The notes under the pieces: model-generated | Seen by the model: only the letters and a program-made list of their open reading frames with translations | Told to the model about the DNA's origin: nothing | The model's database searches: none | Shown here: one piece after another, positions 1-64,000 of the stretch | Layout: the number at the start of each line of letters is the position of its first letter | Numbering within the stretch: the stretch's first letter is position 1 | Translations under genes and position numbers: made by a program | Source: Octopus vulgaris | Lineage: Eukaryota | Length of the DNA: 64,000 bases | Direction: 5' to 3' | Assembly: GCA_951406725.2 (NCBI GenBank) | Contig: OX597827.1 | Span: 49,972,001-50,036,000, forward strand

Positions 1-279
1 GTCCTCAGATCTAAACGAACATCTAAGAAGTTAGGTACTTCACAGTTGTCATTAAGTGTGATAGATAAACCTACATTTTTAAAGTGTCTCATAAGATTTA
101 TCTTAGTTACATCATAGCTAGCATTACTAGAATTACATATAAAGAGCAAAGCATCATCCTTATAAAGACTTCCTTCTAGGTTCTGAAATTCATCTTTAAT
201 AGAAGTTAATAAGTATATCCCCATTCTTTCTAGTCCAAGACTTATTAAATTTAAGGATCTTTTCAATTTGTAGTGATCC

Positions 280-314
280 TATATAACGGTGCGCGCTCGC
301 GCACCGTCCATTTC
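280..314 (+). promoter_or_regulatory. Candidate Pol II core promoter (TATA box + Inr) at the start of a CpG-rich segment (~280-700)
   Basis: TATATAA at 280-286 and Inr-like CCATTTC at 308-314 (A at 310), giving exact -30 spacing. Downstream sequence is unusually CpG-rich and has a YY1-like CGCCATCTT near 590. Could equally be an LTR or other transposon promoter. Confidence 0.35.
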
Positions 315-1332
315 TGTTTCGCGCGTGCGAGTTGGTGCTTTCACCACCGGAAGAAGGACCATTTGCCTACGTGGCAGTTTAGCCGCGAGGCAAGGGGATC
401 GTAGGACGTTGACCACCAGCGTCCAGTAGGCGGTGACTTGAGACACGGCGACCGAAGGCATCAGATGTGTAATATTCTCTCTCTGTCCGGATTTGATAGC
501 AGCAGTCAGCCTTTCATAGAAGAAGACGCGTATTATCTTCGTTTCCCCTGACATTTGTTGCCGACCACATCATCTTCTCCCTAATCGGACGCCATCTTGA
601 CCAGTGTCGTTTGCATTTGAACACTGTAAATTCTACAGCGATAAAGTTCAGCTCTGACACATACATACCAAAGGGATACCAGATACACCACTTATTTGTT
701 ACTGTCATAAGAGAATAAAGTAGATATATATTTTTTACGTCTGCGTCTTGTTGTTTCTGACTGGTAGAATCTGGATATTAAAGCAACGGAAAGTGATTGC
801 ACCAACTTGCACCCCAAAAGTGCAGAGAAGATATTCACTGCCGTTTCAAATTTCAGTCGTTTCATATAGCAAAAAGTGGAGTTTTGTCTCACTTTTTCGT
901 AGCAGTTAAATAGATCATTATTCATTCATAACTCAAGAGAAATGAGTTTTGTAGTTACGGTTTCTTCTATAACTACAGCTAGAAAGAAATTGTTTACCCG
1001 TTGAGCTGTTGTTTCTGTTGATTCTGCTCATCGATTGTGTTGTTGTTGTTGATGTTATGTCCAGCCATGTTGCTTGTAGTAACTCTCTGCATGCTAAATT
1101 CAAGTTTCAGTTGAAAATCACTACGATCGTGAATAAAAGGCTCCCTCGGTTAATTCATCTGAAGATTAACCAGTTATTTAAACAAGGCTACTAGTTGTGG
1201 CCCCAAAGTTGAAAATTGTATTCATCGTATTTTCGATAGTCTCCCACACCAAATATGCGACTCGTCACTTCGAGTATGTATGTATGTATGTATGTATGTA
1301 GGTTGGTATGTAAATATGTAGGTAGGTAGGTA

Positions 1333-1339
1333 GATAGAT

Positions 1340-1432
<93 letters not shown>
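1333..1432. repeat. (GATA)n microsatellite
   Basis: Direct reading; preceded by (TATG)n/(TAGG)n. Confidence 0.95.
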
Positions 1433-1467
1433 TTATTTTAGCAGCTAGGAGAACTATAATTAAATTT

Positions 1468-1785
1468 GGATCTTTTCAATTTCAGTCACAGATTTTTTAA
1501 TTAACTTTTTTTAACTAAACAGTTTGAAACTTCGGATACTGGTTGAATATGTCGGGCAGAACATGATTTACTCTTAACGTTTTTGACAAAATTTTGTATT
1601 TTAGAAGTTATTTCGTGTTAAAGATGTCGCATTTGTGTAATTTTAACCAATCAATTACATATATTCAGCTGAAGAAAGTTACTCCTGTTTGCGAAAGTAA
1701 CGGAAGCGCAACAACATTCGGGTTATCGGGTCATGTTTTGGACGCTGCATACATATATGTACGTAAATACACAAACACATGTATA

Positions 1786-1823
<38 letters not shown>

Positions 1824-1957
1824 CACACACACATACACACACACACATACCATTACATACACACATGCAACTTTTAGAACGCTGAGGAAAGGAAAGGGAG
1901 GTGGGTATTAAGGAGGGAGGGGTATTGTGAAGTTGACGACAGTTGTTCATTCAGTCC

Positions 1958-1998
<41 letters not shown>

Positions 1999-2874
1999 AT
2001 TCATATGTAAAGCTGATAAAACCCCCGAATAGAAGCAAGGAAAAGGAGAGGGTTTAATAAACTAATATGCAGTGGTAGGGAATTGGTAAGTTTATGTAAG
2101 CTGTCGTTCAGATCGTCCACACACCACTTCACTCTCTCCGTTCTTTCTCATCCAACTTTCTTATCTTTTATACTTTTCTCCCCCCCCCTCTCTCTCTTTC
2201 ATGACCCGATGTCCCAGAGGTTGTTGCTCTTCCATTACTTTTGCAAACAGTAGTAACTTTCTTCAGCTGAATACATGTCACTGATTGGTTAAAATGTGGA
2301 GGCGCAATGGCCCAGTGGTTAGGGCAGCGGACTCGCGGTCATAGGATCGCGGTTTCGATTCCCAGACCGGGCGTTGTGAGTATTTATTGAGCGAAAACAC
2401 CTAAAAGCTCCACGAGGCTCCAGCAGGGATGGTGGTGATCCCTGCTGTACTCTTTCACCACAACTTTCTCTCACTCTTACTTCCTGTTTCTGTTGTACCT
2501 GTATTTCAAGGGGCCGGCCTTGTCACTCTCTGTGTCACGCTGAATATCCCCGAGAACTACGTTAAGGGTGCACGTGTCTGGAGTGCTCAGCCACTTACAC
2601 GTTAATTTCACGAGCAGGCTGTTCCGTTGATTCGGATCAACCGGAACCCTCATCGTCGTAACCGACGGAGTGCTTCCATAAAAAAAAAAGATTGGTTAAA
2701 ATTACCCAAATACGACAATTTTAACACGAAATAACTTCTAAAATACAAAATTTTGTCAAAATCGTTAAGAGTAAACCGTATTCTACGTGACACATTCAAC
2801 CAGTATCCGAAGTTTCAAACTGTTCAGTTAAAAAAAGTTAATTAAAAAATCTGTGACTGATACTGAAAAGATCC
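1468..2874. mobile_element. Non-autonomous long-TIR DNA transposon (GGATCTTTTC termini; probably Merlin-like)
   Basis: The ~270-bp arm at 1468-1735 is the reverse complement of 2200-2295 plus 2703-2874 (right arm split by a SINE). Same GGATC...GATCC termini as 30847 and 31688. Confidence 0.75.
2296..2689 (+). mobile_element. tRNA-derived SINE, family A, full length
   Basis: tRNA-like head with A box TGGCCCAGTGG and B box GTTTCGATTCC; A-rich tail; 13-bp TSD GATTGGTTAAAAT at 2283-2295 and 2690-2702. Confidence 0.9.
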
Positions 2875-2936
2875 CATACGTAGAACATAGAAAGAAGGTT
2901 AGTAACTGTAACTTTTATTAAGAAATCGAAAATTAA

Positions 2937-3157
2937 CTATTTCGTTACTCTATTTATGTTGAGATGCTCTGTGTTTCTTTAAATTATTTTAAATATAACA
3001 AAGAATTAAGTAAAATAACTTAGTCATCATTAAGCTAGTGTTAGAAACATAAATTGTGACCAAGGTTTGGTGGAAGATTTTAATTTGAAACTTATGAAAA
3101 CAAGACATTTGTACTACAGAGCCAGAGCCGGTTTCAGCCGGGTTGGTAATGAAAGGG
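2937..3157 (+). mobile_element. piggyBac-type MITE (~220 bp), degraded ends
   Basis: Same body as 8441-8660; TTAA on the left, GAAAGGG right end. Confidence 0.75.
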
Positions 3158-3732
3158 TCTTCCCAACTCTATAAACAAAAACGAAAACGTGAATGATATA
3201 TGACCACCACGTGGCTTCGCAGATAGCGACATCCCAACAGATTCCATAGTGTCTGCCAGCCAAACTACATTACTGGTTCAAGTAACTGACCACTGTCACC
3301 TTTCTACGATTATGGTAAATAGCAGACACAACCACAACGATTATTGTAGTAGTAGAGTGGTAGTCTGGATTATATGCCAGCAAAATGTGCCCTTACTGAA
3401 ATTTTCTGAGAAAAAATAACTTTGGCTTTGAAGGACTCTCTTAAGGAGTTAGGCATTTACTTACACAAGATCAAGCACTCCAATTATTATTGATGTAAAT
3501 GCAAATTTGTAATCTGGATATAGAAGCTGGTGGTTTCAAAACAGTTATCTATAGTTATCTTCTTTCTCTTCAATTTTCAAGGAGATATTCACATTAGCAG
3601 GACAGCTGACCTCTGTGATGGTACATACTTTTTCTTATCTGTCTCAACAATATTTGGTCTGTTGTGCTTAAACTTGACAGATATTTTGATGAGAATATTC
3701 CACCAGTTTTCCTTGCGCTGATATTTGTGTAT

Positions 3733-3955
3733 GTGCCGGTGGCATGCCGTGCCAGTGGTACGTAAAAAGCACCCACTACACTCTCGGAGTGGTTGGCATT
3801 AGGAAGGGTATCCAGCTGTAGAAACTCTACCAAATCAAGATTGGAGCCTGGTGCAGCCATCTGGTTCACCAGCCCTCAGTCAAAATCGTCCAACCCATGC
3901 TAGCATGGAAAGCGGACGTTAAACGATGATAATGATGATGATGATGATGATGATT
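3733..3955 (+). mobile_element. RTE LINE 3' end, 5'-truncated
   Basis: Ends ...CCATGCTAGCATGG...GGACGTTAAAC(GAT)n, the same 3' end that follows the RTE ORF at 27596-28748. Confidence 0.85.
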
Positions 3956-3964
3956 CAATGGGGG

Positions 3965-4640
3965 ATTCTCTATATCTATTCCAGGACAGTATTTTTTCTG
4001 AATGGCATTGTATATTGTTTTTGCGACAATGTTATGTTGCATAGAGGAGAAAGTATTTGGGGGCATCTGCTAATCATATGTGTGATGTCTTCCACAGTAA
4101 TATGATATAATCTACATTTTTGGTTGCATCTTGGCACTCCACAGGCTTCACTGTCTCTTGCTGATTTGGTATTTAGTAGTAACCTCCTGTTCTTAGATTG
4201 CAAATACATAGCCTTCAAAGTGTGATGTGATGTAGCGGTCAGAAGTCCAAAACAGGCTTTGCTTCATGTCAATGTTACTTTCTTCTTCAAGTCTTTGGGA
4301 AACATACCCACGCACAGTCTACTTTTGGATATGTTGAAGGTTTCACCTTCAGGTCTTCTTTGAGGTTAGTCTAGCTCTTTGGGGATTGTGTAGGAAGTTA
4401 TCAGGAAGAGAGTGCTTCCTTAGAAGCCTGCTGTTGACACATAGGATATTGGCTTCTTCACTTTTCAGAACTTACAGAATGTATTTATCTTTTCTGATAA
4501 ACATATATAAAAAGTAAATCTCTTTAAGTCCGGAAATATAAAATATTACAAATTCTATTCAAAGACTATTCAAAGGCTGTCTGCATTAACCTTAAGCCTC
4601 TACCACCTTCATTTCTTCTTTGGTAGAACCTGTTGATATC
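3965..4640 (-). mobile_element. R4/Dong-clade non-LTR retrotransposon fragment (pseudogenised)
   Basis: Minus strand reads DINRFYQRRNEGGRGL, HFEGYVFAI*EQE and KCRLYHITVEDITHMISRC...HNIVAK, motifs between the RT and the CCHC/RLE region; stops and frameshifts present. Confidence 0.7.
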
Positions 4641-5369
4641 ATTACATGCATGAATGTATCATTTCATTTCATCTAGTTTCAGCTCACGAGGTGTGGCCAT
4701 GCTGGGGCACCGCCATTCTGTATCTATGTGTTTCATAAAATTTATGATTGTGCTCAAGTTTTAGTTTCAAATTTTAGATTTTATGTAACAGGTCATGCTT
4801 CAGTGAAGTAAAATGTTGATTTACTGATGTTAAAGAGAAACATTGTGTGATTGTGTACATAACAATCTGAGAGACAAGGGCTTTTTGTCACTACATGCCT
4901 ATAGATGTGAAATTGTATATTGATAAGAGAGAAGGGGAGGACTGTGAAAGAATGTGGAACAGATGTAGCTTATTGTATTGTAGAAAATATTATTTTTGCT
5001 GTTGTTTAACCCATGTCAAATCTGACTCAACAAAAAAACTACTATAATCCACTGCTTCTCTTGGATGTTGCATGTTTCTCCCTACATGTTTTTTTTAAAG
5101 ATGGTAGGTTGCAATTTGAAAGATATTTTGTTGCTATTTCTATTAGATTCAGAAAGTGTGTAGTATATGCTCCATTTAAAAACAATGTAAGAATATATTG
5201 TGCATCCGTGCATGAAAATGTATCAGAGAAAGAAATAGATAAATAATAGACAGACAGAGGTGAGTGGGGAGAAGTAGAAAGTGAATTGTCATCATCATCA
5301 TTGTTTCACACAGTGTCAAGATAAGAAGACACAAACACACATCTGTCTGTCTGTCTGTTTGTTTGTTTG

Positions 5370-5417
<48 letters not shown>

Positions 5418-5423
5418 CACACA

Positions 5424-5575
5424 CACAATGGACTCTTTCAGTTTCCATCTGCCAAATCCATGCACAAAGCTTTGGTTGCCCCAAGACTATAGTAGTAGAC
5501 ACTTGCCCAAGGTGCCATCCAGTGAGACAAAACCTGGAACCAAACTTCTTAACCACACAGCTATACCAGTACCTA
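5424..5575 (-). mobile_element. SINE family B, partial
   Basis: Reverse complement of the GGCACCTTGGGCAAGTGTC...GGATTTGG..GACGGAAACTGAAAG core. Confidence 0.75.
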
Positions 5576-6491
5576 TGTATTGTGTAATATACAGCCATGT
5601 CAGAAAGAATTTTAGATAATAAATAATAATGAATAAATGAATTTATTAATCCAATTTACATTGAATATTTTTTTATCAAATAAATAAAGATTACAAAAAA
5701 AACTTTATTTCAGAAATTGCATAAAAAATCAGAGCCCCTTGGCAGCTTGGCTGATTTGGGCAAGTTGGCAGGGGGTCAAAAATAAAAAATAAATAGGTCA
5801 ATAATTATAAAAAAAAAGAAACATCTTTTGCATGCAATCAAGGCAGTCAAAAACGTATATAAAAAGTAAATCTCTTTAAGTCTGGAAATATAAAATATTA
5901 CAAATGTTATAAATACTGTATAAATAAAGTTTATAAATGTGTTTGGTTCAGAAGAATGTCGGTTTTTAATATTTTGAAATTTGACAGCGAAAAAATGTTT
6001 TTTTAGCTAAACAATAACAAGAAACAAAGAAATGTTCTGTGTAAATGTAAATTGCTTATGAATATCTGTGAATTGATACTTTAATGTGTAAAAAAACAAT
6101 AATATTGTACGTGGTACAAGAAAATGTAAGATCACACAATTTTATTTTTGATTATTTGGTTTGTACAAAAATTATGCATGTACATAACTGTATGCATGCG
6201 TATATGTGTGTTTTTTGTAAGTACGTGTGTGTGCATGCATGTGTGTGTGTGTATTTTATGTCTGTTTTACTATGTTTCCATAGGTCTGATGGTCTTCTCT
6301 GTGACATGACCCCACTACTTGTTGCAGTTCTTTCTCACATTCTTTTGGAAATTTATCTCCTGTGATAAACTTTCACAAGTTTTCCTTGATCTTCCCTGTA
6401 TTTCCTTTTCTGAAATTTCCTTCCGCCTGGATTGGTGTGTACTTCTTTAATCAACCGACATCACATATTTGTGCAAGTTCAACCTTATCTA

Positions 6492-7627
6492 TGAGGTGGT
6501 GTCAAAAAGTTCCTGGACTAGTTCTATAACATGCCAACAGATGGCAGCACACAATTGCATGTGCAGTGAGAGCTACCAGTGACCTTCATAAGACAGTGAG
6601 CCAAGTGGTATTGCTGTGTTTACAAGGTAGCGAGCTGGCAGAAATGTTAGCACGCCGGGCGAAATGCGTAGCCGTATTTCGTCTGCTGTTACGTTCTGGG
6701 TTCAAATTCCGCCGAGGTTGACTTTGCCTTTCATCCTTTCAGGGTCCATTAAATAAGTACCAGTTACACACTGGGGTCAATATAATCGACTTGATCCGTT
6801 TGTCTGTCCTTGTTTGTCCCCTCTGTGTTTAGCCCCTTGTGGGTAGTAAAGAAATAGGTATTACTGTGTTTACTTTGCATGTTGTAAAATTTGTATTTTT
6901 GTAATCACGTGTATGCTGTAGTCTGATTTTTGTCATGGACATGAAGTCAGAACAAAGAGCCAATGTGAAATTTTGCATTAAACTTGGGAAGTCTGCTACA
7001 GAGACATTGAGCCATACTTCAGCAAGCTTATGGCAATGAGGCAATGGATTGTATGCTGTGTTTCGAGTGGCACTTCAAAAGGCATGACAGAGCCACAGCT
7101 CAGTCAAGAGCATGCTCATTGTTTCTTCGACTTTCATGCATCTAGAATTTGTCCTCCAGGGCCAGGCTGTCAATTGAGAGTTTTACTGCAACATTTTGAA
7201 GCATCTGAGGGAGGTCTTTCAGCAAAAGTGACCAAATTTGTGGAGCGCAAAGAATTGTATTCTTCATGACAACAATGCACTCTGTCACTGACCTCTCCTC
7301 ACTCATGAGTTTCTCACCAAAAGCAGCATGGTATCACTTCCACATCTGCCCTATTAACTAGATTTAGCACCTGTGGGCTTCCATCTCTTCCCTATGATGA
7401 AAATGCAGCTCAAAGGTCACTGGTTTAACACCATTGTTGAGATCAAGAATGAATTGCAGAAAGTCCTTGACTCGCTTATGGCAAATGACTTCTAGGCTGG
7501 ATTTCAAAAGTGGCAGGAACACTGGAACTGGTGTATTGCTGTGCAAAGGAGATGATGTTAAAACTTAGGTAAATAACTTATCTTTTATTTCACATAACTA
7601 GTCTGAGAACTCTTTGATACTACCTTG
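6492..7627 (+). mobile_element. Mariner transposon, internally deleted, pseudogenised transposase
   Basis: TA-flanked imperfect TIRs. Translation gives MKSEQRANVKFCIKLGKSATETL..QQAYGNEAM..CFEWH, HDNNA and PY*LDLAPVGFHLFP.MK..LKG.WF (YSPDLAP motif). Confidence 0.9.
6624..6856 (+). mobile_element. SINE family C (Meta-domain-like core) nested in the mariner
   Basis: GAGCTGGCAGAA...GTTCAAATTCC head and GACTTTGCCTTTCATCC...AAGTACCAG core; 17-bp TSD GGTATT(G/A)CTGTGTTTAC at 6607-6623 and 6857-6873. Confidence 0.85.
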
Positions 7628-8440
7628 TATTGCACACTACTTCTGATTTCCTCACATACTCAGTTTTCTACATTTCATTAGTGCTCTGACTTCCAGGACA
7701 CCCTTTGTCACAGCTAATTTGGTTTCCTAATTAATGAAGGCTGTTATCTATTTCTAGGGAGCTTTCTGACTATTTAAAGAATTTATTTTCAAGGGTGCTT
7801 TTAATACTAATTACTCCCATATCTGCTACATATGAAGTCATGTTTTAATTTTCACTAATTTGCTATTTTGGAAATTAAATTTTTTATGTTAAAATCTTAG
7901 TCAATGTCACATCAGCTAAGTTAATTAGGACCAAATACATATCATCATCATCATCATCATCATCATTTAACGTCTATTGTCCATGCAGAACACGAGCAAA
8001 TCTCTTACTTTCTACCTCCAGTTACAATAATGGGTATTCCAATAACTCAATCAACTGAACAACTGTATTAGCATGTGACTAAGTATTCTACAGATATATA
8101 TACCCTTAATGTTATGTTCAGGCACACTCATCATAACATAGTGTTTGATAAGGGAAGCCCTTTGAGATGCAAAAATCAATCCATTGCACAGTTCCTTTCA
8201 CACAGCATAGGTCAACTGGAGACTCTGGTAAATGACACTTACCCAAGATATTTCACAATGGGATAAAATCTCAGGGGTTTGATTTCATGTGTGTTTGATG
8301 TGTACACACATACACACACACACACACCAGCATACATGCCAAACAGTCCCTAAAAGATGAGCTGAATTCAAAGGATTACACCAAATCACACTTAACATAT
8401 TACATTGCCCATGAGCTTTTGAAATGAAAACATTCCTTAA

Positions 8441-8660
8441 CCCTTTTGTTACTGTATTTATTTTGAGATGCTTTGTGTTTCTTTCAATTATTTTAAATAT
8501 AACAAAGAATTTAGTAAAATAACTTAGTTATCATTCAGCTAGTGTTAGGAACATAAATTGTGACTAAGGTTTGGTGGAAGATTTTAATACAGAACTTATG
8601 AAAACAAGACGTTTGTACTCAGAGCCAGAGCCAGTTTCAGCCGGGTTGGTAATGAAAGGG
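8441..8660 (+). mobile_element. piggyBac-type MITE
   Basis: TTAA|CCCTTT...AAAGGG|TTAA: TTAA TSD and CCC/GGG termini. Confidence 0.9.
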
Positions 8661-8825
8661 TTAATTGTTAATTTGCCTTTGCATCACCATTACAATATTT
8701 GTGTAGGAATTGGCAAGCCCATCCTTCTATACAACATTAACGAAACTAAAAATGTTCAAGTGCAAGTAATAAATAAAGTAAAATAGTTCAAGTGATAGTC
8801 AGTTGTAGCTGTTTCCTTCTTTTAA

Positions 8826-9046
8826 CCCTTTCGTCACCAACCCGGCTGAAACCGGCTCTGGCTCTGAGTACAAATGTCTTATTTTCATAAGTTTTGAATT
8901 AAAATCTTCCACCAAACTTTAGTCACAATTTATGTTCCTAAAACTAGCTGAATGATAACTAAGTTATTTTACTAAATTCTTAGTTATATTTAAAGTAATT
9001 GAAAAAAAACACTGAGCATCTCAAAATAAATACGGTAACGAAAGGG
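8826..9046 (-). mobile_element. piggyBac-type MITE, inverted relative to 8441-8660
   Basis: TTAA-flanked; reverse complement of the preceding copy. Confidence 0.9.
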
Positions 9047-9082
9047 TTAAATTAGTAATTCATTCAAGAAAAACAGAAACTA

Positions 9083-9156
9083 CTCTCATAAATTTAATGC
9101 TTACATAAGCAAATGATTTATCTCTCATAAATTTAATGCTTATATAAGCAAATGAT
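9083..9156. repeat. Tandem duplication, 39-bp period
   Basis: CTCTCATAAATTTAATGCTTA(C/T)ATAAGCAAATGAT occurs twice. Confidence 0.85.
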
Positions 9157-9632
9157 GCATGAATACAGTTCAGTGTCTTTTATTCATGTGTAAAACTAAA
9201 TGAAACGTTGAGATGTAATACTTTTTGAAGGACAGAGTGTAAAAGAGTTCAAATTACTTCCGCTAGAAAATGAAATCTTTTCCTTATTGCCTGATAAGTG
9301 TTAATGACATATTTATTAATTAATTAATGGTTCAGAATTGACACTGCTCAAGCATACAGAATCTAGTGAAAGAGTTAATTTTCACATTCAATTGGATTCA
9401 GTAATACTCTTGGGAAAGTTACACTTCCTCATTTCCTTTTCACTCAGATTTTGCTGATTTCACTGAGAAGTTATTTAACTTCGTTTTTAGATTTGGTTTG
9501 CAAGATTCTTTATATGAGTTCGTGTGTTGAAGCATATTCTGTTGTGTCTGGGGAGAGTCATTTTCTTTTTGTGCCTTATTATTTAACACACTCACCAGTA
9601 AAATTTTCACTTTTTTTCTTATTTTAATTTTC

Positions 9633-9669
9633 CTAAAATTTTCGTTGCGTCTTGCAACCTTTTCAATAG
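9633..9669 (-). ncRNA. Minimal type-I hammerhead ribozyme motif, U3-A8 variant, in a Penelope-like fragment (~9490-9680)
   Basis: Minus strand: cta TTGAAAA G GTTGC aagac GCAAC GAAA AT TT tag. Helix I cta/tag; helix II 5 bp; helix III palindrome AATT. Confidence 0.5.
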
Positions 9670-9830
9670 TTTTGACTCTCGTTTAATTTATTTTCCTTTT
9701 AGCAGAAAGATATGTTTAGAGATGAAAACTTCGTAGCCCACTAAGTGATATCTAACTTCTAGACAGATATTCACCTCAATATAATCTCTAGAATTCAACA
9801 AGACTATAGTAGTTGTCTGTTATAACATGT

Positions 9831-10134
9831 TGTTTGTTCCTTCTTAGGCCATGCCTGGCTCATAAGGGCCGGTTTCCCGGTTTCTTGGCGTATAGTTACC
9901 CCACCTGGACGGGACACCAGTCCATCACAGGTGAGCTACAAGATGCAGGAGGAAAGAGTGAGAGAAAGTTGTGGCGAAAGAGTCAGCAGAAGTTTCGCCA
10001 TTACCTTCTGCCAGAGCCGCGTGGAGCTTAGGTGTTTCGCTCATAAACACACACATCGTCCCGTCTGAGATTCGAACCCACGATCCCTTGACCGTGAATC
10101 TGCTGCTCTAACCACTAGGCCATGTGCCTCCACC
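9831..10134 (-). mobile_element. tRNA-derived SINE, family A subfamily 2
   Basis: Minus-strand tRNA head (TGGCCTAGTGG, GGTTCGAATC); 12-bp TSD GTTATAACATGT at 9819-9830 and 10135-10146. Confidence 0.9.
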
Positions 10135-10451
10135 GTTATAACATGTGAAAAAGAAAAGTGGGATGTAAACTGGCAAAGGAATATCCAACTTCTGACAGAT
10201 GCTATGTTGCATGCAAGTCTAAATCATACATACTAGGAAATAAATGGAAAAGCTAAACTGTTTTAATAGTGACAGAGGCAGTGTTTATCTCCGTGCTAAT
10301 GATATAAACAAAAGAAAATTATTTCCCTGCTAACAATATAAACAAGAGTGCACTTTGCTCCCAAAAGCAAAAATGGGAGTTTGTCTCATGGTATCTCTGC
10401 AGCATAGTTTGTTCTCACAGAACATCCACATCTAAGTGTGATAAATATTGC

Positions 10452-10625
10452 TATGAGTGGCTGTGTGGTAAGTAGCTTGCTTACCAACCACATGGTTCCG
10501 GGTTCGTTCCCACTGCATGGCACCTTGGGCAAATGTCTTCTACTATAGCCTCGGGCTGACCAAAGGCTTGTGAGTGGATTTGGTAGAAGGAAACTGAAAG
10601 AAGCCCGTCGTATATATGTATATAT
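10452..10625 (+). mobile_element. SINE family B, 5' half
   Basis: GAGTGGCTGTGTGGTAAG...GGCACCTTGGGCAA...GAAAGAAGCCCGTCG. Confidence 0.85.
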
Positions 10626-11693
10626 GAATCTAGAGTTAAAATAATTGATTATATTCACTGTTTCTAAAACAAAGCTAGAAATCAATGTCTATCATTCAAA
10701 GGCAATCATAGGATATTTATGGGAGAGTTTGTAGGAGGGCTTAGGCAAGTTCAATTGAAGTAAGAAAATAAGAGTATTTCTTTGATTATAAGCAAACCAA
10801 ACTTGATAACTCAACTTTCTCTCTTTGCCTCATGCTCAGATGAAGGGCAGAGACTAGAAACATCATATTATTCACTCTAAATGGCAGCTGGATTTGCCCG
10901 AGCTCTTCCACGAGCTCATCTGTGGGCTAACTGTTACTGATGCAAAACATCATGAGTTTTCTGAGATTTTTAGATATATATGATTCCAAGTTAAACAATC
11001 GGAATTTTCAGCAACCTTTAAAACAAATGCAAGCTGACTCAGTCGTCTAATTTAGATAAAATACATATTAGTTAAATAGTAAATTATTATTCATTTTTAC
11101 CCTCTTAACTAATTTTGCATGACCATAATGAATAAGCTAATGAAATTGCTTCTGTGAGGTCACTTGACTTGCTAGAAAAAGCAGCTAAATCTCTCTTAGA
11201 TTGCACCCTACCATCTTTAAAAAAGAACACCTTGGATAGTATTGTCTAGGTAAACTATGTTTTGAAAGAAATTGAAATGGTCATGGCTGGATTGCCTTTG
11301 ATCATAGGATTAGGGTTGATTAGGGATGATTAGGGCTAAACAACAACAACAACACTATCGTAACATATCAGGAGCTATTTTTAGAGTAGCTGATAGAAAT
11401 CGCAACATTTAAGCTTTTTCCTAAACTTTAGCAACAGCAACATAAATTATATAAACTATAACCAAAAGATTGATATAAATGATATAAACTATAACCAGAG
11501 ACTGAAACAAGTTGTAGGGTTGGTTCTTTTTAAAGCTTACACTCTGCTATAGGTCTCTGACTTGGTACAATGATCTCTATTGACTTTAGAATGATCTCTG
11601 ATAGGATTTGAATTCAGGATATAGAAATGAAACTAAACACCGTAGTGCATTTAGTCTGGTCCTTTATCATGTCTGCTTACTACCTTCTTTTAA

Positions 11694-11913
11694 CCCTTTC
11701 GTTACTGTATTTATTTTGAGATGCTCTGTTTTTCTTTCAATTACTTTAAATATAACAAAGAATTTAGTAAAATAACTTAGTTATCATTCAGTTAGTGTTA
11801 GGAACATAAATTGTGACTAAGGTTTGGTGGAAGATTTTAATTAAAAACTTATGAAAACAAGACATTTGTACTGAGAGCCAGAGCCAGTTTCAGCCGGGTT
11901 GGTATCGAAAGGG
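11694..11913 (+). mobile_element. piggyBac-type MITE
   Basis: TTAA|CCCTTTCG...CGAAAGGG|TTAA. Confidence 0.9.
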
Positions 11914-14232
11914 TTAAAGGCACAAAGAAAATCTAGCTTGGGCGCTGGGGTAGGGTAATATAACAGACCAAGATACTTCTAACTGCTTGTACATATCCAA
12001 ATCTGAAAAATTGGGCCAATTGCTAGGAGCAGTGTATTAGTGATAAGTTAGATCTTATTAGATTTATTCCTGGTTTTTAATTCTTGACCCCATTCCCAGA
12101 ATTGCATGATACAGTAGACTTTAATAAGGGGTCACTTGTAACAAAGAACAGTAAAGCATATTGTTTTAGTCTACTGTCTTCATTATCATTGCTAATCCAC
12201 TGGACTTGAAGTATTGTAAAATGACATAATTAGCTTCACATTCACACTGACAGAAGCTAGTGTGGGATGGCATGATTTAATGATAGGAAAGGGAGGAGCC
12301 AGCATTTTCTATCTCTGGCAACTATTTAACATATAGCATCTGTGTTGGTTAGCTGTTTATGTTATATAAGAAAGATGTGATGAAGTCATTCTGGTGTATG
12401 CATATGTACCATGTTGTGTGTGTATTTGTTTATGCATGTATGTGATTTATAAGGTATGTGCAGATGTAGAAGATAAGTGAGAGAGAGAGACAGAGAGACA
12501 GCAAGAGAGAAAAAGAGGTGTTGAAGCTATGAAGCTATTTTGCTAAAAAGCTTACTCATAGCTTGTCATAGTAACCTAGAAAATAAACTACCCTATAAAA
12601 ATAGATTTTAAAAAAAAAGGAGAAAGAGAATGGATGTTGATGAAGACTTAGTTATTATGCTTTACTTATTTATTTAACCCAGTAACCAAACATTTCTCTG
12701 GGAACCAAATAAGAAATACCAATTTTGACTGAGATTTGAAAAATACAAAAAAAGACTAGAAAACAGTAAAATAATCAACCACTAATTTTTAGAAACAAAT
12801 TCTTAACAGAGACAATATTTAAAAGCAGTAGTTTAATAAGAAGAATAATAGGTTGCATACATACAAAGCAGCTTTTCTATTTTTTTAAACTGTTGCTTTT
12901 AAATATTGTCTTTGTAAAGACTTTTTTTAAAGTGAAACAGCAACCTTGAGCTCTCAGCAGAAGAAGTAAACACCTTCCTTTGCAAAACTCCAAGAGAACA
13001 TGAATTCAACCAAAGCAAAATTCTTATAAGCCTGCTTCCCCCACCAGGTTTGACATGAGTGAGCCAATATAGAGGGTAGTTCAAGAATTTGTTCTGGAAG
13101 CAAGGCCAGTCTCTGTTCCAGGGCACAGTGTCTATACTATACCATACAGTGTCAATAAACACTAAGACTCACCCAACAACTGTGGAAGATGCATTCTTCA
13201 GCATCTTGTCCTGTCAGCTAACAAAATTCCTCTGGGACAATGAGAATATTTACACATAAATACAGGAAGATGAGGCTGCTACACACACATGCACACATAC
13301 ATGCACACACACACACATCCATCTATACATCTATAAGTCTATGGCTGCATCTTATTATCCTTTTGGCGCATTCATTGATTAAGTTCTCTTCACTCAAAAG
13401 ATGCACAGGGATTCCTCTGAGCACAGATGGCAATTTCTAGAAAAAGTATTGTATGGATGTGCATAGTTTATTATGTATCAAGTAATGCTATATTTTAGGC
13501 CACCCTTGTTTAGTCTCCATATTAGGTCTGCAAGTGAGGTAGAATTCCTCTTGTCAGTTGAATTGGAACTGGCAACATGGTTGCAATATTGATTTTCAAA
13601 AAAAATCCACAGATGCCCCTATATACACATATGCATCTCCTCTTGTACTGACTGTGCATTTGTATATTATGTTTTGATAATAATGTTTACCAGATTTCTT
13701 GGTGCATATTCAAAATAATGAAATGAACACTGAGTTTTAAAAGAAAAATATTTTTTACTTTAAAATAAAATTAAGTATAACCTATTTCTTATTTCTTCTA
13801 ACATATCTGTATTCCTCTTTTGCTCTCACTCTCTATCCTACTATTTCATGTAAAGTGTGACTGGAGAAATCAATCAACCAAATTTTCAACTAACATATAT
13901 ATTAGCTATTACTATATAGGGATGTGTGTGTGCGTGTGTGTGTGTGTGTGTGCATGTGCTCGTGCATGCATTTGTATTTATATGTACATGTATATATGTG
14001 TATTTATGGTTAAGTACTTGTAAAAGAAAATAAAAGTTCTCCCACCTGAAGAAGCATTTTGTCCAAATCTAAGAGAATCATCTCCCAATAGCCTACTAAT
14101 GTAAAAAAAACTTTATATTTTGCTACAGAAAAAGTATAACTTTAGCTGATGTGGAGCATCACCATTTTGTTACATTCTGGTTCATAGAATATTTTCATAT
14201 GTATATATATACATGTATATGTGTGTGTGTGC

Positions 14233-14279
<47 letters not shown>

Positions 14280-14295
14280 AGATGCAGCATGGAAT

Positions 14296-14346
14296 TTTGT
14301 CAGTGAACAGGTCGTGGTTTCAAAATGACGAAAATATTTTGACAAA
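14296..14346 (+). ncRNA. Minimal type-I hammerhead ribozyme motif, G3-C8 variant, in a (TA)n-flanked element (~14278-14430)
   Basis: tttgtca GTGAACA G GTCGT ggtttcaaa ATGAC GAAA ATAT TT tgacaaa. Helix I 7 bp perfect; helix II 5 bp; helix III palindrome AATATT. Confidence 0.65.
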
Positions 14347-14467
14347 TTAGATTTAAATGTGAAAGTGAATCTAACAGTTTTTGCGTGTTTTTAATGGCTT
14401 ATAAACACCTTCTAAGCTGCAATTGTTATATATATATATATATATAGATAGATATATATAGATATGT

Positions 14468-14658
14468 AAAGAGAAAGTTCTTGATGCAGTATTATATATA
14501 TTTGAAAGAATGAGTAGAGATGACATTTTTGAGGGGATAAATTTTTATTTTAATCTTAAAACTTTATTAAGTTTAAAATAAAAATTAACCCCTGAAAAAA
14601 GCCATCTCCACTCATTCTTCCAAATATATATAATACTGCACTAAGAACTTTCTGTTTA
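14468..14658. repeat. ~190-bp foldback (two ~85-bp inverted arms)
   Basis: 14468-14553 is largely the reverse complement of 14573-14658; flanked by TA/TATC microsatellites. Confidence 0.85.
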
Positions 14659-14866
14659 TCATTCTACTATGTATCTATCTATCTATCTATCTATCTTTTG
14701 TTTCTTTTCCTTTTTTTTCTTTTCTCCCTTTTAATCGAAAACCTACGCCACTTTTTTTTTTCCATCCCCAAAAAGAAAAGCTCTACCTTGTAATTTTGTC
14801 CCATCTGTGTGCAGCCCTGTGTGGCTAATAAAGAAACTTATCTATCTATCTATCTATCTATCTGTC

Positions 14867-14920
<54 letters not shown>

Positions 14921-15764
14921 TACATATAAATACACACACATATATAAATACACACACACACACACACACACACACATAAATACATACATACATATTTGTA
15001 TGCATATCTATATACATACATAGATACATACATATGCATGTATACATATGAAGTTGATATCAATAAATAGTTACACACACAATTACTTGCATATGACTTT
15101 ACAAAAATGTACTGTTGTGTATTTTGTTTAACACCCACCAATTCTGTCTGACTGCCAATCTTTTTTTTCTTTTTTATTCGTCTCATGAAATTTCTCTGTT
15201 AGTTTGTTGATCTGCTTGCCTGCTTTGTAATATTCTGAAGGACTTCCTACTCAGAGATTTTTTAGAATAGTGTGTGTAGAAATCTGAGAATGCTGTGAAC
15301 GCGAGGAAATATCAAGATCAAACCCACCTACACAATAATGTGGTGTCTGTTAGTTGGCTTCCTTTTCTTTCTCTTTCCTGTGTATGTGTGTGTGTGAATG
15401 TGCATGCACATGTGTGCTCATGCGCACGTGTGTGTGTGTGTGGGCATGCACATTAAGAAGGCTAATTCAAAACAGAAGCGAAAGGAGAGGAGGAAGAATA
15501 TATGAAGAGATACAACTTTATTGCTGTGTATTATTCTTCAATTAGGTAGGTTGAAAATGGCGACAGAGTAGTCCTTATTGCCCTTTGAGATTCCTCTAGG
15601 CAAGACGGATGCAGGAGCTAAATGAAATAACTCATGAGTGGCCAGTGGCATGTATTTGATCTACAATTACTAGATGGCAATTAGCCTCTTAACATACATA
15701 TTTTTTTTCAATTTCCATGCAAAAAATATCTTTTTTTTATCATTTACTTTGAATCTGTATACAA

Positions 15765-16283
15765 TGCCGGTGGCACGTAAAAAGCACCATCCAAATGTGG
15801 CCGATGCCAGTGCTGCCTCGACTGGCTTCCGTGCCAGTGGCACATAAAAGACACCATCCGAACGTGGCCAATGCCAGCGCCGCCTTGACTGGCTTCCGTG
15901 CCAGTGGCACGTAAAAATCACCATCCGAACGTGGCCGATGCCAGTGCCGCCTCGACTGGCTTCCGTGCCAGTGACACGTAAAAAACACCATCCGAACATG
16001 GCCAATGCCAGCGCTGCCTCGACTGGCTTCCGTGCCCATGGTATGTAAAAAGCACCAACCGATCATGGCCGTTGCCAGCCTCGCCTGGCACCTGTGCTGG
16101 TGGCATGTAAAAAGCACCCACAACACTCACAGAGTGGTTGGCGTTAGGAAGGGCATCTAGCTGTAGAAACACTGCTAGATCAGACTGGAGCCTGGTGCAG
16201 CCTTCTGGCTTCCCAGATCCCGGTCGAACCGTCCAACCCATACTAGCATGGAAAACAGACGTTAAACGATGATGATGATGATG
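15765..16283 (+). mobile_element. RTE LINE 3' UTR with four full and further partial 67-bp tandem units
   Basis: Units TGCC(G/A)GTGGCACGTAAAAAGCACCATCCG...GACTGGCTTCCG at about 15765, 15832, 15899 and 15966; (GAT)n tail. Confidence 0.85.
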
Positions 16284-17726
16284 AAGGAAGAATGAGTTCA
16301 CAAATTATTTTGGATCAGTTATGAATTATTATGAAGTTACAAATAGAAATGATAGTTACTGATAGTTAATGATAGAAAACAGGAATAACATTATAAAAGA
16401 AGTATTTTGGGTTGGAAATAAGTGACAGATACCTCAGAGTACAGTGAACATATATTTTCATTCAAATATATATTTGCTAGACATCTCTGAACTAAGATAG
16501 ATAGGATAATATGTTAAGAGGTTAAGGCAGGCTACATTTGAGAAAGGGAGATATTCTCAAGAATCAGTAATTCTCCAAAATTGATATGCCATTCATAAAA
16601 GGACAGGCTTACTGTCTAGAGATAAGGACAGTTGTGGACATGTGTTTCTGGCTCTGTCACTGTCACAATTGCCCAACCTTCTCACCAATGGTCAAGGGAC
16701 TTAGATTTATACAAAAAAAGGAGTAGAACACACTTATGGCCTAGGTGATTTGATTAATTTAAACAAAAATGAGCTAAGAGAAATATTAGTGTCCTGTTTG
16801 AACTTTTGCTAAAAGGGACCTAGGGAAGAAGGAGATAGTTTAGTACTGGGGTGGTGTTTTTATGAGGGAGAAATACAAAAAAAAACAAAAACATCTATAC
16901 CTATTGGCTATGGTAAAAACAGCAGGGTAAAAGGATGGTATATATGTTAAACTATATACACTACCTTGTATATTGGTATATGAAAGAATATATATATATA
17001 TACAAGGGAGAATTTTACTTAATCTTCTAATTGTTTCAAAAAGCAATGTAAAAGCTAGATTCTCATAAATTAACTTTAGAGGCCAATTTGGGTGTAGAAT
17101 GAAGCCAGATGTTTTGTTGTGAAAGGCATGGGCTAATTTAGCTCCTTCAAGGAAACAGTTGATAAGTGAAGAAATAGTCAGCCTTCATCATTTTATTAAC
17201 ATCTCAAATTACTTAATTTTATTCTCATTCTTCATTCTGTTTTGCCTTTTCTTCCACCCACTGTTTGATTTTGTCTGTTTCTTTATTTTGTATCTTGATT
17301 ATAATTTATTTTGTCTGCCACTTTATCTATGGGTTTAGTTATATCTGCAGATTGCTGAAAATAACACACTGCTTTGGGTATTCATTCTCACATTGAGTAA
17401 AATGACAGTATGATCTAACAAAGGAATTGCTTCAAACAATCACCTGAACAAGCATACCTTACATCAAGGAGTTAGCAACTTCTTTGCCTCCATGGGCCGG
17501 ATTGAGCATTAATGACAGATAGTGGGCTGGACGAAGGTCATGAAAGAATAATAATGGAAAATTACACAAGCTAAAATTTAATCTCAAGTGTTGACTATAC
17601 TTAAAAATAATTTATATTAATCACAGATGAATGTAGTAATGGAAAAACATCATTTATTCAATTCAAGACATCGTTGTAATCATTTGTTTAAAAAATCTTT
17701 AAAATACTTAGTAGCCAAAAAATTAA

Positions 17727-18060
17727 AGGGAAACCTGATGTTTTTTGTTCCTTAAAAGCTTCTCAATATTAGACTTCAAACTTGTTGGTGCCAAGAGCAA
17801 AATATTATCAAGACGATTCTCGGTTAATCTTGTTTTCAAATTGTTCTTAGTTTGCTTCTATTTGAGGTCGACTTTGCCTTTCATCCTTTAGGGGTCAATA
17901 AAATTAAGTACCAGTTATGCAGTGGGGTCGATGTAATCGACTTAATCCGTTTGTCTGTCCTTGGTTGTCCTCTCTATGTTTAGCCCCTTGTGGGTAATAA
18001 AGAAACATATTTGGAAAATAATTGCTCACACTGATAAGTGCTTCCAAACAAAAATGCCAA
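17727..18060 (-). mobile_element. hAT (SPIN/GTF2IRD2-type) transposase C-terminal dimerisation-domain relic
   Basis: Minus strand LFGSTYQCEQLFSK, then a SINE, then KQTKNNLKTRLTENRLDNILLLAPTSLKSNIEKLLRNKKHQVSL*. A possible degraded TIR lies near 17465. Confidence 0.8.
17865..18007 (+). mobile_element. SINE family C, 5'-truncated, inserted in the hAT
   Basis: Family core sequence; TSD TATTTG at 17859-17864 and 18008-18013. Confidence 0.85.
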
Positions 18061-18244
18061 ATGTTTTTCATGATTCACTAAGTTGGTATCAGATTAATAG
18101 CCTTCACAACAATATCCATAGCAAGTTGTTTCCAAATTCCTGGCAAAGTGAATTGTATCATAGCGCTGTTTTTCTCACAGACAGTGCCCAACTGACCCTA
18201 CTACGCTGTATATTTGACAAACTCAAAAACAAATAATGTGCATA

Positions 18245-18409
18245 GGTGCAGGAGTGGCTGTGTGATAAGTAGCTTGTTTACCAACCACATGGTTCTGGGT
18301 TCAATCCCACTGCATGGCACCTTGGGCAAGTGTCTTCTACTATAGCCTCGGGCCGACCAAAGCCTTGTGAGTGGATTTGGTAGACGGAAACTGAAAGAAA
18401 CCCGTCGTA

Positions 18410-18453
<44 letters not shown>

Positions 18454-18676
18454 TGTGTGTGTTTGTGTGTCTGTGTTTGTCCCCCTAGAATTGCTTGACA
18501 ACCGATGCTGGTGTGTTTTTGTCCCCGTTTCTTAGCGGTTCAGCAAAAGAGACCGATAGAATAAGTACTGGGCTTACAAAAAGAATAAGTCATGGGGTTG
18601 AGTTGCTTGATTAAAGGTGGTGCTCCAGCATGGCCACAGTCAAATGACTGAAACAAGTAAAAGAGTAAAGAGTAAA
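18245..18676 (+). mobile_element. SINE family B, full length, with internal (TA)n(TG)n
   Basis: Head GGAGTGGCTGTGTG; tail ATGACTGAAACAAGTAAAAGAGTAAAG. Confidence 0.9.
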
Positions 18677-19351
18677 GTAGTTTCAGCAGTAATATGAAAT
18701 AGATATTGGTCAGAATTTCTGGCCATGAAATTTCAGTTGCTTCATCAAGTGAATTATCAATTTCATTGAATTCATATGCAAGTGACTGAGTATTCCACAG
18801 GCATGTGCATCCATAGCCTAATTCTTGAGTGGAACCAGTGTAACACAATATGACAGGGCTGGACCTTTGAATTACAAATTCAGTCTATTTGTTATGTTAC
18901 TATATAGTTCCTGACTGCTCAGTTTCACTTACAACAGAAGGATCAATGTAAGCCTATACAAAATGAATCTTGCCCAAAATGCCACATACTGAGATTAAAA
19001 ACCTAATGAGTCCTAATGATTGCAAAGTAACTTCTTAACCATTTGGCCATTCTGTGCTGACAGTTCTAGATATACTAGATATACTTTTAGAAAACATCTG
19101 GAATGTATTTGATTAGAAGTCTGCTTGGTTAGAACTGAATTAGGGATAAACAACAGAAATATAGGAGGAGATGGGATGATGGAGTTAGAAGAGAAATGGC
19201 ATGAGAGAAGATAAAGAAACTGAGAGAAGCCAGTGCTAAGGAATGTAGAATAATGAGATTGGCAGATTGGCTGACAAGTAAAGGAGGAGGAAGATAGACA
19301 TAGAACCATAAAGGAAGTGAAGAAAATGAAGAGGGCTGCATTAGGGAAATA

Positions 19352-19382
<31 letters not shown>

Positions 19383-20029
19383 TTGTGTGTGCGTGTGTGT
19401 ATGTATGTGTGTGTGTGTGTTTGTGTGTGTGTAAGTATGTATGTATGTATGTATGTGTGTGTGCGTGTGCATGTGTATGTATGTATGTATGTGTGTGTGT
19501 GTGTGTGTGTGTTTGTATGCATGTATGTGTATTTGTATGCATGCATGTATATATGTCATTGTTTAGTTTTATTTCAAGATTTCTTGCCAACAGAGGAACA
19601 GCTGATTTCTAACCTAGATCCAAGGTCCCTTCATTGGAACTTCAACATCAGCTGGGTATTTTTGTATGTATGTATGTATGTATGTATGTATGTATGTATG
19701 TATGTACAATGTATCTGAAGATATTATGCAAATCAGTTTTTTTTTTTTAATAAAATGAATGTACATGTACAAAGGAAGCTGAAATTTTAGGATCTTGGTA
19801 AAAATGCTCTTTCTTAATTGTGGCTAAAATTTGTCATACATTTGATCTGTTTTTTTTTTTTTTGTGAGTAATTGAGAATTTACTGAAATTGGCTGTCTGA
19901 AGTTATTATGCAAATGTTGGAATTGTTATTTGCTCTGCATATCAGGACAATTAAAATATATGAACCCATTATGGATTTTTTACTAATTCAAAGAACAATG
20001 TTTCAATATATACTTGAAACAATTTACAT

Positions 20030-20480
20030 GTATCAGGTACTTGGTTGATATTTCCTGTTCCTGGATTGCAAATGCATACCCTTCAAAGTGGGTGGTAGTA
20101 ATCTGGCTATTGGTCCATGATAAACTGCTTTGATGATCAATGTTACTATCATCACGGAGCTTTCTACTAACATAGCCATGAATAATCTTCTGCTCATATA
20201 GTCTCATTCTTTCATTTGATGATATGTTGTGGTAGAGTTGCAAAACTTCTTTGGACATGTATTCCAGGTTATTAGACAAAGAATGTTGCTCAAGGAGCTG
20301 CCTTCCAAGTCTTATGATGTTATCAGCCTCATGTATGCAAACTTGGTCAAAGGATGCACTTCGACACTTGGTAGTTAAAAGATGTTGCCGAAGGAATATG
20401 ATGCAACATTCAAAGGCATTTTGGATCAATGTTAAGCCTCAGCCACTTTGTTTTCACTTTAGGTAGAGGTGGTGTACCAC
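20030..20480 (-). mobile_element. R4/Dong-clade non-LTR fragment
   Basis: ORF 19983-20429 contains SLSWTNSQITTTHFEGYAFAIQEQEISTKYL; homologous to 3965-4640. Confidence 0.75.
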
Positions 20481-20580
20481 ATTGTTTATGTGGAAATTAT
20501 GTGTGCTTGTTAGTATTTTTCGGGTTTTCACAGGTATGTATATATGTTTGTATGCATATATGTATGTTTGTATATATATA

Positions 20581-20781
20581 AAGTTAATCCAAACAAGAAA
20601 ACCCAAAAAACACAACGCGAGGACATGGAACAAATATAGTATTATTGGACGCTCAGGAAAGAAGGGAAGAAGGAGGATTTAACGTTTCGAGCGGAGCTCT
20701 TCGTCGGAAAAATAGGAGAAGGAAAGATCCCGAGAAGGGAAGACAGAGGGAAAAAATCGCCAACGGTACACACGAGGTCAC
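20581..20781 (-). mobile_element. Penelope-like terminal-repeat fragment with hammerhead motif (20678-20710)
   Basis: Minus strand: ttt CCGACGA A GAGC tcc GCTC GAAA CG TT aaa. (TA)n-flanked; same family as 23590-23810 (+). Confidence 0.6.
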
Positions 20782-20790
20782 AATATATAT

Positions 20791-21345
20791 ATTACCTCCC
20801 TTTGCAGGTTTAGGGCACCGTGACGGTGTCGAGCCTTTCTGGTGACGTCGATGTTCGCCTGGGGCTAAATGCAACAGTAACACCCCCACCACCCTGCCCT
20901 GTCCCTAGCCATATTCAGATGGCTTTAGTCCCTTATGTTGTCGAGCAGTTACTGTCTATATTCCTTTTAGAGAATTATTATTGCTTTCGAACAGATTTTC
21001 GAAATCAGCAAATGTATTTTGCTTGAAAATCTATATAAGAAAATCCTGCAGAGAGAGAATTCGTCGAGGAAGCGGAGGCCTACCACACGCCGATGATAGG
21101 CAATACACCTTGAAACCATGGTCCGTGTGTGGTTTCCGCTTCATCGGGGAATTACCTCCCTTTGCAGGTTTAGGGCACCGTGACGGTGTCGAGCCTTTCT
21201 GGTGACGTCGATGTTCGCCTGGGGCTAAATGCAACAGTAACACCCCCACCACCCTGCCCTGTCCCTAGCCATATTCAGATGGCTTTAGTCCCTTATGTTG
21301 TCGAGCAGTTACTGTCTATATTCCTTTTAGAGAATTATTATTGCT
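20791..21345 (+). mobile_element. Candidate retrozyme: 360-bp unit present 1.5 times, 195-bp identical direct repeats, internal hammerhead
   Basis: 20791-20985 equals 21151-21345 base for base. HHR in the spacer; (TA)n on both sides; no credible protein. Confidence 0.65.
21058..21153 (+). ncRNA. Type-I hammerhead ribozyme with extended helix I; predicted cleavage GUC^ after 21123
   Basis: cacacg CCGATGA T AGG caataca CCT T GAAA CCATGG TC cgtgtg. Helix I extends through GGCC/GGTT, GAAGCGGA/TCCGCTTC, CGA/TCG and AATTC/GAATT. Confidence 0.75.
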
Positions 21346-21504
21346 ATATATATATATATATATATATATGCATGTGTGTGTGTGTGTGTGTTTCTGTATG
21401 TATGTACATATGTATGTGTGTGTTTATATATGCATGCATGTAGGAGGAGTTAGCTAACAATGCCACAAACAAACACACACCGATTTTCCACATGAAATAG
21501 ACAT

Positions 21505-21587
<83 letters not shown>

Positions 21588-21652
21588 TATATATTGTGTC
21601 GTCTTCTAAGAGTTATACGTTCTTGTCCATGTTGTATTTTTCTACATACCTT

Positions 21653-21686
<34 letters not shown>

Positions 21687-21985
21687 TTCAGTAAAAATTT
21701 AGATTCAGTTGAATATGGTAACTTAAGTTAGATGCACCAGAATTTAGTATGGTATTATCCATATAATTCAAAATGGGGTGATTATAATTAAAATAATCAA
21801 CAAGGATATCCAGAGGTAATGCAGTATGATTGTTAATGGAATAACTATAAAAATGAATCTTTTAAATGCAAGCATATAGATATACATATGTTTATATATA
21901 TATACATATATATATAAATATATGTGTATGTATGTTTGTATATATATTAGTATATATGTATATATATATATATATGTGTATGCCC

Positions 21986-22241
21986 CCGTGCTGGTGGCAC
22001 GTAAAAGCACCATCCGTTCGTGGCCGTTTGCCAGCTCCGTCTGGCACCTGTGCGGGTGGCACGTAAAAAGCACCCACTACACTCACGGAGTGGTTGGCAT
22101 TAGGAAGGGCATCCAGCCATAGAAACACTGCCAGATCAGACTGGGCCTGATGCAGCCTTCTGGCTTCACAGACCCCAGTTGAACCGTCCAACCCATGCTA
22201 GCATGGAAAGCGGACGCTAAATGATGATGATGATGATGATG
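21986..22241 (+). mobile_element. RTE LINE 3' end
   Basis: Family 3' UTR and (GAT)n tail. Confidence 0.85.
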
Positions 22242-22486
22242 TGTATGTATATATATAAATATATATATATATATGTATATATATATAAAACGAAATATTG
22301 CCACAGTGTTTAGGCATAAACAAAGTTTAGGTTAGTTACAAAATATTTGTGTCATATTTCAACTGCTAAACGACAAATTCACTAGTTACCATTGAGATAA
22401 AATGTTTTGTCTACAGTAAATGCAGTGAATTTGCCTTTTAGCAGTTGAAATATGTCATAAACATATTTTGACTAACCTAAACTTTG

Positions 22487-22534
<48 letters not shown>

Positions 22535-22979
22535 TGTACCACATACACACACATATACGCACACACATATATACCCACACACATGCACACACACACACAA
22601 CGCACAACATGCACGCATGCACACCGCACACCTACACGCATACACACACACACACGCACGTACACATACATACATACACACACGCATACATACACCCATA
22701 CACATACATGCATCCTACACACACATACATACACACTCACACATACATACACACACACCACTCACTCACACACCTGTATGTTCGCGCACACACATGCACA
22801 TACACACACTTCCCCACACCCACACGTACATACATACACACTCATACACACATACACACACACACACACGGACATACATCTATGCACACATATATACACA
22901 CATACTCACATACATTCATCGGACACACTCCACCCAGACATACACACAGACACACTCACACATCCACACGCACACATAC

Positions 22980-23810
22980 GTACGCGCACACTCAGGCTCG
23001 CGCACGCCGCGTTTGCGCCGGTTGCGCCGCATGCGCCCGCATGCACCTCGCCCTGGATCCGACGAGACCTCCCGCCCGTTCCTGGGATGTCGCTTGTCGT
23101 TGGGTTTTCCCACGCCCGTCTCCGCGGGACCACTCCTCCATCTTCCTCCGCTGGAGTCCTTTCCTAAACCTTTTTTTCGTTACACACACGCACACATATA
23201 CACACATTGCTTAAACATATACATCACTCTTACACATTCAATCTACTCGCCACTATACTACCACGACACTGGACACACACACACACTACTACTCAACACA
23301 CGCTGGCACGCTACATACGCCCCCACCCCTTCCCTCCTCCTTCCTCCTTCCTCCTTTTCTCACTACTGACCTTGTCTGCTATGCTGCTATGCTGACCACC
23401 GTCTCGCCTACCTCACACGCCTACACACAGACGCACACACTAACACATACATATATTTTTTTTTTTTTACCTCGCCTCACACACACATACACACACGCAC
23501 ACGCACACACTCACACATACACACACATCTGTTGCGTTACCAACCTTGTCTCCACTCTTTTGCCTTTAAAACCCACTTTGCTCTTGTTATCGTAAACATC
23601 CGCCTTTCACCATGTGCTTCTGCTAACACCAGCCGTTTTTCTCTCTCGTTGCGCTCCGGGATCTTTCTTTCCTCCTCTTCTTCTTATGTTTCGACGAGAG
23701 CTCCTCGAAACGTCATACCTCCTCTTCCTTTTCCTGAGCGCCTATTAATAATAATACTGTAATTGTTCCCTTGTTGTTGTTTGTTTCCGTTTGGATTAAA
23801 ATTATATATA
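22980..23810 (+). mobile_element. Degraded Penelope-like 3' region with hammerhead motif (23688-23718)
   Basis: GC-rich 22980-23170 has only faint resemblance to a GIY-YIG C-terminus. It is followed by a CA-rich spacer, then gttT CGACGA GAG ctc CTC GAAA CG TC atac, homologous to 20581-20781. Confidence 0.45.
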
Positions 23811-23954
23811 AATAAATATATATATATATATACATACACACACACACATACATATGTATGTATGCATGTATGTACATCAAATAACTCATTTTTTTAATGG
23901 TCGAACTTGATGTAGATAAAAGTGTTGATAACAGCATGTAGAATATTATTTTTT

Positions 23955-24162
23955 ATTTTATTAGTTTTATTATTTTATTTGTTTCAGTCATTTTACTGCA
24001 GCCATGCTGGAGCACTACCTTTAGTGAAATAAATTGACCCCAGGACTTATTCTTAGTAAGCCTAGTACTTATTCTATCAGTCTCTTTTATCGAACCACTA
24101 AATTTAGTGGGACTTCTGTTGTCAAGTGATGGGGGGGGGACAAATACACACAAATATATGCA

Positions 24163-24193
<31 letters not shown>

Positions 24194-24368
24194 GTGTAGA
24201 AAAATACAAATATACGATTGGCTTCTTTCAGTATCTGTCTACCCAATCCACTCACAAGGCTTTGTAAGAAGGCTTAGCAAGAAGACACTTGCCCAAGGTG
24301 CCACACAGTGGGACTGAACCCAGAACCATGTGGTTGGGAAGCAAGCTTTTTACTACATAGCCACTCCA
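23955..24368 (-). mobile_element. SINE family B
   Basis: Reverse complement of family head and tail. Confidence 0.85.
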
Positions 24369-25462
24369 ATATGTAGAATATTGGGTTTAAAATTTCTTGG
24401 ATAGAAAAAAATAAAAAAATGTTTGTGGGACTGAAACCTATATCTTCTGTAAACACATGTGCTTCAATTAAATCAAACCAACACTTTAAATTTTCACCAT
24501 TCCTTTTAGCAGCTGTATTCTTTCTAATGAGGATTGTATGTTGTTGTAACACCATAAGAATTCTAAATATAAAATAAATCATTTTCAATGGTGAAACTCA
24601 AACTAGATAAAACTATAGTTACTAGCATATAGAATATTAGATTTAAAAACCTCTTGAATGGAAAATTGTCAAAGGCTGAGCATGGGACTCAGACCTACAT
24701 CTATGAACATATGTGATACTATTATACCCAAGAAATCCTTCGAATATTCCCCATTCATTTTGAAGCTTTATTCTAATATTCTTATGATGTAAGCAACATC
24801 CAGTTCTCACTGGTAAGAATAAAGCTTCTATTATTCAAAGCGTTACTTTGGTATAATTATAGCATATTTGTTGTGTTCAGAAGTTAAAGTATGAAAGAAC
24901 GAGCAGGTTTCTTGTTGCAGAGAAGGTATGTGACTACTTCATACTATACAAAAGTGTGTAGGAGTAATTGGGTGGTGCTTGGATAGAGAGATAAAGATGG
25001 TAGTGACAAGGTTAGGGCTAGCTAACAGTGCCCAAGAAAGTGACTAAAAGAGACAGTGTGGGTGAAAGAAGATGGTGGGTGGGTATACTTTGCAAAAGTG
25101 TATGGGAAGAGTTGAAGATGGTTAAAGATGAAATAGGGGAGGTGTGATGAAGACACTGAATGGGTGAATGTTAAATAAGGGTGAAGGGGTGGTGAATGAT
25201 TAATAAGAATTGGTGAGAAGGTAGAAGAGACAGTTCTGAAAGAGTTAAGAGCAGCAAAATAAAAATATTACAGTAGACTAGAGACAGAATTAGAGAAAGT
25301 GAGATGTGGAACTGGTTGTTGGAATGTGTGTGCGAGAAGTGAAATGTAGTTTGGCAGTGAGCAAGAGACATATGGTGATAAGAATGAATCAACAGGAAGT
25401 GGTTCAGCTGTGACACATCTAAGTACACGCATACATAGATGCATCATCATCATCATTACTGT

Positions 25463-25670
25463 AGTGGAGACACTTGTGGTTAGAGCAGCGGACTCGCGGT
25501 CGAGGGATCGCGGGTTCGAATCTCAGACCAGGTGATGTGTATGTTTATGAGCGAAACACCTAAGCTCCACACGGCTCCGGCAGAAGGTAATGGCAAACTT
25601 CTGCTGATACTTTCACCACAACTTTCTTTCACTCTTTCCTCCTGCACCTTGCAGCTCACCTGCGACGGAC
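25463..25670 (+). mobile_element. tRNA-derived SINE A2, 3'-truncated
   Basis: Matches 9831-10134 up to CCTGCGACGGAC, then breaks off. Confidence 0.85.
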
Positions 25671-25742
25671 AGGGCAAAAGATCGCTCGATCTCAATTTTC
25701 AGTACGAATACGGACCGTGAAAGCGTGGCCCATCGATCCTTT
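25671..25742 (+). pseudogene. 28S rRNA fragment (~72 nt)
   Basis: AGGGCAAAAGATCGCTCGATCTCAATTTTCAGTACGAATACGGACCGTGAAAGCGTGGCCCATCGATCCTT matches the conserved eukaryotic LSU segment AGGGCAAAAGCTCGCTTGATCTTGATTTTCAGTACGAATACAGACCGTGAAAGC, recognised from memory. Confidence 0.85.
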
Positions 25743-26058
25743 CCGAATAACTCCCTATCCTGCTTCTTCTGAAGACTGTGATTATCAGAATGACTTCCAA
25801 AATATCAAATGAAGTGTTATTGACAGGTGCCATCTTCCCTGGAACTCATTATTTCCAGCTGTCTCCACAAGAGACTACATATACTTTACCAGCCTGCAAT
25901 ATATATCAACAAGAAGAATGGATTATCTTATTATTGCCACCAGAGATATGCCCTGTTAATGAACTTGAAGCCACTGATAGTTGACAATTGAGATATACCA
26001 CTTTATGCAAGGCAGCCCCTCTCATAAGCATAGGCTATTTCATCCTTCCACCCATATA

Positions 26059-26258
26059 TATTTCTTTACTGCCCACAAAGGGCTAAATATAGAGGGGACA
26101 AACAAGGACAAACAAAGGGATTAAGTCAATTACATCGACCCCAGTACGGATGATAGGCAAAGTCGACTTTGGCGGAATTTGAACTCAGAACATAACGACA
26201 GACGAAATACCACTAATCATTTCATCCGGCGCATTAACGTTTCTGCCAGCTTGCCGCC
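26059..26258 (-). mobile_element. SINE family C (internal deletion)
   Basis: Reverse complement of the 6624-6856 family. Confidence 0.85.
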
Positions 26259-26575
26259 ATATAGACAACAGCCACATTTATGTTAATCTAATGCTGTTGA
26301 TGTGTTGGTGCTCGACAGGGCAACTACTGGGCTACAGGCCCATGGCATCAGCCAACCCAGACATGTGTGGTACCAGGTGCACAGGACTGATGTCACTGAG
26401 TGCACTGTGCAGCAGCTTTCCACCATTTCATCCGAGCACATAGGCCTCAAAATAAAGAAAAGAACTTAATGCTATCTCTGTAGTTTTAACACCACATTAT
26501 CTGAACTAACAAATATAGGTCTAGCATCTGGAAGCCATTCTGAGTTTGTCTCAAATCATATTAATAGTTATTATA

Positions 26576-26975
26576 GGCGTAGGAGTGGCTGTGTGGTAAG
26601 TAGCTTGCTTACAAACCACATGGTTCAGTCCCACTACGGGGCACCTTGGGCAAGTGTCTTCTACTATAGCCTCGGGCCAACCAAAGCCTTGTGAATGGAT
26701 TTGGTAGACGGAAGCTGAAAGAAGCCCACCATATATATGTATGTGTGTGTGTGTGTGTGTTTGTGTGTCTGTGTTTGTCCCCCCAAAATCGCTTGCCAAT
26801 CGATGCTGGTGTGTTTATGTCCCCGTAACTTAGCGGTTCAGCAAAAGAGACTGATAGAATAAGTACTAGGCTTCAAAAGAGTAAGTCCTGGGGTCAATTT
26901 GCTCGACTAAAGGCGGTGCTCCAGCATGGCCACAGTCAAATGACTGAAACAAGTAAAAGAATAAAAGAAAAAGAA
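26576..26975 (+). mobile_element. SINE family B, full length
   Basis: Head, core and tail as in 18245-18676. Confidence 0.9.
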
Positions 26976-27325
26976 TAGTTGAGTGAGAGAACTGTAATGT
27001 GGGGAAATAATAAACAGTTCACCTACCTTCTTGTAGTTTTGCCATTTAGTTGTACTCAATCCAAAATTTGTGCCCAGCCTGTGCACCTAACGATAGCAGC
27101 CACTAGTACTCGTCCCTGTCAGCCTGCTTGCTTCACATCCATTTGCTGTGAGCAACCAAGGCCAAAAAGGATGACCCCTGGTTTTCCTTCCATCACTTTC
27201 CCTCTCACCCTTCCTGTTCCAGTCAAACCCTTTAACTGTTAATGTCACAGCCCTTTTCTTCCGGTTCATCCCTACATTAATCTCAAGGTATCTTGTAAGA
27301 TGGGCTTGTATCACAAGCTCATAGA

Positions 27326-27383
<58 letters not shown>

Positions 27384-27595
27384 GAGGGAGTAAAACTCCA
27401 AACTAACAGGGAAAAATTCAATATATATTAATTATATATATTATTTGTTATTTATGTATTGGTTTATGTCTATCACTGTTTGAGTTACATAATAGTGGTT
27501 TTATCTCTCATTCATATTATATATATATATATATATATATATAAAAAGCACCCAGTGACGGAAGTTGTTATATATATATATATATATATATATAT

Positions 27596-28748
27596 AACAA
27601 CTTCCGTCACTTTCCAGGAGGAAAAACTAGAAGTAGTTGATAGCTTCCGTTATCTAGGTGACCAAGTCAGTAGTGGGGGTGGGTGCATTGAAAGTGTAAC
27701 TGCTAGAATAAGAATAACCTGGGCAAAGTTTAGGGAGCTCTTACCTCTGCTGGTGACTAAAGGCCTCTCGCTCAGAGTAAAAGGCAGACTGTATGATGCA
27801 TGTGTACGAACAGCCGTGCTACATGGCAGTGAAACAAGGGCCGTGACTGCTGAGGACATGCGTAAGCTCGCGAGGAATGAAGCCAGTATGCTCCGATGGA
27901 TGTGTAATGTCAGTGTACATACTTGACAGAGCGTTAGTACCTTGAGAGAAATGTTGTACCTGAGAAGCATCAGTTGTGGTGTGCAAGAAAGACGATTGCG
28001 CTGGTATGGTCATGTGGCGAGAATAGATGAAGATAGGTGTGTGAGAAAGTGCCAATCCCTAGCAGTTGAGGGAACCCGTGGAAGAGGTAGACCCAAGAAA
28101 ACCTGCGACGAGGTGGTGAAGCACGACCTTCGAACTTTAGGCCTCACTGAGGAAATGACCAGCGACCGAGACCTTTGGAAATATGCTGTACGTGAGAAGA
28201 CCAGGCAGGACAAGTGAGCCCAGCCCACTTATGCATGCCTTTCCTCCCTTGGACACAAAGACCTGTTGAGGCAAGCGAAGTCGATATCGAACCTCATCCG
28301 ATGACAGGCACCCATGCCAACCCCCTTGCTTGCGAAGACATGTTGGGGCAAGTGAAATCGAATCGAAATCGAAATTGAACCAATCCTATGACTGGCACCC
28401 GGCAGATGCCAGGACCCCAGGACTGGTGGTACATAAAAAGCACTATCCGAATCGTGGCCGATGCCAGCGCCACCTCGACTGGCTTCCGTGCCGGTGGCAC
28501 GTAAATTGCACCAATCCGACTTTGGCCGTTGCCAGCCTCGCCTGGCACCTGTGCGGATGGCATGTAAAAAGCACCCACTACACTCACGGAGTGGTTGGCG
28601 TTAGGAAGGGCATCCAGCTGTAGAAACATTGCCAGATAAGACTGGAGCCTGGTGCAGCCTTCTGGCTTCCCAGATCTCCGGTCGAACCGTCCAACCCATG
28701 CTAGCATGGAGAACGGACGTTAAACGATGATGATGATGATGATGATGA
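27596..28748 (+). mobile_element. RTE LINE 3' portion (RT C-terminus, 3' UTR, (GAT)n tail)
   Basis: LEVVDSFRYLG, RLYDACVRTAVLHGSE, RRLRWYGHV, GTRGRGRPKKT, DRDLWK. The ORF is broken near 27926 and runs contiguously into the abundant 3' UTR repeat. Confidence 0.92.
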
Positions 28749-29020
28749 TAACACTTCTCTGAGAAGATTACAAAAATTCTGTTGATATGCATTTTCACCC
28801 ATTTTGTTTATATAACACAATCAGCTCAGCAACATCTAACCACTTATGTCTGTGTGCATGTGAGCATGTGTGTGTGTGTGCGTGCGCGTGTGCATGTGCG
28901 TGTGGGTGTGGGCTTGTGTGTGGGCAGGTGGGGAAAAGTGGTTAGAAGTTTCTGAAAAGGTAATGTTATATAAACAAAAAGGAGTGAAGATGCATAATAT
29001 TAAGAGATCTATTGTAACAA

Positions 29021-29218
29021 GTGACAATTATTTGGTAGCCACAATAAAACTCCGAGTTACGGATGTTGGGGGCAGAAACCCACGCTGCTATCTCTTCAGT
29101 TATCCGGCCATCGAAAAAGGGCTTTTTGATGGCCGGATAACTGAAGAGATGGCAGCATGGGATTCTGCCCTGACATTCGTAACTCGGAGTCTTATCATGG
29201 CTACCAAATAATTGTCAC
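29021..29218. repeat. 198-bp foldback carrying a hammerhead motif on each arm (+ 29136-29196; - 29043-29104)
   Basis: Arms are near-perfect reverse complements about a centre at 29119-29120. The + arm reads gataa CTGAAGA GATG..CATTC GTAA CTCGGAG TC ttatc. Confidence 0.8.
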
Positions 29219-29267
29219 ATATTATATTTACAGATATATATATATATATATATATACAAATATACCA

Positions 29268-29395
29268 CAGGCTTCTTACAGTTTCTGTTTACCAAATCCA
29301 CTCACAAGACTTAGGTTGGCCTGAGGCTATAGTAGACACTTGCCCAAAGTACCACACAGTGGGATTGAACCCAGAACCACATGGTTGAGAAGTAA
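29268..29395 (-). mobile_element. SINE family B, partial
   Basis: Family core on the minus strand. Confidence 0.75.
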
Positions 29396-30336
29396 AATTA
29401 TTAATCTGTTATTATACATCTGTTTTTTATAAACATAAATCTATCCTCAAATATCTTATGCACCCTATACATACGTGTATTCATATACGTATGTGTGTGT
29501 ATAAATTTATCTATAAATATGTTTGTATACATGTCTGTCTCTGTTGAATGATATGTGTCTAATTATATACTCCAAGTCACGGAGGTCATCAACCTGTAAA
29601 GATAGAAAAACAAATTCTAAGAATGGCCCTCCACCACTTTTAGCCTCCTCTTTCTTCACCCTCGGCCACTGCATGAAATGTTTCCTTTCTCATACTTGAA
29701 AACTTAGGTTTACTTTTGCTGTTTCCTTCTTTTATATAATTAATTAGATCTGGTATGACTAACAAACAGGAAGGCTACTCACAGGTCTGCAGTTCTTTGA
29801 AAATAGCCAATGCCAACCACGCTCAAATCTCTCTCAATACTTTCTGTCTCTTATTTCCCCTTTGGTATCTCAATTTGTTTCTCAGTTTGACACAGTCTTT
29901 ATTTTTCCCCACCCCCATTAAATTTTCTATCTTTAAGTCTCTGTAAACTTCTGTAAACTTCTCTTTCTAACTCACTTCTATCTTTTTTCTGCCTATCATC
30001 CTTTTTTTATACACTTTATTTCTTCCTCTGCCTTACTGTTTTTTTTTCCTTTTGTCACCTCACTTTTTCTCTTTCATGACAGACTCTGACCACAAATTCT
30101 CTACTTTACTATGTCTATCTATCTCCACATCTGTATATCTGTCTGTCCATCTACATCTACACACACACACACACACATGCACTCAACATTCCTATCTAAA
30201 CTTTCACTGTGTGCAAACCTAAAAGGCCAGATACCATTATTTGAGAAGACAAGAAAATGTATGTTCCGTGGATGATGCAAGCTGCCTTGCTGATGTGAAT
30301 ATCTCTTTCTTCTACTAAGGTCAAAAAACGACCACT

Positions 30337-30544
30337 GTTTCTTTATTACCCACAAGGGGCTAAACGCAGAGGGGGACAAACAAGGACAGACAAACGGATT
30401 AAGTCGATTACATCGACCCCAGTGCATAACTGGTACTTAATTTATCGACCCCGAAAGGATGATAGGCAAAGTCGACCTCGGTGGAATTTGAACTCAGAAC
30501 GTAGCGGCAGACGAAATACCGCTTAGCATTTCGCCTGGCGTGCT
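30337..30544 (-). mobile_element. SINE family C, head truncated
   Basis: Family sequence on the minus strand. Confidence 0.85.
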
Positions 30545-30846
30545 CAGGCTGGTGATTGATCCTGAATTTTTGTCAACACCAATTTATATTTGTAGTTAGG
30601 GAGTTCTGTGTCTAAAACCGGAAGTATAGGCTATTGTCTAAAACCCAAACTATAGCCTACAGAGGCTGCACACATAAACAATAGACAGACCGAACATCTA
30701 CAGAAAATAACAATAATACCCACCACCACCACCACACCACATAACATGATTATTAAAAACAGTAGGGAGGAAAAAAATATATAAACAGTGTAATACACAT
30801 ACAATAGACTAATATGCTCATATCTATGATAAATATAAGAAATACA

Positions 30847-31359
30847 GGATCTTTTCGGTTGGACCAGCAGTTTTTAAAAATAATTTCCACGTAACTAAAC
30901 ACTTTTAAACTTCGTATACTGGTAAAACGTGTTTATAAAACATCTTTTTCTCTTGGCTTTATTGAGAAAATTCTATATATGACCCTAGTATCGATCTATT
31001 GCATTTCAATCTGTTTTAGGGTTAGGGTTAGTTAGGGTGAGTTAGGGTTAGGGTTAGGAGTGGGGGGAAGCGTATCTTTTTTTCTTCACAAATGTAAATA
31101 AACCCAATCTGTTTCTTAAACGAGGGACATATTCATACGGCACAGAATGTTTTTTTTATACCTCAATGGACGTCATTGATTGGTTGAAATTGCAGAAATT
31201 GAAGAAAAAAACAAATATCTTACAAACTATAGAATTTTCTAAATATAGCCAAGAGAAAAAGATGTTTTATAAACACATTCTACCAGTATACGAAGTTTAA
31301 AAGAGTTTAGTTACGTGGAAAATTATTTTTAAAAATTGCCGTTCAAACCGAAAAGATCC
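30847..31359. mobile_element. Merlin-like non-autonomous element with ~130-bp inverted arms and an internal TTAGGG-like tract
   Basis: GGATCTTTTCGG...CCGAAAAGATCC; arms 30847-30978 and 31229-31359; TTAGGG-like units at 31016-31060. Confidence 0.75.
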
Positions 31360-31687
31360 GATTATTTGACTATTTGTGTATCAGGTAGACAAATGGTCCT
31401 GAAAAAACTTTCTGTAATTAAAGTGGCCTGCAATGTAATTCGAGTTGGCCAGGCGTGCTCTAAACAAAATTCTACTGAGCACAATCTCTTCTTGAAGAGA
31501 GGAGTTATCTCCCTTTGACCGGCTCGAGTTGCATCTGAAACTGGTCAACGCATACACGCTTTTTGTTTACTGAGATCCGTCTCCAAATTTTTGCAACAAT
31601 GTGAACTCTGCAAGTGGCAACAAACAACAAATTATGTTTACTATTCATGTAGGCCATAGAAGGTTTTGCACTCAGAATGCAAACGGC

Positions 31688-32161
31688 GGATCTTTTCGGT
31701 TTGAACAGCAGTTTTTAAAAATAATTTCCATGTAACTAAAAACACTTTTAAACTTCGTATACTGGTAGAATGTGTTTATAAAACATCTTTTGGCTTTATT
31801 GAGAAAATTTTATAGTTAGTAAGATATTTGTTGTTGTTTTTTTCTTCAATTTCTGCAATTTCAACCAATCAATGACGTCTATTGAGGTGAAAACATTCTG
31901 TGCCGTATGAATATGCCCCTCGTTTAAGAAACAGATTGGGTTTATTTACATTTCTGAAGAAAAAAGATACCCTTCCCCTCACCCTAAAACAGATTGAAAT
32001 GCAATAGATCGATACTAGGGTCATAATTATGGGTGACAATTTCATATGACACCACTTGAAAAACTGTTTTAGACGCAGAACTCCCTAACTACAAATATAA
32101 ATTGGTGTAGACAAAAATTCAGGGTCAATCACCAGCCTGAGTGTTCAAACCGAAACGATCC
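31688..32161. mobile_element. Merlin-like non-autonomous element with 8-bp TSD
   Basis: GGATC...GATCC termini; TSD CAAACGGC at 31680-31687 and 32162-32169. GG termini with an 8-bp TSD fit Merlin. Confidence 0.8.
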
Positions 32162-32301
32162 CAAACGGCTGGCACAAATACTGGAAGCACCACTACTGAT
32201 GCTCTACTCTGTGTTCTCTATAGACGTAGCTGACATGAAATTTTGACCACTCTGATGTTGTCCACAAAGGGCCTTCTGTGACTACCAATGTTGTACAACT
32301 A

Positions 32302-32355
<54 letters not shown>

Positions 32356-32676
32356 CAGTATCTGTTATATAGAATTATGAACTGTAATTATACTGTATGG
32401 AGGCCATGAACTCAGCATTGCTGATCTGTGAAATAATCATTATTCAAGCAGATGAACCATGAAAGCATGTTGTGTGGTCACTTAGCCCTTCAGAAATATT
32501 AACCAAATATATCTAAATTAAACCCACCTTGAAAAAGAAAGGACACATTAAATTATGTAGTCCTAAACAGATTATGTTTGAAGATAAAAGACAGAATGAT
32601 CATAGCAGGAATAACTTTTGATGACAGGGCTTAATAAAGACTAACCTGAAGCTGGATATAAGTCATCTACGACCTA

Positions 32677-32901
32677 TCATCATCATCATCGTTTAACGTC
32701 CGTTTTCCTTGCTAGCATGGGTTGGACGGTTCGACCGGGGTCTGGGAAGCCAGGAAGCTGCACCAGACTCCAGTCTGATCTGGCAGTGTTTCTACAGCTG
32801 GAACCACTCCATGAGTGTAATGGGTGCTTTTTACGTGCCACCGGCACAGGGGCCAAACGAGGCTGGCAACGGCCACGATTGGTTGGTGCTTTTTACGTGC
32901 C
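32677..32901 (-). mobile_element. RTE LINE 3' end
   Basis: (ATC)n GTTTAACGTCC... on the plus strand. Confidence 0.85.
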
Positions 32902-33392
32902 TATATAGCCTTTAAATATACATCTGTTTGTGTCAGTGAAGAATGGCATGTGAGAGACATTTAACTTTAGTTGTTGTATGCAACAATGCCACCATCTTGA
33001 GAACAGAACGGTTAAAAGGTGTGACCTACTATAATGAAATGTTCATCTCTTTTGTGATAGACGTTTTAGTCCAATATTAGGATTAGTATTGCTTATGACA
33101 GAGACTTATATTTTAAAACGGTTTATGTAACACTTAATTCCATATAAAGAAGGTATGATTAAGTAGTTGAAAGCTTGGTCTTGTCTTTTTTATGATGATG
33201 AGAACCAGACAGCTACTCTCACATTACCTCTTGTAAATATGGTGTAGAATCCGTCTACTGTTAAAGTGATATATATTTACTGTAGTACATAATTGCAGTT
33301 ATTGTAGCATTTGAAGACTGTCTTGGTTATAGTGTTAGAACAGGCACCTACTGTTACTGCTAGATTACATTTTTCACTATTATCTAAAATAC

Positions 33393-33802
33393 CAGTGTCA
33401 CCTTACTGGCACTTGTGCATGTGCTAGTAGGGTGCCAAGAGCACCACCCGAGCGTGATCGTTGCCAGAACAGCCAATTGGCTTCTGTACCTGTGGTATGT
33501 AAAAGGGCACCATTCGAGCATGATCGTTACCAACGTCGCTTCACTGGCACCTGTGCTGGTGGCACGTGTAAAAAGATTTGAGCGAGGTCATTGCCAGTAC
33601 CACCTGACTGGCCCCCGTGCCAGTGGCACGTAAAAAGCACCCACTACACTCTCGGAGTGGTTGGCGTTAGGAAGGACATCCAGCTGTAGAAATTCTGCCA
33701 GATCAGACTGGAGCCTGGTGTAGCCATCTGGTTCGCCAGCCCTCAATCAAAATCGTCCAACCCATGCTAGCATGGAAAGCAGATGTTGAACGATGATGAT
33801 GA
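33393..33802 (+). mobile_element. RTE LINE 3' UTR
   Basis: Tandem GGCAC/TAAAAAGCACC units and (GAT)n tail. Confidence 0.85.
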
Positions 33803-34627
33803 TACATAATCCTACAATATACGAATAATGATACATTGTTGCATGTACTGTTACTATGGGTTACTATGGGTTTTACATCATACCAGCTGTTATTAAGGTT
33901 ACAGTTTATCTGAACGTTACAAGACCATTATGAGTAATGTTTCAAATATATTAGTGCTCTAAGACATACTATTACTGCAATATTAAAACGTCAACTCTGC
34001 TACTGATGTAGTTGAACTACATATTTGCCCTTACTGTTACAATGCACCTGCTGTTAACATGATTTAACTACTATTTTCGTATCTCTGTAACATTAGAACC
34101 TGTGTGTTATTACCACGGTGCCCCGACATGTCTGCTGTTCTTGTGGTGTTGAACTTGCCTGCTTTTATTATAACGACATATGTGACATATTTGTCTCACT
34201 GGAATTATAATACAGCACAGCTATTTATTGACATATCAAAATATATTTCACAACAGTCCAACTGTGTCCAGTTTCTGTGGCTGAAGAGATAACCATTTCA
34301 GTGATAACCACTCTGAAATGCATAGATTCCATGGTCATTTCTGGTCAAGTAGTGCTGTGGGCTGATTTGGTGTATTTATACCCATTTGTTTACAGTAAGA
34401 AATTTTCTCCCTGACAAAATACAGTAAATGGCTTTCTTAAGGGATTGAATATGTCTCAAGCATATTTGAACTGGTAACAAGTCTGTACATATTTATACAC
34501 ATCACTGCTTGGTGCTGTCATTCCATAGTATATTGCACTGTATAGTCATTATTGCTTTAGGTTACAGAATACTTGGTACTTTCATTGTGGTAAACCTTCC
34601 ATGTCAGCATTTTGCATGAAACACTTA

Positions 34628-34856
34628 CTTGTACTTGTACTTGTGGTGACATTCACCTTGGGTAGGTTGAGTTGGCTTCTTCTACTCGTGGAAGAAGTTT
34701 CGTGGGAATGTGTGGATTTCACAAGCGGTCCCCAACAATCCCGCATGTGGAGACATCCAGTTTGCCGCAGATTGTCCACAGACGCAGAGACAGAACGACC
34801 GAGGAGCCGCTGGTTGCCGAGGTGAAAATCCTCGGAGTGTCTGCCTCGGCAACCGG
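34628..34856 (-). mobile_element. GC-rich non-LTR 3' end with (ACAAGT)n tail
   Basis: Minus strand ends ACAAGTACAAGTACAAGT; possible TSD CACTTA at 34622-34627 and 34857-34862. Confidence 0.5.
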
Positions 34857-34861
34857 CACTT

Positions 34862-35125
34862 ATGTGTGAAAATTATCGAATGATTCTTCTGATACTACGT
34901 GCAAATAAAATACTTTTGATCTTCATCCTAGAATGTTTGAAACCATTCCTTGAACAAGAAATAGCTAAAGAACAGATTGGCTTTAGAAGTGGATATGGTA
35001 CAAGAGCACACAACCATACAACTTTCTTTTGCTACATTGACCACTTGCTGAATGTAAACCTGCTTGACGAGCCTAATGAGGTGTTTTGGGAGGCTAAGAT
35101 TAGACATGATGCACCACATGTGGCC
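34862..35125. mobile_element. RTE (BovB-like) RT fragments in opposite orientations
   Basis: The + strand reads CENYRMILLI..ANKILL...EIAKEQIGFRSGYGTR; the - strand at 35037-35125 reads MWCIMSNLSLPKHLIRLVKQVY. Confidence 0.65.
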
Positions 35126-35356
35126 ATATTTTGCACAGCCAAAAAGTTCTTTTATAAAATATTGGCTGAAGGTTCTAATTTTAATATGAACACTTTAAAA
35201 TGAGAAGTTTTATATCAGAATCAGAGACTATCTAAGTTGGATTTGTATCAAAGGGTTTAAATATATTGTATTTGTTACTAGACATATATTATGTAAATTG
35301 GACTTTATTAATGTGATATTATAATGCATACCTTCTAAATTTATTTTTTCTTCTAG

Positions 35357-35509
35357 ATCCCTCTCCTGCTGTTATCAAAAGTGGACCTGAACACACATCT
35401 AACAGAACTGGTGGTATTGTTGTACTCTCATGTGAAGTAATGGGAAATCCTGTTCCAAATGTTATTTGGATGAAAACCAATGTGAACAACAAAACCATTC
35501 AAGTACCTG
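35357..35509 (+). CDS. IGFBP7: IGFBP7/IGFBP-rP1-family protein, Ig domain N-half (internal exon, phase 1-1)
   Basis: ttttttcttctag| ... |gtatgt, 153 nt. PSPAVIKSGPEHTSNRTGGIVVLSCEVMGNPVPNVIWMK aligns with IGFBP7 PSIVTPPKDIWNVTGAQVYLSCEVIGIPTPVLIWNK. Orthology among IGFBP7/KAZALD1/IGFBPL1 is not resolved. Confidence 0.9.
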
Positions 35510-36272
35510 GTATGTTTGCTACCATTTAAAATCCCTATCTTTGCTTTTATTTTATTTTTAGGTCGAAACATTTCCTTCTCATCAAAATTTTTTCAAGTAC
35601 AGAGACTCTATGGCAGTGTTTTCCAACTGGCCATACAATCCTCACCCAAGTTGAGTCAGGGCATAATTCTGAAAAGGTTACTAAGATAATATCCTTTACT
35701 TTTGCAATATTTCATAAAATGCACAATGTTCATGAATATATTACACAATAAGCCTTAAGCAAAAATTTCTACAATACATTATTTACTGCAAACAAATTCT
35801 GGAAAATGCACCTTACTGAAATGTCAAAAAGGGCTGAGGAATTACTGAGCTTCTGAAGTGACTCTTAATACTAAAAGTTGAAGACATTTTATTTAAACAT
35901 TTAGGTACTGCTCAGTTTGAAATAGGCATCAAACAATTTTGTACTTTATCAGTTAATAACACTGATGGAATAATGTTTTGGGATTTTAACTTTATCTTTG
36001 TAATCAGTTTATGTATTTTTTATATTGCATTGGACTATCTTCTTAGAAACATTGAGTTTAAAATGTTTTGTTGAAATTTTGTTTTGGAATACTTAATTCA
36101 ACGTGCCTGCAAAACTTCAGAGGAGAATGTTAAAGTCAACAATAGTTTTTAAAATCAAGGTGATTCTTTTTGTGACAAAAAAGCAGTGCAATGATCTGAT
36201 AACAGAAAATCCTATGCAGAGATCCTCCACAATACAAGAACCCTAGTTATAGAGGCGATTGAATTTATTTAA

Positions 36273-36494
36273 CCCTTTAGCATTTAAACTGGCCATATCC
36301 AGCCAAAAGTATTCTGCTTGTTTTATGTTCAAACTGGCCATATCTGATCTCTCACACCAACCCTACAATATCATCTTAAAAATTAACAGCTACCCCATCA
36401 AAATCTCATAACTACAAGATAATGCATGATTGGTTCAAAACAATGTGGATAAAAAAAGCATTAGTTTTGGCAGAATAATGTGAACACTAAAGGG
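36273..36494. mobile_element. piggyBac-type MITE, second family
   Basis: TTAA|CCCTTTAG...CTAAAGGG|TTAA. Confidence 0.85.
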
Positions 36495-37140
36495 TTAAAA
36501 AAAAAATCATAGAAAAGTATCTTAGTTTATAAAACAGCCAATAGGAAAATAGGTATTGCATTGCAAAATCTATCAGCCACTATTACATACAGTGAAGCTT
36601 TCGGGAGATTGCTGTACTATGATATTTTTTAAATTTTGGGAGCACCACATGGTTTCAATTGCTGGCTTTAACTAACAATGAATACCATATGGTGTCTCCA
36701 GTTCATCCTCCTCCACGAATACTTTCTCTTTTTATTTCTGTTTTACATTTAACTGTGGTTGAAATGATTTTACTGGAGTAATTGTTTATACAGCTGGCAG
36801 CACTTCCTCAAGCAGGTCAATCACTCAAGCAGAATTAGGTAGCTTGTTTAGAGACGCAACATAATTTGAATTAATTTAGATTTCCTTGCATCAACTTATT
36901 AAAAGATATTTAAAAAAAAAAATTTTTTTTAGCTATTGCCCTTAACTTTGCGTAATTAAAATATTGCTTAGTGTTCACCACGCCCCTACACAGATATCAT
37001 CTTGATTAATTAAAGCTTGATTAATTAAAGCTGTAAGGTTTGCCACTTTAGTTACTATGTATTTTCCATATAGACAATATTTCTGGGTAGTTATTTCCCT
37101 TCGGCTTTCTGTTTTGTCATTCCACCATATGTACATATAT

Positions 37141-37375
37141 ATTTCTTTACTGCCCACAAGGGGCTAAACATAGAGAGGACAAACAAGGACAGACAAACAG
37201 ATTTAAGTCGATTACATCGGCCCCCAGTCCGTAACTGGTACTTAATTTATCGACCCCAAAAGGATAAAATGCAAAGTCGACATCGGCGGAATTTGAACTC
37301 AGAAAGTAATGGCAGACGAAATATGGCTACGCATTTCGCCCTGTGTGCTAACGTTTCTACCAGCTCACCGCCTTG
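37141..37375 (-). mobile_element. SINE family C
   Basis: Family sequence on the minus strand. Confidence 0.85.
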
Positions 37376-37558
37376 CCATATGTACATATATGCATACAGT
37401 GTACCCCAGCTTATTCGTGGTTCCAATTATTTGCGGATCTAATAAATGCTAATTAACCACCACATATTTGCAGAATCGTAAATATTGTCTGCAATTTTTT
37501 ATGGCTTTTTTCATGGTAATATATATTTTTTCACACTTTAAGTCTAAATTATTAACAA

Positions 37559-37600
37559 CTAGCAGAGATACCTGGCCTTGCTCGGGATTAAAATGGCATA
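37559..37600 (-). mobile_element. Helitron 3' terminus
   Basis: Minus strand ATCCCGAGCAAGGCCAGGTATCTCTGCTAG|T: a degenerate GC hairpin shortly before the CTAG end. Confidence 0.55.
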
Positions 37601-37609
37601 GTTTTTTTT

Positions 37610-37905
37610 TATTGTTTTACTTGTTTTAATCATGTGACCATGGCCATGTTGGAGCACCACCGTTGGTCGAAGAAATTGAACACAGGATTTATTCTTTGTA
37701 AGCCTAGTACTTATTCTATCAGTGTGTTTTATGGGAACGTAAACACAGCAACATCGGTTGTCAAGCAATGGTGGTGGTACAAACACAGACACACGCGCAC
37801 GCACACACACACACACACACACACACAAATATAGGCATATATATGAGTCTTCTTTCAGTTTCCATGTACGAAATCCACTCACAAGGCTTTGGTCAACCTG
37901 AGGAT
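37610..37905 (-). mobile_element. SINE family B, head missing
   Basis: Family tail and core on the minus strand. Confidence 0.8.
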
Positions 37906-37909
37906 TTAA

Positions 37910-37953
<44 letters not shown>

Positions 37954-38066
37954 TATGATATATATGTATGTATATACACAAACACACACACACACATACA
38001 TATATGGCTAAAATTTGCTCTGTTTATAATAATATCATATGTTAACATGCATATGTATATCCATAT

Positions 38067-38101
<35 letters not shown>

Positions 38102-38659
38102 TGACTGAAAATTCTAAGATTTTTCAATTCTATTTCACTGTTATCAGCATTTGTTGTTTCATTAAATTACGTTACCCCAAATCCCAAAAGAATATTTTTC
38201 TCCCTCCTGTTCTATCCTTGACCTGCCTAACTCTGGTCCCTGTCTCTCTCCCTCTCTCTCTCTCTCTCTGTTTCGATAACCACTTGCTTCTCCAACACCT
38301 CCCCCTCCTCCACCACCCCACCCTATATAAACTTGCTTACTCAGGTTCTGTTACTTCATCTTAATAACTCTGGCAAAAGAATACAAATCCAGATGTTCTC
38401 TAATTTTGCTATTTCGCAATATGCCTGCCCTCCTTCCCATCCCCACCACCTGTACCGGAAGCCCCTATCCTCTGACATCCTTTGGTTTTCTCCCATGAAC
38501 ACTTCTAAAGGCTTAACGCCATCCACACCCCTACTTAGGGTTTATCTCTTATGTAAGGTAGTGATCATATAGTGCAAAAATATGATAGTGTAGTGTATGC
38601 AGGTTGAATTGAAGGCTATTTGTTTGTTTATGAATTCTGCCAAATGCGAGCTTTCTTTT

Positions 38660-40626
38660 CAGGTACATGACGCTGCTGTCCCTCGTCCTAGGGTCTCACA
38701 GGCCCACACCTCCCACACCCTCAGGGTTGTCACACTCAACGTGATCACACTGAAGGGTAGGTCTGGTGAGATTGTTGAGGTGCTTGAACGGAGACGTGTA
38801 GATTTGTGCTGCATCCAAGAAGTAAGGTGGAGAGGAGGTTCCACTAGGTTCCTCACTGGCAAAGAACATAGGTACAAAAATTTCTGGGCAGGGAACACTA
38901 ACGGGGTCAGGGGTGTGGGTATACTTCTTGCAGAGAAATGGGTTGATAAGGTAATCAAGGTAGTCAGAGTCTGTGATAGAATATGTAAGTTTAGATTAGT
39001 GCTACATCACGGGTTAGCCTATGCCCTCAGCTGGGGCTACCTGATGGACAGAAAAACCGATTTTATTACAACCTCCTGCTGAATGACAGAGACCTTCTCT
39101 TTGTGGCTGGTGACATCAATGGACATGTTGGACAACATGCAGGAGGATTCCATGGCGTACATGGAGCCTATGGTTTTGGTTCCCACAATGAGGAGGGAAC
39201 CAGGCTGCTGGAGTTCTGCGATGCAAATGGTCTTATGGTTTGCAATACTAACTTCAGGAAACCTGTCAGTCACATAGTCACATACCAATCTGGTAGACAC
39301 ACAAGCCAAATTGACTACATCCTCACTAGAAAAAGGAAAAGATGGCTGCTTATAAATGCCAAAACCTTCCCAGGCGAAGAATGTACCCCACAACATAGAC
39401 TAGTAGTTAGCGACTTCAGGATCAGGGCTAAATGGATGCCCAGAAGACGAACAGCATGGAGAGAAGGGGCTGGTAGCTTAAAGATCCTGTGAATGGACAG
39501 AGATTTAGATACATATTACCTGAGGCTATTGACAAAATAGAGGGGGATATAGCATCACATGATGTGGAAGACAACTGGAGGTTTCTATGGAACAACCTGC
39601 TGATGGTAATGTGGTGGTGGAACAATATTATTAACAGGGCCATTAGGGGAAAGAAACAGGCTTGGAAGGACTGGAGGAATGGTGGTTGCAGGGAATTGTA
39701 TCAGACTACCAGAAGGGAAGCTAGGAGACAGGTTTATTTAGCCAGAGGAGAAGCTGATAAGAATAGTCAACTGCTACAAAGGTAAAGGTGATGCTTTAGA
39801 TAAAATTATTACAGCGGTATCAAGTTGTTGGATCAGGTAATGAAAGTCACGGAGAGGCTCATAGCCCAACTAATTAGGGAGAGAGTCAGTTTAGATGAGA
39901 TGCAGTTTGGGTTCATACCAGGCAGCTGCAGCACCACTGATGCTATATTTCTGTTACGACAGCTGGAGGAGAAATACCTAGCCAAAGATACCTGGCTTTT
40001 GTTGACTTGGAGAAAGACTTTGATAGGATCACCTGATCCCTTATTTGGTGGTCAATGAGGAAACTAGGGATAGATGAATGGCTAGTGAGAGCTGTGCAAG
40101 CCATGTACAGGGATGCTGTCAGTTAGGTGAGGGTTGGCAACGAGTACAGTGAAGAATTCCGGGTAGGGATAGGGGTACGTCAAGGATCAGTCCTCAACCC
40201 CCTCTTATTCATCATAGTTCTCCAGGTAATAACAGAGGAATTCAAGACAGGATGCCCCTGGGAGCTCCTCTATGCTGATGACCTTGCTCTAATTGCTGAG
40301 TCACTCTCAGAACTAAAGGAAAAGTTTCAGGTGTGGAAGCAAGGATTAGAATCAAAGGGCCTTAGAGTCAACCTAGCTAAAACAAAAGTCTTAATAAGTA
40401 GTAAGGCGGACAAGCCACAAATCTCTTCAGGTAGATGACCCTGCTCGATCTGTAGAAAGGGCATAGGTAGAAACTCCATAAGATGTACCCAATGTAAGCT
40501 ATAGACACATAAGAGGTGCTGCAATATCAAAGGAAGGCTAACTGGGAAGATAGTTTTTGTGTGTGGCAAATGCTCAGGAGCAATAAACAATGAAAATGTG
40601 CAGAGAACAGCTTCTGTCACATTCCT
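38660..40626 (+). mobile_element. RTE LINE (APE endonuclease + RT + Cys-rich finger), pseudogenised, 3'-truncated, intronic
   Basis: TLNV..LKGR, CCIQEVRW, AGDINGHVG, SQIDYIL, QHRLVV, MQFGF, GVRQGSVLNPLLF, LLYADDL, CSICRKG..RNSIRCTQC; frameshifts and deletions. Confidence 0.93.
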
Positions 40627-40914
40627 TGTTTCTGCCTGTCTCTGTCTCTTTTGTTTACTCTTGTGGATTCAATTTGGGAGAGAAGAAGACAAGAATGTGG
40701 GAGTGGTGTAATAGTAGGATGTTAAATAGTCAAGTGCCCTGAAAGTGACTTGTTGTGGATGGTAGTAATGACTGAATTCTTGAGATAGTAGTAAAGTAAG
40801 GAAGGAGGTGGTGGAGAGGAAGAAGATGAAGGGTTATTGTGCTTTACACATAATCAACTTTGTATTAAAAAAAAAAAATTTACCAAACTACAGAGTTACT
40901 TTGATTTATTTCAG

Positions 40915-41088
40915 ATGATGACAGCAGTATTTCATCATTGATTCGTGGGGGTCCAGAACCACATGAGAAAACTGCTTGGATTCAAATTATTAATGTGCGT
41001 AAAGTTCATGAAGCTGACTACACCTGTGTTGCTTTCAATGAGTTGGGTAAAGATAAAGCAACTGCCCGTATCAAAGTCAAGGATGGAG
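40915..41088 (+). CDS. IGFBP7: IGFBP7/IGFBP-rP1-family protein, Ig domain C-half (internal exon, phase 1-1)
   Basis: tttatttcag| ... |gttagt, 174 nt. DDDSSISSLIRGGPEPHEKTAWIQIINVRKVHEADYTCVAFNELGKDKATARIKV contains the family-diagnostic RGGPE.HE.T.W and the Ig motif D-Y-x-C. Confidence 0.92.
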
Positions 41089-41178
41089 GTTAGTATAATT
41101 TCATAATTAAATCATCTTTCACTCTCTTTTTGTTGCTCTTTGTGATTTTATTTTTTTCTGATATTTAGTTTCAGTTTG

Positions 41179-41208
<30 letters not shown>

Positions 41209-41211
<3 letters not shown>

Positions 41212-41589
41212 AAGCACTCCGTCGGTTCCGATGACGAGGGTTCCGGTTGATCCGATCAACGGAACAGCCTGCTCATGAAATTAACGTGTAAGTGGCTGAG
41301 CACTCCACAGACACGTGTACCCTTAACGTAGTTCTCGGGGATATTCAGCGTGACACAGAGAGTGACAAGGCCGGCCCTTTGAAATACAGGTACAACAGAA
41401 ACAGGAAGTAAGAGAGAGAGAGTTGTGGTGAAAGAGTACAACAGGGATCACCACCATCCCCTGCCGGAGCCTCATGGAGCTTTAGGTGTTTTCGCTCAAT
41501 AAACACTCACAACGCCCGGTCTGGGAATCGAAACCGCGATCCTACGACCGCGAGTCCGCTGCCCTAACAACTGGGCCATTGCGCCTCCA
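41209..41589 (-). mobile_element. tRNA-derived SINE family A, full length, in (TA)n
   Basis: Near-identical reverse complement of 2296-2678. Confidence 0.9.
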
Positions 41590-42189
41590 TATATATATAC
41601 AAACATATACACGTTTGTATATGTGTATATTAATATATACACTGTATTTATTCACCAGTGTTTTCATTTATGTGTGTGCATATGTATGCATGCATATCAT
41701 TCCCTTATTTTAATTTTCTTTGTTTGTGTATTTATTTATTCATTGTAGAGCTACTTAACAGGCAAAGCATTTGAAAAATATATATTATTCATATATATAT
41801 ATAAATATATATATAAAATATATACATACAATATTAGATATGTACATATATACATAAGGGTACTAAATGAGTACCTATATCGCTAATGATAGAAGTCAAA
41901 AAATACTTCTGTACCCCCAAATAGTCACAAATCTATTAGAGACAAGATAGGAAAAAATATCAGTGAACAATAATAATTTATTATTAATAATTCGCTTACC
42001 ACTTGTGATAGTATTTTAATAATACACACGCATACACACACATATAATGATAATAATAAAAGGCGATGCATGGACAGTAGCAGTTCAATCCTGTCAACAA
42101 TCAGGTCATCGGTGACTAAGCTGGCAACTCCACCAAGTTTGTTTGGTGTGGAGGACGATTTTTGGACATCCTGTGGGAGATAAAAGAAG

Positions 42190-42480
42190 ACCCTCTCTTT
42201 TCATGAAAAGAGTCAGTGGCCACTCAATTCTGTACAAGCATGCTTCTTTTAAATTCCTGCTGATTTGTGGGTACCTATTGGCAAGAAAAGTCTTAGAGAA
42301 AGCACTCTAAAATCATTTTTGTAGCTACCTATAAAAATGAAATTGACCACATCCTGATCAACAAACAACACATACTGCAGGGCATCCTGGTAATAATACC
42401 ATTCAACACAGGAAGTGATCAATACTTGCTACTGGTGAAGATTGTGATCAATGAAATTAAAAAGAAAAAGGCTTTAAGCA
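42190..42480 (+). mobile_element. Old RTE-type endonuclease fragment
   Basis: YKNEIDHILINK..IL..I.V...FNTGSDQYLL (IDHI and SDH motifs). Confidence 0.6.
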
Positions 42481-43085
42481 TATCAATGAAAAATCAATGT
42501 GTCAAGGCCTTTGATGTGATGCTACCAAGCGGAAGGTTTGGAGTCAGCTTAGAAAGCTTGATAAGGATTACAATTCACTGGTACAGAAAATTTAAAGCTG
42601 CATGTGAAAGGCAAAAACTGCTGGCAGAAGAATCTCAGAGGAGTGGAAGAAAATTCTAGAATAACAGAAACCTATGAAGAGGAATATGAAAGATAACCTC
42701 GAGTAATCTGTTCTGCGAAAAGTGATCAGATGAGACCTCAGAAATTACTGAAAATTAAAGATTGACATAGCTGATACACCCTATGGATCACAATGTAGGT
42801 TCAAGGTGACAGACAAAGGGGTGATGAAAGAGACATTCATGTATATATGTGTGTGTATGTGCATGTGTGTGTATACATATATATTTAGTACACTCGGTAA
42901 TGCAATTGCAATGCAATAAAAAACACCGATGTTAGTTCCCTGTGACTGTGCCCAGTGGTGGGCTTACATTTTGGCTAACAAGAATGTGTTTGCTTGTGGG
43001 TGTGAGCACCAACTGGCTAGTAAAGCTTTGCTTTCTTTTTATATAATATGAGAGAATGTGTGAGTGTATGTATGTAGATATACAG

Positions 43086-43578
43086 CATCATCATCATCGT
43101 TTAACGTCCGCTTTCCATGCTAGCATGGGTTGGACGATTTTGACTGAGGGCTGGCGAACCAGATGGCTGCACCAGGCTCCAATCTTGATCTGGCAGAGTT
43201 TCTACAGCTGGATGCCCTTCCTAACGCCAACCACTCCGGTACTGGCGGTACTGGCAATGACCTCGCTCGAATCTTTTACACTTGTCACTGGCACAGGTGC
43301 CAGTAAGGCAATGCTGGTAACAATCACGCTCGAATGGTGTTTTTACGTGCCACCGGCATGGAGGCCAGATAGCTGCCCTGGCAATGATCACGCTCGGATC
43401 GTGCTCTTTAAGGCGACGCTGGTAACAATCATGCTCAACTGGTGCCTATTAAGTGCCACTGGCACGGAAGCTGGTTAGCCGCTCTGTCAATGATCACATG
43501 CGTATGGTACTCTTTGCACCCCACTAGCACGGACGCCAGTCATCGAATTTGGTTTTGATTTTGATTTGATTTTTGATT
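43086..43578 (-). mobile_element. RTE LINE 3' UTR
   Basis: (CAT)n head on the plus strand followed by family sequence; ends about 30 bp before the last exon's acceptor. Confidence 0.85.
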
Positions 43579-43607
43579 TATAATAAATTCTTTTCTTTTA
43601 TTTGCAG

Positions 43608-43654
43608 AACACAAAAAAAGAAGAACTAAGCGAAGAAATCCTGACGTAAATTAA
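43608..43654 (+). CDS. IGFBP7: IGFBP7-family terminal coding exon (EHKKRRTKRRNPDVN*)
   Basis: ttcttttcttttatttgcag| acceptor; phase 1 is compatible with the previous exon; TAA at 43652-43654; followed by repeat-free AT-rich sequence with AATAAA. Confidence 0.7.
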
Positions 43655-44945
43655 GTTTGTTTTCACAATATTTCTAAAACATACAGAAGAAAAGCAGACA
43701 ATCTATTGACAAGATGTTATTAATTCATAATGTGCTCTATGAATTAAACTTGTCTCTATAATTCAGAGACACAATATGTAATTTAGAGAAAATAAATATA
43801 AATATAAATAAATATAATACTGCAATTAAACATGATAGCAATTTTAATCACATGCTATATTTAGGTTTTCCTTATAGATACAAAATTTCTATTTTTCTGT
43901 TATTTTGTCAAAAATTCAAGTAAAATATCTGAAATAATTTGAAAATGAATTATAGAAATGTTTTTTTCACTAATTGTCTTGTTTTACTTTCTTTACGAGG
44001 AAAAGCAAGTACAGGCCTGAGATTTATTAAATGTATTAAAATCATGTAACAAATTAAACTTCATTAAAAAATTCTTAGAGAAAGTAAACTAGGAAATAAT
44101 TTTTTCTCCTTGACCAGAAAAAAAATAATGAAACAACCTCAAATAAAATATAATCTTACCCATTCTGTGGATGAAATCTGTTTAATTTCATCACTGACTG
44201 AAATTGTAGACAAGAATTTGTAGATGGATGATTAGACTTTCATTCAAATAGACATATGAGCTCACCACAGATTATCTATTTAGTCTTCTATGACTTGAAT
44301 AGAAGAAAATATATAGCCTATCCCCATAACAGTTTCATTTAACCATATGATAATTTGTTCAAAGATTAATATTACATCTTGTTAATAATCATGACCTATA
44401 TGATATCACCAACGGATTTTCAGCCACAATAAAATATTATAAATATGTAATTTATATCTAAGACTTTTGTTTAGGGTCATCATTTTGATGTGCTTGTTAT
44501 GTTCAAAAGTTTGCATCATCTGCAATTATCTAACCACCAATAGCTTTTCTTTTATAATTTATTCAAATTATATTTGAATATTTAGTAGTACAAGCTATAT
44601 CATTTGATATCACACGGAACAAAGGGTATTCAAAAATTTGTTGATACTGCAACAAAGCTGAACAACTGTTATTTGAAATATCTATATCATGAGGTAACTC
44701 TGGAATTCCAATAAACTAATAAAAAGTTACGACAGGTTTGTTCACATGATAATAGATTTTTTTAAGAGAGTGAATGACAACAGTATTGATAAAGTATTAT
44801 ACTTTGCTTTAAATAACAGAAATACCAGCAAGTCTATGGTCTGTCTCAATTGAGGTTAGATGCAGTATTGAAATAACTAAATACAAATGTATTGAAAGTA
44901 AGTTTATGAAACCTGTTTAAATAAAATTGAAGTGAAAAAGTAAAA
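43655..44945 (+). other. Probable 3' UTR with candidate polyA signals (43791, 43807, 44920)
   Basis: ~1.3 kb with no recognisable repeats. AATAAA at 44920 is followed by a U/GU-rich tract near 44956. Confidence 0.4.
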
Positions 44946-46409
44946 AAGAAAAATCTTGTTCTTTTGTTGCTGTATTTCAGACACATACACCTAGTCGTAT
45001 ATACCTAATATCTGCAGATGGCTGATGGCTAATGGCTATTAATATCAGGATTGATGGCTTTTACTGATAAACACTTACTTTTTGTTGGCCCAAACCATTT
45101 CATTGTGATTAGATACAGCTCGCTGTCATAAGTAGTGAAAGTTTGGTTGTCAAATACCAGTTATGTGGTGCTTTTAAAATTGGTAAAACTGCTACGACAC
45201 AAATATTCTCTTGTACTAAAACATGAAACAAAGTTCTCGGCAATTTGGTTTGCCTTGCATTTGGTTACAGTGCTTAGTTTTAATTATAGCCAATATATGA
45301 CTGATGATCTGCAATAATTTTTTCCAATTTTAAATGCATCATATTACTGGCATCACGTCACCAAACTTATCTTTGCTGATGAAATATCAACCATTATCCT
45401 CACACACACACACAGATAAACAAGTTGATAAATAAAAATCTCATGTTGATAATTGATGGTCATCGTCATCATCATCATCATCATTTAATGTCCGTTTTCC
45501 ATGCTGACATGGGTTAGATGGTTTGACCAATGCTTGTAAGCTGGAGAGCTGCACTAGGCACCGGTCACCTGTTTTCACTTGATTCCTATGGCTGGATACC
45601 CTTCCTAACTCCAGATGTGTATTTGATAATTTCAGTTGATATCACAGAGCAATCAGACAGCAATATAAATAAGGTACTTCAAATTAATAACTTCTTTAAA
45701 ACAATATTTCAATTGATTCTACCTCTAAATTATCATCATGCAACCTATTCAAGAATATGTATAATCACTGAGACAGGTACAGGACTCAGAAATTTTATTC
45801 TAAATGTGTTGCTTCTGAGGTCAAGATAGGATTCAATTTAAGACAGGGCATTCATCTAGCTCTAAATACATGCCAAACATTGGTTATTTCAGTAATAAAA
45901 AGTAATAATTGCACTCAGTGTAAAACATCTATAATTTAAAATCTGTCATTCTGAACATGTTGCAATCCTGGTGTCAGAATCTGTTTGGGAGCTGTGAATT
46001 ATGAATAATGACATCTCATTTTGCATACACATTGCAATCACTGACAAGTTATGGATCCTGGAAACATTTAAAGCATGAAATCTTCTTACTCCTTAGGAAG
46101 ATACTTGTACACAGTCATCTTGATTATTACTTGCATTTAAGGCACCTCAAGCTTACTGTTATGATGGAGGCAATCCACTGATCCTCCACAAAGAAGGTTG
46201 CTTCTGGTAGACTTAATTTATTGTTTGGTTTAGTATTAGAGTACCTTATGTTTATGAATTTGTTTCGCAAGATTCTTGATATAAAACTGTGTGTTGAAAA
46301 AATATTCTTATTTCAGGATGGTCATTTTTTCCCCCTTGCCAAATAAACACATGCACTATATATTTGTTCTTGTTTATTATTGTTCTTATTTTATCTGATG
46401 TCCATTGCC

Positions 46410-46518
46410 TTGAAACCTTTCGTCACACACCTGTGACCTCTTCAGTGACTCTTCTATCCTCCTGTTCTGTTTAGTCCATTCTGTCTTTCTATGAAGAGAT
46501 CACAGATGTGTGACAAAA
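46410..46518. ncRNA. Inverted pair of hammerhead-like motifs (Penelope-like fragment related to 9490-9680)
   Basis: Minus strand: CTGAAGA G GTCACA ggtg TGTGAC GAAA. Degenerate + copy ATGAAGA G ATCACA gatg TGTGAC AAAA at 46491-46518. Helix I is decayed. Confidence 0.5.
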
Positions 46519-47305
46519 GATTACTACTATTTTTAACCCCAAGAGGATGCCTTCTCTAGCCGGTTAATGATGCAATCTGCATCCGATATATATTGCAAGC
46601 AGAGAACCACACCCATAACATTTTCTAGCAAATTGACAGGACCACCAGACCAGTATAGTTTCGGGCTATTTTTACCTATCCTCAGTGGTGGATACTTGTC
46701 CGCTAGAGATAGCAGTAGTTCGCTCCAGCTCGCAATATATAGAAAGAAATATGTAACCATTGGTCACTGATCTTGCAACAAACAAAGTAGCTAGTAAGAA
46801 AATCTTTACTTTGCATTTATCGAATTGAGCGTACCACCTGCTCCAGATTGAGTTGGTATCTCATATACTTTGACATATTTTCTGTTATTTTGTTCTAAAC
46901 CAGTTGTATTTAATGAGCTTTCTGCAATCAGGGGGCACAAGCATCTTAGTTTTCTTGATTTTATCTCTTCTTTCTTGTTCCATTTTTTGCATCAACCTTC
47001 TTCACGTTTTCTTCCATGCATTTTTCTTTATTTTTTTTTACTGTCTAGCATCCTTGTTTTTAATATATATATATATACAGAAGATGAGGTACCAAATATA
47101 ATGCATAAACAGAGCCTGAAAGATTGCTTTAAGATACATGGCATATTCTATAACCATACCTGTTCAAGTATCATAATAACATGAAACTAGCTCTTTCGGT
47201 TGTGCATTTAAACTGATATATATATATATCAATTTAAATGTTGAACGATGAAAATTAGTGCACAACGCCACATTGGTGGACATAATTTCTTTACTTGTAA
47301 ATTAA

Positions 47306-47370
47306 AACTACCATTGGTTTCATGCTAAGAAAAGTAGGGAAATATCATAGTGTTAACAATTTTTCAAGCC
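47306..47370 (-). ncRNA. Type-I hammerhead motif, U3-A8 variant
   Basis: Minus strand: ggc TTGAAAA ATTGTTAA..TTAGCAT GAAA CCAATGG TA gtt. Confidence 0.45.
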
Positions 47371-48035
47371 AACTACATGGAGAAAGGCCTCGTGTAGTTC
47401 GCGGAGATTCTCGTGAATTCACATGCATAAACAATGAATCAATGGACGTTACTTTTGGGTGGTATCTTTTGGGTAAAATGTAAACAAATCTGCTACAATT
47501 AATTGTAATATAAATATACATTTTAGAACCACAATTCAACTGTAATACCAGTAGAGGTGAGTATAAGACCAAAATTCAATTTGATTAAAAAAGTAACGCT
47601 ATCACCTTCAACTGAATACCAACACAGACAGCTTGTTTGAATTAGTTCACTTTGAAAACATCGTAAGAGCTGGACCCTTGATGAAATTACAGTGACTAAG
47701 ATGCATAATTGTATACAGAACAATGTGAACTTGCTGCAGTTAAAACATGGTCATTGTTATATATGCTGTAAAAAACACTTTAATAAAAAAAAAAGTTTTG
47801 GATCTGAATAAATCTCCATTTTCTTCTTGGTTTTCAATTATACACATACGCACACATGCACATACACAACTATATATAATTATATAAATATAATAATAGT
47901 AATAAGGGCACAAATGAATAGCGTCACATGCTAGAAATAGATGCCAAATGGCTCTAAGAACTACAGTTACTTACTCCATTAGCACGGATTGAAAGCGAGG
48001 AAAGTGAATAAATAAGATTTCTTAAAAGAGGTTTA

Positions 48036-48093
48036 ACTTTAAATCGATTTCTGGTTTAGAGATGTAAAATCTCCCTACCTTCATCAGTATAGT
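48036..48093 (-). ncRNA. Type-I hammerhead motif, canonical core
   Basis: Minus strand: actata CTGATGA A GGT..GGAGAT tttac ATCTCT..ACC A GAAA TCGA TT taaagt; helix III palindrome ATCGAT. Confidence 0.65.
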
Positions 48094-48132
48094 AGGACCA
48101 GTTGCACATAATTATAAAGATAAACTAACAGT

Positions 48133-48164
<32 letters not shown>

Positions 48165-48216
48165 CTGTGTGTGTGTATGTGCACGCATATATGGGTACAA
48201 GACGTCACTAACAGTA

Positions 48217-48268
<52 letters not shown>

Positions 48269-49081
48269 TACATATATGTATACATATATACATACATACA
48301 TGTATATATATATATAAATATATGCAGATATACATACATATATGTACATACCTACATATATATGTATATATACATGCATGTATGGGTACAGGACATCAAA
48401 AAAGCGTTGAACACAATGAGAAACGAAAATATAAAAACAACATAGAAAACAAACTTTTTTTTGAACAATGGAAAAAACAAACAGAGAAACGAGACATGCA
48501 ACATAAAGAATATTCCTCTTCATCAGTCATCCCTGTTTCATCTACTCTGCGTTCCGAAGGTAAGGACAATACGTGACTTCGTTGAAACAGTCCTTCCTGC
48601 AAAGCAAATTAAATAAAATTTGGAATTTTTGTGCGGAGGGTGAAAGTGGAGAGTGAGAACAAGACAGTAAAAACAAACTGATGAAGGGGAATGATGTGGG
48701 CGACCCCCTTAATTATCAGCTAACATCTTGTTTTAAGTTTTCCCCTACTAAACCTCATGATATTGCTTAAAATAAATCTTGCTTTTTTATGACTATACCA
48801 ACTAGAATGTATGTCTACTCCTTCAGCCATACCCCTAACAGATACTGCCCTCTATTCTCGCAGCCTTAGATATACAAGGGATTTGATAAACTAGTCTATA
48901 AATTAAAACTGAACCCATAAAGACAAAAAAATCAGTGACAGGCAGTGTCTTCTTGATAATTTTAGTAACTTCTAAGTAGAGACAACATGTTCTTTGTCTA
49001 TCTCCTTAACTTCTTGGAGATTTTATGTATAATTATACTAATGTGTCTATCTGTTCTAATTTAATTAAATTCTATGTCTTT

Positions 49082-49170
49082 GTGTGGCTGAAGATTGCTC
49101 TACATTTTAAATTGATGTAATGATTGCATTGTTCAATTAAATGGGGTTGCATGAAACGATCGTACGGCAT
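49082..49170 (+). ncRNA. Type-I hammerhead motif with long helix II
   Basis: gtgtgg CTGAAGA TTGC..aattga..tcaatt..GCAT GAAA CGATCG TA cggcat; helix III palindrome ACGATCGT. A related decayed copy lies near 21790-21840 (-). Confidence 0.55.
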
Positions 49171-52100
49171 TACCTCTGGATATTCTTGTTGCTTATTTAT
49201 ATATATATATCGTCATTGCCAAAGTCTAAGAAAGTGCCAATGGTGTGGATTTGTTTAAGGTGAACCTCAACTTGCCAGGAAGTGACCCACGCACTTGATT
49301 TCATGTGGCATACATAGAATGAGACATGAAACTGCAACAAACGTCTGCTGACTGGGTTATAGTCTTGAGTTACACCTTCTGTAGCATACTCATCATCATC
49401 CGCTGGTTCAGGCTTTCAGATAGGATGCAATCATCGTCTACTTGTTCAACCTTTGGGATTTTGTGGGTGTGTGTATATATCATCATCATCATTTAACATC
49501 CATTATCCATACTGGCATGGGTTGGATGGTTTGACAGGAACTGAGCAGATGAAGGCCTGTTCAGGCTCCCATGTCTGTTTTAGCATGGCTTCTACGGCTG
49601 GATGCTCTTCCTAATGCTAATGCCCACACATGCACATGCATATATGTTTATTCTTGAATAAAGATTCAACAGAATAAGAAATAGTTGGTGCGAAGACTAT
49701 ACTCAATTTCTATGATTTGTCAATATTAAAAATTAATAAAAGTAATATTTAGTGGCAACCTTATATAGTTTAATGAAACTAAAAATATTAAAGTCTTTAT
49801 TTTTATCTTTCTATCTTCTGAGTTCAAATTCTGTTTGCTGTAAACTTTGCTCAATGAACCATAGAGCAAAGTAAGTAAGTACCGGATATGCTACTTTGTA
49901 ATTTCTTCAACGCCGCCCACTTTTTTTCAGATACTTTCTCTTCTATCAGTTTGATAAAAACGATAAAAAAACATCAATACTAACAACTTCAGTAGTTTTA
50001 GTGCAGCTACAAGCCTTCCCTACCATCAGCACATTTTATGCTGATAGAAACTGTGCCAAGCAGGAACATAGAAAAAAAAATCAAATAAAATTCTTAGACA
50101 TAATACCCTAATACATTTTAAGTAGATTGTCATAAATTAGAACCAAATTTTAAAACTTGGTATGTTTCAGGAAATGACTATTTCCTAATTGAAAATAAAT
50201 GTTAAGTATATTCACATCTGGTTTTTATTCTGATAATATTTTTCTATGTAGTTAATAACTAAGAAAATTTTGATGGTGTTGTTCTTATCATTGAGTTAAA
50301 CACGTTTGTAATAGAACACTTTCAGTCTGAATATGTGGTTTTATTTTCTTGAGTTGCCCAACTTTAGTAATACCAGTCTTTCCTTCAGATTAAAAAATAA
50401 TTACCACCAAGGGATTCAGTTCACTGCTATAAGTACAAGCGACACTGAATGAATTCAAATAGGGGTGAAATTTCAAAGAAAACTCAGAGAGGAAATGGTG
50501 CTGCAATATCAACATCATAAGAAGAAAAAAAACTCTTTATTTCCAGTCTATGAGGAAATTAGGTTTGAGTGAATTTAGAATTAGAAAAAGGGCATAAAAA
50601 CGGTTACTTAACCTAGAATTATTTAGTGAAGTGAAGCAGTGAATGTTTTAGAATGGCTAGTGGTGTTTAGATGATGGTTACAAACATGGGGGGAAAAGGG
50701 TGTTGAGAGAAAATGACAGATAGTTTCAGATCCCAAAAGGTTGAATATATACTTTTGACACAAGTGGGGACATCGGTCAAAAGAAGCTTTGTTTACAAAT
50801 GATTAGGAATTAGTATATTCTGAATAAATGCTAACGAGAGATTTACATGGCCTAAAGATTTTTTTGACAAATTTTCTCAACTGCCTTGCAGGACAACTTT
50901 TGTCTTTCATTTGTTTTTTGCTAGCATGTGACGATATAGCACTCTGGTTGCCATTTTATCAATACTGTAGCATGGATGAGTTGCAAGTATTAATAGCTAA
51001 ATGGATGATAAGCCAAAGAATGTGAAAATGTGCACATGTAGAACTTCAAGACATCAAAATAAAACATCAGAAAGTCCTGCATTTGACAGAAAACTGACCA
51101 AGAATTATAAAAGAAGTTAATTCAAAATTTTCCTTTTTCTTGATCACTCGTATTCATTCAGTAGAATTTAAGTATTTTTTGACCACATAATTATAATTTC
51201 TGTTCAATTATTTTCTAGAAAAGAATGCTATCAATATATCAGATTTTATGGAACAGGTTTGAGTGACTAAGGTATTAGTCAATATTTCTATAATAAATAA
51301 CTTCCTAGATTTTCAACCAAGATTTGAAATTTAGCATAAATTTTTCTACCAGTTATTGGTCTTGGCTTTCGCACAACTTTCACCCTCTCTACTTGTCAAC
51401 ACAGAAAAGTAGATTCTCTTACTCTTTCTCTCTCTCCTTTTTCCATCCATTTTCCAGCGGTCATTCACTGATGATGATAACTACTTACAAAATGCATTAT
51501 AGAGCTAAAAATAATCTGTGTGCAAAGAAGTTGAATTTTACATTGTAACAATGAAAATAAAGGGCCATTTCGACTAGTGATTATTATTTTTCTTCCCCAC
51601 ATAAAGGAATTTTTTCTGTTTGGTTGCCAAGATTTCAAAATCAAAGTTTATCAAAAATTTTTAAATTTGATACATTAATGTAGTTTTTCAAGCTGAATTG
51701 CTGGAGGTATTTAACTTTTACCAGAAAAATTTGATAATATTCACCCATGTCAAGAAACAGGATTTAGATGCCGTCATTTAGAGCGTGACTGCACATTTTG
51801 TCAATGTCCCGAAAATGGCACATGTGTATTTATATGGTTTATTTTTATAAACTGTAAACAAATTACGCTCGACATTTAACTCCTCATAGCCTTTTTATTT
51901 TTTGAAATTTTCAGAAAATTTTTGCCAATTTGTATTATGCACACGGAAATTCATACGATTATGAAAAAAAAATTATGGGGATACGTGATTTAAGGCCTAT
52001 TTAGTTGTCTTTTAGCTGTTATTTTTAGTACACCTCACAACCACCTCAATGGCGTAAAAAAAAAAACGAGTAGACATGTATTTTGTAGTTTTATGCATTC

Positions 52101-52182
52101 AATATACATTTAATGCTATAAACAGTGCATTACAAATTGAATATTTCTTAAGATAAGAAACTTATAACACAAACTTATATAT

Positions 52183-52572
52183 AGGCGCAGGAGTGGCTGT
52201 GTGGTAAGTAGCTTGTCTACCAACCACATGGTTCCGGGTTCAGTCCCACTGCATGACACCTTGGGCAAGTGTCTTCTACTATAACCTCGGGCTGACCAAA
52301 GCCTTGTGAGTGGATTTGGTAGACGGAAACTGAAAGAAGCCCGTCGTATATATATATATATACATACATGCGTGTGTGTGTTTGTGTTTGTCCCCCTAGC
52401 ATTGCTTGACAACCGTTGCTAGTGTGTTTATGTCCCCGTTACTTAGCGGTTTGGCAAAAGAGACCGATAGAATAAGTGCTGGGCTTACAAAAGAATAAAT
52501 CCCGGGGTCGATTTGCTCGATTAAAAGCGGTGCTCCAGCATGGCCACAGTCAAATGACTGAAACAAGTAAAA
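52183..52572 (+). mobile_element. SINE family B, full length
   Basis: Head, core and tail as in 18245-18676. Confidence 0.9.
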
Positions 52573-52684
52573 TAGTATGTATTCCAGCAGTGTGTCACGA
52601 TTCCAACAAGGCACCACATAAAGAAAAACTAGTCTAGTTTCACGACACACTAGTGTGCTCAGTTATACTTACATCTTGAGAAAA

Positions 52685-53070
52685 CTATTTCGTCTTCTCA
52701 ACAATCTTCCCAGAACCACCATCCTTAACTAGTTGACGGAGCAGGTCCTCCGCACACACTTCCCTAACATAGCTGTTATAATCAACAGCTGTGCAATGAC
52801 TCATCTCCAGTTTTTCAGCACAAAACTGGACTGAAGTCAATTCCTTAACCCATGAGTAAAGGAAAAGTACTACAATCCTAAGAGGAAGGAAGCCACCTTC
52901 AAACCACGTTTCTTTCCATACTGACACAGACTCCATGGATCCTCGGCGTGAATATTGCTTATACATATTCCCACCACGTTCTTTTGTACTCATAAAATGT
53001 TTCTTCATTTTGCATAATTTTCTTTTAGGTATAACGCCCTTTTCTTGAAAGTACAAAACCGCATCCTCCT
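52685..53070 (-). mobile_element. Merlin (IS1016-like) transposase fragment
   Basis: ETWFEG..LPL..VVLFLYSW...FCAEKLEMS..TAVDYNSYVREVC...GGSGKIVE; truncated at the VEIDES motif. Related repeats at ~51986-52053 and ~53078-53135. Confidence 0.8.
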
Positions 53071-53599
53071 CTGGTGTGTGATTTAGGGCCTATTTGGCTG
53101 CTATTTTTAGCACATATGACAATCACCTCAATGACTGAACTATATTTGTTAATATGTCCTTTCTCGCAGACAAAAGAGTTCTCATGTTTGGCTTGTTACT
53201 ATGGAAATAGGCATAAATGTGTGTATGGCTTGAGATTGATTAAAACTACCCCAAATTTTCAAACTTTAATAGTTAATAACTTTTTATTTATTGACTTATG
53301 GCGAAAATGATTTTCATGGCATTGATTAGTATATAAAAGTATATTGTTACACTGAATGAGAAATAAATTCGAATAGAAATTAAAGAGACAAAAAGAAAAG
53401 AAATTGGCAGACAAACAGGAAAGATCTCAGGGAGAATGACAATTATGAAAGCAACATCAGATACATTGAAAAGGAGAATTTCTTGGACTGTATGGCTGGG
53501 CAGGAAGCTGGTGGTGCCTTGCTGTCTGGTTAGTCTTTGAAGGGATTTTCGGTTAGCAGTGGAACGTTTGAAGGGGACGTTGAAGAAAAGTGGGAGGAT

Positions 53600-53834
53600 A
53601 ATGGGTTCATTAGGTAAAATTTTATTTGTAAAATACAGATAGTGGGTTCATTAGGTAAAATTTTATTTGTAAAATACAGTTGCTTTGAATTTGCTTCAGA
53701 ATGAGGTCTATGTTTGTGATGGTTAGTTAGGGGTGGGGGCACTAGGAATGCAGCTTGGGTGTCCAGCTTGGGGGCACTAGGAATGCAGCTTGGGTGTCCA
53801 GAGGCGGCAGCCCGAAAAAGTCTGGGAACCACTG
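53600..53834 (-). mobile_element. hAT/Charlie-like MITE end with two internal tandem duplications
   Basis: Minus strand starts CAGTGGTTCCCAGAC. Duplications TGGGTTCATTAGG...ATACAG x2 and GGGGCACTAGGAATGCAGCTTGGGTGTCCAG x2. Confidence 0.5.
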
Positions 53835-54271
53835 GTGTAAACAAACATGAGGTATATGTGTTTACTGTGTATGTGTTAGTGCCTTCTGTATACGGGTGTG
53901 TGAACGTATGTATATTCGTGTATTTATGTGTGCATTTGCCTGGAAAAAGATATGCGTACGTATTTTTATCTGGTGTATGCGTGTGTGTACACACACATAC
54001 ACAATAGAGTCAATGCTATCTTCATCAATATTTTCTCATGAATTATTTACCTCCCCCCCCACACACATCATTATTTCACGGATATTAAAGGTATGTCAGC
54101 ATCCAAGTTCTCCAGTTTTATCCAGTGTATCAGTGAAATACTAAAAGATGTTAGCTTCACATTGATGGATATTGGTATGTTACCATTTATGTATAATAAA
54201 AAGAACATGGAGAAATTGACATATAAACATCAATTTATTAAAACAAATCCAATTTCGAACAATATCAAACT

Positions 54272-54814
54272 CATCATCATCATCGTTTAACGTCCGCTTT
54301 CCATGCTAGCATGGGTTGGATGGTTCAACTGGGGTCTGAAGGCTGCACCAGGCCAGTCAGATCTGGTGGTGTTTCTACAGCTGGATGCCCTTCCTAACGC
54401 CAACCACTCTGTGAGTGTAGAGGGTGCTTTTTATGTGCCACCGACACAGGTGCCAGACGAGGCTGGCGAACGGCCACGCTCGGATGGTGTTTTTTACGTG
54501 CCACCGGCACGGAAGCCAGGCGAGGCTGGCACGGCCACGATCGGATGGTGTTTGTTACGTGCCACCAGCACGGAGGCCAGTTGATGCGGTGCTGGCTATG
54601 GCCACGTTCGGATGGTTCTCTTATGTGTCACCAGCACTGGTACCACAAACTACAAATTCTATTGATGTGGATCGATTTCGATTTGATTCTTTGATTTTCA
54701 TTTTCACTTACCTCAGCAGGTCTTCACAAGTAGAGTTATGTGTCCCAAGAAGGAAGGTATGCACAGGTGGACTGTGCACAGGTAGGAGCCATGGGTTATG
54801 GCCTCACTTGCCCT
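54272..54814 (-). mobile_element. RTE LINE complete 3' UTR
   Basis: Extends from the (CAT)n tail back to the ORF-stop region seen at 28205-28220. Confidence 0.85.
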
Positions 54815-54907
54815 CCTACAATTGTTTCCATGTTCAATCAATACAGATTAGAAAAATTAAATTAAAGATTCATATTGAAAAATAATTGATTGAACACTTC
54901 ATCAGGG
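54815..54907 (-). ncRNA. Type-I hammerhead motif with 12-bp helix II
   Basis: Minus strand: cc CTGATGA AG TGTTCAATCAAT..ATTGATTGAACA TG GAAA CAATTG TA gg; helix III palindrome ACAATTGT. Confidence 0.7.
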
Positions 54908-55197
54908 TCAGAACTTGATTGAAAAAGGAACTACATCCTAATGTGTTGATGTGTCCTTGGTAAACTCGGCATTAAATTCAGATATGCACACTTCTGAATT
55001 CTAATGTATTAACCCTCCTCCCCCGTTAATTGTGTATATGCAACTTTGTTTTAATTTATTTTTACGCCTGCGTTTGTTAAAGTGCTGAAAAACAAAGGAG
55101 CCGTTGGGTTGCCTAAACGATATCTTAATACAGTTAATTGTAATTAAAAACTTTTATTCCAAATTTTCAATACTACTTCTGAGCCAAGCAGCTACTA

Positions 55198-55236
55198 TGT
55201 GTTGATGAAGAGCAATAATCCTGAAACTAGTCCACA
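55198..55236 (+). ncRNA. Minimal type-I hammerhead motif (U3.G8), GUC triplet
   Basis: tgtg TTGATGA AGAG caataa TCCT GAAA CTAG TC caca; helix III palindrome ACTAGT. Confidence 0.6.
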
Positions 55237-57418
55237 GATGTTGTTTTGTGCTGGAGCGGGGATACTGAATTCCTGGTTCGAAAATATAAAGACAGATAAT
55301 GGGTCAAATAGCCAGCTAGAAACGATGTTTTCTGGGGTCAATAAACAGTAACAACGTCCCTTACAAGACAGCCATTAAATTTTACTTTATATATATATGT
55401 ATATAGTCATGCTTTTGGTATTTATGCGTGCAAACATGACAGATGTGTGTTACTGTGGTTGCAACGTCGCAGGGAAGGCGGGGTCGAGTGGAAATTTTAC
55501 ATTGGATCGAGGTTCAGTGGTGTTAGGAGGATAAAAAAGGAAAAGTATACTTACGTAGACGGATGTGTGTGTGCACACAACCATGTATATGGACGAGCGT
55601 AGGGAGTTACAGGGGATGCATAAGGCTGGAAACTCAGCCTATGTTCTGCATAAGCATCAGAAACCCTATCCTTGGTTGTGGGGCAGCCAGTGATTTGAAG
55701 TTTACAAGGAGGGTGTACCTCTGATGGCAGCAATAAGATAGTTCATATTTCCTGTTGAAAGGCAGGATGTGCCTAGAGGGCAGCTTGTAGGGTTTTAGCA
55801 ATTACAGAGTGGAACGGAAATTGTAGGTGCATGTTCATGCAGTGGGACTGAACTTGAAACCTCATGGTAGGGAAGCAAACTTCCTACCACACAGCCACAC
55901 CAACAAATTTTAGTAAATTTACTAAAATTATGAAAATTAAAATGTAGAAAACATATTTGAGTGAAATGTCTTTATTAATGCTTTAAATGAAAGTTTAGAA
56001 AAATAGAAATATTGACAGGAAGGAACAATATGTAAGTAATAGTGTTATAATATCACTACCAAGATAGCCAGTTAGACTTGCTGCAACATGAGTTTGTAAT
56101 TATCATAAGAAAAATTCTTTTTCTGATAATATAGTAAATGTATTTTGAACACTATCAATGCAGTGAAATGTATATAAATAGCAATGGTAAAACAGCTGGG
56201 TATAATTGGAAGCCTCTTGAATGTATGCTCATTTCTCCTTTCAATTTATATATATATTTTAATTATTAGAACAGTTCAAGGCAGAAAATTAGCAGACTCA
56301 TTAGCATATTTAGTAAAATGGTTAGCTTTATTTTGTCCGTCTTTATGTTCTGAGTTCAAATGCTGCTGAGACTGACTTTGCCTTTCATCCTTTCAGGGTT
56401 GTTAAAATAAGTACTAGTTTAGTACTGGGGTCAACAGTACTAAAGAGAGACTTACCCTCTCCCCCTAACTTGCTGGCTGTATGCCAAAACTGGAAATCAA
56501 TAATGAAATTAGTTATAAATCTTAGCTATAATAATTTATTATAATTATTACTTCACTCATTTCACGAATCTTGAAAAGATAAAAGGCTAAACTGAATCAT
56601 TTAATAGTCGTGGAAATATATACACACACACACACAACATTAAAGGCCTAAATTTTACATAATCCATAGTTTAATTGTTTCATTATGATAAGCATCATGC
56701 AATGCATGACTGAATTAAATAAAATTCAATCAAGTCATGTTATGTTACTGGGTTAAATACATTGAGGCAGAAAAAAAAAAAACTCTGAGGTAATTCAGTG
56801 CTTTGTGATACTAGAGAAAAAAAAAGAAAACTTCTTATTTAACCTCAATAATTATGAGTTTTCTATATCCCCAATACTCCTTAAGAAAGTCCTTATCTTC
56901 ACTAGAAAGATCTCCCCTTTAAGCATGACAGACTGGTATTATTTTAGCTGTTAAGAGTGCAATTCTATCCTGCAATGTTAATTATTGGAATTGAAAATTT
57001 GGATATAATTTTGATATCACTCACTATGAGCTAACCAAACTCAGCTCAGATAATTTAGATGGATTATTTATCTTATTTGAACTAGAAGCAAATTTTTGTG
57101 ATTAGGCAGCAACTACATGATGACTCTCTCTCTCTTCACAATCACCAACTAATCTCTTTCTGAATTAGAAAATCTTTACTTAAATTTTTTTTTTTAAATT
57201 ATGATTTATGTATCATCATTGAAAAAAGTATTAAAATTGAAAAGTTCCTTGATCTGACAGTTTAAAATTTTATTTTTATTACCCCTCTCATAAATATAAC
57301 GAAACTTTATATTACATATATATATATATAAACATCTATTTATCCTAGATCCACAATAACTAGTTTAGCTAGAAAAATTTTAGAATGTTTTTAATCTTTT
57401 AGCTAAGGAAAAAAAAAG

Positions 57419-57650
57419 GTGGAGGCACATGGCTTAGTGGTTAGGGTGTTGGACTCATGATTGTAAGATTATGGTTTCAGTTCTTGGACTAAGTGATGCA
57501 TCGTGTTCTTGAGTAAAATATTTCATTTCATGTTGTTTCAGTCCACTCAAAAATGAGTATTTCCTGGGATGGATTGACATCCCATACAGGGGGAGAAATA
57601 TATGCACCATGAGTCTCTATGACTCAGGAAAATTTTTTATCCTTTATCCT
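57419..57650 (+). mobile_element. Old tRNA-derived SINE (family A-like)
   Basis: GTGGAGGCACATGGCTTAGTGGTTAGGG head, degraded body. Confidence 0.6.
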
Positions 57651-57787
57651 AATGAAAAAAATCTTTAATGATAACTCAACTTACTATTAATGATGTTCTA
57701 ATACAAAGTGGAGATGACAAAGTTAATAAAATATATCTGTAATGCAAAATTTCCAACAAAAATACAGTAAAGATTTCTTATTCGACT

Positions 57788-58134
57788 TACTCTTTTACTT
57801 GTTTCAGTCATTTGACTGCAGCCATGCTGGAGTACCGCCTTTAATCGAGCAACTCAACCCCGGGACTTATTCTTTGTAAGCCCAGTACTTATTCTATCAG
57901 TCTCTTTTGCTGAACCGCTAAGTGACGGGGACATAAACACAGACACACAAACATACACGCACACATATATACGATGGGCTTCTTTCAGTTTCCATCTACC
58001 AAATCCACTCACAAGGCTTTGGTTGACCCGAGGCTATAGTAGAAGACACTTGCCCAATGTGCCATGCAGTGGGACTGAACCCGGAACCATGTGGTTGGTA
58101 AACAAGCTACTTACCACACAGCCACTCCTGTGCC
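57788..58134 (-). mobile_element. SINE family B
   Basis: Family sequence on the minus strand. Confidence 0.88.
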
Positions 58135-59110
58135 TAATTTCAAACAGATTATTGCTTCTTCTAATGCACACAAGCTAAATAAACTAGTGAACACCTTTCT
58201 ACCAAGAACAGCAATCTCAGTAACATCAATAATTTACCACTCAACAAGAACTGTTTAGCTAGTACACAGTCTATAAATTTACTGTTGACAAATCTTTATC
58301 CAGAGTCTATATTGGTATGACTTCAAACTTGTTCATATATAATCTAATTTGCACAGCAATTCCTTTAGACATTGCAACAGAGCTATCCAAACATCACTAG
58401 CTAAATATATCCATGCCATAAAAAGTAAATCTTTTCCTTATAACATCTAGTGGAATATCCTCACCAGAGCTAGACCCAATTCTGAAAAACCATGTGATTT
58501 TTGCGTATATGAAAGCTTGGAAATATTCTCTAAAAACAATTTTTTAAATAAAATAAACTCCATCTTGCATTCATAGAAAGCACCACAACCACTGCCCCTT
58601 GTCCTTAAGATCACTCTTTAATTGGCATGATTTCCATTACCATTTTTGCCAACAATCATCCATGCTTTCATTACTAACATTTGTTGCTTTTTACTGACAT
58701 CCATCACACTCTTATCGCTGACAATTCCAACAGTTACTCTCACCACTTGCACTTAATTTTTGACTGGCAAATATGTAGCTGCCATTTACACCATGCCATC
58801 TTTATTTCCCTTTTTACAAATTTTCTTTATTACTACTCATTATTCTCTAGCACTAGCTCTCCAGTTTCTCACCCCTATTGTCAATGCTTTCCTTCTCTCC
58901 CTCTCATTCAAGTCAATGTAGAGCAGTGAAGATCCTGGTACAAGTACAAATATTACAATAAAGTACATTCAGAAAACTGTGAAGTGGTGGATGAACAATG
59001 GAGACATTGTATAGCAAAGAAGATAGTCTTGTCTTGTCAAGAGCTTAACAGCTTTTCTAGTGTTAGTGCTAGGAAAAAATGCACCTGGTACATTCAGTAA
59101 AGTGTCTGGT

Positions 59111-59345
59111 AAGGGCGGCAAGCTGGCAGAAACGTTAGCATGCCGGGCGAAGTGCTTAGCGGTATTTCGTCTGTCGTTACGCTGTGAGTTCAAATTCCGC
59201 CGAGGTCGACTTTGCCTTTCATCCTTTCGGGGTCGATAAATTAAGCACCAGTTACGCACTGGGGTCAATGTAATCGACTTAATAACTATGTCTGTCCTTG
59301 TTTGTCCCCTCTGTGTTTAGCCCCTTGTTGGTAATAAAGAAATAG
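59111..59345 (+). mobile_element. SINE family C, full length
   Basis: Family head, core and tail. Confidence 0.88.
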
Positions 59346-60117
59346 GTATTAAATAAAGCATCCAATAGAAATGCTCAAATGAAAATGAATGAGTGAAGCA
59401 TAGTTTTTGGTCATTCCTTGGAGAGAAGTAACTCCAAATAAGGGCTGACACAAACATTGATAACCTGTTCAACCCATGCCAGCATGGAAAGCAGATATAA
59501 AAAGGATGATGATGATGGTATATTTTATATGTCCCAGATTCTTGATTAAGCATTTTCCCAAGCTATTCTTCCCCAGGGTTGAAGCTTCCATTTACTGCCT
59601 TAATGTTTTCAGTTTGAGTGAGCTATTAAATAAAGTCTTAGGCACTGTCCTTACTCCCACGACTAATTGTTACAAAATAAATAATAAATACATATTTTTT
59701 TAGACGTGAGAACTGACGAATAAGTTGAAATCCATATTTTTTCAAAGTTAGAACCATTTTGTTCAAATAGGCTATTAATGCTTTTGCAAGAAGACAAGAA
59801 CATTACTGAATCATGTTTCCTTCTTGTAAACATTGCAAGAAACAATCATTACTTGTGAGAAATTATTGTCATTATTATTATTATCAGAGTTCTGATATAA
59901 GCACAAAGCTTATTATTACTATTGTTATAGTGGTTATATGTTGATATTTTCATGTTGATTTACCTTTGGTTCATTATAAGCATAAATTTTTGTATCAATG
60001 CAGAATAGCTTGAAAAGTTAACAAAAAAATGTAAGGTTCATACTTCATACACTCAATCCCAATATCCAGCTGTTACTTATTAACTAACAGAGAAGATGAA
60101 TGATTACAAAGAAGAAA

Positions 60118-60550
60118 TTCTTTCTACTATAGGCATAAGGCCAGAAATATCGGGAGACAGGGCAAGACAATTACACTGACCCCAGTACTCAACTGGTACT
60201 TATTTTACGCTGGGCGAAATGCGTAGCCATATTTCGACTGCTGCTATGTTCTGAGTTCAAATTCCGCCAAGGTCGACTTTGCCTTTCATCCTTTTGGGGT
60301 CGATAAATTAAGTACCAGTTACGCACTGGGGTCGATGTAATCGACTTGATCCGTTTGTCTGTCCTTGTTTGTCCCTTCTGTGTTTAGCCCCTTGTGGGTA
60401 GTAAAGAAATAGGTACTTATTTTATCAATCCTGAAAGGAAGAAAGGCAAAGTTGACCTCGGCAGAATTTAAACTCAATGCTAAGATGGATGATATGCTGC
60501 TGAGCAATTCGCCTGGTGTGCTAACGATTCTGCCAGCTCAATGCCACCTT
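60118..60550. mobile_element. SINE family C (+, 60208-60411) nested antisense in an older related SINE (-)
   Basis: 13-bp TSD GGTACTTATTTTA at 60195-60207 and 60412-60424. Confidence 0.8.
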
Positions 60551-61794
60551 AGGATAACTAATAAAATATGACAAGTGTGGTGCTGGCAAACAACAGTTAC
60601 AACCCCTTTACTTTTAATCACTTTGTGAAAGCTTTTACAAATGTCCAGAGATAGAGTGTTTTAAAAAGAAACAAAATTATTAAAAAATTGTTTCACTTCT
60701 CCTTTTTGAACACCTTCACATAGCATGGAGACAAGGATATTGATGTTGTCTTTCAGCTTGTAATTTCTTCTCACACTAAATCAGAGTCCATGAATGAATA
60801 TCGGGGAAGGTTACAGCTTCTTTTGTATCTTATTACTTTTGAGAACTTCTTTCAAAGGTTTGTTGTTGTTGTTGTTTAATCCCAGCGCAAACCTTACTGT
60901 GTTGATCAATGATCAAAGATATTCTAGCCTTAATCAGTGTCTCAGGACACTATGCGATGTGTTTCTTCACTATCCATAATTCAAAACTTGTTTTTTTTCA
61001 AACTAAGCATTTCCAGTTTGTTCCTGATATTTTTATTTTGATTGTTATGCAAAATTAATAGAGTACTCAGAAAAATGTTGTGAGTACAAATTTTCTGAAA
61101 GCCAACTTGCTTTCCATCACTTCCAGGTTTATACAGGAGTTGAGAAATATATTAGGAAATCTCTCAAGGTGACTGTACTCTCATATATAAATTTGCAGTC
61201 TTTTCTGAAGTAAGGTATTAATATTTTAGTTGCTATTGCTTTAACTGTTGTAAATAGTTCTATGTAATAGGAAGAGAAAAAATATTGAAATATCTCAATG
61301 CTCTTTTTTTAAAATTTAATGATGCATAATATTAGGTTAAACATATGATCAATGAGGTTCCATCTGTGACCATCTGTCTGAATATTTAAGACGACAATGT
61401 AGTCAATATAAATAATCCCTGATGGTATCCTTTTTCATTTCAGGTGGTAGGATATGATGTAAGGGCAATTTGAGTATAATTTCAAGCAATGAATACATAG
61501 ATGTTCCTCTCGCTGGTTGGCACAATATAATGAAGTAATGTGTGAAGGTGATTAGTATAGTGTAAGAGTGGAGAAATGTAGTAAAATACATTTTAGTATG
61601 TGCTTAGAATAATTAAAATAATTTCAGACTTGAATGGATATTTGAATTGAATGAAACAAATGAAAAAAAACCAAGTTACTAATATTAATTATTTCCTCAT
61701 TTCTGGGACAAGGTCCAACATTAGTTGATAGAATCAAACTTAGCACATGCTTGGTATTTATTTTGTTGATGCTAGAAATATAAAGTTAACACTG

Positions 61795-61959
61795 CTACAC
61801 TCTCGGAGTGGTTGGTGTTAGGAAGGGCATCCAGCTGTAGAAACTCTGCCAAATCAAGACTGGAGCCTGGTGCAGCCATCTGGTTCGCCAGTCCTCAGTC
61901 AAAATCGTCCAACCCATGCTAGCATGGAAAGCGGACGTTAAACGATGATGATGATGATG
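61795..61959 (+). mobile_element. RTE LINE 3' end
   Basis: Family sequence with (GAT)n tail. Confidence 0.85.
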
Positions 61960-63720
61960 GCTGACAGCTCAGAATCAAGGGTTGAAGGAAGAACAGCAAC
62001 AGCTGAGAAGAGCTCAGTGTGGTTATGGGTGAAAAGGAATGGAATACAGCAAGCTGCTAACTGTAGGCGGAAAGAAAGTGCAAGTCTGTGTGGTGTTCTT
62101 TGCCGCTTAGCAATAAGCTCACTCAACGGTTCCGAGTTTAATCCCCATTAAAGGTGCATTTCAAAACAGTAGGACATTGAGGAGTCATGACAGGAATGAA
62201 TGGGCCAACGGAGTTCTTTCTCTGAAGATTTCTCCTGTTAGCCCCATAAGTTTCCATTTACTAAACTCATAAACTTCTTTTCCCTATGTCACATCAAAAT
62301 CCATAAATGAATACTGTGGAAGATTTTAACTTCTTTTGTAGCCAATTACATGCAAAGACATTTTGGTTGTTGTTCTTTAACACACTTCAGTCTTGGTTGC
62401 ATAGACTAATGACCAAAGACATTCTAGCCTTAACTATTGTGCTTTTTCAAGGTTATTTAGGACTGTATCATCAAATGCCTTCTTTCTTTTTGAAGACAGT
62501 AGAAGTATTGTTTAAAGGAATTTAGCTGCTATTTTAAGCAGATTAAGTAACCATGAAGAGGCTGGCTCCCTCGTGTCTGTACTTGTGAGAAGAGAAACGG
62601 CATAAGCCATCTCAGCATTGAGAAATAGAAAATATCCATATTTTTACAATTTGGACCATGGTGCCCTATATTCTTGCTGTCACAAACCATAATTCAGATT
62701 GCTATCTTTCTTCATAAAAACATACAAATCAATACACAGGTTTTTATTTTTAGACTTTAATTTTATGCCAGATTGGTTGATGAATACTTTCCTGTCGTTA
62801 TATAGTGCTTTGTCTACTCCTTTTCTGCAGTCAAAAAGGTAGCATACTGGACTAAAAACTTTACAGAAAATAATTTCATCATTGGGGGTAATCTTCTATC
62901 TGGGCAGCTCCTGTCAACTGTCCTACCCATGCATGCATGGAAGACTGACATTAAAAGGAGATGACGATGATGATGATGATGATGATGCTGATGATGATAT
63001 GCTATAAGTTCAAGTGCTGCCAAAACTGATTTTATCTTTCATTCTTAAGAAATGATGAAATAAGTGCTAAGCATGAAATGAGATCATGAAAATCAATTAC
63101 ACTCCTTCCTATACTCTTTCACTTGTGCCAATGTATTAAAACTGATAAAAATAAGTGAAACCTTGATGCCAAATTCAGAACTTGGCACAAGGATAATTTT
63201 AAAATGTATACACAGAAAATGAGACAGTAACGCAAGAATAGTTAAGTGAAGGCACTTGCTTTGTAAAACTGCAAGCAATGTTCATCATCATACAGCTGAC
63301 TTGCACAGAATCAATATTCAGGTGGTTTTTTTACCAAAACTATCGTAAGGATAAATTTATATCTAAAAATGACCTGTCTAAGTGTGTGTAAAGAGAGATA
63401 AAGAAAAGATGCTGGACATTTTGTATTCTGGTAAATGGTGAAATATAACTTGAAGTTGGTGGTAGTGCTTTTGAACAATGATTGCCATCACTAACAGCAC
63501 CAACATGCCATTGAAAACATCTGTTTCACAGAAGAGTGAAAGTCAAAATGCACCCAATATTTTCAAGGTTGTGTGATAGTCACGTATTCATTATCCCGAT
63601 TCCTGAAAGCAAAAGAAAAAAATATTTTAATATGCAGTAAGTTGAAAAAAGTATAAGAAAAAGACAATTTTGCTGTTATTTTAAAAGTTTATCACCATTT
63701 TTATTTTTAGAAAATTGAAG

Positions 63721-64000
63721 CTGAGCGTGATCATTACCAACGTCGCTTCATGCACCATTTGTGCATGATCGTTACCAACGTTGCTTCACTGGCACCTGTG
63801 CTGGTGGCACGTATAAAAAGATTCGAGAGAGGTCATTGCCAGTACTGCCTGACTGGACCCCGGGCCGGTGGCACATAAAAGGCACCCACTACACTCTTGG
63901 AGTGGTTGGCATTAGGAAGGGCATCCAGCAGAAGAAACTCTGCCAGATCAAGATTGGAGACTGGTGCAGCCATCTGGTTTGCCAGCCCTCAGTCAAAATC
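63721..64000 (+). mobile_element. RTE LINE 3' UTR, runs off the window end
   Basis: Same subfamily as 33393-33802. Confidence 0.85.

What the first reader, a model, noticed from the sequence alone, without database searches (positions are those of the whole stretch)
9633..55236. A dozen dispersed hammerheads, almost each with a different palindromic helix III
Seen: type-I HHR topology with these helix III sequences: 9633(-) AATT, 14296(+) AATATT, 20678(-) and 23688(+) ACGT, 21084(+) ACCATGGT, 29136(+)/29043(-) ACTCGGAGT, 47306(-) ACCAATGGT, 48036(-) ATCGAT, 49082(+) ACGATCGT, 54815(-) ACAATTGT, 55198(+) ACTAGT. The sequence differs between copies but self-complementarity is kept (two have a single unpaired centre base). 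Known: minimal HHRs with an unstable palindromic helix III cleave as dimers. Inference: many independent Penelope-like/retrozyme families exist here. The palindrome could act as a family-specific dimerisation code, so that only same-family RNAs activate each other. Roughly one motif per 5 kb here would imply a very large genome-wide ribozyme load if typical.
Basis: partly seen in the sequence, partly recalled or inferred. Interest (0 to 1): 0.85.

Follow-up and report, generated by a model that had tools for sequence, protein, structure and literature searches.

The report
Octopus hammerheads with swapped pairing palindromes
The dozen self-cutting-RNA motifs are real, mostly worn-out copies from about eleven jumping-gene families of known kinds (Penelope-like elements and retrozymes) in what is likely an octopus; their palindromes likely let two copies pair up to cut, but they are reused across families, so they would separate only close sister families rather than give every family its own code.

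Summary
All 12 motifs are present at the stated places and exceed chance: 5 descriptor hits against 0.5 in shuffles. Each belongs to a repeat family. The family majorities restore the core and helices, but only 4-5 of the 12 window copies still look intact. One family is the terminal repeat of an intact Penelope-like element (PLE). Another is a very young 360-bp tandem retrozyme (at least 1,322 exact copies) whose insertions carry the PLE footprint. Genome load is about 1.3x10^5 intact-looking motifs (one per 22 kb).

The strict 'family code' fails. 22 of 36 families share their palindrome with another, as often as chance predicts. Two window families share both palindrome and helix I 5' strand, and helix I also pairs between units in a dimer.

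A narrower version survives. One retrozyme lineage has used nine palindromes. The youngest burst (ACCAUGGU) arose from ACCUAGGU by a double change at positions that can pair only in a dimer. Helix I stayed cross-compatible, and heterodimers are predicted about 6 kcal/mol weaker.

The element types and the dimer idea are in print. This load and the natural matched pair were not found in my searches.

The parts
9633..9669 (-). Minimal type I hammerhead, U3-A8 core, helix III AAUU, helix I only 3 bp; PLE-like family, window copy matches the family
14296..14346 (+). Minimal type I hammerhead, G3-C8 core, helix III AAUAUU, helix I 7 bp; PLE-like family, intact by descriptor
20678..20711 (-). Minimal hammerhead, C3-C4 core, helix III ACGU, in a short element (about 20590-20780) whose 3' part resembles the terminal repeat of the 23690 PLE; the 31-nt core pattern shared with that family has 7,466 exact matches
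20791..21345 (+). Non-LTR retrozyme insertion, about 1.5 units of a 360-bp tandem repeat, between (AT)n tracts; 550 of 551 bases identical to an array on contig C1
21084..21129 (+). Canonical-like type I hammerhead of that retrozyme: helix I 6 bp, loop 1 CUAC/UG, loop 2 CAAUACA, helix III ACCAUGGU; intact
22526..23877 (+). Solo pseudo-LTR of a PLE family with intact 6.2-kb members (898-codon RT + GIY-YIG frame); 93.7% identical to the intact element's repeat
23688..23718 (+). Decayed minimal hammerhead of that pseudo-LTR (deletions in core and helix II), helix III ACGU
29043..29104 (-). Hammerhead on the inverted arm of one PLE-like insertion; helix III ACUCGGAGU; GUAA instead of the family's GAAA (predicted dead)
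29136..29196 (+). Hammerhead on the direct arm of the same insertion; also GUAA
46642..46691 (-).
47306..47370 (-). Decayed hammerhead, U3-A8 core, helix III ACCAAUGGU
48036..48093 (-). Hammerhead with canonical core, helix III AUCGAU, one helix I mismatch relative to the family
49082..49170 (+). Hammerhead with canonical core, long helix II, helix III ACGAUCGU, helix I damaged in this copy
54815..54909 (-). Hammerhead with long helix II, helix III ACAAUUGU, truncated after 2 bp of the helix I 3' strand
55196..55238 (+). Decayed canonical-like hammerhead, helix III ACUAGU, of an old family related to the 21090 retrozyme lineage

Best explanation
The motifs are mostly decayed hammerhead ribozyme sequences left by about eleven retroelement families (PLE terminal repeats and non-LTR retrozymes), and their palindromic helix III is likely kept because two copies on one multimeric transcript would pair through it to form a double hammerhead that cuts the RNA into unit lengths.

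Shown: repeat-family membership, family-level helices, compensatory changes, and PLE-type insertion structure.

Inferred: transcription, cleavage as dimers, circularisation of retrozyme units, and copying by PLE reverse transcriptase/endonuclease into (AT)n.

Any self-complementary sequence satisfies the constraint, so palindromes drift by compensatory double changes. Partner preference is a by-product shared between helix III and helix I. It is predicted to be real but partial between sister retrozyme families and absent where palindromes coincide.
For: Repeat families and restored helices. Intact PLE with the hammerhead about 130 nt from the 3' end of a 1,483-bp direct repeat.

Covariation in 15 retrozyme-lineage motifs: 93.4% of cells paired, 12 of 15 pairs changed on both sides, helix III 100% paired (the structure was set by me from these sequences).

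Centre dinucleotide of ACC-NN-GGU genome-wide: AU at least 1,322 (slightly longer pattern); non-A first base 204, of which the 100 listed are 90 UA, 6 UG (wobble) and 4 others; A followed by non-U 1. These two positions cannot pair inside one hairpin.

Double hammerheads are predicted 9-20 kcal/mol below two monomers where a monomer fold exists. Palindrome collisions among families match chance.

Insertion structure: 12 of 12 two-armed retrozyme insertions with both ends visible have one end near unit position 176 and one near 222, in (AT)n. PLE-like families show the same long/short arms. The palindrome/dimer model is in PMC4209133.
Against: No cleavage data. PMC7761336 reports that most invertebrate retrozyme hammerheads cleave well as monomers, and 8-9 nt palindromes can fold a 2-3 bp hairpin, so the dimer may not be obligatory. 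PLE minimal hammerheads cleave poorly in vitro even as dimers. Only one of the nine minimal-type families was tied to an RT/endonuclease frame. The energies ignore tertiary contacts and competing folds. Centre positions of the palindrome changed 3-4 times on the lineage tree against a column mean of 1.24, which is fast for paired sites and leaves room for selection.
Confidence: 0.75

Rival explanations
1. Selected compatibility code: palindrome switches are favoured because they insulate a new subfamily from RNAs of older or competing subfamilies that use the same PLE machinery.
For: Nine palindromes in one retrozyme lineage, each tied to a clade. The largest young burst (ACCAUGGU, copies 96-100% identical) is nested in older ACCUAGGU subfamilies and switched on a 0.055 branch. 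Helix I stays 6/6 bp cross-compatible, while heterodimers are predicted 6.4-6.8 kcal/mol worse. Centre columns are in the top 4-17% for change. HIV-1 DIS palindromes do bias partner choice (PMC3187697).
Against: No avoidance of shared palindromes (17 against 15.9 expected, P(<=obs)=0.73). ACCUAGGU persists across subfamilies 85-98% identical, and ACCGGU across 89-97%. The 20707 and 23690 families share their palindrome in thousands of copies. Tandem copies supply the partner in cis. Heterodimers remain favourable relative to monomers. The same branch also changed core positions 3-4, so the burst cannot be assigned to the palindrome.
Confidence: 0.13
2. The hammerheads with 6-9 nt helix III work mainly as monomers, and the palindrome is a leftover or serves RNA-RNA pairing for another step (for example co-assembly of two templates, which would explain the two-armed insertions).
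For: Monomer activity is reported for coral and mussel retrozymes (PMC7229834). The 21090 motif has the loop 1/loop 2 elements of canonical type I motifs. About half of its insertion clusters show hammerheads in both orientations (17 of 33 by my count of the first 100 matches).
Against: Covariation at the centre shows that pairing between molecules or units is selected. 4-nt palindromes cannot fold as monomers. Naiad PLEs make inverted insertions without any hammerhead (10.1101/2021.04.23.441226).
Confidence: 0.1
3. The motifs are chance matches in AT-rich repetitive DNA.
For: No Rfam hammerhead hit. Loose descriptors give 2-5 chance hits per window. Most window copies are imperfect.
Against: Shuffle controls. 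Family majorities repair exactly the broken positions. Compensatory 3-8 core pairs (C-G, U-A, U-G, G-C) and helix covariation.
Confidence: 0.02

Closest known systems
Minimal type I hammerheads of Penelope-like elements (Cervera and De la Pena 2014, PMC4209133; text parts 1-2 of 4 read, one of two supplements searched)
   Same: Type I topology; palindromic 15.2-16.2 and loop 3; extra base at the foot of helix II; U3-A8 core variant; many divergent families per genome; mostly dispersed single copies and inverted pairs; location in pseudo-LTRs.
   Different: Much higher count here (about 1.3x10^5, against about 2,000-9,000 reported per genome; descriptors differ). Longer palindromes (6-12 nt) are common. 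G3-C8 and C4 cores occur in abundant families. G10.1-C11.1 is often replaced by U-U, A-A or A-G.
Metazoan non-LTR retrozymes (Cervera and de la Pena 2020, PMC7229834, passages and section 14; Li, Clavereau and Pollet 2026, 10.64898/2026.07.22.740005, parts 1-3 of 5)
   Same: 351-363 bp non-coding tandem units, GC 40-50%, one type I hammerhead per unit, highly self-paired predicted circle (z about -6), co-occurrence with PLEs; U-U at the base of helix II as in axolotl HHR_Amex2.
   Different: Here the arrays are whole insertions with head-to-head arms and two fixed 3' ends 46 nt apart in (AT)n. This is the PLE footprint, and it argues for direct multimer retrotransposition rather than the local tandem expansion discussed in the preprint. 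A lineage with nine palindromes. Expression and circles are not shown.
Double-hammerhead cleavage (newt satellite 2 and ASBVd; Lunse, Weinberg and Breaker 2017 on PLE hammerheads; known to me only from reference lists, a review passage in PMC6765202 and recall)
   Same: Two units share an extended helix III formed by a palindrome.
   Different: I could not read Lunse et al., so whether heterodimer specificity was tested there is unknown.
HIV-1 dimerisation initiation signal palindromes (PMC3187697, passages)
   Same: Functional analogy: a short palindrome whose compensatory variants bias partner choice between lineages (co-packaging about 45% against about 20%).
   Different: No homology. There it is a kissing loop for packaging; here it is a ribozyme helix, and the partner is probably supplied in cis.

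Membership tests
Type I hammerhead ribozyme | Conserved core (3-8 pair, G5 A6, A9, G12 A13 A14, A15.1-U16.1, H17) | tested here: met
   Met by all 10 family majorities and the 21090 copy, with C-G, U-A, U-G or G-C at 3-8. Not met by the window copies 29099, 29141 and 23690.
Type I hammerhead ribozyme | Helices I and II with covariation | tested here: met
   for the retrozyme lineage (9 of 10 helix I/II pairs changed on both sides). Family helix I is 3-7 bp, except 23690, which has a U-U mismatch.
Type I hammerhead ribozyme | Self-cleavage at H17 | not testable with these tools
   No assay; contig data cannot show RNA ends.
PLE minimal hammerhead | Palindromic helix III region | tested here: met
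   family majorities are all palindromic; 24 palindromic hits against 0-1 in shuffles with no palindrome required.
PLE minimal hammerhead | Located in the pseudo-LTR of an element encoding RT + GIY-YIG | tested here: inconclusive
   Met for family 23690 (RVT_1 and GIY-YIG are below Pfam cut-offs, atlas hits 0.98). For the other minimal-type families no consistent RT frame was found within 1.5 kb; the only other tblastn hits were single loci of 20707, 14303 and 55202.
PLE minimal hammerhead | 5'-truncated copies, inverted partner, tail extension on one end, microsatellite targets | tested here: met
   Inverted second copy in 7/20, 9/25, 11/30, 7/20, 6/20 and 5/20 loci of six families; 0/30, 0/20, 1/20 and 2/20 in four. 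Long/short arms in 12 of 13 distinct two-armed 29141 loci and 5 of 5 49088 loci by my reading.
PLE minimal hammerhead | G10.1-C11.1 pair with an extra base between 9 and 10.1 | tested here: inconclusive
   An extra base plus G-C is seen in 9666, 14303, 20707 and 23690; other families have U-U, A-A, A-G or A-U at the foot of helix II.
Non-LTR retrozyme (21090 family) | 150-450 bp tandem units, one type I hammerhead each, no coding frame, GC under 50% | tested here: met
   360-bp unit, arrays of 8 or more units, GC 46.7%, longest ATG frame 50 aa.
Non-LTR retrozyme (21090 family) | Stable self-paired circular fold | tested here: met
   Circular MFE -117 kcal/mol, z -6.6 against 40 shuffles; prediction only.
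Non-LTR retrozyme (21090 family) | Expressed as linear and circular unit-length RNA | tested here: inconclusive
   No holder is on record as RNA. Contigs of 390 nt in two runs guessed to be RNA fit a circle or a tandem template alike.
   22 of 36 catalogued families share; 23 distinct palindromes; collisions as expected by chance.
   Energies only: 0 kcal/mol penalty for 20707 x 23690, 6-7 for ACCAUGGU x ACCUAGGU or ACCGGU, more for distant pairs.

The most novel reading that the evidence does not exclude
In the retrozyme lineage the helix III palindrome acts as a compatibility locus. A subfamily that switches palindrome (ACCUAGGU to ACCAUGGU) stops pairing efficiently with RNAs of its older relatives, escapes interference from their decayed transcripts and bursts. 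This would be a form of RNA-level speciation among viroid-like circles, comparable to HIV-1 DIS subtypes.
Probability: 0.13. Interest if true: 0.8.

Novelty: new member of a known kind. Interest (0 to 1): 0.5.

Why it matters
It gives a natural test set for two open questions about animal hammerheads: whether they cut as dimers in vivo, and whether retrozymes are moved by Penelope machinery. Sister retrozymes 92-94% identical differ by a compensatory swap at the two positions that pair only in a dimer, so homo- against hetero-dimer cleavage can be assayed with natural sequences. Their insertions carry the PLE two-arm, one-tail footprint. The genome also appears to hold 10^5 or more hammerhead motifs, which an octopus repeat annotation I searched (PMC13282606) does not mention. 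The broad 'every family has its own code' idea is not supported.

Tried and rejected
Rfam scan of the window: no hammerhead family hit, only microsatellite-driven miRNA noise.

U6-type promoter in the retrozyme unit: I compared by eye the upstream regions of 12 U6 loci, including four from a tandem cluster, and saw no shared element beyond a TATA-like word. Rejected.

Expression: no RNA holder listed. Contigs from four runs guessed to be RNA cover the unit at low depth, two as 390-nt contigs. This cannot tell RNA from DNA or circle from tandem, so it is not used as evidence.

Post-insertion conservation: core 2.4%, helix III 2.8% and flanks 5.0% divergence, but the copies were picked by similarity to a query centred on the motif, so it is not used.

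Loci L258, L259 and L261, fetched as possible full-length PLEs of families 20707 and 14303, are larger duplications without a PLE frame.

One search used a structure string off by one column and is superseded. One search crashed and was rerun. A PDB sequence search of the PLE protein gave 0 hits. The window frame 19983-20438 is unrelated to the PLE protein. A genome pattern for the 46685 family found 1 match, too tight to be useful.

Lunse et al. 2017 could not be read. Earlier-findings look-ups for this genome, for the combined key words and for the sequence returned nothing.
Full report
SETTING. The window lies on contig C14 of a 2.8-Gb genome in 227 contigs. It is AT-rich and full of microsatellites and LINE fragments. 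It is likely an octopus; this is an inference from recalled repeats and genome size, not a tool result.

OBSERVATION. A descriptor with a paired 3-8 core, GAAA, palindromic helix III and helices of at least 3 bp finds 5 sites against 0.48 in 100 dinucleotide shuffles (0 of 100 reach 5). A fully canonical core finds none. Rfam finds no hammerhead. Only 4 of the 12 pass the strict descriptor (9666, 14303, 20707, 21090), and 5 with one helix I mismatch allowed. What look like broken cores are partly compensatory variants: U3-A8 (already in PMC4209133), G3-C8 and U3-G8. A 13th motif at 46642-46691(-) was missed.

FAMILIES. Eleven DNA searches, one per family (the two arms at 29 kb counted once), all returned repeat families with 84-3,232 first-look candidates. 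Majorities of 20-30 best copies restore what the window copies have lost: GAAA in 29141 (23 of 29 copies have a fully intact core), 6-bp helix I in 48087 and 49088, and the deleted bases in 23690. Family 23690 is the 1,483-bp direct terminal repeat of a 6.2-kb element with an 898-codon frame. It has RT (DKG, YIDD) and GIY-YIG motifs, and other copies are 99-100% identical over most of the protein. Pfam hits are below cut-off; atlas neighbours score 0.98 and carry RVT_1/GIY-YIG. A Zn-finger-like linker suggests the Neptune or Nematis type (feature described in 10.1101/2021.04.23.441226; not tested by a tree). Six other families show the PLE pattern of variable 5' ends, inverted partners in 25-37% of loci, and one long and one short 3' arm, but no RT frame was tied to them.

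THE RETROZYME. The 21090 motif lies in 1.5 units of a 360-bp tandem repeat between (AT)n tracts. It is 550 of 551 bases identical to an array on C1, and a 29-nt piece has 1,322 exact genomic matches (control 0). The unit is non-coding, 47% GC and predicted to fold as a stable circle. In 12 of 12 two-armed insertions with both ends visible (of 24 loci laid, some from the same insertion), the arms are head-to-head. One arm ends near unit position 176 and the other near 222, both in (AT)n and far from the cleavage site. This matches the PLE description of an inverted 5'-truncated copy and a tail on one end. It implies a circular or uncleaved multimeric template copied by PLE enzymes (inference). 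The PLE link was proposed in PMC7229834 and argued by phylogeny in 10.64898/2026.07.22.740005. In the parts I read, neither uses insertion structure.

LOAD. In 80 stretches of 10 kb taken at round coordinates, the descriptor gave 47 hits (7 from one array) against 10.5 in 10 shuffles. That is one per 22 kb, or 1.3x10^5 genome-wide (bootstrap 0.7-2.0x10^5). Adding homology to the families seen so far gives 81 hits, about 10 of them chance: one per 11 kb, at least 2.5x10^5. The window is about twice as rich. Published counts are about 2,000-9,000 minimal motifs (PMC4209133), more than 6,000 in a coral, about 5,000 in a mussel and 126,247 in axolotl (PMC7229834). The descriptors differ, so the comparison is rough.

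IS THE PALINDROME SELECTED FOR DIMERS? With no palindrome required, strict hits in the sample are 24 palindromic and 18 not, against 0-1 and 3-8 in 8 shuffles. A lineage pattern gives 3,241 matches. With related loci, nine perfect palindromes appear, each tied to a clade: ACUAGU, ACAUGU, ACGCGU, ACCGCGGU, ACUGCAGU, ACUAUAGU, ACCGGU, ACCUAGGU and ACCAUGGU. Across 15 representatives, 93.4% of cells pair and 12 of 15 pairs change on both sides, including the innermost helix III pair (the structure was set by me, and 6-nt rows are gapped at the two inner pairs). For ACC-NN-GGU in one sequence context the centre is AU at least 1,322 times. It has a non-A first base 204 times: 90 UA, 6 UG, 2 UU, 1 UC and 1 GA among the 100 listed. 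It is A plus non-U once. These bases would sit in a hairpin loop in a monomer, so their covariation points to pairing between two units. Double hammerheads are predicted 9-20 kcal/mol below two monomers. Against this, invertebrate retrozyme hammerheads are reported to cleave well as monomers (PMC7761336), and nothing here measures cleavage.

IS IT A FAMILY CODE? In a double hammerhead both helix III and helix I form between the two units (established knowledge; the dimer is drawn in PMC4209133 Fig. 1A, legend seen). My catalogue has 36 families: the 15 with parts defined, plus clusters and strong singletons. Weak singletons and helix III under 4 nt were dropped, and some kept singletons may be chance. 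There are 23 palindromes, and 22 families share theirs. 17 of 630 pairs collide against 15.9 under a uniform null with length and first two bases fixed, so there is no avoidance. Helix I blocks 13 of those 17 pairs. Families 20707 and 23690 share core, helix II, helix III and the helix I 5' strand (7,466 exact matches of the shared pattern), and their heterodimer has no predicted penalty. The strict claim therefore fails.

Helix I is 6/6 bp cross-compatible among ACCAUGGU, ACCUAGGU and one ACCGGU subfamily, and heterodimers cost 6.4-6.8 kcal/mol, though they still beat two monomers. The ACCAUGGU clade (96-100% identical copies, 99/100 support) is nested in older ACCUAGGU subfamilies (85-98%) under midpoint rooting, and is the larger burst. 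The two centre columns changed 3 and 4 times against a mean of 1.24; 60 of 357 columns reach 3 and 15 reach 4. This is as fast as free sites and not clearly faster. Palindromes also persist across 10-15% divergence, and the same branch changed core positions 3-4. By-product specificity explains these data; adaptive switching is not excluded.

KNOWN AND NEW. PLE minimal hammerheads with palindromic helix III, their many families per genome, and the dimer model are in PMC4209133 (parts 1-2 of 4 read; supplement file 2 searched, file 1 not). Retrozymes are in PMC7229834 (passages, section 14) and PMC7761336 (passages). Dimer cleavage is summarised in PMC6765202 (passages). Lunse et al. 2017 was not readable and may already test partner specificity. 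Searches for 'hammerhead ribozyme'+'octopus', 'retrozyme'+'hammerhead'+'mollusc', double hammerhead/heterodimer/palindromic/stem III and 'retrozyme'+'Penelope' since 2023 listed no paper whose title or abstract start deals with cephalopod hammerheads or a palindrome code. An octopus repeat annotation has 0 occurrences of ribozyme, hammerhead or retrozyme in its main text (PMC13282606; supplements not seen). The closest working analogy for the code is the HIV-1 DIS (PMC3187697, passages).

VERDICT. The elements are new members of known kinds at unusually high load. The general code is not supported, and a narrow, testable version remains open (about 0.13). Interest 0.5.

Noticed in passing
window 20791-21345 and loci L001-L030, L356-L400: Retrozyme insertions have two head-to-head arms ending at unit positions about 176 and 222 in (AT)n: the PLE inversion-plus-tail footprint, direct sequence evidence for PLE mobilisation of multimers.
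   Followed up: yes
L256:1954-4650 (G000:C10): Intact, recently active PLE (898-codon RT + GIY-YIG frame, 1,483-bp direct repeats, long CA-rich 3' region); a candidate source of enzyme for non-autonomous families.
   Followed up: partly
window 20590-20780 (-): A short, very abundant element of about 210 bp with a fairly fixed 5' start whose 3' part resembles the 23690 PLE terminal repeat; likely a non-autonomous PLE derivative. The retrozyme inserted in the (AT)n at its 5' side.
   Followed up: partly
family 23690 (L256, L061-L080): The intact PLE's own helix I has a U-U mismatch, so its 5' strand would pair better with the 3' strand of sister family 20707 than with its own.
   Followed up: partly
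families 21090, 20707, 23690: The youngest, most abundant families carry C instead of U at core position 4, so this change does not stop transposition.
   Followed up: no
L397, L398: Two independent tandem arrays carry ACCUGGGU, a wobble-paired intermediate of the palindrome; single copies with ACCUUGGU occur in L391 and L401.
   Followed up: partly
L278, L293, L354-L360, L376-L378, L388, L394: A second abundant retrozyme family (362 bp, ACGCGU, U3-A8 core), 55-61% identical to the others.
   Followed up: partly
L350-L353 (G000:C1 about 139.42 Mb): Tandem cluster of U6-like genes at 1.0-1.4 kb spacing, with a variant 5' stem and shared upstream octamer-like and TATA-like words; many dispersed U6 copies lack this upstream region.
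   Followed up: no
window 15765-16086, 43047-43478, 54423-54580: Tandem 61-67 bp repeats inside an abundant dispersed element; window 38594-39492 holds a broken LINE endonuclease frame.
   Followed up: no
L116, L231, L313, L321, L078, L226: Hammerhead-like motifs with long 11-12 nt palindromic helix III that could fold as monomers.
   Followed up: no

What the first reader, a model, noticed from the sequence alone, without database searches (positions are those of the whole stretch)
14296..14346. Natural G3-C8 and U3-A8 compensatory swaps of the hammerhead catalytic core
Seen: the core here is GTGAACA inside otherwise complete topology (7-bp helix I). It is TTGAAAA at 9633(-) and 47306(-), TTGATGA at 55198, and canonical CTGANGA elsewhere. 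Known: C3-G8 is a tertiary Watson-Crick pair in the active HHR, and compensatory double changes partly restore activity. Inference: double changes that preserve exactly this pair indicate selection for catalysis in the progenitor elements. Standard CUGANGA searches would miss them. The U3-A8 cases are weaker because TTGAAAA is common in AT-rich DNA.
Basis: partly seen in the sequence, partly recalled or inferred. Interest (0 to 1): 0.8.

Follow-up and report, generated by a model that had tools for sequence, protein, structure and literature searches.

The report
Swapped-core hammerhead in octopus retrotransposon
More than 7,000 copies of a Penelope-type jumping gene in this (likely octopus) genome carry a small hammerhead-shaped RNA motif with two paired core letters swapped (G3-C8), while sister families carry C3-G8 or U3-A8, so the pair is likely kept by selection for self-cutting, which is still untested.

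Summary
Mostly confirmed. Window 14279-14427 is a solo terminal repeat (pLTR) of a Penelope-like retrotransposon with a minimal type I hammerhead. G3-C8 is family-wide: 7,266 of 7,964 genome matches with positions 3 and 8 free, also in full-length RT+GIY-YIG copies. Three related families carry U3-A8 (site "9633") or C3-G8 (two families); the four form one clade, so the pair covaries between families. Site "47306" is also family-wide U3-A8. Site 55198 is U3·G8, a single change, not compensatory. U3-A8 is already published in nature and in Penelope elements; I found G3-C8 only as a laboratory rescue (ten searches; one key paper unavailable). This scan noted G3-C8 before in phages and two single Penelope-like loci. 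Against strict need for cutting: 240 copies carry a broken G3·G8 pair, under 1% of copies start at the cut site, and the youngest sister family has C at core position 9. Cleavage is untested. New variant of a known kind.

The parts
14279..14427 (+). Solo pLTR copy of Penelope-like family F14, without the optional ~60-nt 3' tail, between (TA)n-rich flanks
   Evidence: 92% identity to the family majority over 151 nt; matches both pLTRs of full-length element L126; flanks
14296..14346 (+). Minimal type I hammerhead motif; predicted cut between 14339 and 14340
   Evidence: cut site placed by standard hammerhead numbering (established knowledge)
14303..14309 (+). Core GTGAACA with G3 (14303) and C8 (14308)
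   Evidence: 7,266 exact matches of the 21-nt context, control 0
14394..14427 (+). Start codon and first codons of the element's RT-endonuclease reading frame
   Evidence: same start opens a 200-aa frame in L128 that leads into the RT region
9471..9679 (-). pLTR copy of sister family F9; hammerhead 9629-9676, core TTGAAAA (U3-A8) at 9666-9660
   Evidence: 1,969 matches with 3 and 8 free, first 100 listed: 96 U3-A8, 4 C3·A8; joined to RT/EN remnants in L145 and L153; extent
46250..46465 (-). pLTR copy of sister family FC with canonical core CTGAAGA (C3-G8) at 46445-46439
   Evidence: joined to RT/EN remnants in L253 and L270
47222..47390 (-). Repeat family F47 with hammerhead-like motif, core TTGAAAA (U3-A8) at 47367-47361, long helix II without G10.1-C11.1; parent reading frame not found
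   Evidence: core-independent sample: U3 and A8 in 16 of 16 readable cores among 25 loci; no RT hit in its 15 loci tested
55182..55405 (+). Penelope-linked family F55, core TTGATGA (U3·G8 wobble, uncompensated) at 55202-55208, weak helix II
   Evidence: core-independent sample: U3 in 19 and G8 in 17 of 20 readable cores among 25 loci; two related copies (L370, L372) have C3; RT/EN remnants in L162 and L159/L161

Best explanation
The site is the minimal hammerhead motif in the terminal repeat of a high-copy Penelope-like retrotransposon, and its G3-C8 core is fixed across the family and likely kept by selection for a slow, dimer-dependent self-cut of the element's RNA. Shown: family-wide G3-C8, its place about 55 nt before the start codon of an RT + GIY-YIG frame, and C3-G8 / U3-A8 in sister families. 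Inferred: two copies of the motif would pair through their palindromic helix III and cut after U17; the swap would keep the 3-8 tertiary pair that positions the 2'-OH of nucleotide 8. Most genomic copies, including this one, were likely reverse-transcribed from uncut RNA and now decay neutrally.
For: 7,266 G3-C8 against 227 changed at 3 only, 441 at 8 only and 30 at both; 13.8 doubles expected, and the 7 C3-G8 doubles share the sister-family context (4 of 7 read in full, all family FC). Samples chosen without the core: 17 of 25 readable cores of 30 loci and 27 of 30 are GTGAACA, none C3-G8. L126 has GTGAACA in both pLTRs, 4,261 nt apart, around an RT-EN frame. Tree ((F14),(F9,(FY,FC))) with SH-aLRT 95/99/98 (quick method). 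In 5 aligned motifs from 4 families the 3-8 pair is paired in 5 of 5 with three pair types, and U4, G5, A6, G10.1-C11.1, G12-A15.1 and U16.1 do not vary. Extra base before helix II and palindromic helix III are the published PLE traits (PMC4209133). In deep mutagenesis the G:C swap was the only rescuing double change in this part of the core (PMC9901934), and it partly rescues a PLE hammerhead (PMC11167929).
Against: No cleavage data. Only two independent swap events lie on the four-family tree. 240 copies read G3·G8, 54% of the position-8 singles, against about 30 G-to-C changes at position 3; 3 of 8 insertions have G8 in both arms. F55 spread to at least 351 candidates with U3·G8. FY, the youngest family with intact 1,312-codon frames, has C9 in 42 of 42 motifs. 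About 36 copies start exactly at the cut site, under 1% of the family, only about 1.5 times the even-spread expectation and confounded by microhomology. In the lizard element, hammerhead mutants did not affect insertion in vitro (PMC11167929). A UUU cut triplet is among the poorer ones (recalled, no call).
Confidence: 0.68

Rival explanations
1. The hammerhead fold is selected for a role that needs little or no cutting, such as binding the element's protein, setting the template for reverse transcription or helping translation; cleavage is negligible.
For: Nearly all copies extend through the cut site; G3·G8 copies, U3·G8 in F55 and C9 in FY; low in vitro activity of metazoan minimal hammerheads, with other functions left open by the authors (PMC4209133); cleavage not needed for insertion in vitro (PMC11167929); 5'-UTR hammerheads with translational roles in RNA viruses (PMC13725137, passages).
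Against: The 3-8 pair belongs to the active conformation, and the invariant letters are the catalytic ones (PMC8495972, PMC9901934); a binding platform need not keep exactly this pair.
Confidence: 0.24
2. Founder effect: one master copy picked up two neutral changes that happen to pair, and then amplified; no selection on the pair.
For: All 7,266 copies descend from few masters, so they count as one event; within the family singles and doubles behave as independent decay. Broken pairs did spread in F55 and among G3·G8 copies.
Against: Both events on the tree give Watson-Crick pairs (about 1 in 9 by chance even granted that both sites change; inference), F47 gives a third U-A case, and the other core letters stay fixed while the leader beside them is scrambled.
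Confidence: 0.07
3. Chance look-alike in AT-rich DNA, or private mutations of a CTGANGA family.
For: TTGAAAA occurs 47 times and GTGAACA 8 times in the window; Rfam finds no hammerhead.
Against: 0 hits in 30 shuffles; family-wide in core-independent samples; sits where PLE hammerheads sit; Rfam also misses the canonical copy.
Confidence: 0.01

Closest known systems
Minimal (dimeric) type I hammerheads in the pLTRs of metazoan Penelope-like elements (Cervera and de la Pena 2014, PMC4209133)
   Same: Place in the pLTR, extra base between 9 and 10.1, G10.1-C11.1, palindromic short helix III, many solo and inverted copies. U3-A8 is reported there (about 1,300 hits in Schistosoma; core UUGAAAA in the supplement), and a U3·G8 core is listed for Saccoglossus.
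   Different: No G3-C8 core in the text or in the part of the supplementary alignment I read; here G3-C8 is fixed in a family of more than 7,000 copies with C3-G8 and U3-A8 sister families.
Natural U3-A8 hammerhead core variants (Perreault et al. 2011, PMC3088659)
   Same: Natural compensatory change at the 3-8 pair.
   Different: Only U3-A8 is named in the passages read; G3-C8 needs two transversions.
Engineered C3G/G8C double mutants (PMC11167929, PMC9901934, PMC8495972, PMC3884650)
   Same: Same pair swap; singles are dead or nearly so, the double partly rescues, also in a PLE hammerhead.
   Different: Laboratory constructs; here the swap is the natural, amplified state.
Neptune/Nematis-type endonuclease-bearing Penelope-like elements (PMC8557442)
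   Same: [quoted passage not shown]
   Different: Optional tail is about 60 nt rather than 30-40; clade not placed against reference Neptune or Nematis proteins.

Membership tests
Penelope-like element, C-terminal endonuclease type | One frame with RT followed by GIY-YIG endonuclease | tested here: met
   RT motifs and C-terminal GIY-YIG-like motif read in L095, L126, L128; 114 homologues. Pfam gave no hit on P0001. No fetched F14 copy had the whole frame intact.
Penelope-like element, C-terminal endonuclease type | Direct pLTRs around the frame, inverted truncated 5' copy, optional 3' tail | tested here: met
   L126: pLTRs 4,261 nt apart with an inverted piece upstream; inverted arms and two 3' ends
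Neptune/Nematis clades | CX2-5CxxC linker before the endonuclease | tested here: met
   CX3CX2C in F14, CX4CX2C in FY; feature from PMC8557442
Neptune/Nematis clades | Grouping with reference clade members in an RT tree | not testable with these tools
   No named reference PLE proteins among the homologues
Naiad/Chlamys | Endonuclease N-terminal to RT | tested here: not met
   Endonuclease is C-terminal
PLE minimal type I hammerhead | Helices I and II, G10.1-C11.1, extra base after A9, palindromic 15.2-16.2 region | tested here: met
PLE minimal type I hammerhead | Literal CUGANGA box | tested here: not met
   GUGAACA; the 3-8 Watson-Crick pair is kept
Hammerhead ribozyme | Self-cleavage after N17 | not testable with these tools
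   Only contigs were available; genomic 5' ends give a weak excess at the site
Rfam hammerhead families | Match to a covariance model | tested here: not met
   No hammerhead hit at E up to 1 or 10; the canonical-core copy is missed too
Non-LTR retrozyme | Non-coding head-to-tail repeats of a short unit | tested here: not met
   Copies are dispersed or inverted and tie to a coding element; no such array at the site

The most novel reading that the evidence does not exclude
One octopus Penelope clade has fixed three Watson-Crick states of the hammerhead's 3-8 tertiary pair, the G3-C8 ribozyme cuts in vivo, and the roughly 240 G3·G8 copies were copied from templates with a broken pair: a genomic record of the intermediate on the path C3-G8 to G3·G8 to G3-C8, tolerated because cutting is dispensable per event or is supplied by a partner in the dimer.
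Probability: 0.2. Interest if true: 0.72.

Novelty: new variant of a known kind. Interest (0 to 1): 0.5.

Why it matters
The 3-8 pair is central to the active hammerhead structure, and G3-C8 turned up in my searches only as an engineered rescue. A family fixed on it, with C3-G8 and U3-A8 sisters on one tree, is natural covariation evidence that the cryptic Penelope hammerheads are held in the active fold. Their function is an open question, since they cut slowly and seem dispensable in vitro. The four sister motifs and the G3·G8 class are a ready-made set for that test. Descriptors should let 3-8 be any Watson-Crick pair: over 9,000 motifs in two families of this genome would be missed by a CUGANGA pattern.

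Tried and rejected
Rfam: no hammerhead hit in the window or at either site. PF00078 search of the genome returned 150 other RTs and did not help. Pfam on P0001: no family. Naiad reading, suggested by (TA)n targets: rejected, the endonuclease is C-terminal. Eleven copies with a 3-nt core deletion looked like a dead-ribozyme subfamily; the 7 compared share long flanks, so they are segmental duplicates. In one search the rows L189 and L190 were labelled G3C8 too early: L189 has that deletion and L190 reads GTGAAAA; both are F14 by protein, and the G3-C8 state of F14 rests on L095, L126, L196 and L197. A core-independent DNA search for F9 returned nothing, so a pattern with 3 and 8 free was used. 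Cut-site test: raw counts 58, 28 and 206 for apparent starts at +1, +2, +3; by eye I dropped 15 helix-I microhomology joints and 7 mutated copies from +1, about 10 from +2, and kept about 10 of the first 100 listed at +3 (most are a subfamily with a 2-nt insertion), giving about 36, 18, 21; chi-square p = 0.01 against an even spread, but many +1 copies have an inverted arm that runs past the cut site, so this is weak. G3·G8 copies: no private diagnostic site, divergence 4.2% against 3.2%, p = 0.36. Sequencing runs: no RNA holder listed; 4 of 24 runs laid, all contigs, so no start, end or strand; loose-end consensus in all 4 shows the GTGAACA core. No RT hit for F47. Lunse et al. 2017 (PMC5785218) is not held. 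A search of the Perreault supplements for five 7-letter cores found none, not even UUGAAAA, so it says nothing.

Full report
Observation. The motif is there as described. Helix I is 14296-14302 with 14340-14346, the core GTGAACA is 14303-14309, an extra G follows, helix II (5 bp, G10.1-C11.1) closes before GAAA at 14330-14333, helix III is a 6-nt palindrome, and U17 is 14339. A strict descriptor with positions 3, 7 and 8 free finds only this site in the window and nothing in 30 block-shuffled copies; a relaxed one adds the 9666(-) site, against 0.03 hits per shuffle. The folded monomer forms helices I and II but not III. Rfam reports no hammerhead here nor at the canonical-core copy at 46445.

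It is a repeat family, and G3-C8 is its consensus. The window lies in G000, 2.8 Gb; the site has 2,649 first-look candidates. Two samples did not use the core: of 30 loci found with the downstream part, 25 had a readable core, 17 were GTGAACA, 23 had G3, 21 had C8 and none was C3-G8 (one of the 30 is the window's own copy); of 30 loci found with an upstream pattern (568 matches), 27 were GTGAACA. Genome-wide, in a fixed 21-nt context: 7,266 G3-C8, 227 changed at 3 only, 441 at 8 only, 30 at both. Independent decay predicts 13.8 doubles. Seven doubles are C3-G8; the 4 of them that were fetched, and 2 other doubles among the 20 fetched, belong to another family, FC. So copies decay independently at 3 and 8 after insertion, and selection can only be read between master lineages.

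The parent is a Penelope-like element. [quoted passage not shown] L126 shows pLTR, frame, pLTR with GTGAACA in both repeats, 4,261 nt apart, and an inverted piece upstream; L128 shows the frame starting inside the pLTR. The start codon matches window 14394, about 55 nt behind the predicted cut. Inverted arms, an optional tail of about 60 nt and (TA)n flanks fit the published PLE layout (PMC8557442, passages). The linker points to the Neptune/Nematis type; I had no reference proteins to place it. The best homologue (58%) carries the label Octopus vulgaris and a 160-aa part of it matches G000 at 100%, so the host is likely an octopus. No F14 copy that I fetched had the whole frame intact.

Sister families carry the other pairs. 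F9 (window 9471-9679, minus) has U3-A8: 1,969 matches with 3 and 8 free, 96 of the first 100 U3-A8 and 4 C3·A8. FC (window 46250-46465, minus) has C3-G8, 264 exact matches (the pattern fixed the core). FY, very young with intact 1,312-codon frames, has C3-G8 in 41 of 42 motifs found through the protein. All tie to homologous RT-EN frames and share the N-terminal peptide. A tree of 99 C-terminal regions gives ((F14),(F9,(FY,FC))) with SH-aLRT 95, 99 and 98 (quick method, no bootstrap, outgroup hammerheads unknown; two F14 rows were mislabelled for core state, see Tried and rejected). In an alignment of 5 motifs from these 4 families the 3-8 pair is standard in 5 of 5 with three pair types, 3 of 5 helix II pairs also covary, and the other core letters except A9 are invariant (5 rows, related, so the shuffle counts are not probabilities). 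The leader behind the motif aligns within the shuffled range in 5 of 6 family pairs. That is at least two double substitutions, both to a Watson-Crick pair. C3-G8 as the ancestral state is inferred from its prevalence in other animals' PLEs (PMC4209133 supplement), not from my tree.

The other two sites. F47 (core 47367-47361) is U3-A8 in 16 of 16 readable cores among 25 loci chosen without the core; its parent frame was not found. F55 (core 55202-55208) has U3 in 19 and G8 in 17 of 20 readable cores among 25 loci, a weak helix II, and two related copies with C3; it ties to RT/EN remnants.

Results against a strict need for cutting. 240 F14 copies read G3·G8, 54% of the position-8 singles, while G-to-C at position 3 is 13 of the first 100 of 227. 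Of 30 sampled, 28 are of the older type and none of the youngest; they share no private site; the inverted arm has G8 in 3 of 8 insertions and C8 in 5; their divergence is not clearly higher. Templates with a broken pair or a mutation hot spot could both explain this. FY has C instead of A at position 9 in 42 of 42 motifs. About 36 copies begin exactly at the cut site against about 18 and 21 at the next two bases, counted by eye after the removals listed under Tried and rejected; that is under 1% of the family and only a weak excess. Public runs gave contigs only, so expression and cleavage could not be read.

Mechanism. Shown: position, architecture, fixation, covariation between families. 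Inferred from the literature: the motif would fold as a dimer through the palindromic helix III and cut slowly after U17, as minimal PLE hammerheads do (PMC4209133, main text parts 1-2 of 4). The swap keeps the tertiary pair; in a PLE hammerhead the singles are dead and the double partly rescues, while insertion in vitro does not need the cut and uses uncut RNA from an internal start (PMC11167929, passages). That matches what the genome shows: solo copies that run from the tail through the intact motif to a common 5' end about 25 nt upstream of the core. I put selection on the active fold with real but low cleavage at 0.68, a mainly non-cutting role at 0.24, founder drift at 0.07.

Known and new. 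Natural U3-A8 is published (PMC3088659, passages; PMC4209133, text and supplement file 2 part 2 of 3 plus passages, where UUGAAAA and a U3·G8 core appear and no G3-C8 core does; its file 1 could not be searched). G3-C8 appeared only as an engineered change (PMC9901934, PMC8495972, PMC3884650, PMC11167929; passages). Ten full-text searches and passages of PMC6765202, PMC6155905, PMC13725137, PMC6962438 and bioRxiv 10.64898/2026.07.22.740005 showed no natural case. The library lacks most subscription papers, figures are not held, and Lunse et al. 2017, a survey of PLE hammerhead variants, was unavailable (I saw only its citation line), so the claim of novelty is provisional. Earlier notes of this scan report G3-C8 in phages and in two single Penelope-like loci; I did not test them. 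What this locus adds is fixation in thousands of copies and covariation on a tree.

Verdict. A real feature: a new variant of a known kind, well supported as sequence and untested as a catalyst. Interest 0.5.

Noticed in passing
L274:1131-1180 (G000:C17; also L275, L276, L219-L248): The youngest PLE family (FY, intact 1,312-codon frames with a long asparagine-rich insert) has C instead of the conserved A at hammerhead position 9 in 42 of 42 motifs.
   Followed up: partly
L398-L427: 240 F14 copies with G3·G8, far more than the reciprocal change at position 3; on several older backgrounds, both arms alike in 3 of 8 insertions. Unexplained.
   Followed up: partly
window 14279-14283; L061-L090: Many F14 copies begin at the same point about 25 nt before the core; longer copies have a branch-point and acceptor-like stretch just upstream (568 exact matches), and 12 of 21 copies have G rather than the genomic pyrimidine before that point. 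Either a spliced leader or a start site with a copied cap.
   Followed up: partly
listing, e.g. G000:C1:765023: An F14 subfamily with a 2-nt insertion in the 3' strand of helix I makes up most of 206 matches.
   Followed up: no
L185-L189, L192, L193, L337-L347: Eleven copies of one F14 insertion with a 3-nt core deletion and an internal deletion of the frame, spread by segmental duplication, several near contig ends.
   Followed up: yes
window 48087(-), 34281(+), 46685(-): Further CTGANGA...GAAA motifs with palindromic or near-palindromic helix III, probably decayed pLTRs of other families; families not checked.
   Followed up: no
window 15765-16086 and 54423-54580: Tandem arrays of related GC-rich units of 67 and 61 nt, 4.8 and 2.5 copies.
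   Followed up: no
L093:1005-2900: A second, different GIY-YIG-like PLE remnant lies beside F14 copies.
   Followed up: no
window 31016-31058: Short degenerate TTAGGG-type array.
   Followed up: no
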